From an uncultured Gammaproteobacteria bacterium (lineage in GTDB: Bacteria; Pseudomonadota; Gammaproteobacteria; SURF-13): a DNA stretch of 50,734 bases. A program made the position numbers and the translations under genes. The stretch is taken from positions 1 through 50,734 of the forward strand of contig CAWUTX010000015.1 in the NCBI GenBank assembly GCA_963925015.1, read 5' to 3'. Below, piece after piece: positions 1 to 50,734 of the stretch. The notes beneath the pieces are model-generated. The model was not told where the DNA came from and did no database searches. It saw nothing but the letters and a program-made list of their open reading frames with translations. Numbering within the stretch: the first letter of the stretch is position 1; every line of letters begins with the position of its first letter.

Positions 1-105
1 ATCGCCCTGATTGCCCCGATTGCGATGGAAGAAGGTCTGCGCTTTGCTATTCGTGAAGGCGGCAGGACGGTGGGCGCGGGTGTAGTGGCGAAGATACTGG
101 AGTAA
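1..105 (+). CDS. tuf: Elongation factor Tu, 3' end (partial)
   Basis: Frame 1 reads [34 protein letters not shown], the EF-Tu C-terminus; not in ORF track. Confidence 0.97.
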
Positions 106-108
106 TTA

Positions 109-423
109 ATGGCTACTAACCAAAGGATACGCATCAGACTGAAGTCTTTCGATCACCGCCTGATTGATAAATCGGCGCGTGAGATCGTGGAGACCGCGAA
201 GCGCACAGGTGCACATGTGCGTGGGCCGATTCCGTTGCCCAGCAAGATCGAGCGCTTTACCGTGCTGACATCGCCGCACGTCGACAAAGATGCGCGTGAT
301 CAATATGAAATCCGCACCCACAAGCGGCTGATGGATATCGTGGACCCCACCGACAAGACCGTGGACGCGCTGATGAAGCTCGATCTCGCGGCGGGTGTAG
401 ACGTACAGATTAAACTGAATTAG
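109..423 (+). CDS. rpsJ: 30S ribosomal protein S10
   Basis: [15 protein letters not shown]...GPIPLP...HKRLMDI. Confidence 0.99.
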
Positions 424-433
424 AGACGACATC

Positions 434-1090
434 ATGGCCTTGGGAGTTATTGGACGTAAATGCGGAATGACCCGCGTCTTCACAGACGAAGGGGTTTCCA
501 TTCCTGTCACCGTGATTGAGGTGGAGCCGAATCGTATCAGCCAGGTGAAAACCTTGGACAACGATGGTTATCGCGCGCTTCAGATCACGCTGGGCACGCG
601 GCGTGCGAGCCGTGTCACCAAGGCTGCAGCAGGGCACTTCGCCAAGGCCGGCGTGGCCGCAGGCCGCAGCCTGTGGGAGTTTCGTCTCGACGATAACGAG
701 GGCGAAGGTCTGGCCGCTGGTGCTGAAATCACAGTAGACATGTTCAAGCCAGGCCAAATGGTAGATGTCGCGGGTACGACCATCGGTAAAGGCTTTGCCG
801 GCACCATTAAGCGTCATCATTTCACCATGGGTGATGCCACGCACGGTAACTCGCTGTCGCATCGCGCGCCGGGTTCTATCGGTCAGCGTCAGACGCCGGG
901 CCGCGTGTTCAAGGGCAAGAAGATGGCCGGTCATTTGGGCAACAAGCGCCGCACGGCAGAATGTCTGGAAGTGGTGCGCGTCGATACTGCGCGCAATGTG
1001 CTGCTGGTCAAGGGCGCGGTACCCGGAGCGGCGGGCGGTGATGTGATTGTGCGCCCGTCTTCCAAGACGCGTAACCGGCCAGGAGTGTAA
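434..1090 (+). CDS. rplC: 50S ribosomal protein L3
   Basis: GRKCGMT...[15 protein letters not shown]; S10 operon order. Confidence 0.99.
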
Positions 1091-1095
1091 GCGAA

Positions 1096-1719
1096 ATGGA
1101 ATTGACACTGACCTCTGTAGGCAAAAAGGGCACACCGGGCGTGATGCAGGTTTCCGATGTTGCCTTTGGCGCCGAATTCAACGAGACATTGGTACACCAG
1201 GTGGTGACCGCCTATCTCGCCGCAGGCCGTGCAGGCACGCACGCACAGAAGACGCGTTCACAAGTGCGTGGCGGCGGAAAAAAGCCGTGGGCACAGAAGG
1301 GTTCAGGCCGTGCGCGCGCAGGTACCTCACGCAGCCCGTTGTGGCGGGGTGGCGGCAAGACATTCGCTGCGGTGACCGGCGACTATTCGCAGAAGGTGAA
1401 TAAAAAGATGTATGGCCGCGCACTGTGTTCGATTTTGTCTGAGCTGGCGCGTCAACAGCGTCTTACCGTGGTGGTGGAGTTTGCGCTGGAGCGCATCAAG
1501 ACCCAGGACTTGATCGACAAGATTGAGACGCTTGGGCTGGGCGATAATGTCCTGATTGTGACCGAGCAGGCGGATGACACGCTCATATTATCTGCGCGCA
1601 ATTTGCACAAAATTGGCGTGTGTGACGTAAAGACGGTTGACCCGGTGAGCCTGGTCGGATTTGAGAAGGTGCTGATGACCGTGGGCGCGATCAAACACTT
1701 CGAAAAGGTGCTGGGATGA
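1096..1719 (+). CDS. rplD: 50S ribosomal protein L4
   Basis: [18 protein letters not shown] motif. Confidence 0.99.
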
Positions 1720-2015
1720 GTCAAGAATCATTAATGAAGGTGCTGCTTGCGCCGCACATCTCTGAAAAGAGTACGCGCACGGCTGACAAGCACAAGCAGT
1801 TTGTATTCAAGGTGGCGAGCAGCGCGGCCAAGCCGGACATCAAGCAGGCGGTCGAGCTTATGTTCAAGGTCAAAGTGGGCGCTGTGCGTGTGACCAACGT
1901 AAAAGGCAAAGCCAAGCGCGCTGGTGCGCGTGTGGGCCGCCGCTCGGGTTGGAAGAAGGCCTATGTCAGCCTGATGCCTGGGCATGATATCGATTTTACC
2001 GGCGAAGCGAAGTAA
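1716..2015 (+). CDS. rplW: 50S ribosomal protein L23
   Basis: APHISEKS...WKKAYVSL. Confidence 0.98.
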
Positions 2016-2026
2016 GGGTACATTTT

Positions 2027-2860
2027 ATGGCACTGGTAAAAACAAAACCTACTTCCCCCGGACGCCGCTTTGTCACCAAGGTGGTGACGGCGGATATGCA
2101 CAAGGGCGCGCCGTATGCGCCGCTGCTTGAGCCGCAGTCAAGAAAGGGCGGGCGCAACAACAATGGCCGCATCACTACGCGTCACCAGGGTGGTGGTCAC
2201 AAGCAGCATTACCGCTTGATCGATTTCAAACGCCAGAAAGACGGCATCCCGGCGCGCGTGGAGCGTATTGAATACGATCCCAACCGCACTGCGCGTATCG
2301 CATTGCTGCTTTACGCAGATGGCGAACGCCGTTACATTATCGCCCCCAAGGATCTGGCGGCGGATTCCAGCGTCATCTCCGGCCCGGAGTCCCCGATCAA
2401 GCCGGGCAATTGTCTGCCATTACGCAACATCCCGGTCGGCAGCACCGTGCATTGCATCGAGATGCAGCCCGGCAAGGGTGCGCAGATGGCGCGCAGTGCT
2501 GGCACATCTGTACAGCTGGTGTCGCGCGAGGGTGATCACGCCGTTCTGCGCTTGCGCTCCGGTGAGATGCGCAAGGTGGCGATCGACTGCCGCGCTACGC
2601 TGGGTGAGGTGGGTAATGCAGAGCACGCGCTACGCTCATACGGCAAGGCAGGCGCGGCGCGTTGGCGCGGTGTACGTCCCACCGTGCGTGGTGTGGCGAT
2701 GAACCCCGTCGACCATCCGCACGGAGGTGGTGAAGGCCGCACCTCGGGCGGACGCCATCCGGTGTCGCCGTCAGGCACGCCAACCAAAGGTTACAAGACA
2801 CGTCAGAACAAACGCACTGACGGCATGATAGTGCATCGTCGTCCCAGAGGCGTAAGGTAA
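2027..2860 (+). CDS. rplB: 50S ribosomal protein L2
   Basis: KPTSPGRR...EYDPNRTA...[14 protein letters not shown]. Confidence 0.99.
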
Positions 2861-2872
2861 GGAAATAATCGC

Positions 2873-3166
2873 ATGCCACGTTCAGTTAAAAAAGGTCCGT
2901 TTATCGATGCGCATCTCGTCAAGAAGGTCGAGGCGGCGGTCGCCACCAACAGCAAGCGCCCCATCAAGACTTGGTCGCGGCGCTCGATGGTTTTGCCGGA
3001 CATGATCGGCTTCACCATTGCCATACACAATGGCCGTCTACACGTGCCGGTGATGATTACCGACAACATGGTCGGCCACAAACTGGGTGAGTTCGCTCCC
3101 ACCCGTACCTTCAAGGGCCATACCGGCACCGGCGACAAGAAGGCGGCGGCTCCGGCCTCCTCATAA
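2873..3166 (+). CDS. rpsS: 30S ribosomal protein S19
   Basis: [10 protein letters not shown]...[11 protein letters not shown]. Confidence 0.99.
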
Positions 3167-3178
3167 CGAGAGATCACT

Positions 3179-3511
3179 ATGCAAGCCGTCGCGAAATTGA
3201 AGTACACCCACATCTCAGCACAGAAGGGACGTCTGGTCGCGGATCAGATTCGCGGCATGCCGGTTGGTCGCGCGCTGCAACTGCTGGCCTTCAGCCCCAA
3301 AAAGGCGGCCGCCCTGATCAAGAAGGTGCTGGAGTCGGCCATCGCCAACGCCGAGCACAATGTCGGCGCCGACGTCGACGAATTGAAGATATCCTCCATC
3401 TTTGTGGATGGCGGGCCGATGCAAAAACGCATGCATGCGCGTGCCAAGGGTCGTGGCGCACGTATTTTGAAGCGCACCAGTCACATCACCATTACAGTAG
3501 CTGCCAAGTAA
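3179..3511 (+). CDS. rplV: 50S ribosomal protein L22
   Basis: SAIANAEHN...RAKGR...KRTSHITI. Confidence 0.99.
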
Positions 3512-3530
3512 CAGGACGCGAGAACAGGCT

Positions 3531-4223
3531 ATGGGTCACAAAGTACATCCTATCGGTATACGCCTCGGCATCGTCAAGGACTGGACGTCCATGTGGTATG
3601 CCGATACCAAGAATTATGCAGATTATCTGAATACCGACCTGCAAGTGCGCGAGTATCTGCGCAAGAAGTTGGCGCAGGCCTCAGTGAGCCGCATCCAGAT
3701 CGAGCGCCCGGCACGCAGCGCGCGCATCACCATCCATACCGCCCGCCCGGGTATTGTGATAGGCAAAAAGGGTGAAGACATCGAGGTGCTGCGCAAGCAT
3801 CTGAGTGCGATGATGGGTATTCCGGTACACGTCAGCGTGGAGGAAATCCGCAAGCCGGAGCTCGACGCCTATCTGGTCGCCGAGAGCATTGCGCAGCAGC
3901 TTGAGAAGCGCATCATGTTCCGCCGCGCCATGAAGCGCGCCGCGACCAACACCATGCGCATCGGCGCCCTCGGCATCAAGATCAATATCGGCGGCCGTCT
4001 CAACGGTGCTGAAATCGCACGTAGCGAGTGGGTGCGTGAGGGACGTGTGCCGTTGCACACCCTGCGTGCCGACATAGACTACGGCCTGGCCGAGGCGCAC
4101 ACCACCTATGGTGTGATTGGCATCAAGGTATGGATATTCAAGGGCGAGGTATTCAAGAAGGCCGAGTTGATGGCTGAAGAAGGCGCCGAAAAAACCGCGG
4201 CCCACGCCGGCGCAGGGGGTTAG
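3531..4223 (+). CDS. rpsC: 30S ribosomal protein S3
   Basis: [13 protein letters not shown]...[14 protein letters not shown]. Confidence 0.99.
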
Positions 4224-4227
4224 TGTT

Positions 4228-4641
4228 GTGTTGCAGCCCAAGAGAACCAAGTACCGTAAACAGATGAAGGGCCGTAACCGCGGCTTTGCCATGACGGGCA
4301 ACCGCGTGAGCTTCGGCGAGTTTGGTCTGAAATCCACCGGCGCCGGGCAGATTACCGCTCGCCAGATCGAGGCCGCGCGCCGCGCCATGACCCGCCACCT
4401 GAAGCGCGGCGGCAAGGTGTGGATACGCATCTTCCCGGACAAGCCGATCTCCAAGAAACCGCTCGAAGTTCGCATGGGTAACGGCAAGGGTAACGTCGAG
4501 TACTGGGTGGCCATGGTGCAGCCGGGCCGCATGCTGTATGAAATTGAAGGCGTAACCGAGGAAATCGCACGCGAGGCATTCAGACTGGCCTCGTCCAAGC
4601 TCCCGGTACTGACCACGTTTGTAGCGCGTACGGTGATGTGA
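4228..4641 (+). CDS. rplP: 50S ribosomal protein L16 (GTG start)
   Basis: [11 protein letters not shown]...RMGNGKG. Confidence 0.99.
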
Positions 4642-4838
4642 TGAAAGCAACTGAGATGAGAAAGAAGTCGGCGCAAGACCTGAACAAGGAATTGATCGAT
4701 TTGTTGCGTGAGCAATTCAACCTGCGCATGCAAAAGGGCACGGGCCAACTGGCCAAGCCGAGCGCATTGCGCAGCGTGCGTCGCAGCATTGCGCGCGTAA
4801 AAACGATATTGAACGAAACAACAGGTAAGGCGTCATGA
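4641..4838 (+). CDS. rpmC: 50S ribosomal protein L29
   Basis: MKATEMR...EQFNLRMQ...RRSIARVKT; ATG 4641 (GTG 4638 alternative). Confidence 0.97.
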
Positions 4839-5101
4839 AGCAGGAAACCAGCGCAAGTCGCACCGTCACCGGCCGCGTCATCAGCAACAAGATGGACAAG
4901 TCGATTACTCTGCTGGTGGATCGCACCGTGCCGCACCCGATGTACGGCAAGTATGTGAAGCGCACCACCAAGCTGCATGCGCATGACGAGAAGAATGCCT
5001 GCAGCGAAGGCGATCTGGTGTCTGTGGAGCAGTGCCGTCCGCTGTCCAAGACCAAGTCGTGGCGCCTGGTCAAAATTATCGAGAAGGCGGTTGCTGGATA
5101 A
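4835..5101 (+). CDS. rpsQ: 30S ribosomal protein S17
   Basis: KMDKSI...HPMYGKY...RPLSKTKSW. Confidence 0.99.
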
Positions 5102-5137
5102 CGCGATGTTTATTGGCGTATGAGTAACAGATTTTTG

Positions 5138-5146
5138 TGTTAAAAT
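5138..5146 (+). promoter_or_regulatory. Candidate spc operon promoter (extended -10)
   Basis: TGtTAAAAT in the AT-rich rpsQ-rplN spacer, where the spc promoter is expected. Confidence 0.45.
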
Positions 5147-5191
5147 TAGAAGTTGTGTAACTGAATACTAGAGCCACCTTGGAGATCGTCC

Positions 5192-5560
5192 GTGATACAA
5201 ATGCAAAGCCATCTGGATGTAGCGGATAACAGCGGCGCGCGCCGGGTGATGTGCATCAAGGTGCTGGGCGGCTCACACCGCCGCTACGCCGGCATAGGCG
5301 ACGTCATCAAGGTGAGCATTAAAGAGGCGATCCCGCGCGGCAAGGTCAAGAAGGGCGAGGTGTATGACGCCGTCGTGGTGCGCACGCGCAAAGGCATACG
5401 CCGCGCGGATGGCTCCTTGATCCGTTTCGACACCAATGCTGCGGTACTGCTCAATGCCCAGCAACAGCCGATCGGCACCCGTATCTTCGGGCCGGTGACG
5501 CGTGAATTGCGCAGTGAGAAATTCATGAAGATCATCTCATTGGCACCGGAAGTGTTGTAA
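5192..5560 (+). CDS. rplN: 50S ribosomal protein L14 (GTG start)
   Basis: ADNSGAR...[13 protein letters not shown]...SLAPEVL. Confidence 0.99.
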
Positions 5561-5579
5561 CTCAGGATTATAAGGCGTC

Positions 5580-5897
5580 ATGGACAGAATCAAGAAGGGC
5601 GACGAGGTCATCGTCACCACCGGAAAAGACAAAGGCAAGCGTGGCGCAGTGCGTCGCGTCATGGTCAACGACCGCGTGCTGGTTGAAAATATCAACATGG
5701 CGAAACGGCATACCAAGCCGAATCCTGCGCGCGGCGCCAGCGGCGGCATCATCGAGAAAGAGATGCCGCTGCATATCTCGAATGTGGCGATCTACAACCC
5801 GGCCACGAAAAAAGGTGGCCGCATCGGTTTCCGCACCCTTGAGGACGGGCGCAAGGTGCGCTACTTCAAGTCCAATAACGAAGTGCTGGACAGGTAG
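5580..5897 (+). CDS. rplX: 50S ribosomal protein L24
   Basis: KOW motif [14 protein letters not shown]; HISNV. Confidence 0.99.
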
Positions 5898-5904
5898 TAC
5901 GATT

Positions 5905-6453
5905 ATGGCAACCGTTGCACGATTAAAGAAACATTACGAAGACGCGGTAGTGAAGGCGCTTACCGAGCAGTTTGCGTACAAGAGCCCGATGCAGGTTCCG
6001 CGCATCACCAAGATCACGCTGAACATGGGCGTGGGCGAGGGTGTTGCGGACAAAAAGATCGTGGACAACGCTGTAGCGGACATGACCAAAATCGCCGCGC
6101 AAAAACCGGTGGTTACCTTTTCGCGCCAGTCCATCGCTGGCTTCAAGATTCGTGAAGGCCTGGCCATCGGCTGCAAGGTAACACTGCGCCGCACCCACAT
6201 GTACGAATTTCTGGATCGGCTGATCAATATCGCCATCCCGCGTATCCGTGATTTTCGTGGCTTTAGTCCGAAGTCGTTTGATGGACGCGGCAACTACAGT
6301 CTGGGTGTGCGTGAGCAGATCATTTTCCCCGAGATCGAATATGACAAAGTCGATGCACTGCGCGGTATGGATATCACCATTACCACCAGCGCGAAGACCG
6401 ACGAAGAAGGGCGCGCATTACTCGCCGCATTTAAATTCCCGTTACGCAGCTAA
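5905..6453 (+). CDS. rplE: 50S ribosomal protein L5
   Basis: PRIRDFRG...[10 protein letters not shown]; start moved to ATG 5905 within ORF 5641..6453. Confidence 0.98.
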
Positions 6454-6458
6454 AACCC

Positions 6459-6764
6459 ATGGCCAAGACATCATTAATTAATCGTGAATTAAAGCGCGCC
6501 CGTACTGTGAAAAAGTATGCGGAGAAACGCGCAGCCCTGAAGGCGCAGATGCGCGATCCGAAAGCCAGCGACCAGGTGCACGATGACGCGCGTCGCAAGT
6601 TCGAGGCCCTGCCGCGCAATGCGAGCCCGGTTCGGTTGCATAATCGCTGTCGCATCACCGGCAGGTCGCATGGCTACTATCGCAAGTTCGGATTGGCGCG
6701 CAACAAGCTGCGTGAGGCCGCCATGCGTGGTGATATTCCCGGTCTGGTGAAGGCAAGTTGGTAA
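6459..6764 (+). CDS. rpsN: 30S ribosomal protein S14 (long, non-zinc form)
   Basis: 101 aa, RCRITGR...[11 protein letters not shown]. Confidence 0.99.
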
Positions 6765-6818
6765 ACAACGGTAGCGAACAGCTAGCTACTGGAAACTGAT
6801 TTTACAGGAACTGACTTT

Positions 6819-7214
6819 ATGAGCATGACCGATCCCATAGCAGATATGCTGACGCGCATCCGGAATGGATTGAGCGCGAAAAAGGCAGAAGTGAGCATGC
6901 CGGCATCGCGCCTCAAGGCGGCGGTAGCCCAGGTGCTGAAAGACGAGGGTTATATCAACGATTACGCGGTACGTGAAGCCGGCGCCAAGCCTAAGCTGCA
7001 TGTCATGTTGAAATACCATGCCGGCAAACCGGTTATCGACCAGTTGCGGCGTGTGAGCCGCCCTGGGTTGCGTGTGTACAGACAGAAGGACAGCCTGCCC
7101 AAGGTGCTGGCTGGTTTGGGTATCGCTATCGTATCAACACCACAAGGCTTAATGACCGACCGTGCTGCGCGTAAAGCAGGCGTTGGTGGCGAAGTTCTGT
7201 GTGTGGTCGCGTAA
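6819..7214 (+). CDS. rpsH: 30S ribosomal protein S8
   Basis: [16 protein letters not shown]. Confidence 0.99.
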
Positions 7215-7226
7215 GGGAAGGATGCC

Positions 7227-7760
7227 ATGTCGAGAGTCGCCAAAAACCCCATCCCTGTTCCCAAAGGAGTTGAGGTAGCTTTTCAGGGGCAAGAAATCAC
7301 GGTAAAGAGTGCGAAGGGTTCGTTGCAGCTTACCTTGGATAAGTGCGTTCAAATGCTGTTTGAGAATAATGTCCTCACCTTCTCGCCGCGCGACGGTGAG
7401 ACCCGCTCCGATGCCATGGCGGGTACCACGCGCTCGCTGGTCAACAATATGGTGATGGGTGTTACGCAGGGCTTCAGCAAAAAGCTCGAATTGGTGGGCG
7501 TGGGTTACCGCGCGCAGGTGCAGGGCAAGGTGCTGAATCTTACCTTGGGATTTTCGCACCCGCTCAATTTTGCCGTGCCCCCGGGTATTACAATTGAAAC
7601 ACCTACCCAGACCGAGGTGGTGATCAAGGGCATGGACAAGCAGCAGGTCGGCGCTGTGGCCGCGAAGATTCGCTCGTACCGTCCGCCGGAACCCTACAAA
7701 GGCAAGGGTGTGCGTTATTCCGACGAAGTCGTCGTGCGTAAAGAAGTGAAGAAGAAGTAA
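7227..7760 (+). CDS. rplF: 50S ribosomal protein L6
   Basis: [13 protein letters not shown]. Confidence 0.99.
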
Positions 7761-7778
7761 TGGGTAAGGGATAGAGCC

Positions 7779-8132
7779 ATGGACAAGAAAACAGGTCGAT
7801 TACGCCGCGCACTACGCGCGCGTTCAAAAATCAAAGAACTGGAAATGTACCGGTTGTGCGTACACCGCACGCCACGTCACATCTACGCCCAGCTAATCGC
7901 GCCGGGTGGTGCCAAGGTTGTGGCCTGTGCCTCGACACTGGAAGCCGTAATCAAAAGCGTCGTAAAGGGTACGGGTAACGTGGCCGCAGCAGCAGCAGTA
8001 GGCAAGCTGCTGGCCGAGCGTGCCACAGCGGCGGGTATATCCAATGTTGCCTTTGATCGCTCTGGCTTCAAGTACCACGGTCGCGTCAAGTCGCTCGCAG
8101 AGGCTGCGCGCGAAAACGGTCTGCAATTTTAA
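7779..8132 (+). CDS. rplR: 50S ribosomal protein L18
   Basis: [12 protein letters not shown]...ARENGLQF. Confidence 0.99.
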
Positions 8133-8144
8133 AGGATTGAGAGC

Positions 8145-8651
8145 ATGTCGAGCTACGAAAGCGCGAAGTCGAGTGATGGCTTAAAGGAAAAGCTGGTCAA
8201 CGTAAACCGTGTCGCCAAAGTGGTCAAGGGCGGACGTCAATTCGGCTTCTCCGCGCTGACGGTGGTGGGTGACGGCAACGGCAAGATCGGCCTCGGTCGC
8301 GGCAAGGCACGTGAAGTGCAGGCGGCGATTCAGAAGGCGATGGACGATGCGCGCCGCAACATGCACTCGGTGAGACTGAATGGGCGCACCTTGCAGTATG
8401 CGATCACATCCAACCACGGTGCGACCAAGGTATTCATGTCACCGGCATCGGAAGGCACCGGCATCATCGCTGGCGGCGCCATGCGGGCGGTGTTCGAGGT
8501 GTTGGGCGTGCAGGACGTACTGGCCAAGTGCATCGGCTCTTCCAACCCCATCAACGTAGTACGAGCCACCCTGAAGGGGCTGACGGACATGTCGGCGCCG
8601 GAAGAAATCGCTACCAAGCGCGGCAAGACCGTGGCCGAGATACTGGAGTAG
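8145..8651 (+). CDS. rpsE: 30S ribosomal protein S5
   Basis: [10 protein letters not shown]...[13 protein letters not shown]. Confidence 0.99.
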
Positions 8652-8653
8652 AC

Positions 8654-8845
8654 ATGCCTGCGGCGAAGAAAGTAAAGGTTACATTGGTGCGCAGCAAGCA
8701 TGGGCGTCTGCCACGGCATGTTGCCTGTCTTAAAGGCTTGGGTCTGCGGCGCATGAACCAGAGCGTACAGTTGCAGGACACTCCGGAAGTGCGCGGCATC
8801 ATCAACAAGGTTTCTTATATGGTCAAGGTCGAGGACGTCGCCTGA
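8654..8845 (+). CDS. rpmD: 50S ribosomal protein L30
   Basis: VKVTLVRS...LKGLGLRR...DTPEVRG; start ATG 8654. Confidence 0.97.
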
Positions 8846-9279
8846 TGCATCTCAATACACTAAAACCCGCGCCGGGTGAAAAAACCGTGCGCAAACGCGT
8901 CGGACGTGGCGGTGGCTCCGGCCTCGGCAAGACCTGCGGACGCGGTCACAAGGGTCAGCATGCACGTGCCGGTGGCTATCACAAGGTTGGCTTCGAAGGC
9001 GGCCAGATGCCTATTCAGCGTCGCTTGCCCAAGCACGGCTTTGCTTCACCGACCGCTGATGATACTGCGGAAGTGCGTCTGGATACGCTGCAAAAGCTGA
9101 GCGGCCAGGTCATCGACATGGCGCTGCTCAAGGCGGCAGATCTCGTACCCAAGGCCGTCAAGCGCGTCAAGGTGATCGCTTCCGGCAAGCTGGAGGCTGC
9201 GGTCACAACGCGCGGCCTCGCTGTCACCAAGGGTGCGCGTGTCGCCATTGAGGCTGTCGGCGGCAAGATTGAGGATTAA
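8845..9279 (+). CDS. rplO: 50S ribosomal protein L15
   Basis: [13 protein letters not shown]...FEGGQMP. Confidence 0.99.
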
Positions 9280-10620
9280 GTGTCCGTTACTCGCTCAACC
9301 ATGGCAAGCGCCCTGGGGGGCGTGGGTAAACTCAGCGAGCTGAGGCGGCGCCTGCTGTTCGTGTTAGGCGCGCTGGTAGTGTTTCGTATCGGTGCTCACA
9401 TACCTGTGCCCGGCATTGATCCGGTGGCACTGGCGGCTTTGTTCGAGCAGCAGCGCGGAACTATCGTTGACATGTTCAACATGTTTTCCGGCGGTGCCTT
9501 GGAGCGTCTGTCGGTATTTGCGCTCGGTATCATGCCGTATATTTCGGCCTCCATTATCGTGCAATTGCTTTCGGTGACGCTTCCGTCGCTGATGCAGCTT
9601 AAAAAAGAAGGCGAAGCCGGACGGCGCAAGATTACGCAGTACACACGCCGTGGTACTTTGGTGCTCGCCTTGTTCCAGGCCATCGGTATAGCGATTGCGC
9701 TCCAAAGCCAGAGTAGCGGTGGAGTCTCGGTGGTGATTAACCCGGGCATGAATTTTTTGTTCGTAGCGACGGTCGCACTGGTGACCGGCACCATGTTCCT
9801 GATGTGGCTCGGCGAGCAGGTGACTGAGCGCGGTGTGGGCAATGGTATTTCGATCATTATCTTTGCCAGCATTGTGGCCGGTCTGCCGTCGGCAGTTGGC
9901 GGTACGCTTGAGCTCGCGCGCACCGGTGAGATGCACTTTTTCATTGTACTGGTATTGTTTACGCTAGTACTTGCAGTGACTGCGTTTGTGGCATTCGTGG
10001 AGCGTGGTCAACGGCGGATCCCGGTGAACTACGCCAAGCGTCAGATGGGGCGCAAGATATTTGCAGCGCAGGCAAGCCACCTGCCGCTCAAGTTAAACAT
10101 GGCGGGTGTCATTCCGCCGATTTTTGCATCGAGTATGCTGCTGTTTCCGAGCACCCTCGGCAGTTGGTGGGGCAGCAGTGAAAGCTTGAGTTGGCTGCGT
10201 GATATTGCCACTGCACTGTCGCCCGGACAACCGCTGTATGTGATGTCGTATGCAGCGCTGATTATTTTCTTTTGCTTTTTTTATACGGCGCTGGTGTTTA
10301 ACCCGAAAGAGACGGCGGAGAACCTGAAGAAGTCCGGCGCCTTTGTCCCGGGTATACGGCCCGGTGATCAGACCGCGCATTATATTGACGGCGTTACCAC
10401 GCGGCTCACACTGGCGGGTGCGATCTACGTCACGCTGGTGTGCCTGTTGCCGGAGTTTTTGATCGTGTACTGGAACGTGCCGTTTTATTTCGGCGGTACA
10501 TCGCTGCTGATTATTGTCGTGGTGGTCATGGATTTTATCGCGCAGGTACAGTCGCACTTGATGTCGCATCAGTACGAAGGCCTGTTAAAGAAGGCGAACC
10601 TTAGAGGCCAGCCCCGGTAG
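9280..10620 (+). CDS. secY: Preprotein translocase SecY
   Basis: FSGGAL...[13 protein letters not shown]...PGIRPG; start GTG 9280 or ATG 9301. Confidence 0.99.
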
Positions 10621-10680
10621 GATGCCGGATCGACCATCCATACATAGCATCATGTACAGATTGTAGTGTGGAGAATTTTT

Positions 10681-10794
10681 ATGAAAGTGCGAGCTTCGGT
10701 AAAAAAGCTGTGTCGTAATTGCAAGGTGCTAAAGCGCAAGGGCGTGGTGCGCGTGGTATGTACCAATGCGCGTCACAAGCAGCGTCAAGGCTGA
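10681..10794 (+). CDS. rpmJ: 50S ribosomal protein L36 (zinc-ribbon form)
   Basis: Read manually: [37 protein letters not shown]; below ORF-track cutoff. Confidence 0.98.
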
Positions 10795-10808
10795 GCGCAG
10801 CAGATAGT

Positions 10809-10837
10809 TTGATTATTGTTACTTGAATGCGTATAAT
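10809..10837 (+). promoter_or_regulatory. Candidate sigma70 promoter of the alpha operon
   Basis: TTGATT-17 nt-TATAAT upstream of rpsM. Confidence 0.7.
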
Positions 10838-10882
10838 AAATAGTTTTTCAAGGATGTTATTTCTCAGAGCGAGAATAGTTGA

Positions 10883-11242
<360 letters not shown>

Positions 11243-11251
11243 CGGGATTAT

Positions 11252-11656
11252 ATGGTAGTCAAAACAGCAGTCAAAACTGCATCGCGCGCCCGTAAAAAGG
11301 TCAAGAAGAATGTCGTCGATGGCATGGCGCATGTGCATGCCTCGTTCAACAACACCATCATTACGATCACTGACCGCCAGGGCAACGCGCTGAGCTGGGC
11401 CTCTGCGGGTGGCTGCGGCTTCCGTGGCTCGCGCAAGAGCACGCCGTTTGCGGCGCAGGTGGCTGCCGAGAAGGCAGGTACTGCGGCACTGGAGTTCGGC
11501 GTCAAGACGCTTGAGGTGTTTATCAAGGGTCCCGGGCCGGGCCGCGAGTACGCCGTGCGTGCGCTCAATGCGGTAGGTTTCAAGGTTATCAACATCTCCG
11601 ACGTGACACCGATTCCGCATAACGGTTGCCGTCCTCCGAAACGACGTCGCGTTTAA
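11252..11656 (+). CDS. rpsK: 30S ribosomal protein S11
   Basis: ASFNNT...[16 protein letters not shown]. Confidence 0.99.
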
Positions 11657-11669
11657 GGGTTTTTCTAAA

Positions 11670-12296
11670 GTGGCTAAATATACTGGTCCCAAGTGTCGTT
11701 TGTGCCGCCGTGAGGGGGAGAAGCTTTTCCTCAAGGGCGAGAAGTGTTTTACCAGCAAGTGCGCGATCGAGAGCCGCGCCTTCCCGCCCGGACAGCATGG
11801 GCAGCGCCGCACGCGCTTGTCTGACTATGCCCGCCAGCTGCGCGAGAAGCAGAAGCTGCGTCGTACCTACGGCATCATGGAAGGCCAGTTCCGTGGCTAC
11901 TATGCCCAGGCTGACAGCCGCAAGGGTTCAACCGGAGAGCTGCTGTTGCAGCTTCTGGAAGGGCGTCTGGACAATGTCGTGTATCGCATGGGCTTTGGCG
12001 CGTCGCGCTCGGAAGCCAGGCAGTTGGTGCGGCACAATGCGATTACCGTCAACGGTAAAAAGGTCAATATTCCGAGTTATCAGGTGCAGCCGAATGATGT
12101 CATCGCTGCTGCTGATGCGGCCAAGGAACAGTTGCGCATCAAGGCGGCCATGGAAATGGCCCAACAGCGTGGTTTTTCGGACTGGCTTGATGTGGACGTC
12201 ACCAAGCTGCAAGGCGTGTTCAAGGCCTTGCCGGAACGCAGTGAGCTTTCCGCCGACATCAACGAACATCTTATCGTCGAGTTGTACTCGAAGTAA
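11670..12296 (+). CDS. rpsD: 30S ribosomal protein S4 (four-Cys N-terminus, GTG start)
   Basis: PPGQHG...LREKQK...LDNVVYR...IVELYSK. Confidence 0.99.
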
Positions 12297-12322
12297 CGCT
12301 GGTTATACCAAGAGGATTTGCT

Positions 12323-13321
12323 ATGCAGGGTTCAGTCGCAGAATTTTTGAAGCCACGTCTGGTCTCTGTTCAAGCCGTTAACGACAGACACGCCAGGGTA
12401 ACTCTGGAGCCCCTCGAACGCGGCTTTGGTCACACCTTGGGTAACGCGCTGCGTCGCATCCTGCTCTCCTCCATGCCGGGGAGCGCGGTGGTTGAAGCTG
12501 AAATTGAAGGTGTTCTGCACGAATACACTACCGTTGAAGGTGTGCAGGAAGATGTGGTAGAAATCCTGCTCAACCTCAAGAGCCTTGCAATACGCATGCA
12601 CGCGCGCGATGAGGCCACCCTCACGCTGAGAAAGAAAGGTCAGGGCGTTGTGCTGGCGCGCGATATCACGCTCGACCACGATGTCGAAATCGTGAACCCC
12701 GATCACGTCATCGCGCATCTCACCAAGTCAGGTGAAATCAACATGACGCTCAAGGTTAAGCGTGGCCGTGGTTATGAACCGGCTTCGACACGCGCCAATG
12801 CCGAGGAAGACCGCAAGATCGGCAAGCTCAATCTTGATGCCTCGTTCAGCCCTGTGCGGCGCGTTACCTATGCCGTGGAGCGTGCGCGCGTTGAGCAGCG
12901 CACCGATCTCGACAAGCTGGTGATCGACATCGAAACTAACGGCACCGTCGATCCGGAAGAAGCGATCCGCCGCGCCGCTACGATATTGCAGGATCAGCTC
13001 TCTACCTTCGTCGAGCTCAAGGGCAGTGAAGAAGTACTGCCGGCCTCGATGCAAGCCGAGATCGACCCCATTCTGCTGCTTCCGGTGGACGATCTCGAGC
13101 TCACGGTGCGCTCCGCGAACTGCCTCAAGGCGGAAAACATTCACTACATCGGCGACCTGATTCAGCGTACTGAGAACGAACTTCTGAAGACTCCGAACCT
13201 CGGCAAGAAGTCGCTCACCGAGATCAAGGATGTACTGGCCTCTCATGGCCTCTCGCTCGGCATGCGCCTGGAAAACTGGCCGCCCGCGCATCTGCGTGAC
13301 AAAGAAAAAGCGACTGCTTAA
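12323..13321 (+). CDS. rpoA: RNA polymerase alpha subunit
   Basis: [22 protein letters not shown]; alpha-[14 protein letters not shown]. Confidence 0.99.
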
Positions 13322-13345
13322 CATCGCAAGGATTCAGGAACTTAT

Positions 13346-13735
13346 ATGCGCCACCGCAATGCAGGACGTCAATTAAGCCGCAACAGCTCGCACCGCAGCG
13401 CCATGTTCAAGAACATGGCCGCAGCGCTGCTGCGCCATGAGGTGATCGAGACCACGCTGCCCAAGGCCAAAGACCTGAGGCGCGTGGTGGAGCCGCTGAT
13501 CACGCTCGCCAAGATCGACAGCGTTTCCAAGCGCAGGCTTGCATTCGCGCGCATCAGGGATCGCGAGATGGTCACCAAGCTGTTCAACGAAATCGGCCCG
13601 CGTTACAGGGCGCGCCCCGGCGGCTACCTGCGCATCTTGAAATACGGCTTCCGTGCCGGTGATGCCGCGCCAATGGCGCTGGTTGAGCTGGTGGATCGTC
13701 CTCAGCCGGTGGAAGTCAAAGCGGCTGCGAAGTAA
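13346..13735 (+). CDS. rplQ: 50S ribosomal protein L17
   Basis: MRHR...TTLPKAK...[10 protein letters not shown]. Confidence 0.99.
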
Positions 13736-13754
13736 GAATTTTTTAGATACACAT

Positions 13755-13781
13755 AAAAAGCCGAGCCCTGCTCGGCTTTTT
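13755..13781. terminator. Intrinsic (bidirectional) terminator after rplQ
   Basis: aaaaagccgagc-cct-gctcggcttttt. Confidence 0.9.
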
Positions 13782-13799
13782 GGTTTTCAAAGGTCTGAA

Positions 13800-14804
13800 A
13801 TGCGCATGAATGTTCTGCTGAGGATTTTACGCAACGTCACACTCGTTGCGCTCGTGGGTTGTGCGCAGTCACTACCGGCTTTCGAAGTATTTTCGCCATT
13901 GCCGTACAACGCACCAGCACCTGCGGACAATCCGCAGACACCCGCCATGATCGTGCTGGGCAAGCAGCTGTATTTCGATACCCGGCTCTCGGTCAACAAC
14001 ACGATTTCCTGCAATACTTGCCACGATGTGAACAGGAGCGGCGCTGACGGGCGCGTACGTTCCGTGGGCGCACTCGGTAAGAGTCCGCGCCGCTCCACAC
14101 CGACGGTGCTGAATGCCGCGTTCCAAAGCGTGCAATTCCGGGATGGGCGCGTGGCGAGCCTTGAGGCGGCGGTTAAAGACCACCTGTTTGATCTCGATGT
14201 GCTGGCTAACCCGGACGAAGCCAGTCTGGTTAAGCGCATCGCCGCCAGCAAACGCTACCGCACACAATTTGCCAGGGTATTTGGCAAGGAGAAGCCCGTG
14301 ATTACTACCAACATCGCCAAGGCGGTGGCGGCGTACGTGCGCACACTCATCACCCCAGAGAGCGTCTTTGACCGTTACCTGAGGGGCGATAAAAAAGCGT
14401 TATCTGAAAATGCACGGCGCGGCTTTGAGGAATTTCAGAAGGTCGGGTGCTCGGCCTGTCACTTCGGCATCAACCTCTCCGGACCGCCGGTGCCGATGGG
14501 GGAGGGGTTTTACGAACTGTTCCCGAATTACATCGGCAGCGAGTACGACCGGAAATATAATCTGGTCACGGATGATTTAGGGCGTTATGACGCGACTAAA
14601 GAAGGTATTCACAAACGTTTGTTTCAAGTGCCTACGCTGCGTAATATCGCGCAGACTGCGCCTTATTTTTACACCGGCAGCGTGCCGACGCTGGACGAGG
14701 CCGTGCGCGTAATGGCCAAGACTCAATTACAGCAAGATTTGAGTGATGAGCAGGTGAAATACCTAACCGCGTTTCTCGTTAGCCTTACCGGAGAGGTTCC
14801 GTAG
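13800..14804 (+). CDS. Di-haem cytochrome c peroxidase (bCcP/MauG family), exported
   Basis: Two CxxCH motifs (CNTCH, CSACH), LGKQLYFDTRLS, VPTLRNIAQTAPYF; N-terminal signal-like segment; start 13800 or 13806. Confidence 0.92.
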   Translation: MRMNVLLRILRNVTLVALVGCAQSLPAFEVFSPLPYNAPAPADNPQTPAMIVLGKQLYFDTRLSVNNTISCNTCHDVNRSGADGRVRSVGALGKSPRRSTPTVLNAAFQSVQFRDGRVASLEAAVKDHLFDLDVLANPDEASLVKRIAASKRYRTQFARVFGKEKPVITTNIAKAVAAYVRTLITPESVFDRYLRGDKKALSENARRGFEEFQKVGCSACHFGINLSGPPVPMGEGFYELFPNYIGSEYDRKYNLVTDDLGRYDATKEGIHKRLFQVPTLRNIAQTAPYFYTGSVPTLDEAVRVMAKTQLQQDLSDEQVKYLTAFLVSLTGEVP

Positions 14805-14834
14805 GGTGGGTTGGGTGCAAGTCGTATTCAGCCC
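14801..14834 (+). repeat. GTAG-type REP-like imperfect palindrome
   Basis: gtagggt-gggttgggtgc-aagtc-gtattcagccc between convergent genes; stem relies on several G:T pairs. Confidence 0.45.
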
Positions 14835-14850
14835 CTGTGTTTTTTTGAAA

Positions 14851-16120
14851 TTAAATATGAAAAGCTGCCCATCCCGCGCCAGCCCCCACAGCGATGGAGA
14901 GCATGCCCACGGCGGTCTTGCGCGCCAGCGCCGTGCCGCCGATAAACAGCATCAGGCCGAATTTGAAGGCGAGGTTGGCGGCAAAGGCCAGGGTGATCGC
15001 TGTCACCACCGGGCTTTCGGCCAGTATGCCAAGCCCAAACAGGCGCAGGCTGGACAGCGTGATCGGATCCACGTCGGCGAGGCCGGACGCCAGCGCTACG
15101 GCATACAGCCCCTGATTACCCGCGTAATATGCCAGCCAGGCAGCGGCGAACAGCACCGCTGCGTAGAGCAGGCTGAAGCTCAGCGCAGTGCGTATCTCGG
15201 TGGGATTGTTTAGTTCCATGGCGGGCAACGCGGCATCACTGCGCAGGTCGCGCCAAAACAGGGCTGTACCGGCTAATCCTGCAAGCAGGCCGCCACCCAG
15301 CACCGGCAGTAGCGCGGGCAGCAGGTTTGGTGATACTACGGCGGCAATGACCCCCAGCCGTATCAGCACTATCAGGTTGGCGAGCAGGATCACCACTGCG
15401 GCAATTGGAACCAATTCCACGTTGCCGCGCGCGTGGCGCGCGAACACCAGGGTGGTGGCGGTGCTCGACACCAGCCCGCCGAACAGTCCCATAAGCGGTG
15501 CGCCGTGGCGCCGGCCGACGCTGCGGAGGGCGGCGTAACCTGCGAGGCTCATGCCGGAGATCAGCACCACCATCCACCATATCCGGTAGGGGTTGAGCGC
15601 CTGGTAGGGGCCGTAATTCTGATTCGGCAGGAGAGGCAGGATCACCAGCGACAACACCGCGAATTGCAGGAAAGAAATCAGATCGCGCCGGGTGAGGCTA
15701 CGAGTGATGCCGTGCAACTCGGTCTTGAAGTAGAGCAGCACGGTGGTCACGATGGCGATCATCACCGCGAGCTGGTGATAGCCATACCACACCATCGCGC
15801 CCAGTCCGTAGCACAGCACGATGGCCGCTACCGTGGTGGTGCCGGGATCGCCGCCCGCATCGGGAGGGGCGTGAGCGTAGGCCGCCCATCATGCCGCCCA
15901 CCACCAGCAGGCCACCGGCCAGCACCAAGGCCGCACCGGTCTGCTCCGACAACAGCGCCGCCAAGGTGCCGAACAGCGCCACCAGAGTGAAAGTACGCAG
16001 CCCCGCCTTGGCCGTGGGCGTGCGCTCCCGCTCCAGACCAATCAACATGCCGATGGCCAGACTGATGGCGAAGGCAGGCAGATATTCCAGACCGCCGTTG
16101 GCTATGAATTCGGTATTGAT
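14851..16120 (-). pseudogene. MgtC/SapB family membrane protein with DUF4010, frameshifted, ATC in place of start codon
   Basis: IGLERER...AGLRTF in ORF 15698..16048 continues out of frame near 15886 into DPGTTT... and ORF 14851..15819 (GGLVSSTATT, GLADVD); SD GAGGAG is followed by ATC at 16120. Confidence 0.85.
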
Positions 16121-16150
16121 TTAAATCTCCTCGGCCCTGGTCTCGTAAAC

Positions 16151-16182
16151 ATGGGGTCAAGCAAAAATGGGGTCAGTCTTGC
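16151..16182. repeat. Duplicated ATGGGGTCA / GGGGTCAGTCTTGC motif at RAYT 3' end
   Basis: atggggtca-agcaaaa-atggggtca-gtcttgc, 10 bp beyond the RAYT stop. Confidence 0.6.
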
Positions 16183-16192
16183 CATAACGCTT

Positions 16193-16975
16193 TCACCTCT
16201 CACCCTTGATCACCTTGCTCACCGTAGAATAATGCACCCCGGCATGACGAGCAATCGCTGGCAGGGTGTAGCGATAGTCCAGATACGCTTTTCGAATGGT
16301 CTCGTCGCGCAAGACCTTATCGCTTCGAACCGCCTTGATAAACATCCGCGCCAAACTGGGCCGGTGCAGCAAACGCTGGGTGCGCGGGATTTCCTTCAAC
16401 TCGCGCACGCCCTCAAGCAACGGGCGCATCTTTTCCACGAAGGCTTCCGATCCCAGCAACGCCTGGCCTCTCACCGCAGGCCACGGGGACGGAAGGCCCC
16501 TGCCTTCTGCCACAAACTCAGCGTAGCGTCGCCGGGCTACGGCACGCGTTTTGGCTTGTGGCCCAGCACCCAGTGCGTCTTGAGCCACGCCGGACATTGG
16601 GCCAGCCCAATCGTTGCCGGGTAACTGCTCCAGGCGTAGCGCTCAATGTGCTCCACCCTCCCGGCACGTATCGGGTTTAGCACGACGTAGCGACATAACT
16701 CCAGCAGGTAGCTGTCACGATCCACCACAATCGCCTTAAATCGCCCCTGGAGCACGTGCCCCACACGTCCGTGACGCCGGTTGAAGCGCTGGGCATAGAC
16801 GCCGTTCAATTGCCGCATGTCCAGCGACAGGTTGGCCTCCGGCGTTTCGATAAGCAGATGATAGTGATTGTCCATCAGGCAGTAGGCGTGACACAGCCAG
16901 CCAAAGCGGGCAATGACTTCGCCGAGGCCACCAAGAAACAACCCCCGATCCTCATTGTCGAGAAATATTGCCTTG
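16193..16975 (-). pseudogene. REP-associated tyrosine transposase (Y1/HUH, RAYT) with C-terminal HTH; 5'-truncated and frameshifted
   Basis: HUH motif AYCLMDNHYHLL, GHVLQGRFKA, YVVLNPIRAG, WSSY; frameshift near 16556 into ARRRYAEFV...IARHAGVHYSTVS; expected N-terminal ~20 aa absent. Confidence 0.85.
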
Positions 16976-17014
16976 CCTTGCCTTCTTGTTACTTGTTACT
17001 TGATACTTGCTACT
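16968..17014. repeat. Short tandem repeats: (TTGCC)x3 then heptamers CTTGTTA CTTGTTA CTTGATA CTTGCTA
   Basis: Direct reading. Confidence 0.85.
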
Positions 17015-17947
17015 GTGTTTCATCCCCCTGCAATTTTTCTGATGGGCCCCACCGCCTCCGGCAAGAGCGATCTCGCGCTGGCGCTGGCGCAGCACCTGCC
17101 GTGCGAAATTATCAGTGTGGATTCGGCCATGGTGTACCGCAGCATGGACATCGGCACCGCGAAGCCGGAGCGCGCCGTGTTGGAGTCGGTGCCGCATCAC
17201 CTGATCGACATCCGCGACCCATCCGAGCCGTATTCCGCGGCCCAGTTCCGCGCCGACGCCCTGCGTGTGATGGCCGGAATCACGCGCGCGGGGCGCATTC
17301 CGCTGCTGGCGGGCGGCACGGGGCTTTATTTCCGTGCGCTGGAGCGCGGGCTTTCCGCGTTGCCGGGCGCCGATCCTGAGTTGCGCGCCCGCCTCAGTGC
17401 CGAAGGCGAGGCGCAGGGCTGGGCCGCGTTGCACGCGCGCCTGGCCGAGGTTGATCCGGCAGCGGCGGCGCGCATCCACCCCAACGACCCGCAGCGCATT
17501 CAGCGCGCGCTGGAGGTCTATGAACTCAGCGGCGTGCCGATGAGCACGCTACAGACGGGGGGTGATGGCGAGAGTTTTCCGTATACGCCGCTCAAATTGG
17601 TGCTCAGTCCGCCCGAGCGCGAGCTGTTGCACGTGCGCATCGCCGGGCGCTTCCGGCGCATGCTGGAGCAGGGGCTGGTGGACGAGGTGCGGGCGCTGTA
17701 TGAGCGGGGTGACCTAGCCCCGGCGCTGCCGTCGTTGCGCGCCGTGGGCTACCGCCAGATATGGGGGTTTCTGGCGGGTGAGATTGATTGCGACGAAATG
17801 GAAAGACGCGCTATTATAGCCACGCGGCAGCTTGCTAAACGCCAGTTGACTTGGCTGCGCGCCGAGCTGGACGCGCGCTGGTTTGACAGCGAGGCCGCCG
17901 ATCTTTTGGCAACCGTCTTGAAATACTGTAACGCTGCCACAACTTAA
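17015..17947 (+). CDS. miaA: tRNA dimethylallyltransferase
   Basis: [37 protein letters not shown]; probable GTG start 17015. Confidence 0.97.
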
Positions 17948-18056
17948 TACCCGGATGAGTGTCAAAGGTTTGCTTGGCCAGAAGATATCAAGCGAGTAGT
18001 TTCTCCTTTAACCCCTTGAATCTGATGGATCTAATAACTAGAAACGGGGAGCAAGT

Positions 18057-18308
18057 ATGACTAAAGGGAAATCACTGCAAGACCCCTTCCTGAATGCGCT
18101 GCGCAAAGAAGGTGTGCCGGTCTCGGTTTATCTGACCAACGGAATCAAGTTGCAGGGCCAGATTGAATCGTTCGATCAATTCGTGGTGCTGTTAAAAAAC
18201 ACCGTGAGCCAGATGGTATACAAGCACGCCATTTCCACCGTGGTACCGTCGCGCAACATCAAGCTTCCCATTGAGGATGATGCGACGCCGGATGTGGGCA
18301 ATGGGTAG
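18057..18308 (+). CDS. hfq: RNA chaperone Hfq
   Basis: [10 protein letters not shown]...[13 protein letters not shown]. Confidence 0.99.
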
Positions 18309-18312
18309 ATGA

Positions 18313-19497
18313 TTGTTTGACCGTCCCCAGCAACGGCACGGCGGGGCTGAACGCGCCGTGCTGGTGCATGTCAATTTTCGCGCGGCCGATCAGCGTGAGG
18401 AGCTGGCCGAGCTGAATGATCTGGCTGTCTCCGCACGCACCCGTCCGGTCGCAGTGGTCACCGGCAGCCGTCAGCAACCCGACCCCAAATACTTCATCGG
18501 CAGCGGCAAGGCCGAGGAGCTCCGCGCCTGCGTAGAGCATGAGTGTGCCGAGGTGGTGTTGTTCAACCACTCGCTGTCACCGGCGCAAGAGCGCAATCTT
18601 GAAAAACTGCTGCAATGCCGTGTGCTCGATCGCACCGGACTCATCCTCGACATCTTTGCGCAGCGCGCGAGCAGCCACGAGGGCAAGCTGCAAGTGGAGC
18701 TGGCCCAGTTACAGCACATAGCCACGCGCCTGGTGCGCGGCTGGACGCACCTTGAGCGCCAGAAGGGCGGTATCGGCCTGCGCGGTCCCGGTGAGACGCA
18801 GCTCGAAACCGACCGCCGCCTGATCCGCGTGCGCATCAAGCACCTGAACAAGCAACTCGACAAAGTGGCCATGCAGCGTGGCCAGGGCCGCAAGGCGCGA
18901 CGCAAGGCGGCGGTGCCCACGGTTTCGCTGGTCGGCTACACCAATACCGGAAAATCCACCCTGTTCAACCGGCTGACCCGCTCCAGCGTCTATGTCGCGA
19001 ATCAGCTCTTCGCTACGCTTGACCCAACCCTGCGCCGCATGTATCTCGCCCCTGACCGTCATGCCATACTCGCAGATACGGTCGGATTCATCCGTCATCT
19101 GCCGCATGATCTGGTGGCGGCGTTCCGCTCCACCTTGCAGGAGACGCACGAGGCTGATCTCCTGCTGCATGTGATAGATGCGCACGAAGACAATCGCCAT
19201 GCCGCCATGGAGCAGGTCAACGCGGTGCTGAAGGAGATCGGCGCCGAGGGTGTGCCGCAGATTGAGGTCTATAACAAGATCGACCTCGTGCCGGAATTCA
19301 CCCCGCGCGTGGAGCGCGACGAACATGGCAGGGTTCGGCGCGTGTGGGTTTCAGCGGTGAGCGGTGCGGGACTGGAGCTGTTGCGCGCAGCCGTGGCAGA
19401 GCGTGTTGCGCAGCGAATCTCTGTGTGTGGCGGCCCCGAACAGGGTTACAATGCGCATTACAGTGAGCCAGCGGGAAACTGTGTCGGTGAAAACTAA
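18313..19497 (+). CDS. hflX: Ribosome-splitting GTPase HflX
   Basis: GPGETQLETDRR, GYTNTGKS, DTVGF, NKID. Confidence 0.98.
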   Translation: MFDRPQQRHGGAERAVLVHVNFRAADQREELAELNDLAVSARTRPVAVVTGSRQQPDPKYFIGSGKAEELRACVEHECAEVVLFNHSLSPAQERNLEKLLQCRVLDRTGLILDIFAQRASSHEGKLQVELAQLQHIATRLVRGWTHLERQKGGIGLRGPGETQLETDRRLIRVRIKHLNKQLDKVAMQRGQGRKARRKAAVPTVSLVGYTNTGKSTLFNRLTRSSVYVANQLFATLDPTLRRMYLAPDRHAILADTVGFIRHLPHDLVAAFRSTLQETHEADLLLHVIDAHEDNRHAAMEQVNAVLKEIGAEGVPQIEVYNKIDLVPEFTPRVERDEHGRVRRVWVSAVSGAGLELLRAAVAERVAQRISVCGGPEQGYNAHYSEPAGNCVGEN

Positions 19498-19499
19498 TG

Positions 19500-19647
19500 A
19501 CTCAGGAGTCACAAAGTAAGGCGACAACGTGAAATGATGTGACTCCTGAGTAAAACACTGGTTACCCTACCCCCACCCTGTCCCGCCGCCTAAACAAGGG
19601 GCGCGGACGTGACGGGAAGTGTAGCTCTACTTACTGACTTTTGAGTA
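19500..19647 (+). repeat. Composite intergenic repeat family A, copy 1
   Basis: 14-bp perfect IR 19500-19513/19538-19551, then tacccccaccctgtcccgcc..., ends tgacttttgagta. Confidence 0.9.
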
Positions 19648-19666
19648 AATATGAATGAGGTGTGTA

Positions 19667-20887
19667 ATGGCTTGGAATGAACCCGGAGGCGGCAGCAAGG
19701 ATCCTTGGGGCGCAGGGGCGCGCAAGGGCGAGGCAGGCCCGCCCGACCTCGACGACATCCTCCGCAAACTGCAACAATTCCTCGGCGGATTGTTCGGCGG
19801 CAAGCGCAACGGCAGCAACGGCAACAACGGCAACAACGGCAACACGCGCTCCATGAGCGCGGTTGGCGCAGTTGTTGTTTTAGTAATCTGGCTCGCATCC
19901 GGCATCTATATTGTCGATCCCGCCGAACGCGGCGTGGTGCTGACCTTCGGAGATTACGCTGAGACCACGATGCCAGGTCCGCACTGGCATATCCCCTACC
20001 CGATTGAAACCGTCGAAGTCGTCAATGTCGCCCAGATACGCAATATCGAAATTGGTTTCCGCACCGGCGGAAGCGGACGTGGCGCCTCCGCTGCACCGCG
20101 TGTGCCGGTAGAGTCTCTGATGCTCACCCAGGATGAAAATATCGTCGACATCAAGCTCGCCGTGCAATACCGCGTCAAGGATGCGCGCGACTATCTGTTT
20201 AACGTGATTGACCCGGACGCTACGCTCGCCCAGGCGACCGAGAGTGCAGTACGCGAGACCATCGGCAAAAGCAGTCTGGATTTTGTGCTCACCGAGGGGC
20301 GCGCAGAAATAATGCTGCGCACCGAGACGCTGTTGCAGCGCGTGATGGATCGTTACCGCAGCGGGCTTGAAGTGACCAGCGTCAATCTGCAGGATGCCCA
20401 GCCACCCGAAGAGGTGCAAGCAGCATTCGAAGACGTCATCAAGTCGCGTGAGGATGAACAGCGCCTCAGAAACGAGGCGGAAACCTACGCCAATGACATT
20501 ATCCCGCGCGCGCGCGGCGCCGCCCAGCGCCAGATCGAGGAAAGCAAGGCCCACAAGGCGCGTGTCGTCGCGCAGGCAGAAGGTGAGGCCAGCCGCTTTA
20601 CGCAAGTGTTTGCTGAATATCGAAAGGCGCCTGCGGTGACTCGCGAGCGCTTGTATCTGGATGCGGTGGAATCGGTGCTGACCAGCGCGGGCAAGGTTGT
20701 GGTGGATGTCAAAGGCGGCAGCAATCTGCTTTATCTGCCGCTCGATCGCATGAGTGGCGTCACGCCCATGCCGCCTGACAAGGCGCTGGAGCGCATGTTG
20801 CCGCCCGCCGCCTCGGTGGTGCCCCGAACCCAGGAAGGTCAGAGTAGTGACACGCGTGATCGCACCCGCGACAGAGGAGAACGCTGA
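19667..20887 (+). CDS. hflK: FtsH modulator HflK
   Basis: MAWNEPG...GPPDLD, SPFH domain; SD GAGGTG. Confidence 0.98.
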   Translation: MAWNEPGGGSKDPWGAGARKGEAGPPDLDDILRKLQQFLGGLFGGKRNGSNGNNGNNGNTRSMSAVGAVVVLVIWLASGIYIVDPAERGVVLTFGDYAETTMPGPHWHIPYPIETVEVVNVAQIRNIEIGFRTGGSGRGASAAPRVPVESLMLTQDENIVDIKLAVQYRVKDARDYLFNVIDPDATLAQATESAVRETIGKSSLDFVLTEGRAEIMLRTETLLQRVMDRYRSGLEVTSVNLQDAQPPEEVQAAFEDVIKSREDEQRLRNEAETYANDIIPRARGAAQRQIEESKAHKARVVAQAEGEASRFTQVFAEYRKAPAVTRERLYLDAVESVLTSAGKVVVDVKGGSNLLYLPLDRMSGVTPMPPDKALERMLPPAASVVPRTQEGQSSDTRDRTRDRGER

Positions 20888-21765
20888 TGGAGAAGCTGAA
20901 GATGCTGTTGCCGGGGCTGGCCGTAGTGTTGCTGGCGGCGATATATTTTTCTATTTTTACGGTAAACGAACGTGAGCGCGTCATTCTGTTCCGGCTGGGC
21001 GAGATCGTGCGCTCAGATTTCGAGCCCGGGCTGCATTTAAAGATTCCTGTGATCAACAATGTGCGTAAATTCGATGCGCGTATTCATACTGCGGAAGCCG
21101 AGCCGGAGCGTTATCTCACCGCCGAGAAGAAAAATGTCATTGTCGATTCTTTCGTCAAGTGGCGCATCAAAAATGTTGCGGACTATTACCGCAGTATGGG
21201 TGGCGACGAATTGCGGGCAAACCTGAGGCTTTACCAGATCGTCAAGGATGGACTGCGCGGCGAATTCGGCAAGCGCACCATTCAGGATGTCATTTCCGGT
21301 GACCGGGCGAAGATCATGGAGACGCTGACTGTCACCGCTAACCAGCAGGCTCACCAGTTCGGCATCGAGGTGATCGATGTGCGCCTGCGCCGGGTGGATT
21401 TGCCCAAAGAAGTGAGTCTCTCGGTGTTCCAGCGTATGCAGGCCGAGCGCGAGAGGGTGGCGAAGGATTTGCGTGCGCGCGGCGCGGAGGCGGCGGAGCG
21501 CATCAGGGCGGACGCGGACCGGCAGCGCAGCGTGATCCTCGCTGAGGCTTACCGAGATGCCGAGGTTACGCGCGGCCAGGGCGATGCGCAGGCCGCAGCC
21601 ATCTATGCCAAGGCTTTTGGCAGCGATGCGGAATTCTACTCGCTATATCGCAGCCTGAATGCATACAAAAACACTTTTCGGGATAAAAGCGACATACTGG
21701 TGCTGGATCCCGGCTCGGATTTCTTCAAATACTTCAAGAGTCCGAATCCGGGCGGCGCGAGGTGA
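20887..21765 (+). CDS. hflC: FtsH modulator HflC
   Basis: SPFH domain, RMQAERERVA, FYSLYRSL; follows hflK. Confidence 0.98.
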   Translation: MEKLKMLLPGLAVVLLAAIYFSIFTVNERERVILFRLGEIVRSDFEPGLHLKIPVINNVRKFDARIHTAEAEPERYLTAEKKNVIVDSFVKWRIKNVADYYRSMGGDELRANLRLYQIVKDGLRGEFGKRTIQDVISGDRAKIMETLTVTANQQAHQFGIEVIDVRLRRVDLPKEVSLSVFQRMQAERERVAKDLRARGAEAAERIRADADRQRSVILAEAYRDAEVTRGQGDAQAAAIYAKAFGSDAEFYSLYRSLNAYKNTFRDKSDILVLDPGSDFFKYFKSPNPGGAR

Positions 21766-21805
21766 GTGGCGGGTAGGCGGAACCGCACCATGACGAAGGC
21801 CGGCG

Positions 21806-21991
21806 ATGTGGGATAGCCTGGCGGCTGCGATTGCGCTGTTACTCATCATCGAAGGCATACTGCCGTTTCTCAGCCCGGCGGGGCTGCGCAGTACGCTCAC
21901 CCGCATGGCGGAGATGAACGACCGCGCGCTCCGCATAGGCGGACTTGTTAGCATGCTGCTCGGCCTCGGTCTGTTATACTTCTTGCGTTAA
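21806..21991 (+). CDS. DUF2065 (YjeT-like) small membrane protein
   Basis: ALLLIIEGILPFLSP...LRIGGL; conserved position after hflC. Confidence 0.9.
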   Translation: MWDSLAAAIALLLIIEGILPFLSPAGLRSTLTRMAEMNDRALRIGGLVSMLLGLGLLYFLR

Positions 21992-22015
21992 AACCTTCAT
22001 TTTCTGACCACGCTT

Positions 22016-24500
<2,485 letters not shown>

Positions 24501-24503
<3 letters not shown>

Positions 24504-24636
24504 AAAACGCGCTGAGGGGCGCATCGCGGCGCCGGGAGCGGTCTCAAAATGATCGCTTACCACGTGTAAACTCCACTTTTTCGCCAGCCCCCGTCTTGCG
24601 CTGCATCCCCTGATCGCGTTTTTCAGCGGGCTGTTA
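24501..24636. mobile_element. MITE-like long imperfect palindrome (family C, related to family B)
   Basis: 11-bp perfect IR tgaaaaacgcg (24501-24511)/cgcgtttttca (24615-24625), imperfect arms continue inward; fills the purA-DUF3108 convergent spacer. Confidence 0.6.
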
Positions 24637-25359
24637 TGGGCTGGCGGGCGCGCGCAATCCTTCCACGGTTTTGATCAGCGCGCTGAACTCATCGCTGCCA
24701 TTCTCCTGCTGGTCAAGCCGCACCAGCAGATAATCCAGCTCCGGCGCACACCAGAACGTGGTGCGGCGCTTGCTGTCCGCATCCATGATGCGTTCGATTT
24801 TCAGCGTCTTGAGCGCGCCCAGCGGCGTAGTCAGTGTTTCCTCACCGGCGACACGAAAGCGGTAAATTTTAACCTGATCGTCATCGATCAGCGTATAGGC
24901 AAGTTTGGTCTTTCCCTGCTTGAGGTCAGTCATCAACGCGAGCTGATAGACAAGCTTGTCCAGGGTGCCTGCCGTGATGGGTATCTTGTTCGATCCGTGT
25001 TCGCTGCCGTCACCGTTGACGACGCCGCGCTCCCAGTCAAAAAGTTGATCCAGACGACGCTCCTTTTTGCCGCCGGTTTTCCGGTAACTGTAGTGCAGTG
25101 AGCGTATACGCCCGGCGTGATATTCCCATTCACTGCGTTCGACGATGAGGTCTTTCACAAACAGTGCGGCCAAGCCGCTGCTACGGGTTTCAGTCTCGAA
25201 CACCTGCCGCCCGTTGTCCTGCTGGCTGAGTGTGCGGCGCATCTCGCCCAGCAGGAGGCTGCCCTTGTGCACCGTGTAGGAGGCGTTGAATGCGGGGGGT
25301 GGCGCGGCCCATGCGGGCAGTGCCGCACACAGTGCAAGCAGGGTAATGAAATGGCGCAT
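24634..25359 (-). CDS. DUF3108-type exported protein
   Basis: Signal peptide MRHFITLLALCAALPAWA; GEETLTTPLG...FWCAPELDYLLVR; downstream of purN. Confidence 0.85.
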   Translation of the reverse strand: MRHFITLLALCAALPAWAAPPPAFNASYTVHKGSLLLGEMRRTLSQQDNGRQVFETETRSSGLAALFVKDLIVERSEWEYHAGRIRSLHYSYRKTGGKKERRLDQLFDWERGVVNGDGSEHGSNKIPITAGTLDKLVYQLALMTDLKQGKTKLAYTLIDDDQVKIYRFRVAGEETLTTPLGALKTLKIERIMDADSKRRTTFWCAPELDYLLVRLDQQENGSDEFSALIKTVEGLRAPASP

Positions 25360-25363
25360 AAGG

Positions 25364-26038
25364 CTAACGACCATGTGAGTGCGCAACAAGTTCCGGTGTA
25401 ATTCTTTCATCGTCAAGCAGCGCGTATTCGTTGCCGGGGTTGCCTGCGAGATGCAGACGTCCTTCGGAGAACCAGCGTATGGCTTGTGGATAGATGCGGT
25501 GCTCCGCTTCGAGTACGCGTGCGCCGAGCGAGGCGGCGGTGTCTACTGGCAGCACTGGCACGCGCGCCTCAAGCACTACCGGCCCGCCGTCGAGGGCGTG
25601 CGTGACGAAATGCACACTGGCGCCATGCCCATCCACACCGGCCTCCAGCGCGCGCCGGTGGGTGTCGAGGCCGGTGAAGGCGGGCAGCAGTGATGGATGA
25701 ATGTTGAGCATGCGTCCGTGGTAATGACTGACGAAGCTCGGGCTCAGGATGCGCATGAACCCGGCCAGCACCAGCAGTTCCGGTGTGTGACGGTCGATGA
25801 GGGCCTGCAGTGCGTCATCAAAGCTCTGCCGGTCGGGAAAAGTGGTGTGATCGAGTATCTCTGGAGGGATGCCAGCGTCGCGCGCCAGCGTGAGCCCCGG
25901 CGCATCGGGACGGTTGCTGATGACGGCGCGGATATCAATCGGCAGCGCCTGCCCGGCCACGGCGCTCAGAATGGCGTGCAGATTGCTGCCGCGCCCGGAG
26001 ATGAGAATGACCGTAGGCAGCCTGCGCGGCGCGCTCAC
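25364..26038 (-). CDS. purN: Phosphoribosylglycinamide formyltransferase
   Basis: [24 protein letters not shown]. Confidence 0.98.
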
Positions 26039-27111
26039 TTGCCACCGGGCCGGATGACGACATGCGGGGCGGTGTCAGTCGCGCAGGCCTCAATGTGGCC
26101 GATGTGCCACGCGGTCTCGCCGTGCTGCCGCAACAGAGCCAGGCTGCGCGCCACATCTTCAGGCGCGACACACACGATCATGCCGCTGCCGCAATTGAAA
26201 GTGCGGTACATTTCTTCATCCGGGAGCGCGCCGTGCTGTTGCAGCCAATCAAAGATCGCCGGGCGCGGCCAGGCCGTGCTGTCGACAAGCGCGCGCGTGC
26301 CGCTTGGCATCACGCGCGGCAGATTTTCCAGCAGCCCGCCGCCGGTGATGTGCGCGAGCGCGTGCACCGGCACCTGTTCGATCAGCGCGAGCAGCGGTTT
26401 GACATAGATGCGCGTGGGCGCAAGCAGCGTGGTGCCCAGCGTGCCGCCGTCAAACGCCTGGTTGAGATCGGCCTGTGCGACCTCGATGATTTTGCGGATC
26501 AGTGAATAGCCGTTCGAGTGCGGGCCGCTGGAGGCGATGCCGATCAGCGCATCACCTGCGGCTACGCGGCTGCCGTCGATGATGCGCGATTTTTCCACCA
26601 CGCCGACGCAAAATCCGGCGAGATCGTAATCGCCGGCTGAATAGAGGCCGGGCATCTCCGCAGTCTCGCCGCCCACCAGCGCGCAACCGGCCAGCTCGCA
26701 GCCGTGGCCGATGCCTTCAATGACTTTTGCCGCTGTTTCCACATCGAGCCGGCCGGTGGCATAGTAGTCGAGGAAAAACAGCGGCTCCGCGCCTTGCACC
26801 ACGATGTCATTCACGCACATCGCCACGAGGTCGATGCCGATGGTGTTGTGGATGCCGGTTTCGATGGCGAGTTTCAGTTTGGTGCCCACGCCGTCGGTGC
26901 CGGACACCAGCACCGGCTCGCGGTAGCGGCCCACGGGCAGCTCGAACAGCGCGCCGAAGCCGCCCAGCCCGGCGAGTACGCCCGGACGCTGTGTGCGCCG
27001 TGCGATGGGTTTTATTTTCTCCACCAGTCGGCTGCCGGCGTCGATGTCCACACCCGCCGCGCGATAGCTGAGAGGTGAGCTTGATGTAGTTGGGGGGTTC
27101 TTGGATTTCAC
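26035..27111 (-). CDS. purM: AIR synthase
   Basis: [35 protein letters not shown]. Confidence 0.99.
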
Positions 27112-27157
27112 GGGAGTCAGGGTCGGTGAGCGAGGGTACGGGCGTGGGCTTTGGCTG

Positions 27158-27333
27158 TACTCATATGCCAGTAATTAAGACTGCACCCTCCTACACGTCC
27201 CCGCCCCCTGTTTAGGGGGCGGGACAGAGCTTGCCCCCGGCTCGAACGGGGGGTGGGGGTAGAGTAAACAGGATTTTTGCTCAGGAGTCGCATCATTAAT
27301 GTTGTAGGCTTAATTTTCCGACTCCTGAGCAAA
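27158..27333 (-). repeat. Composite intergenic repeat family A, copy 2 (with 24-bp insert)
   Basis: 15-bp perfect IR 27276-27290/27319-27333; hairpin cccgccccct-gttt-agggggcggg; insert 27228-27251. Confidence 0.9.
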
Positions 27334-27390
27334 TATAAAATACCGTGAAGGCTCGCGTTACGGCGCCAGACTGCTAGAATACTCAAACCT

Positions 27391-27957
27391 ATGATGCGTA
27401 ATCAAGATATTCCCAATCTGATCAGTCTGTTGCGCATGCTGTTGGTGGTGCCGTTGGCGGTCATGCTGTTGCAGCAGCGCTATGCGGAGGCGTTGCTGAT
27501 ATTCATCCTGGCCGGTATCAGCGATGCACTGGACGGTTTTCTCGCCAAGCGCTATGGCTGGAAGAGCCGCTTGGGCTCGATTCTGGATCCGGTGGCGGAC
27601 AAATTATTACTGATGACCTCTTTTCTCGTCCTCGCCTGGCTTGGATTGTTGCCGCTGTGGCTGGCGGCCGTCGTGGTCGGACGCGACCTCATCATCGTAC
27701 TCGGCGCTGTTGCGTACCATTATACCATCCGGCGCTTTGATCTGCTGCCGAGCCGCACCAGCAAGGTCAATACCGTGATGCAGATTACGCTGGTGCTCGC
27801 CGTCATGCTGCACCAGAGCCTGTTGCCGCCGGTGGGGGAGGTGGTGGATGTCCTCATTTACACGGTACTCGTCACCACGCTCGCCAGCGGCGTGAACTAC
27901 ATCTGGACCTGGGGCACGCGCGCTCTGCAATCGACTGCGGATAAAACGGGTGACTGA
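27391..27957 (+). CDS. CDP-alcohol phosphatidyltransferase family protein
   Basis: IPNLISLLR; signature DALDGFLAKR...LGSILDPVADK. Confidence 0.95.
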   Translation: MMRNQDIPNLISLLRMLLVVPLAVMLLQQRYAEALLIFILAGISDALDGFLAKRYGWKSRLGSILDPVADKLLLMTSFLVLAWLGLLPLWLAAVVVGRDLIIVLGAVAYHYTIRRFDLLPSRTSKVNTVMQITLVLAVMLHQSLLPPVGEVVDVLIYTVLVTTLASGVNYIWTWGTRALQSTADKTGD

Positions 27958-29023
27958 TTCGCAACGCTGGTTCACGCTGGCTGTGGTCGCGGGCGCGGGT
28001 GTTCTGCTGTATCTGCTCGCGCCGATCTTCACGCCGTTTCTGGTGGGTGCTTTGCTGGCGTACATGTTCGACCCGCTGGTGACGTGGCTGGCGGCACGGC
28101 GGCTTTCGCGCACGCTGGCCACGACCGTCGTGTTTTCATTGCTGATGCTGCTGATAATTATTCTGCTGGTTATCTTGGTGCCTCTCATCGAGCGCCAGAT
28201 TACTGTGTTGATCGGCAAGCTGCCGGTTTACGTCGCGTGGGTGAAGAGCTCGGCACTGCCGTGGCTGAATGCGCATCACCTGGGCTTGGAGGATGTCGGG
28301 CTGGATACGGGCAGCGTGTACCAGGCGCTCGCCGGGCAGTGGCAGAAGGCGGGCGGCATCGTGGCGAGCGCGCTGGGCTCGGTGTCGCAGTCAGGCATGG
28401 CGTTGCTCGGTTGGCTCATGAACCTGCTGCTGATTCCGCTGGTGACTTTCTACCTGCTGCGCGACTGGGATATCCTGCTGGAGCAGGTTCGCAACCTGCT
28501 GCCGCGCAGGCTGGAGCCCATTGTGGCGCGCCTGGCCACGGAGAGCGATGAGGTGCTGGGCGGATTTCTGCGCGGTCAATTGCTGGTGATGCTGGCGCTC
28601 GCGCTGATCTACTCCGTGGGCCTGTGGTCCATCGGGCTCGATCTCGCGCTGCTGATCGGGGTGATGGCGGGCGTACTCAGCTTTGTGCCTTATCTCGGCG
28701 TCATCACCGGGGTGATTGCGGCAGGCATCGCCGCAGCCGTGCAGTATCAGGATTGGGTGCATCTCGTCCCGGTGCTGATCGTGTTCGGCATCGGCCAGGT
28801 GGCGGAGGGATTTTTCCTCACCCCGCGCCTGATCGGCGCACGTATCGGCCTGCATCCGATTGCCGTCATCTTCGCCATACTCGCGGGCGGTCAGTTGTTC
28901 GGATTTACCGGCGTGCTGCTCGCCCTGCCCGCCGCCGCCGTGCTGGTAGTGTTGCTGCGTTACGCGCACGAGCGCTATGTAAACAGCTATCTGTATGACC
29001 GTACGCCGGATGATTGCTCATAA
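27950..29023 (+). CDS. AI-2E family transporter
   Basis: Multi-TM, FLRGQ, FVPYLG, LTPRLIG..IGLHP; between purM and hda. Confidence 0.93.
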   Translation: MTDSQRWFTLAVVAGAGVLLYLLAPIFTPFLVGALLAYMFDPLVTWLAARRLSRTLATTVVFSLLMLLIIILLVILVPLIERQITVLIGKLPVYVAWVKSSALPWLNAHHLGLEDVGLDTGSVYQALAGQWQKAGGIVASALGSVSQSGMALLGWLMNLLLIPLVTFYLLRDWDILLEQVRNLLPRRLEPIVARLATESDEVLGGFLRGQLLVMLALALIYSVGLWSIGLDLALLIGVMAGVLSFVPYLGVITGVIAAGIAAAVQYQDWVHLVPVLIVFGIGQVAEGFFLTPRLIGARIGLHPIAVIFAILAGGQLFGFTGVLLALPAAAVLVVLLRYAHERYVNSYLYDRTPDDCS

Positions 29024-29164
29024 GTCAGTAAGTAATACTACATCTCGCGCTACGTCCCCGCCCCCTATCGAGGGGGCGGGACAGGGTGGGGGTAGAGTAA
29101 ACAGATTTTTACTCAGGAGTCATATCATGAACGTTGCAACCTTAATTTTATGACTCCTGAGTAA
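29015..29164 (-). repeat. Composite intergenic repeat family A, copy 3
   Basis: 16-bp perfect IR 29109-29124/29149-29164; hairpin cccgccccct-atcg-agggggcggg; starts tgctcataagtca. Confidence 0.9.
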
Positions 29165-29877
29165 TGGCTGCGGCGACACAACTCCCTCTCAACCTCGGCC
29201 TGCGCGACGAAGCGAGCTTTGCCAATTATCTCGCCGGCCCGAACCGCGAGGCCGTGCACGCCGTAGAAGTGCTGGTGCGCGGCGAGCACCGGTTTCTTTA
29301 TCTGTGGGGCGCGGCGGGCAGCGGCAAAACCCATCTGCTGCACGCGGCGTGTCAGGCGGTTTCCGCCGCCGGGGAGCGCTGTGCCTATCTGCCGTTGAAC
29401 GAATTGCGCGCGCTGGGCACGGACGTGCTGGAAGGTCTGGAGCATCTCGCGCTGGTGTGCGTGGACGACGTGCAATCCATCGCCGCCCACCCCGAATGGG
29501 AAACGGAGCTGTTTCATTTGTATAACCGCTTGCGCGAAACCGGCGCCATCCTTCTGGCGGCGGGTGATGCGCCGCCGTCAGCGCTGGGTTTGAGTCTGCC
29601 CGATCTGAGCTCGCGCCTTTCCTGGGGCCTGGTGCTGCAATTGCAGGCATTGAGCGACGCAGAAAAAATCGCCGCGCTGCAGCTGCGCGCACACAATCGC
29701 GGCCTGGAGCTTCCTGCGGAAGTGGGCGGCTATCTGCTGCGCCACTGGCCGCGCGACATGCCGCGTTTGTTTGAACTGTTGCAGCGCATGGACATCCATT
29801 CGCTCACCCGCCAGCGCAAGCTCACGATACCCTTCGTGCGCGAACTGATTGCGCACGAAACGGCACAGGCGGAGTAG
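29164..29877 (+). CDS. hda: DnaA regulatory inactivator Hda
   Basis: Clamp-binding QLPL, Walker A GAAGSGKTHLL, PDLSSRL, RKLTIPFV. Confidence 0.96.
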   Translation: MAAATQLPLNLGLRDEASFANYLAGPNREAVHAVEVLVRGEHRFLYLWGAAGSGKTHLLHAACQAVSAAGERCAYLPLNELRALGTDVLEGLEHLALVCVDDVQSIAAHPEWETELFHLYNRLRETGAILLAAGDAPPSALGLSLPDLSSRLSWGLVLQLQALSDAEKIAALQLRAHNRGLELPAEVGGYLLRHWPRDMPRLFELLQRMDIHSLTRQRKLTIPFVRELIAHETAQAE

Positions 29878-29971
29878 AGCGTGGCGTCGTGGCTGGAACG
29901 GCCGCAAGTCAAAAGGGCGCCCAAGTATTGTTGTCGCCTCGCTTAGCGCCTATGCTATGCAACCTTCACCG

Positions 29972-30064
29972 GGAGAGGTACCGAAGCGGTCATAACGGCG
30001 CCGACTCGAAATCGGATGGGCGGTTCATCCCGCCACGTGGGTTCGAATCCCACCCTCTCCGCCA
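29972..30064 (+). tRNA. tRNA-Ser(CGA)
   Basis: GGAGAGG/CCTCTCC acceptor stem, anticodon loop CT-CGA-AA, long variable arm, GGTTCGAATCC, encoded CCA. Confidence 0.95.
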
Positions 30065-30182
30065 TGTTATGTTTGCGAGGCTCCGGACTCCAAACAAAAG
30101 ATGTTTATCTGCAAAAGAGTTGAGTTCAAAACCCGGCTCTTTTTCTTTCATAATCAGGCCTACCTGCTAAAGAGGTGACAAA

Positions 30183-30335
30183 TTGGCACAACCTAACTTT
30201 CAGTATCTGAAGCGCCAGAAAGATTTGGCAAAAAAGAAAAAGCAGGATGAAAAAAGACAGCGCAAGCTGGAGAAAGGCAAGACGCCGTCTGAGGACAATC
30301 CGGATCAACCCCCGGTGGACGAGGCCACGCCTTAA
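30183..30335 (+). CDS. Small Lys-rich hypothetical protein (50 aa, TTG start)
   Basis: SD GAGGTG; MAQPNFQYLKRQKDLAKKKKQDEKRQRKLEKGKTPSEDNPDQPPVDEATP*; not in ORF track. Confidence 0.75.
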   Translation: MAQPNFQYLKRQKDLAKKKKQDEKRQRKLEKGKTPSEDNPDQPPVDEATP

Positions 30336-30349
30336 GAGTAAAGGCTTGC

Positions 30350-30583
30350 ATGCAACAACTCGAATTTAGATTGGCCGGCGAATTTGTCGAGCTGAATCAA
30401 CTGCTGAAATTGACGGGCGTCTGCGACAGCGGGGGCGCGGGCAAGATGCTGGTTGCGGGAGGCGGTGTGTCGGTGGATGGCAAGGCGGAGTTGCGTAAAA
30501 CCTGCAAAATCCGCGCGGGCCAGGTGGTCAGTGTGGGGGATGTGCGCATCAGCGTGATGGCGGCTGAACCCCCGCCGCGCTGA
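30350..30583 (+). CDS. S4-domain RNA-binding protein (YbcJ/YaaA-like)
   Basis: VELNQLLKLTG..SGGAGK...V.VDG..ELRKTCKIRAG. Confidence 0.9.
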   Translation: MQQLEFRLAGEFVELNQLLKLTGVCDSGGAGKMLVAGGGVSVDGKAELRKTCKIRAGQVVSVGDVRISVMAAEPPPR

Positions 30584-30598
30584 CAAGGAACCTCTGAG

Positions 30599-31156
30599 TC
30601 AGCGAAAAGGAGCCGAAGGGGTTTTTACCGTCGTCAGTTCGACCTCCACGGTGGTGTCCTTGTCGGCGACCCAAATCTGACCCTCCTGAATCCTGCATTG
30701 CAACGGCATGTTGCGCTGTGCCAGCTTGGCCAAGGCTTGGCTGGTGTCCGCCGGCAGGTTCATGACGGTCAGGTTTTTGAGCCGTTCCAGAGTGCTGCTG
30801 TTTTGCGCCCACCAGATGTCGGCGCTGCGGCCGCCATAGGTGTAGATGAAGACTTGTCTGGCACGGCCGCAGGCCTTGCGGATACGCTTTTCGTCGGGCT
30901 GGCCGACGTCTATCCAGGTTTCGATGTTGCCGGTTAAATCCTTTTGCCAGAGGTCGGGCTCGTCGTCGGCACTCAGCCCTTTGCCAAAGACCAGTGCTTC
31001 ATGGGCATGCAGGGCAAAGGCCAATAATCGCACCATCATGCGCTCGTCGGTTTCCGATGCGTGGCGGGCGAGGGTGAGGGGATGGTCGTGGTAATAGTGA
31101 CGATCCATGTCGGCGATTTGCAGCTCGGCTTTGAAGATAGTTGCTTTAAGGACCAT
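30599..31156 (-). CDS. yaeQ: YaeQ family protein
   Basis: LKATIFKAELQIADMDRHYY...SETDERMMVRLLAF...WIDVGQPDE. Confidence 0.95.
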   Translation of the reverse strand: MVLKATIFKAELQIADMDRHYYHDHPLTLARHASETDERMMVRLLAFALHAHEALVFGKGLSADDEPDLWQKDLTGNIETWIDVGQPDEKRIRKACGRARQVFIYTYGGRSADIWWAQNSSTLERLKNLTVMNLPADTSQALAKLAQRNMPLQCRIQEGQIWVADKDTTVEVELTTVKTPSAPFR

Positions 31157-31418
31157 CGTGAATGCACTCGGGAGAGTATTAAGTCAGCGATGCAGTCTAC
31201 ACTCTCATGCCTGACCTCGTCCCGTGCTGGGGGGCGCTAGTCTCAGGAGGCCCTAAAATTGTTGTGGTTTTTTGCCCGGCGGGGGCGTAGAGTACGCACG
31301 TTGCAGTGCACTCCTGTAGTCGGTTCGGTAGTTACTCCAGTTTCTCCGGAAGCCCTCCCGCCACCTTACCTCAGGATCGAACTGCAAAAGATCGCAATTC
31401 AACTAGTGAGGTATTTAC

Positions 31419-31622
31419 GTGATTACAGGAACAGTAAAGTGGTTTAACGACGCCAAGGGTTTTGGTTTCATCACCCCCGACGACGGCAGCAAGGATGTAT
31501 TCGTGCATCACTCTGCGATTCAGGGCGGTGGATTCAAGAGCTTGGCCGAAGGTCAGAAGGTGAAGTTTGACGTAGAGCAGGGCCCGAAGGGTCCGTCGGC
31601 GGCAAACGTTCAGCCCGCCTAA
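31419..31622 (+). CDS. Cold-shock protein (CspA family, GTG start)
   Basis: RNP1 KGFGFI, RNP2 DVFVH; SD GAGGT. Confidence 0.98.
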
Positions 31623-31654
31623 GATTCAAGCACTGCGCAAGCAGGTTTGTGATG

Positions 31655-31686
31655 AAGGCCCCGCCATCCGGTGGGGCCTTTTTTTT
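31655..31686 (+). terminator. Intrinsic terminator after csp
   Basis: aaggccccgcc-atcc-ggtggggcctt followed by T run. Confidence 0.9.
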
Positions 31687-31812
31687 CATGGTGTTACACT
31701 TGTTTTCTCAAGTTCTTTAGAATCACTCGACCCCGCTCCTCATCGGATAATCAAAGCAGGGTCAATGCTTTAAAATGACTCTTTTAGCCGCTCTTTTTTC
31801 TGGAACAGTAGC

Positions 31813-33444
31813 ATGATTTCTACCGCCAACATCACCATGCAGTTTGGGGCCAAGCCGCTGTTCGAGAATATCTCGGTCAAATTCGGCGACGGCAATCGCT
31901 ATGGCCTGATCGGCGCCAACGGTTGCGGCAAGTCGACGCTGATGAAAATTCTCGGCGGCGATCTGGAGCCGACGTCGGGCAACGTCTCGGTCGATGCCAG
32001 GGAGCGCCTCGGCAAGCTGCGGCAGGATCAGTTCGCCTTCGAGGACTACACGGTGCTGGATACCGTGATCATGGGCCACGCCGGACTGTGGCGCGTGAAA
32101 CAGGAGCGCGACCGCATCTATTCGCTGCTGGAAATGAGCGCGGAAGACGGCATGAAGGTGGCCGAGCTGGAGCACGAGTTCGCCGAGCTGGACGGTTATA
32201 CCGCCGAGGCGCGCGCCGGTGAATTGCTGATGGGCGTGGGCATTCCGGTGGAGCAGCATGGTGGCCTGATGAGCGCGGTGGCGCCGGGCTGGAAGCTGCG
32301 CGTGCTGCTGGCGCAGGCCTTGTTCGCCGATCCGGAGATACTGCTGCTGGACGAGCCCACCAACAACCTCGACATCAACACTATCCGCTGGCTGGAAGAC
32401 GTGCTCAACGAGCGCGACAGTACCATCATCATCATTTCACATGACCGTCACTTTCTGAATCGCGTCTGCACCCACATGGCGGACCTCGACTTCGGCGAGT
32501 TGCGCGTCTATCCGGGCAACTACGATGAGTACATGACGGCCTCCTCGCTGGTGCGCGAACAACTGTTGTCCGACAACGCCAAGAAAAAGAACCAGATCGC
32601 CGAGCTACAGACCTTCGTCAGCCGCTTCTCCGCCAATGCCTCCAAGGCCAAGCAGGCCACCTCACGCGCGAAGCAGATCGAGAAGATCAAGCTGGACGAC
32701 GTCAAACCGTCGAGCCGGGTGAGCCCTTTTCTCCGCTTCGAACAGGAGAAAAAACTCTATCGGCTGGCGCTGGAAGCGAAGCGCCTCTACAAGGGCTTTG
32801 GTGATGTGCCGCTGCTGCGTAATTTGAATCTTATGGTCGAGGCCGGCGAGCACATCGCCGTGATTGGGCCCAACGGTATCGGCAAGACCACGCTGCTGCG
32901 CACCCTAGTCGGTGAGTTGACGCCGGACAGCGGCACGGTCAAATGGTCGGAAAATATCAACGTCGGTTATTTTGCGCAGGATCACGCCGCTGATTTTGCC
33001 ACCGACATGAATCTGTTTGACTGGATGAGCCAGTGGAAGAAAGAGCGCGACGATGAGCAGATGATACGCGGCATCCTGGGGCGGCTGTTGTTTTCGCAGG
33101 ATGACATCGCCAAGTCGGTCAAGATCATCTCCGGTGGCGAGCAGGGGCGCATGCTGTTTGGCAAACTGATGCTGCAACAACCCAACGTCCTGATTATGGA
33201 CGAACCCACCAATCACCTGGACATGGAGTCCATCGAGGCGCTCAATACGGCGCTGGAAAAGTATCCCGGCACCCTGATTTTCGTCAGCCACGACCGTGAA
33301 TTCGTCTCGTCGCTGGCCACGCGCATCATCGAGCTGACACCGCAGGGCATCGTCAACTTCAAAGGCAGCTACGACGATTACCTGCACAGCCAGGGCGTGG
33401 AGCTGGAAGCAGGAAAGACCGGAATGGCGGCGCGCGCGAGTTAG
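31813..33444 (+). CDS. ABC-F ATPase, YbiT-like
   Basis: Two ABC domains, no TM; [33 protein letters not shown]. Confidence 0.95.
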
Positions 33445-33471
33445 TGATTTTTACATGGTTTGATGATATTT

Positions 33472-33517
33472 CCTCCCTCTCCCTGCGGGGAGAGCGCAGC
33501 CGATCGAGGGTGAGGGC
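33472..33517. repeat. REP-like C-rich/G-rich palindrome (family D)
   Basis: ctctccc-tgcg-gggagag hairpin then agggtgagggc abutting the EamA ATG. Confidence 0.6.
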
Positions 33518-34411
33518 ATGGATGTGCGCCGACACTACAAAATCGCACTCGCCTTCCTGACCCTGTACCTGGTATGGGGTTCCACCTATCTTGCGATACG
33601 CGTCGGCGTGTATGATTTGCCGCCTGCGCTGTTTGCCGGTGTACGCTTCGTGATTTCCGGCTTGCTGCTGGGTGCTTTTGCCAGGGCGAGTGGACAACAG
33701 TTTCCACACGCGCTGCGCGAATGGCGTTTGATCGCCATCATGGGAATACTGCTGCTCGCCGGTGGTAACGGCCTGGTGGTAGTGGGTGAGCAGTGGGTGC
33801 CGTCCAATCAGGCGGCGCTGCTGGTGGCGTCGACGGCCTTGTGGCTCGCGGCATTGGGCACGTTGGGGGCGCAGGGTCAGGCGCTGGGGCGTTACACCGT
33901 GGCGGGTCTGGCGGTGGGATTTTTCGGCGTCGCGCTGCTGTTGCTGTCAAACGGAGAAAAATTTTCATTCAGCCATCTGGGCGGACAATTTATTATTCTG
34001 CTCGCTGCGCTGTTCTGGTCGCTGGGCTCGATCTACGGCAAGCGTCAGCCGCAGAGCACGCCGCCGCTCATGTCCGCCGCCATGCAGATGCTGATGGGCG
34101 GGTTGTTTCTGTGCGGCGTTGGGGTGATGGCTGGCGAGATGGACGCATGGGTCTGGACCGTGCGCGGCTTGGGTGCACTCGCGTATCTCATCGTGTTCGG
34201 CACGTTGGGGTTTGCCGCCTATATCTGGCTGCTGCACAACGTCACGCCGGCGCAGTTGGGCACTTACGCTTACGTCAATCCCGCTGTCGCAGTGTTGCTC
34301 GGCTGGTGGTTGCTGAACGAAACGCTGACCGATATGCAACTTATGGGTATGGGAGTAATCCTGATGGCCGTTATTGCAGTGAGTTTGTCGTCAAGCCCGA
34401 AAAAAATATGA
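33518..34411 (+). CDS. EamA/DMT transporter (YedA-like)
   Basis: YLVWGSTYLAIR, YAYVNPAVAV; about 10 TM. Confidence 0.93.
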   Translation: MDVRRHYKIALAFLTLYLVWGSTYLAIRVGVYDLPPALFAGVRFVISGLLLGAFARASGQQFPHALREWRLIAIMGILLLAGGNGLVVVGEQWVPSNQAALLVASTALWLAALGTLGAQGQALGRYTVAGLAVGFFGVALLLLSNGEKFSFSHLGGQFIILLAALFWSLGSIYGKRQPQSTPPLMSAAMQMLMGGLFLCGVGVMAGEMDAWVWTVRGLGALAYLIVFGTLGFAAYIWLLHNVTPAQLGTYAYVNPAVAVLLGWWLLNETLTDMQLMGMGVILMAVIAVSLSSSPKKI

Positions 34412-34455
34412 TGCGATGTTACATATACCCTAAACTATATCCGAAGGAGATATTT

Positions 34456-34731
34456 ATGAAGAAATCCCTGTTGCCCTGTGCAGTTTTGTTTGCCGTCTGG
34501 GCTACCCCCGTCTTGGCCGCGCCGCCGTTTGAGCAGTTGGATGTTAATAGCGACAAAACTATCAGCCAAAAAGAATCTGAAGGCTGGCGTCCGTTGGTCA
34601 GGGTGTTCGATACGCTGGACAAGAACTGCGACGGCAAGTTGCAAGTGATTGAATACGGCTACATGTTGACCGGGAAAAAAGCGCCGGAGAAGTGTGCGGG
34701 TAAAACCTCCTCGGTAGTGAAGATAAAGTAA
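34456..34731 (+). CDS. Exported small EF-hand protein
   Basis: SD AAGGAG; signal peptide ending VLA; loops DVNSDKTISQKE and DKNCDGKLQVIE. Confidence 0.75.
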   Translation: MKKSLLPCAVLFAVWATPVLAAPPFEQLDVNSDKTISQKESEGWRPLVRVFDTLDKNCDGKLQVIEYGYMLTGKKAPEKCAGKTSSVVKIK

Positions 34732-34751
34732 CGGGGTTCAGCGCAGTCCCC

Positions 34752-35465
34752 GTGCGCGTGCGAGCGCTGATAATCACCGGTTGGCGCTGGCTGTGGCGCG
34801 CAGTGCTGCTGTTGGGTGCGGCGATACTCGCCTATCAGTTGTGGGTGTTTGCGCACATCTGGTATTGGGTGGATCATAACCCGGCGCAAAGCGCCTTTAT
34901 GGAGCGGCGTCTTGCCATCGCGCAAGAAAAAATCCCTGATGCGGCGCTTAGGCATCGATGGATACCCTACGGTCGCATCTCTATCCACCTGAAGCGCGCT
35001 CTGGTTTCGGCGGAAGACGCCAAATTCCTGGAGCACGATGGCTTCGACTGGGAAGGCATACAAACCGCCTACGAAAAGAATCTCAAAAAAGGCCGGGTGG
35101 TGGCGGGCGGTTCCACCATCAGTCAGCAACTGGCGAAAAATCTTTTCCTGTCGGGTGAGCGCAGTCTGGTGCGCAAAGGGGAAGAGGCGCTCATTACATT
35201 GATGCTGGAGTCGCTCATGAGCAAGCGCCGCATCTTTGAAATTTACCTGAACGTGATTGAATGGGGCGACAGCGTATTCGGCGCCGAGGCCGCAGCACGA
35301 CATTACTACGCCACCTCGGCGGCGGCGCTCAGCGCGGAACAGGCGGCCTGGCTTGCCGCCATCGTGACCAAACCACGCTATTATGACAAACACCGCGCCG
35401 CACGCGGGCCACAGCGCAAGTCCGCTATTCTGCTTGCGCGCATGAACGCAGCCCAAGTACCGTAA
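34752..35465 (+). CDS. mtgA: Monofunctional peptidoglycan transglycosylase
   Basis: AEDAKF.EH.GFD, GGSTISQQLAKNLFL, RKGEE. Confidence 0.95.
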   Translation: MRVRALIITGWRWLWRAVLLLGAAILAYQLWVFAHIWYWVDHNPAQSAFMERRLAIAQEKIPDAALRHRWIPYGRISIHLKRALVSAEDAKFLEHDGFDWEGIQTAYEKNLKKGRVVAGGSTISQQLAKNLFLSGERSLVRKGEEALITLMLESLMSKRRIFEIYLNVIEWGDSVFGAEAAARHYYATSAAALSAEQAAWLAAIVTKPRYYDKHRAARGPQRKSAILLARMNAAQVP

Positions 35466-35494
35466 CTAAAGATTTTCACGAGCAACCTATACAC

Positions 35495-37414
35495 ATGCCT
35501 CTCATCAGTCTCGACAACGTCTCCACCGCCTTTGGTCATCACGCGCTGCTCGATCACACCGATCTCATCATCGAGCCCGGCGAGCGTGTCTGTCTCGTCG
35601 GCCGCAACGGCACCGGGAAGTCCACGCTGATGCAGATCATCGCCGGCACGATACTGCCCGATGACGGCGTGGTGTGGCGGCAGCCGGGGTTGCGTATCGG
35701 CAGGCTGGCCCAGGATCTGGCGCTGGCGGAGGATCGCACGGTGTTCGATACTGTCGCCGAGGGCCTTGGTGATCTCGCTGCGGTGTTGAGCGACTACCGC
35801 CGCACCCTGGCGTTGCTGGATCACAATCCTACTGACGCGCAGTTGCAGCACCTGCACGAACTGCAGCACCAGCTTGAAATCCTTGATGGCTGGGGCTTTC
35901 AGCAGCGGATCGACATGGTGCTCAGCCGCCTGGAATTGCCCGCCGACAAAATCGTCGGCGAACTCTCCGGCGGCTGGAAGCGGCGCGTCGCCCTCGCGCA
36001 GGCGCTGGTCTCCGAGCCGGATCTGTTGTTGCTGGACGAGCCGACCAATCATCTGGACATCGCAGCAATCACTTGGCTGGAGGAGTTGCTGCTGAGTTTC
36101 AACGGCGGTCTGCTGTTCATCACCCATGATCGCAGTCTGCTTCAGCGCCTCGCTACCCGCATCATTGAACTTGATCGCGGACAGCTCACTTCCTGGCCGG
36201 GCGATTACCTGCATTATCTGCAAAAGAAACAGGAGATGCTCGCCGTCGAGGCGGATCACGCCGCCAAGTTCGACAAGCGGCTCGCGCAAGAAGAGGTCTG
36301 GATTCGTAAGGGGGTTCAGGCGCGCCGCACGCGCAACGAAGGCCGCGTGCGCGGTCTCTATGCCTTGCGTGAGGAGCGCGCGCGCCGCCGTATACAACCC
36401 GGACAGGCGAGCATCGCCCTGGACAGCGGCGCAGTCTCCGGCAAGCTGGTGATTGAGGTGGAGGATGTCTGCAAATCCTATGACGGCAAAGCGGTGGTCA
36501 ATAATTTTTCCGCGCGCATCATGCGCGGCGACCGCGTCGGCCTGATCGGGCCGAATGGGGCGGGCAAGACCACCTTGCTCAAGTTGCTGCTCGACGAGAT
36601 TCCGCCCGACAGCGGCAGCGTACGCCATGGCACCAAGCTGCAAGTCGCCTACTTCGACCAGTTGCGCGCCCAGCTCGACCCGGAGCGCACGGTGATCGAG
36701 AACCTCTCGCTCGGCGGCGACATGGTGACCATCAACGGTGCGTCACGACACGTCATCAGCTATATGCAGGATTTTCTGTTCTCACCCGCCCGCGCCCGCT
36801 CTCCGGTCAAGTCACTGTCCGGTGGCGAATGCAATCGTTTGTTGCTGGCGCGGCTGTTTACACAACCCGCCAATCTGCTGGTGATGGATGAGCCGACCAA
36901 TGACCTCGACATCGAGACACTGGAGTTGCTCGAAGAACTGCTCGCCACTTATGCCGGCACACTGCTGCTGGTCAGCCATGACCGTACCTTCCTGGACAAT
37001 GTGGTGACCAGTGTCATGGTGTTTGAGGGGGAGGGGAGGATTGAGGAATACGTCGGCGGCTACGCAGACTGGCAGCGCCAGAGCAAACAGCAGAGCACGA
37101 TTGCAACGCCGATCGAGCCCGTGCGCAAATCCAGTGCAAAGATTCAAACTAAAACCGCCGCGCGTAAACCCAGCTATAAAGAGCAGCGTGAACTCGAAAC
37201 CGTACACGCACGCATCGAGACGCTGGAGGCCGAGCAGAAGCGTCTGAGCGCCATGCTGGCGCAGGCCGATTTTTATCAACGCGACAAGGCCGGATTTCTC
37301 GCTGTCACGCAGCAGCTTGAAGATGCCGGCAAGGCCTTGCGTGCAGCCTATGCACGTTGGGAAGAGCTGGAGAAGCCGGGAGATGCAGTCGCATCTTCCG
37401 GAGTGCGTCTTTAG
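35495..37414 (+). CDS. uup: ABC-F ATPase Uup
   Basis: Two ABC domains, [21 protein letters not shown] linker, C-terminal coiled coil ending YARWEELE. Confidence 0.93.
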
Positions 37415-38421
37415 CTGCCTTGGTGATAACCAATAATACGCTCGACTTCGTTTTTTGACCCCAGAATTACCGGCACACGCTGGTGCAGCTCAGTGGGCTG
37501 CATATCCAGAATGCGTTCGTATCCGGTGGTACACACGCCGCCCGCCTGCTCGACGATGAATGCCATCGGATTGGCCTCGTACATGAGGCGCAATTTACCT
37601 GCCTTGCTGGGATCCTTGGTGTCCTTCGGGTACATGAACACACCGCCGCGAATCAAAATGCGGTGTACCTCGGCGACCATCGACGCGATCCAGCGCATAT
37701 TAAAATTTTTCTTGCGCGCGCCTTCCACGCCGGCCAGGCACTCATCCACGTAACGCTGCACCGGCGCCTCCCAGAAACGCTCGTTGGAGGCATTGATGGC
37801 GAACTCGTGGCTGTCTGCGGGGATTTTCATGCCGGGATGCGTGAGGATGAACTCGCCGATGTTCTGGTCGAGCGTGAAGCCGTTTACGCCGTGGCCGCTG
37901 GTAAGCACGATCATGGTGGAGGGGCCGTAGAGCGCGTAACCCGCACACACCTGCTTGGTGCCGGACTGAAGGAAGTCGCGCGCGGTCACGGATTCCTGCG
38001 ACATGCCTTTGGGCGAGCGCAGAATTGAGAAGATGGTGCCCACCGAAATGTTCACGTCGATGTTGGACGAGCCGTCGAGCGGATCGAACACGAGCAGATA
38101 CTTGCCCCTCGGATACTGGCGCGGAATCTGATAGATGTCGTCCATCTCCTCCGAGCCCATCGCGGCGAGATGGCCCGCCCATTCGTTGGACTTGATGAAG
38201 ATTTCGTTGGTGATGACGTCCAGTTTTTTCTGCGTTTCACCCTGCACGTTTTCGCTGCCCGCGCTGCCCTGAATGCCGATCAGCGCACCCTTGTGCACCG
38301 CGTTAGAGATAACCTTGCAGGCCGTGACGATGTCGTTCAGGAGCGAGCTGAAGTCGCCGCTGGCCCCGATCTGACGCTGTTCTTCGATAATAAATTGGGT
38401 AAGAGTGGTGCCGTTGTGCAT
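37411..38421 (-). CDS. fbp: Class 1 fructose-1,6-bisphosphatase
   Basis: [33 protein letters not shown]; probable start MHNGTT at 38421. Confidence 0.97.
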
Positions 38422-38707
38422 GGTTTTTCTGTCCAAGGTAGCTGTGAATTCAAAAGAAAATCATTGTGCGAGGCCGATCTCCAGCCAAGGAGGCCCACGA
38501 TGCACAACTTCCGGAGAGTTTCCCGCGAGGCGTAGCACTGAGGCATGGCGCCATATTTACGCGCAAATCATACCATAAATCACCGCCGTCAGCCGCAACT
38601 TGAATTGCGCTCGCCGGGGTTCTGGTTTAATCTTGCACGCTCGCTGACACCGGCTTAAGCCTGTCCTGAAGTGCTGCGAAGGGTAGCCAGTGTTGCGAAC
38701 AGAGTTG

Positions 38708-38798
38708 GGAGAGGTGTCCGAGCGGTTGAAGGAGCACGCCTGGAAAGTGTGTATACGGTAACCCCGTATCGCGGGTTCGAATCCCGCCCTCTCCGCCA
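38708..38798 (+). tRNA. tRNA-Ser(GGA)
   Basis: GGAGAGG/CCTCTCC stem, cacgc-CT-GGA-AA-gtgtg, long variable arm, encoded CCA. Confidence 0.96.
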
Positions 38799-38807
38799 TA
38801 ATAAATG

Positions 38808-38870
38808 CAGGGACTAGGGGCTAGGGAAAACCTAAACCCCAAAACTCTAGTCCCTAGATCCTAGCCCCTG
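38808..38870. repeat. Inverted pair of heptamer arrays (AGGGACT/AGGGGCT/AGGATCT)
   Basis: cagggactaggggctaggg ... ctctagtccctagatcctagcccctg. Confidence 0.75.
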
Positions 38871-38876
38871 TTTTAT

Positions 38877-38993
38877 GGTGGCTTGCGTCGGTCCCCTCGC
38901 AACGACAGGTTGTGAACCCCGTCAGGCCCGGAAGGGAGCAGCGGCAGCAGCTTCGCTCGTGTGCCGGGGTGTGGCCGGCGCAGGCCGCCGCCA
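38877..38993 (+). ncRNA. ffs: Signal recognition particle 4.5S RNA
   Basis: Helix 8 motif TCAGGCCCGGAAGGGAGCAGC, paired ends, position upstream of dnaX. Confidence 0.95.
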
Positions 38994-39069
38994 TAAACTC
39001 AAGACTGCGGGCCGGAAACCGGATAAAATTCGGGTACTCTGGCCTGTCATTCATACGCTATCCGATCTC

Positions 39070-40644
39070 ATGAGTTATCAAGTCCTGGCCCGCAAGTGGC
39101 GCCCGCGCAATTTTGCCGAGATGGTGGGGCAGGAGCACGTGGTGCGTGCGCTCACTCACGCGCTCGACAATGATCGCCTGCACCATGCCTTTTTGTTCAC
39201 CGGCACGCGCGGCGTGGGCAAGACCACACTGGCGCGCGTGCTCGCCAAGGCGCTGAATTGCGAACAGGGCGTCAGCTCAACGCCGTGCGGCACATGTAGC
39301 GCCTGCCGCGAGATCGACGAGGGACGCTTTGTCGATCTCATCGAGGTGGACGCCGCCTCGCGAACCAAGGTGGAGGACACGCGCGAGCTGCTGGAAAACG
39401 TGCAATACGCGCCGACGCGCGGGCGTTACAAGGTGTACCTCATCGACGAGGTGCACATGCTCTCCACCCACAGCTTCAACGCCCTGTTGAAGACGCTGGA
39501 AGAGCCGCCGCCGCACGTCAAGTTCCTGCTCGCCACCACCGATCCGCAAAAACTTCCGGTGACTATCCTTTCGCGTTGCCTGCAATTCAATCTGAAGCGC
39601 GTACCGGTCGATCTCATCATGCGCCAGATCGAACATATCTTGAAACAGGAAGGCACCGCAGGCGAGACTGCGGCATGCACGGCCATTGCAACCGCTGCGG
39701 ACGGCAGCCTGCGCGACGCATTGAGTCTGCTCGACCAGGCCATCGCTTCCGGCGGCGGTGCGCTGCGCGCTGCGGACGTGCACGCCATGCTGGGCAGCAT
39801 CGAGCAGACGCATGTGTTTACCTTGCTGGAGGCGCTGGCGCACCACAACGCCCAAGCGCTGCTGGAGCGGGTGGATTTGCTGGCGCAGCACGCGGCGGAT
39901 TTTGAGGGTGTGCTCGCCGACCTGCTTACGCAACTGCACCGTATCGCCCTGGCGCAGGTCATTCCGGATGCGGTGGACGACACTGCGGGCAACCGTGATG
40001 CCGTGCTCGCGCTGGCGCGCGCGATTCCTCCGGAAGATGTGCAACTGTTTTATCAGATCGGCACGCTGGGGCGGCGCGATCTGCCGCTGGCGCCGGATGC
40101 GCAGAGCGGGTTCGAGATGATGCTGCTGCGCATGCTCGCGTTCCGCCCTGTCTCTATTACACAGACGGTGCCGGTTACATCGAACCCACCGCCCGTGAAG
40201 GCGACACCCGTCACAGCGACGCCGAAGGCAGGCACACTGAAACCCCCGCAACCCGCCGCCAGTGGCGAGTGGGCGGAAATGATAGAGGCGCTCAAGCTCA
40301 CCGGCATGACGCGGCAACTCGCCGCGAACTGTGTGTTGCAGGGGCGCGAAGGGGCCATCATGCGTTTGCTGCTGGATGCGTCGCAGGCGCATTTGCAGCG
40401 CAAGTCCGCCGAGCAGCAGCTACAGCAGGCGTTGCAGGATTATCTCGGTGCGCCGGTCAAGCTGGAGATCAGCACCGGCACGCCCGAACGTGAGACGCCC
40501 GCGTTGACGGAGGCGCGTGTGCAAAATGATCGCCAGCAGGCGGCGCTGCAAGCCGTCGAAAGCGACGCCACCGTGCAGGCGCTGTGCGCAACCTTCAATA
40601 CCCGCGTCCAGTCCGACGCCGTGCGTGTGATAGATAAAGAGTGA
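39070..40644 (+). CDS. dnaX: DNA polymerase III subunit gamma/tau
   Basis: MSYQVLARKWRP, GTRGVGKTT, IDEVHML; start 39070. Confidence 0.98.
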   Translation: MSYQVLARKWRPRNFAEMVGQEHVVRALTHALDNDRLHHAFLFTGTRGVGKTTLARVLAKALNCEQGVSSTPCGTCSACREIDEGRFVDLIEVDAASRTKVEDTRELLENVQYAPTRGRYKVYLIDEVHMLSTHSFNALLKTLEEPPPHVKFLLATTDPQKLPVTILSRCLQFNLKRVPVDLIMRQIEHILKQEGTAGETAACTAIATAADGSLRDALSLLDQAIASGGGALRAADVHAMLGSIEQTHVFTLLEALAHHNAQALLERVDLLAQHAADFEGVLADLLTQLHRIALAQVIPDAVDDTAGNRDAVLALARAIPPEDVQLFYQIGTLGRRDLPLAPDAQSGFEMMLLRMLAFRPVSITQTVPVTSNPPPVKATPVTATPKAGTLKPPQPAASGEWAEMIEALKLTGMTRQLAANCVLQGREGAIMRLLLDASQAHLQRKSAEQQLQQALQDYLGAPVKLEISTGTPERETPALTEARVQNDRQQAALQAVESDATVQALCATFNTRVQSDAVRVIDKE

Positions 40645-40689
40645 TGGTCACAGTTTTTTACAGATAGAAATCGACGGAAGGGAAAGAAG

Positions 40690-41013
40690 ATGCAAGGTGG
40701 TCTCGGCGGTATCATGAAGCAGGCGCAGCAGATGCAGGCCAATCTGCTCAAGGCGCAGGAAGAACTCGCGGCCATGGAAGTGACGGGCGAGTCGGGTGCG
40801 GGTCTGGTGAGCGTGGTGATGAACGGGCGCCATGACGTGAAGCGTGTGCATATCGACGCCAGCCTGTTGCAGGACGACAAGGAAATTCTTGAAGACCTGT
40901 TGGCTGCGGCGGTGAATGACGCCGTGCGCAAGATCGAGCAGGTCACGCAGGAAAAATATGCCGGCATGACCGGTGGGCTCGGCCTGCCAGGCGGTTTCAA
41001 AATGCCCTTTTAG
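40690..41013 (+). CDS. ybaB: Nucleoid-associated protein YbaB/EbfC
   Basis: MKQAQQMQ...[12 protein letters not shown]...KMPF. Confidence 0.97.
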
Positions 41014-41148
41014 CCAGGAGACACAAAGATAAGGGTACGCGGCCGTCCAGGTGTCTCCTGATTAAATCTACCCCCACCCTGTCCCGCCCCCTAAACAGGG
41101 GGCGGGAACGCGTCGGAAAGTGCAGTCTTAATAGTGACCTTATGAGTA
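41012..41148 (+). repeat. Composite intergenic repeat family A, copy 4 (most diverged)
   Basis: 10-bp IR caggagacac (41015-41024)/gtgtctcctg (41051-41060); cccgccccct-aaac-agggggcggg; ends cttatgagta. Confidence 0.85.
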
Positions 41149-41154
41149 ATTCGC

Positions 41155-41751
41155 ATGGCGCAAGATTCTCTTATCAATGACTTGATTCTGGCGCTGCGCT
41201 GCCTGCCCAGCGTCGGACCCAAGTCGGCACAGCGCATGGCGTTTCATTTGCTGGAACGCAATCGCGCAGGCGCACGTTCATTGGCGCAGGCACTCATGGC
41301 AGCGATGGACAACATTCATCATTGCGCCTCGTGCCGCAGCCTGAGCGAGACTGATCTGTGCCGTTTGTGCGCCGACCCCAGACGTGACCGCAGCCTGCTG
41401 TGCGTGGTGGAGACGCCCGCCGATGTGCTCGCGGTGGATCGCGCCACGGACTACAAGGGACTGTATTTTGTGCTCATGGGCCACCTCTCGCCGCTCGACG
41501 GTATCGGACCGAACGAGCTCGGTCTCGACAAGCTCGCGGCGCGCTTCGACAACGGTGGCATCACGGAGGTAATCCTGGCCACCAACCCAACCGTGGAAGG
41601 CGAGGCCACGGCGCACTACATCAGCGAGCTGGCGCGTGCGCGCGGCATCAGGCCTACGCGCATTGCGCACGGTGTGCCTTTGGGCGGCGAGCTTGAATAC
41701 GTTGACAGCGGCACTCTGTCGCACGCCTTCAGCGGGCGACGTGACATTTGA
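41155..41751 (+). CDS. recR: Recombination mediator RecR
   Basis: [12 protein letters not shown]4 zinc finger, Toprim [12 protein letters not shown]. Confidence 0.98.
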
Positions 41752-41765
41752 ACTCGCGGATTACA

Positions 41766-43246
<1,481 letters not shown>

Positions 43247-43248
43247 AT

Positions 43249-43290
43249 CACCCCCATCCCAACCTTCCCCCGTCGAGGGCGAAGGGGGCG
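43249..43290. repeat. REP-like C-rich/G-rich palindrome (family D)
   Basis: cacccccatcccaa-ccttcccccgtcgagggcgaagg-gg fills the dapD-yffB spacer. Confidence 0.55.
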
Positions 43291-43291
43291 G

Positions 43292-44113
43292 CTAAATGTC
43301 CCGCAACAATTCATTGATGCCGACCTTACTGCGTGTCTTTTCATCGACCTGCTTCACGATCACTGCGCAGTACAAGCTGTAGCTGCCGTCCTTGGCGGGC
43401 AGATTGCCAGATACCACCACGGAACCTGCCGGGATGCGGCCGTAGCTGACTTCGCCCGTCATGCGGTTGAATATCTTTGTGCTCTGGCCGATGTACACGC
43501 CCATCGAGATCACCGCGCCTTCTTCCACAATCACGCCCTCGACGACCTCCGAGCGCGCACCGATGAAGCAGTTGTCCTCGATGATCGTCGGGCCGGCCTG
43601 CACCGGCTCCAGCACGCCGCCGATGCCGACGCCGCCGGAGAGATGTACGTTTTTGCCTATCTGCGCGCATGAACCGACGGTGGCCCAGGTGTCCACCATG
43701 GTGCCGGAATCGACGTAGGCGCCGATGTTGACGTATGACGGCATCAGCACCACGCCGGGTGCGATGTAGGAGCCCTTGCGCGCCATCGCGGGCGGCACCA
43801 CGCGCACGCCGCTTTGCTTGAAGCGCGCCGCGTCGTAGCTGCTGAATTTGCCCGGCACCTTGTCATAGTAGGCGCTGTAGGCGCCCTTGATGAACTGGTT
43901 TTCCTCGATGCGAAACGACAGCAGCACCGCTTTTTTCACCCACTGATTGACCACCCATGCGCCGCCGGTTTTTTGCGCGACGCGCAGCGTGCCAGCGTCG
44001 AGCTGGTCGAGGGTGGCGTACACGGCCTCCTTGAGGCGCGCATCCGCATTTTGCGGCGTGATCTCCGCGCGCCGCTCAAAACCTTGTTCGATGATGTCCT
44101 GCATGTTGCTCAT
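43292..44113 (-). CDS. dapD: Tetrahydrodipicolinate N-succinyltransferase
   Basis: [10 protein letters not shown], hexapeptide repeats, [14 protein letters not shown]. Confidence 0.98.
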
Positions 44114-44134
44114 GTTATTTTGTTCTCCACATTA

Positions 44135-44277
44135 AGGGCACCTCTAAAAATGCGTCTTTTGCTCCAATACTGCGTTACAGCTTGTCTCCGCTGCTCACAT
44201 ACTAACGTGTATGCTGCGCTGCTCGCCTGCGCTGCGCCTTGTCTTGAAGCAAAATCTATCATTTTTAGAAGCACCCT
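44135..44277. mobile_element. MITE family B, copy 1 (143 bp)
   Basis: TIR agggcacctctaaaaatg / catttttagaagcaccct (15/18); near-identical to 49358-49499. Confidence 0.85.
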
Positions 44278-44281
44278 GAAA

Positions 44282-45478
44282 TTACAGATTACGCATAAAA
44301 TCGCGGATGCGTTGCGCGGCCTCGATACATTCCTCTTTTTCGGCCACCAGCGCAATACGCACGTAGTTTTGCCCCGGATTAACGCCGTGCGCCTTGCGTG
44401 ACAGAAAACCTCCCGGCAGTACTGTGACGTTGTGGCGTGCATAGAGTTCGCGCGTGAACTCCTGGTCATCGATAGGCGTGGGAAGCCAGAGACAGAAGCC
44501 GCCTGCTGGTTGCGGCACCTCGATGACCGGCGCCAGCACGTCAATCACCGCGGCAAATTTTTTGCGATACTGTTTGCGGTTTTCCCTGACGTGTTTTTCA
44601 TCGCGCCACGCCTTTACGCTCGCGGCCTGTATGTAAAGCGGCATGGCGCAGCCGTGATAGGTGCGATAGAGCAGGAATTTTTCGATGATGCGCGCGTCGC
44701 CCGCGACAAACCCGGAGCGCATGCCCGGCACGCTGGAACGCTTGGACAGGCTGTGAAAGACCACGCAGCGCCGGTAATCATCACGCCCCATGCGGGCGGC
44801 GACCTCCAGCAGGCCCGGCGGCGGCTGATCTTCGTTGTCATAAATTTCCGAGTAACACTCGTCGGCGGCGATGACAAAGTCATATTTGTCGGCGAGATGA
44901 ATCAACTGCTCCAGTGCGGCGTGGTCCAGCACCGCGCCGGTGGGATTGCCCGGCGAGCAGATGTATACCATCTGGCAGCGTTTCCAGGCCGATTCCGGTA
45001 CCGCATCGAAGCGGGGAGCCAGGCCGGTCTGCGGCGTCAGGTTCAGGAACCTTGGCTGCGCGCCAGCCAGCAGCGCCGCGCCTTCATAAATCTGGTAAAA
45101 CGGATTCGGCATCAGCACCAACGGCTTCGACTGGCGGTCGACGACGCACTGGGCGATGGCGAACAACGCCTCGCGTGTGCCGTTCACCGGCAGGACGTGG
45201 CGCTCGGCATCAATGCTTTTCGGATTCAGATGAAAGCGCTTCACCAGCCAGTCCGTAATCGCCTCGCGTAGTTCCGCTGTGCCGCGCGTGGTGGGGTAGC
45301 TCGACAGTCCACCCAGATGCGCGCGTATCTCCTCGGCGATAAACGCCGGCGGCTTGTGTTTCGGCTCGCCGATGGACATCACGATGGGCGTTATGTCGCG
45401 CGGCGGGCTGACACCGGCCTTGAGCTGATTCAGACGCTCAAAGGGATAGGGCAGGAGTGTTGAGAGGTCGGGATTCAT
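44282..45478 (-). CDS. dapC: Succinyldiaminopimelate transaminase
   Basis: PYPFERL, PNPFYQIYEGA, DECYSE, PLP lysine SLSKRS; start 45478. Confidence 0.95.
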   Translation of the reverse strand: MNPDLSTLLPYPFERLNQLKAGVSPPRDITPIVMSIGEPKHKPPAFIAEEIRAHLGGLSSYPTTRGTAELREAITDWLVKRFHLNPKSIDAERHVLPVNGTREALFAIAQCVVDRQSKPLVLMPNPFYQIYEGAALLAGAQPRFLNLTPQTGLAPRFDAVPESAWKRCQMVYICSPGNPTGAVLDHAALEQLIHLADKYDFVIAADECYSEIYDNEDQPPPGLLEVAARMGRDDYRRCVVFHSLSKRSSVPGMRSGFVAGDARIIEKFLLYRTYHGCAMPLYIQAASVKAWRDEKHVRENRKQYRKKFAAVIDVLAPVIEVPQPAGGFCLWLPTPIDDQEFTRELYARHNVTVLPGGFLSRKAHGVNPGQNYVRIALVAEKEECIEAAQRIRDFMRNL

Positions 45479-45532
45479 GGAGGGCGTTGAAATGAGTGCG
45501 GCTGTGCGTTCACTGTAGTATAAAGTTTTATC

Positions 45533-46411
45533 GTGACGCCATCCAATCACAGATCATCCTGGCTGCCAGTCTCCGCGCTCCTGCTCGGCGCGACGCTATG
45601 GGGCGTGCTGTGGTATCCGCTGCGCCTGCTGGAGGAGCAGGGCCTGTCCGGGCTGTGGTTGACGCTGATTATCAATGCCGTCGCCTGCCTTGTGGGCCTG
45701 CCCTGGCTGTGGCAGAGACGCGCCGAACTCAAACGCCATCCCTGGCTGCTGCTCACGCTCGGTCTGGCCACGGGCCTTTGCAATACCACGTTCGTGCTGG
45801 CGGTAATTGACGGCAATATAGTCCGCGTGCTCCTTTTGTTCTATCTGTCACCGCTGTGGGCCTCGCTGCTGGGCTGGGGCGTGCTGGGTGAGCGCGTATC
45901 CACGCACACCTGGATACTGTTGGCCGTTGCCATGGCGGGCGCGTTCATCATGTTGTGGGACGCTACTGGCGGCGCATTCTGGCCGCACGGCCGCACCGAC
46001 CTGCTGGCCTTGCTGTCGGGCTTTACCTTCGCCCTGTCGAATGTGCTGATACGCAAGCTGCAACGCATTTCAGTGCCGGTGAAAACGATCTCATCGTGGG
46101 TCGGTGGGGTACTGGTGGCGGCGCTGTGGCTGCTGTTCAGCGCGCAACCGCTGCCACAGGCGTCATCCAGTGCACTGATTTACGCCATCGCGCTGGGTGC
46201 CTGCGGCATCACGGTAATGACTCTCGCGGTGCAATACGGCGTAACGCGCATGCCGGTGCAACGCTCGGCGGTGATTTTGCTGTTTGAGCTGGTCGTGGGC
46301 GCAGTGTCAGCTGCATGGCTGGTAGGCGAAATGGTGCAGATGCACGAATGGCTGGGCGGGGGGTTGATTATCGCCGCAGGCTACCTGTCAGTGCGTCTGA
46401 CGACCAGGTAA
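45533..46411 (+). CDS. DMT/EamA family transporter
   Basis: WGVLWYPLR, LLFYLSPLW, RSAVILLFE; about 10 TM. Confidence 0.9.
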   Translation: MTPSNHRSSWLPVSALLLGATLWGVLWYPLRLLEEQGLSGLWLTLIINAVACLVGLPWLWQRRAELKRHPWLLLTLGLATGLCNTTFVLAVIDGNIVRVLLLFYLSPLWASLLGWGVLGERVSTHTWILLAVAMAGAFIMLWDATGGAFWPHGRTDLLALLSGFTFALSNVLIRKLQRISVPVKTISSWVGGVLVAALWLLFSAQPLPQASSSALIYAIALGACGITVMTLAVQYGVTRMPVQRSAVILLFELVVGAVSAAWLVGEMVQMHEWLGGGLIIAAGYLSVRLTTR

Positions 46412-46414
46412 TTC

Positions 46415-46606
46415 TCATGCGCGCTGCTTTTTATCTATCAGCCGACGCTTCACTTCCTCGTGCGGGACGGTGCGGCCTTCGGCTACGGCCTTTAATCCCG
46501 CCTCGATCTTTTGCATCACGTACAGTTCGTACATGATGTCATCCCAAGAGGCTTGGTCGGGAAGATGTTCGATCAACTCTTTAGCGGCTTGCTTGGTTGT
46601 AGCTAT
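46415..46606 (-). pseudogene. Orphan antitoxin-like small protein (ParE/RelE-partner type), ATA start
   Basis: SD GAGGTG then (ATA)ATTKQAAKELIEHLPDQASWDDIMYELYVMQKIEAGLKAVAEGRTVPHEEVKRRLIDKKQRA*; stop overlaps ATG of a toxin-like stub; not in ORF track. Confidence 0.7.
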
Positions 46607-46625
46607 AAATCACCTCATTAAAGAT

Positions 46626-46695
46626 CGTCACGTTGCGAAGCTACGTGACGGAGCTACGAAGCATCCTGCCAGGCAGCTTACGCAGCCTGGCCTAC
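46626..46695. repeat. Two tandem REP-like hairpins each followed by CTAC (GTAG on minus strand)
   Basis: cgtcacgt-t-gc-gaa-gc-t-acgtgacg and gccaggc-a-gc-ttac-gc-a-gcctggc-ctac. Confidence 0.6.
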
Positions 46696-46704
46696 AATAC
46701 TATT

Positions 46705-49353
46705 CTATTTATGTAAATCAATATAGCGCAGAATGGTTGTTTGCAGATGCGCTTGCTGATCGTTGTTCAGCGCTGTGTTTTCACGATTGGTGATGTAGAA
46801 AATATCTTCTGCGCGCGCGCCGAGGGTGGTGATCTTGGCGTTCTGCAGGCGCACGCCGCATTCCATGAAGGCGCGGCCCACAGAGGAGAGCAGGCCGGGC
46901 CGGTCTGCGCTGATGACTTCGAGTACTGTGCGCTGATTGCGTGCATCGTCGGTGTAGGTGATCCGGGTGGGCACATTGAAGTGCTTGATCTGGCTGCGCG
47001 TACGGCGTGAGACGGGGGTGATTGCGCCTTGCGCCAGCGTGTGTTCAATCGCGCTTACGATCTCCTGCATGCGCTGTGGCTGCGTCACCGGGGCGCCGGA
47101 CTCTTCCAGTACGTGGTAGGTGTCCAGGGTGTAGCCGTTCTGCGCCGTGATGATGCGCGCATCGACGATGGTCAGCGCCATCTGGTCGAGCGCGGCGGTG
47201 GTGAGTGCAAACAAACGATCCTGATCGCGCGTGTAGAGAAACAGTTCAGTGCCGCGTTGATCGTTGTGGCGTATCAGCAGCAGCGGGGCATCGGTCGCAC
47301 CTGTGCGCACCACGGCCTCGGTATGCCAGGCGATTTCGTCGGCCTCGTGGCGCAGAAAATAATCATCGCCGAGGTCGCGCCAGAAGTCAGTTGTCGCGTC
47401 TTCACTCACGGCCTGTGTGTGGAGTAAAGCACGCGCCTCGGCTTGCGTTGCGCGGATGCGTTCGGTCTGGTCGATGGGGTTTTCCAGCCCGCGCCGCAAT
47501 GCACCCGAGACAGCGCGGTAAAGCTCGCTCAGCAGTGCACCCTTCCAACTGTTCCAGAGCGTGGGATTGGTGGCGCGGATATCGGCCACCGTCAGCAGAT
47601 ACAGATAATCGAGATGGGCGCCGTCGCGAACTACGGACGCAAAGCGGGTGATCACTTCGGGGTCGTTGATGTCCTCGCGTTGCGCGGTACGTGACAACAC
47701 CAGATGATGCTGAACCAGCCACGCCACCACGCGCGCGTCGTATGCGCTCATGCCGTGGTGCAGACAGAACGTGAGCGCCTCATCGGCGCCGAGTGCGGAG
47801 TGGTCGCCGCCGCGTCCTTTGGCGATGTCGTGAAACAGGCCGGCGAGATACAGGATTTCGGGTTTCGGCAGGCGTTGGAAAATTTCGCTGCACAGAGGAA
47901 ATTCGTGAGCAAATTCCGGCAGTGAAAAGCGCCGCAAGTTACGCATCAGAAACAAGGTGTGTTCGTCCACAGTATAGACGTGAAACAAATCGTGCTGCAT
48001 CTGCCCTTCGATCTCGCCGAAGGCGGGAATATACGCCCCCAAAACACCATAACGGTGCATGCGCCGCAGTTCGTGCAGGATGCCTTGCGGCTGGCGCAGC
48101 AATTCTATGAGCAGCATGCGGCAACGCAGGTCGGCGCGGAACGCTGCGTCGATCAGATAGCGATGATCGCGGATCAGGCGGATGGTGGCGGCGCGCACGC
48201 CTTTGAGATTCGGCTGTTGTGCCAGCAGCAGGAAAATTTCCAGCATGGCAAACGGATAACGCTTGAAGACGTCCGGGTGTGTGGCCTCGATGACGTCGTT
48301 GCGTATCTGAAAGCGCTTGTTGAGCGGGATGGCTTCCTCGCTGTGATCGGCATAGAGAATACTCTCCTGAAAATGCTGCAACAGCATTTCGTTCAGGCGG
48401 CCGAGTTCCATCACGGTGCGGTAATAGAGCTTCATGAATTGTTCGACGGCGAGACGGTGTTCATCGGCGCGGTAACCGAACTGTTCGGCCAGTACGCGCT
48501 GATGGTCGAACAGCAAGCGGTCCTCACACCGTCCGGTGATAAGGTGGAGCGCAAAGCGGATGCGCCACAGAAATTCCCGGCCCTCGTTTAACAGGCCATA
48601 TTCGCTCTCCGTGAGAAACCCGTGCGCAACGAAATCGTGCAGATCGGTGGCGCCGAAGTGGCGCAACGTGATCCAGGCGATGGTCTGAATGTCGCGCAGA
48701 CCGCCGGGGCCATCCTTGATGTTGGGCTCCAGGTTGTAGGCGGTGTCGTGATATTTGTGATGACGCCGCGCCTGTTCGTCGTATTTGGCCTTGAAGAATT
48801 CCCGCAGCGGCCAGATTTTTTGCGGGCTAATGGCGTCACGCAGTTCTACGAACAAACGCGGCGGCCCCGCAAGCGAACGCGCCTCCATCAGATTGGTCAT
48901 GACGGTCACGTCCTGTGCGGCCTCATGCGCGCATTCCGCAACGGTGCGTACGCTGTGCGCGACGGCAAGGCCGGCATCCCACATCAACTGAATAAACTGT
49001 TCGATGCCGAGGCGGGTGAATGCCGCTGGCGCATAGTCAAGCAGAATGAGCAGGTCGATATCGGAACCGGGGTGCATCTCGCCGCGCCCGTAACCGCCGA
49101 CGGCAATCAGCCCGGTCGGCTCGGAGTCCGGCGGCATAAGGCTGCTCCAGGCGCGCAGTAACAACCGGTCGATGAACGCTGCGCGCGCATGCAGGAGGTG
49201 AACTACCGGGACGCCGGCATTAAAATTCTCGCGCAGTTTTTGATCCAGCCGTTTGAGCAGCGCGCGCAGTGAGGCAGGGGAGAGCTCAGCGCCAGCGAGG
49301 GTCTGCTCCATCTCAGCGTTGGTGAACAGTGTTTGCGCTGGGTGTGGATTCAT
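46705..49353 (-). CDS. glnD: [Protein-PII] uridylyltransferase
   Basis: AVGGYGRGE..P.SDIDL, HD domain HVYTVDEH/LFHDIAKG, two ACT domains; downstream of map. Confidence 0.98.
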   Translation of the reverse strand: MNPHPAQTLFTNAEMEQTLAGAELSPASLRALLKRLDQKLRENFNAGVPVVHLLHARAAFIDRLLLRAWSSLMPPDSEPTGLIAVGGYGRGEMHPGSDIDLLILLDYAPAAFTRLGIEQFIQLMWDAGLAVAHSVRTVAECAHEAAQDVTVMTNLMEARSLAGPPRLFVELRDAISPQKIWPLREFFKAKYDEQARRHHKYHDTAYNLEPNIKDGPGGLRDIQTIAWITLRHFGATDLHDFVAHGFLTESEYGLLNEGREFLWRIRFALHLITGRCEDRLLFDHQRVLAEQFGYRADEHRLAVEQFMKLYYRTVMELGRLNEMLLQHFQESILYADHSEEAIPLNKRFQIRNDVIEATHPDVFKRYPFAMLEIFLLLAQQPNLKGVRAATIRLIRDHRYLIDAAFRADLRCRMLLIELLRQPQGILHELRRMHRYGVLGAYIPAFGEIEGQMQHDLFHVYTVDEHTLFLMRNLRRFSLPEFAHEFPLCSEIFQRLPKPEILYLAGLFHDIAKGRGGDHSALGADEALTFCLHHGMSAYDARVVAWLVQHHLVLSRTAQREDINDPEVITRFASVVRDGAHLDYLYLLTVADIRATNPTLWNSWKGALLSELYRAVSGALRRGLENPIDQTERIRATQAEARALLHTQAVSEDATTDFWRDLGDDYFLRHEADEIAWHTEAVVRTGATDAPLLLIRHNDQRGTELFLYTRDQDRLFALTTAALDQMALTIVDARIITAQNGYTLDTYHVLEESGAPVTQPQRMQEIVSAIEHTLAQGAITPVSRRTRSQIKHFNVPTRITYTDDARNQRTVLEVISADRPGLLSSVGRAFMECGVRLQNAKITTLGARAEDIFYITNRENTALNNDQQAHLQTTILRYIDLHK

Positions 49354-49357
49354 CTCT

Positions 49358-49499
49358 AGGGCACCTCTAAAAATGCGTCTTTTACTTCAATACTGCATTA
49401 CAGCTTGTCTCCGCTGCTCACACACTAACTCGTATGCCCGCTGCTCGCCTGCGCTGCGCCTTGTCTTGAAGCAAAATCCATCATTTTTCGAGGTGCCCT
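49358..49499. mobile_element. MITE family B, copy 2 (142 bp)
   Basis: TIR agggcacctctaaaaatg / catttttcgaggtgccct (17/18); fills map-glnD spacer. Confidence 0.85.
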
Positions 49500-49506
49500 C
49501 TGCTGT

Positions 49507-50274
49507 TCAGAGATCGTCGCCCGGACGCCGGGTGAGCACCTCGAAGCCGGTGTCGGTGACGAGGACGGTGTGCTCCCATTGCGCCGAAAGACTGTGGTCT
49601 TTGGTGACTACGGTCCACTGATCCGGCAACAGCTTCACATGACGTTTGCCGGCGTTGATCATGGGCTCAATGGTGAAGGTCAGGCCCGGCTCCAGCATCA
49701 TGCCGGTGCCGGGGCTGCCGTAGTGCAGCACCTGCGGGTCTTCGTGAAACACGCGCCCGATGCCGTGACCGCAATATTCGCGCACCACCGAGCAGTGGTT
49801 TGCCTCAGCGTGGCTCTGGATGGCATGGCCGATGTCGCCCAGACGCACGCCGGGCTTCACCATTTCGATGCCGATGCACATGCCTTCGTAACTGATGCGT
49901 GTCACGCGCTTGGCAATCACCGACGGCTCACCGGCGAAAAACATCTTGCTGGTGTCGCCGTGGTACTCATCCTTGATGACGGTGATGTCGATGTTGACGA
50001 TGTCGCCGTCCTTCAATACGCGCTCGCCGGGTATGCCGTGGCACACCTGATGGTTTACCGAGGTGCAGATGGATTTGGGGAAGCCGTGGTAATTGAGCGG
50101 CGCGGGGGTCGCCTGCTGCACGTTGACGATATAGTCGTGGCAGATGCGATCAAGCTCGCCGGTGGTGATGCCGGGCCGCACGTGCGGGCGGATCATGTGC
50201 AGCACGTCGGCGGCGAGCCGGCCTGCGATGCGCATCTTTTCAATTTCGGCGGCGGTTTTGATGGTGACGGTCAT
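49507..50274 (-). CDS. map: Methionine aminopeptidase type I
   Basis: VCHGIP, YCGHGIG..FHE, TIEPMIN, SAQWEHT; start 50274. Confidence 0.98.
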   Translation of the reverse strand: MTVTIKTAAEIEKMRIAGRLAADVLHMIRPHVRPGITTGELDRICHDYIVNVQQATPAPLNYHGFPKSICTSVNHQVCHGIPGERVLKDGDIVNIDITVIKDEYHGDTSKMFFAGEPSVIAKRVTRISYEGMCIGIEMVKPGVRLGDIGHAIQSHAEANHCSVVREYCGHGIGRVFHEDPQVLHYGSPGTGMMLEPGLTFTIEPMINAGKRHVKLLPDQWTVVTKDHSLSAQWEHTVLVTDTGFEVLTRRPGDDL

Positions 50275-50311
50275 ATGGTTTCTGGTACAATAGCCGCGTT
50301 TTAATGAGCAG

Positions 50312-50422
50312 CACACTACACACATGCACCGTTATCCGGTCAGCGGGGTGCCATCTGGCGAATGCCAGGGGTTCGCTGCCGGGGCGCATGGAGGATCAAC
50401 CCAACCTTGAGGAGTATACAAC
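50312..50422 (+). promoter_or_regulatory. rpsB 5' leader (t44-like, S2 autoregulation)
   Basis: acacacatg...ggggtgcc...ggggtt...catggagg...aaccc pattern directly upstream of rpsB. Confidence 0.75.
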
Positions 50423-50734
50423 ATGGCAAATGTGACCATGCGTCAAATGCTGGAGGCCGGCGTACATTTCGGTCACCAGACCCGTTACTGGAATCCCAGG
50501 ATGGCGCCCTACATCTTCGGCCAGCGCAACAGAATACACATCATCAATCTCGAATCCACCCTGCCGCTGTACAACGACGCGATGAATTTCATCAGTCGCA
50601 TGGCGGCCAATCGCGGCACCATCCTGTTCGTGGCCACCAAGCGTGCGGCGCAGGAAATTATCGCCGAAGAAGCCAAGCGCTGTGGCATGCCGTATGTCGA
50701 TCAACGCTGGCTCGGCGGCATGCTCACCAACTTC
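50423..50734 (+). CDS. rpsB: 30S ribosomal protein S2 (partial, runs off window)
   Basis: [25 protein letters not shown]...[10 protein letters not shown]. Confidence 0.98.

Follow-up and report, generated by a model that had tools for sequence, protein, structure and literature searches.

A ~148-bp repeat with IS630-type ends at the gene junctions of a small gammaproteobacterial genome

Four copies of a composite repeat lie at gene junctions

We analyzed a stretch of 50,734 nt (defined as "the window", to which all coordinates without a contig name refer) from a 1.45 Mb genome with 60% G+C (G000). The window contains four copies of a non-coding repeat (defined as "Family A"), with a length of ~148 bp, or 174 bp when an optional insert (Z) is present. 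Copy bounds were mapped by HMM, from flanking TA to flanking TA. The copies and their parts are as follows.

19499..19647 (+): copy 1, in the spacer from the hflX stop codon to the hflK start codon
19498..19553 (+): first hairpin of copy 1, the left terminal repeat paired with an internal inverted copy of the left end
19500-19510 and 19541-19551 (+): 11-nt arms of this first hairpin, with 30 nt between
19580..19608 (+): GC-rich hairpin of copy 1, part of the middle module, which is without a counterpart in the IS ends
19617..19648 (+): right terminal repeat of copy 1 (the "third arm"), whose reverse complement matches an IS630-type end
27158..27331 (-): copy 2, in the divergent region of purM and a CDP-alcohol phosphatidyltransferase gene
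about 27232-27253: optional insert Z in copy 2, 26 nt
29015..29163 (-): copy 3, in the TAATG stop/start overlap of an AI-2E transporter gene and hda
41011..41148 (+): copy 4, in the ybaB/recR spacer, a variant form whose arms are altered and whose linker is shorter

The initial annotation had placed four copies at these positions, with a layout of arm, 30 nt, inverted arm, C-rich run, GC hairpin and third arm. Both the positions and the layout hold, as do the neighbors it named (hflX/hflK, the purM divergent region, AI-2E transporter/hda and ybaB/recR), and the paired arm changes it described for copies 2 and 4 are legible directly in the sequence. The AI-2E transporter gene upstream of copy 3 now stops at a TAA within the element.

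The spacer between the arms of the first hairpin had been described as exactly 30 nt, which is true of the four window copies. The larger sets have a mode of 29 nt and spacers of mostly 27-33 nt. In detail, 56 copies from G000 have spacers of 29 (27 copies), 30 (14), 28 (6), 27 (4) and 33 nt (2), and of 26, 23 and 10 nt (one each). Among the 94 copies of the covariation set (four from the window and 90 from other species), 53 have 29 nt and the range is 7-33. Alternative ends had also been proposed, and units comprising the first hairpin alone do occur, at C57:2573-2627, C92:4823-4874 and C5:8110-8173. Two copies lack the first hairpin (C68:9074 and C72:11965), and their boundaries are suggestive of, but not decisive for, excision remnants.

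Family A makes up about 1% of the genome and occurs within one taxonomic family

We estimate that G000 carries ~90-100 copies. An HMM built from the copies gave 103 non-overlapping matches, 57 of which are full-length and internal, many more than chance would produce, and Family A covers 14,041 bases (0.97% of the genome). Twenty of 234 contig ends lie inside a copy. Measured from the stop codon of the upstream gene, copies lie at a median of -2 nt; the median to the start codon of the downstream gene is 9 nt.

Of the 19 other genomes searched from the taxonomic family of G000, 15 had matches to Family A; none of 21 genomes drawn from 21 other families had any. An exact 23-mer of the element was found at at least 108 loci, with 13 assemblies among the matches listed; viral contigs contained no match to this 23-mer. 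BLASTN of copy 3 had no match in 5,426 E. coli genomes (E <= 0.01) and none in plasmids. The copies did not match Rfam at gathering thresholds, and a permissive Rfam search of positions 27100-29250 returned only a chance-level match (Pab91, E 0.56).

Empty sites in close relatives and TA junctions

The suggested check for empty sites in relatives was positive. We identified seven sites in G000 for which at least one close relative has an empty orthologue, including all four window copies. The site of copy 1 is empty in G003, G001 and G002; that of copy 2 is empty in G003, G004 and G002, with TA at the junction; and that of copy 3 is empty in G001, G003, G004 and G002. The copy 4 site is empty in G001, G003 and G008, whereas in G004 and G002 it contains a diverged copy. 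As G004 and G002 are more distant than G001 and G003, this pattern needs a loss or a second insertion. The reciprocal search, for copies filled in G001 or G003 and empty in G000, considered nine copies with sufficient flank, of which eight had no usable anchors and one was filled in both.

A TA duplication is clean at four of the seven sites (copy 2, copy 3, C72:6648 and C72:10808), with a single substitution in one of the two TA copies at three of these four junctions. The duplication is off by one base at copy 1 and unreadable at copy 4 and C39:1764. Among the 94 copies, TA flanks the left side of 65, the right side of 73 and both sides of 58. Judged by the empty sites, Family A is mobile, and its junctions fit a target duplication of TA.

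The outer ends match those of an IS630-family insertion sequence

The outer ends of Family A are inverted repeats of ~30 nt. They match those of an insertion sequence (IS) that is 1.1 kb long and belongs to the IS630 family. One such IS was found in a genome of the same taxonomic family (G014, L137:1397-2494), where it lies between TA dinucleotides. Its 351-aa product contains the domains DDE_3 (E 2e-37) and HTH_33 and is 64-69% identical to plasmid genes annotated as "IS630 family transposase".

In metagenomes, both ends were present at 72 of 81 loci of this IS, 1086-1121 bp apart. When consensus sequences of 32 positions were compared, the right end of Family A (reverse complement) agreed with the two IS ends at 24 and 20 positions, and the left end at 21 and 20. 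Between the two IS ends themselves, 23 of 32 positions agree, and random genomic 32-mers starting with TTAC had a mean of 10.3 matches. The initial annotation had considered the repeat a candidate for an undescribed system, and had named beforehand a match to an IS end as the observation that would speak against this. Such a match was found: the outer ends correspond to the terminal inverted repeats of an IS630-family element, and the TA duplication is typical of that family.

A non-autonomous element had also been proposed, which agrees with our data; ~148 bp is far too short for a 351-aa transposase. Its protein partner was said to be outside the window, and indeed no transposase of this IS clade was detected anywhere in G000, nor in 18 of the 19 other genomes of the family. 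G014, the sole family genome with the IS, has just two weak matches to Family A, a probable miniature inverted-repeat transposable element (MITE, see below); thus, IS presence and MITE abundance are not coupled in these assemblies. Metagenome-assembled genomes (MAGs) often lose IS copies, so a missing IS is weak evidence against a link. The MITE left end has GG at two variable positions, a variant carried by none of the IS copies read, and thus the exact parent was not found among them.

Other candidate sources were evaluated and rejected. IS630-type genes in G008, G006, G007 and G015 had none of the Family A end motifs searched for and no HMM match, and the inverted repeats of the G008 gene, which are readable, differ from the Family A ends. 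A weak DDE_3 match in G000 (C106) has sequence motifs that we read as probably rve/IS481-like rather than IS630. Viral contigs yielded one weak partial relative of the transposase. As for the internal arm, the G014 IS had hinted that it descends from a hairpin between the end of the IS and the start codon of the transposase; this was rejected, as no complement of the end was found before the ATG in 72 IS upstream ends.

The arms of the first hairpin covary

The first hairpin consists of the left end and an extra internal inverted copy of it. Its arms had been thought to be kept in pairing, and the covariation test on the 94 copies was positive. Each of the 13 pairs in the core helix shows double changes, and the paired cells amount to 96.4%, counts that include inherited changes besides independent events. 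Only 0-2 one-side-changed pairs were seen per pair in this hairpin. When the 3′ partner was slid by 1-3 columns, 40-53% of cells paired, and for the whole structure none of 500 shuffles reached the observed values.

Of 1215 core cells, 49 are not Watson-Crick, including five G-T or T-G and 16 C-A or A-C. Thus, wobble pairs are not enriched, which points to arm-to-arm correction at the DNA level or to selection on DNA pairing, and not to RNA structure. We infer that one of these two DNA-level processes, rather than an RNA function, has kept the arms matched. Template switching that homogenizes the arms of inverted repeats is an established mutational process according to the accounts in PMC7202029 and PMC8604942.

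The third arm had been described as the first arm inverted. The two do have conserved sequence in common, but they do not covary: across 14 positions in the 94 copies, 73.5% of cells are paired between the left and right ends, compared to 71.9% in shuffles.

Comparison with known repeat families

Family A is like several described families of bacterial repeats. RUP (repeat unit of pneumococcus), as described in PMC2229807, is a MITE thought to be moved by IS630-Spn1. By that description it resembles Family A in being a non-coding intergenic repeat of ~100-150 bp with roughly 100 copies, in having terminal repeats that resemble IS630-family ends and in inserting at TA. It differs in that the proposed IS is in the same species, whereas Family A lacks a cognate IS in G000. 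Further, unlike RUP, Family A has a third, internal end copy in a covarying hairpin, and its passenger module, which includes the GC hairpin, carries nested inserts. The Correia/NEMIS elements of Neisseria, again by description (PMC2229807), share with Family A terminal inverted repeats of ~24-30 bp, TA termini and target duplication, short and long forms distinguished by an internal segment, and locations beside or within transcription units. For Family A there is an identified IS clade with matching ends, whereas none is named for Correia in the relevant part of PMC2229807.

The ERIC/IRU elements of enterobacteria are likewise portrayed there as imperfect palindromes of ~127-150 bp with TA termini, intergenic inside operons and in either orientation (PMC2229807). 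Similarity to the ERIC sequence was not found, copy 3 having no BLASTN match in the E. coli genomes, and unlike ERIC, Family A is confined, among the genomes searched, to one family of uncultured Gammaproteobacteria. REP/REPIN sequences with their RAYT are also short, hairpin-forming, highly repeated and extragenic, with complementary arms; Family A is set apart from these by its terminal inverted repeats, its duplication of TA and its IS630-type ends, and the RAYT in G000 has a separate REP family.

Origin of Family A and of its matched arms

In combination, the results indicate that Family A is very probably a ~148-bp MITE derived from, and moved in trans by, a transposase of the IS630 family (Tc1/mariner-type DDE), and we infer that the IS630-type clade found here is the mobilizer. 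The transposase would bind the outer inverted repeats (~30 nt), excise the element and insert it at a TA dinucleotide, duplicating this target. With 60% G+C, G000 has such TA sites mostly at stop codons and in very short intergenic spacers, so that copies fill gene junctions in either orientation. The IS end is present three times in the element, as the left end, an adjoining inverted copy and the right end, the first two forming the 56-nt hairpin and the alternative short unit. The strict Watson-Crick matching of the hairpin arms may reflect template switching during replication, which would correct imperfect palindromes, or selection for DNA pairing. The middle module (the C-rich run and GC hairpin) is a passenger that takes up further small inserts.

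Alternatively, Family A could be of the REP/REPIN type and owe its spread to a RAYT (Y1 tyrosine transposase), which would recognize the hairpins as single-stranded DNA. G000 does have two PF01797 matches, one of them in the window at 16684-16938 (-), CTAC and GTAG tetranucleotides flank the GC hairpin, and the arms of the first hairpin covary, as has been reported for REPINs. However, the window Y1 gene is short at its N terminus and divided between two reading frames, and neither Y1 gene is flanked by Family A, the copy nearest to the one in the window being ~2.5 kb away. On C21, the intact RAYT gene lies between 35-nt inverted repeats that are distinct from Family A and belong to a family of ~10 copies. 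Given this, and the terminal inverted repeats, TA duplications and IS630-type ends of Family A, we rejected membership in that group, and consider this origin very improbable. A function at the RNA level, with the copies being or having become mRNA stabilizers, processing sites or translation modulators in operons, roles reported for ERIC and Correia elements, and the covariation reflecting selection on RNA structure, is unlikely. Copies do lie inside operons (e.g., hflX-hflK and AI-2E-hda) and are hence probably co-transcribed, the predicted fold of copy 3 is very stable (-31.1 kcal/mol as DNA, z-score -6.4), the left arm contains AGGAG and its partner CTCCT, and ERIC is described as having orientation-dependent effects on mRNA stability (PMC2229807). 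Against this, copies in tandem gene contexts show no orientation bias (18 in the direction of transcription and 15 opposite), G-U is not enriched among the mismatches, the copies have no Rfam match, and most of the examined sites are empty in close relatives, indicating that individual copies are dispensable.

Rather than being corrected in place, the hairpin arms may remain matched through selection on transposition competence, if a source copy must fold back perfectly in order to transpose, which is possible though doubtful. A few source lineages would predict shared arm variants, and subfamilies indeed have them (GAGTCA in 49 and GAGACA in 35 of 94 copies). Moreover, the orthologous G000/G001 pair at C72:10808 has no stem changes, all changes being elsewhere in the element, including the loop. 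On the other hand, many arm variants occur in just one or two copies, and the third end is the real right end and does not covary with the left. To our knowledge, Tc1/IS630-type transposition needs no fold-back intermediate. Quite improbable is a reading in which the internal end copy is not accidental, the hairpin being actively kept perfectly complementary and the element co-opted in these small genomes as a junction module that provides stop codons and a DNA or RNA hairpin between densely packed genes, or in which movement depends on fold-back, a route that IS630-type transposases are not known to use.

Implications

Family A is a known sort of element and no new kind of system: rather ordinary selfish DNA, apart from an unusual design with three ends. 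Its recognition accounts for repeats that occupy ~1% of a very small genome, break the assembly and sit right at gene junctions, sometimes substituting for a stop codon. The near-perfect short palindromes, about a hundred in number, are a natural data set for studying how the arms of inverted repeats stay matched. The shared ends tie an orphan MITE from one family of uncultured Gammaproteobacteria to a clade of IS630-type elements that is widespread and whose ends are strongly conserved, and yield a testable pair of transposase and substrate.

Structure and variants of the Family A repeat

The four Family A copies in the window are:

19499-19647 (+), copy 1, between hflX and hflK
27158-27331 (-), copy 2, purM divergent region
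29015-29163 (-), copy 3, between the AI-2E transporter gene and hda
41011-41148 (+), copy 4, between ybaB and recR

Direct reading confirmed the layout claimed for them in the initial annotation, and the copies align end to end. Each runs from a left arm through a 30-nt spacer, a perfectly inverted arm, an A-rich linker, a C-rich run and a GC hairpin to a tail, whose end repeats the left arm imperfectly in inverted form. None of the four has an Rfam match. A long imperfect palindrome (~56 nt) makes up the first hairpin, whose "loop" is fully paired too in some subfamilies (alignment rows L080 and L098). As the last ~23 nt of Family A resemble the second half of this palindrome, one end sequence is present three times: left, internal inverted and right.

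The spacer of exactly 30 nt, claimed as invariant, holds in the four window copies but not in larger sets. Among 56 copies from the source genome (G000) it is 29 nt in 27, 30 in 14, 28 in 6, 27 in 4, 33 in 2, and 26, 23 and 10 nt in one each. In a set of 94 copies (the four window copies and 90 from other species, chosen for carrying a Family A 23-mer), the mode is 29 nt (53 copies) and the range 7-33 nt.

The middle module accepts three optional inserts. Insert Z (26 nt) occurs in 16 of the 56 aligned copies, and 19 of its 20 BLAST matches in the source genome lie in or adjoin a Family A hit. Insert Y (82 nt) has five BLAST matches, all inside Family A. It contains three small hairpins and sits inside the GC hairpin; none was found outside Family A. 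Insert X (56 nt) has 16 matches: seven inside Family A copies, with the GC hairpin on one side and the right end on the other, one beside a copy and eight elsewhere. The 3′ half of X matches an insert inside an rsmE-like ORF (C21:5047-5835). Inserts and short forms are located as follows (C-numbers are source-genome contigs):

Insert Y: C4:7415-7496, C91:76-141, C91:13299-13364, C86:18778-18843, C57:3124-3189
Insert X in Family A: C41:1281-1336, C72:25328-25383, C7:62-116, C1:2321-2375, C110:1651-1705, C14:13516-13570, C71:9724-9753
First hairpin alone: C57:2573-2627, C92:4823-4874, C5:8110-8173
Left end plus right end unit: C25:7483-7531
Lone left end: contig C2

Elsewhere in the window, Rfam matches at gathering thresholds were the cspA thermoregulator, small SRP RNA, t44, the alpha-operon ribosome binding site and two tRNAs, the matches lying at 31293-31684, 38886-38983, 50301-50400, 10811-10915, 29972-30061 and 38708-38795.

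Abundance, distribution and genomic context

A hidden Markov model built from the 56 copies gave 145 hits in the source genome (1.45 Mb, 60% G+C, 117 contigs, the window being on C15; rated 92% complete), or 103 after overlaps were merged. Full-length hits comprise 57 internal ones and 3 at a contig end. Together the 103 hits account for 14,041 bases, or 0.97% of the genome. They touch 20 of the 234 contig ends, making the repeat a major cause of assembly breaks. With copy 3 as the query, BLASTN detected Family A in 15 of the 19 further genomes searched from this taxonomic family; 21 genomes representing 21 other families of the class gave no match. Searches of E. coli genomes and of plasmids with the same query found nothing. 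The exact 23-mer occurs at at least 108 loci, the 80 listed being from 13 assemblies of uncultured Gammaproteobacteria, and had no match among viral contigs.

Based on a crude GC3-based gene caller, the neighbouring genes are tandem for 33 of the 57 full-length copies, divergent for 11 and convergent for 7, and 4 copies are near contig ends. The remaining 2 fall "inside" ORFs, probably because the starts were miscalled. Orientation relative to tandem genes is nearly balanced (18 same, 15 opposite). Medians for the gap to the neighbouring genes are -2 nt (upstream stop codon) and 9 nt (downstream start codon). Thus, Family A fills gene junctions in either orientation. Two insertions (copy 3 and C72:6648-6820) struck a TAATG stop/start overlap, parting genes that overlap in relatives. 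At copy 3, the stop codon of the upstream gene is now a TAA inside the element.

Empty sites and target duplication

We compared orthologous regions in five genomes, four congeneric and one from a sister genus (G-numbers are related genomes):

Copy 1: absent in G003, G001 and G002
Copy 2: absent in G003, G004 and G002
Copy 3: absent in G001, G003, G004 and G002
Copy 4: absent in G003, G001 and G008; diverged copy present in G004 and G002
C72:6648: absent in G003 and G001
C72:10808: absent in G003; present in G001
C39:1764: absent in G001

At four junctions (copy 2, copy 3, C72:6648 and C72:10808), the sequences read as TA at the insertion point becoming TA on both sides of the element, with a single substitution in one TA copy in three of the four. 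The duplication at copy 1 is off by one base, and divergence is too great for TA to be read at copy 4 and C39:1764. Among the 94 copies, TA flanks the left end in 65, the right in 73 and both in 58; the next base outward is T on the left in 70 and A on the right in 81.

The ybaB-recR site of copy 4 (comparison loci L129, L136, L130, L131 and L133) is filled in the source genome and in the more distant G004 and G002, and empty in the nearer G001 and G003 and also in G008. In G004 and G002 the first hairpin is shortened and still pairs, via different bases. Either one lineage lost its copy or a single TA was hit more than once.

An IS630-type element with similar ends

Scanning 20 genomes of the family for DDE_3 domains yielded matches above the Pfam cut-off in five and a weak one in the source genome. 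One DDE_3 gene, in the related genome G014, is bounded by 46-nt inverted repeats, and these include the Family A end motif. The element (L137:1397-2494) has TA on both flanks and encodes a 351-aa protein with DDE_3 (E = 2e-37) and HTH_33 domains, which shares 64-69% identity with plasmid genes that carry the annotation "IS630 family transposase." A metagenome search returned 448 relatives, of which the best 80 were retained. Both ends were located at 72 of 81 IS loci, 1086-1121 bp apart, and all located ends share the same motif with two variable positions. A hairpin suspected to link the IS end with the start codon of the transposase was unsupported across the 72 IS copies.

Over 32 positions, the Family A right end (reverse complement) consensus agrees with the consensuses of the two IS ends at 24 and 20, the left end agrees with them at 21 and 20, and the IS ends agree with one another at 23. 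For random genomic 32-mers that begin with TTAC, the mean is 10.3 matches and the maximum 23, a value that may come from Family A copies themselves.

Neither the source genome nor 18 of the other 19 genomes of the family yielded a close relative of the G014 transposase. Family A is thus an orphan MITE (miniature inverted-repeat transposable element) in these assemblies, a statement tempered by the frequent loss of IS copies from metagenome-assembled genomes. The weak DDE_3 match in the source genome (C106:647-1822, L142) is a 391-aa ORF with an unrelated-looking C-terminal extension. By its motifs it looks like an rve/IS481-like transposase, and it was the only transposase-like DDE gene noticed there.

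Arm covariation and the origin of Family A

The paired arm changes proposed from the window copies were borne out in the 94-copy set: all 13 pairs of the first-hairpin core helix have changed on both sides, and pairing is kept in 96.4% of cells. These figures count sequences, including related ones, rather than independent events, and a UA/AU division at one pair (49 versus 35 copies) is a subfamily split. No shuffle of 500 reached the observed values in a whole-structure test, sliding the partner by 1-3 columns lowered pairing to 40-53% of cells, and RNAalifold agrees with the covariation. The left and right ends are paired in 73.5% of cells (shuffles, 71.9%); their match thus comes from conserved sequence, and co-variation adds little. 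The 5′ strand of the GC hairpin is uninformative, being fixed by the 23-mer used to choose copies.

One-side changes, such as G-C to G-U, number just 0-2 per pair. Watson-Crick pairing is missing from 49 of the 1215 core cells, among which G-T/T-G accounts for 5 and C-A/A-C for 16. This lack of preference for wobble pairs speaks against selection acting on an RNA structure in the first hairpin. We favour DNA-level correction of quasipalindromes by template switching, a process described in two published accounts (PMC7202029, PMC8604942), as the source of the strict Watson-Crick arms, with chances that we judge roughly even. Selection for a perfect fold-back in source copies would also give such arms and is itself close to an even bet. 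The one orthologous pair compared (C72:10808 in G000 and G001) has zero stem changes.

A RAYT was considered as the mover of Family A and rejected: the intact RAYT gene on C21 has members of a different REP family (~10 copies) on its flanks, and neither Y1 gene of the source genome is flanked by Family A. The C21 gene (C21:38457-39179, L109:1447-2169) encodes an apparently intact RAYT-like Y1 transposase, its open frame having no ATG, GTG or TTG start at the N-terminal motif. The 35-nt inverted repeats flanking it are themselves hairpins, and gene and repeats are a separate small REP/RAYT system. A Y1_Tnp (IS200/RAYT-like) remnant also lies in the window, between a membrane-protein gene and miaA, and looks N-terminally short and frameshifted:

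16193-16941 (-), whole remnant
16537-16941 (-), ORF matching just positions 34-118 of the 121-position Pfam profile
16193-16597 (-), ORF in another frame with a weak helix-turn-helix match

Family A is an IS630-derived MITE. From the junctions described here and IS630-family behaviour, as described for RUP and IS630-Spn1 (PMC2229807) and for ISY100 (PMC2170065), we infer mobilisation in trans: an IS630-type transposase would bind the outer ends, excise the element and insert it at TA. The internal end copy could serve as an alternative right end, in keeping with the short units. What makes Family A noteworthy is its three-end design, its wobble-free co-varying hairpin, its nested mini-inserts and its preference for stop/start junctions in a small genome.
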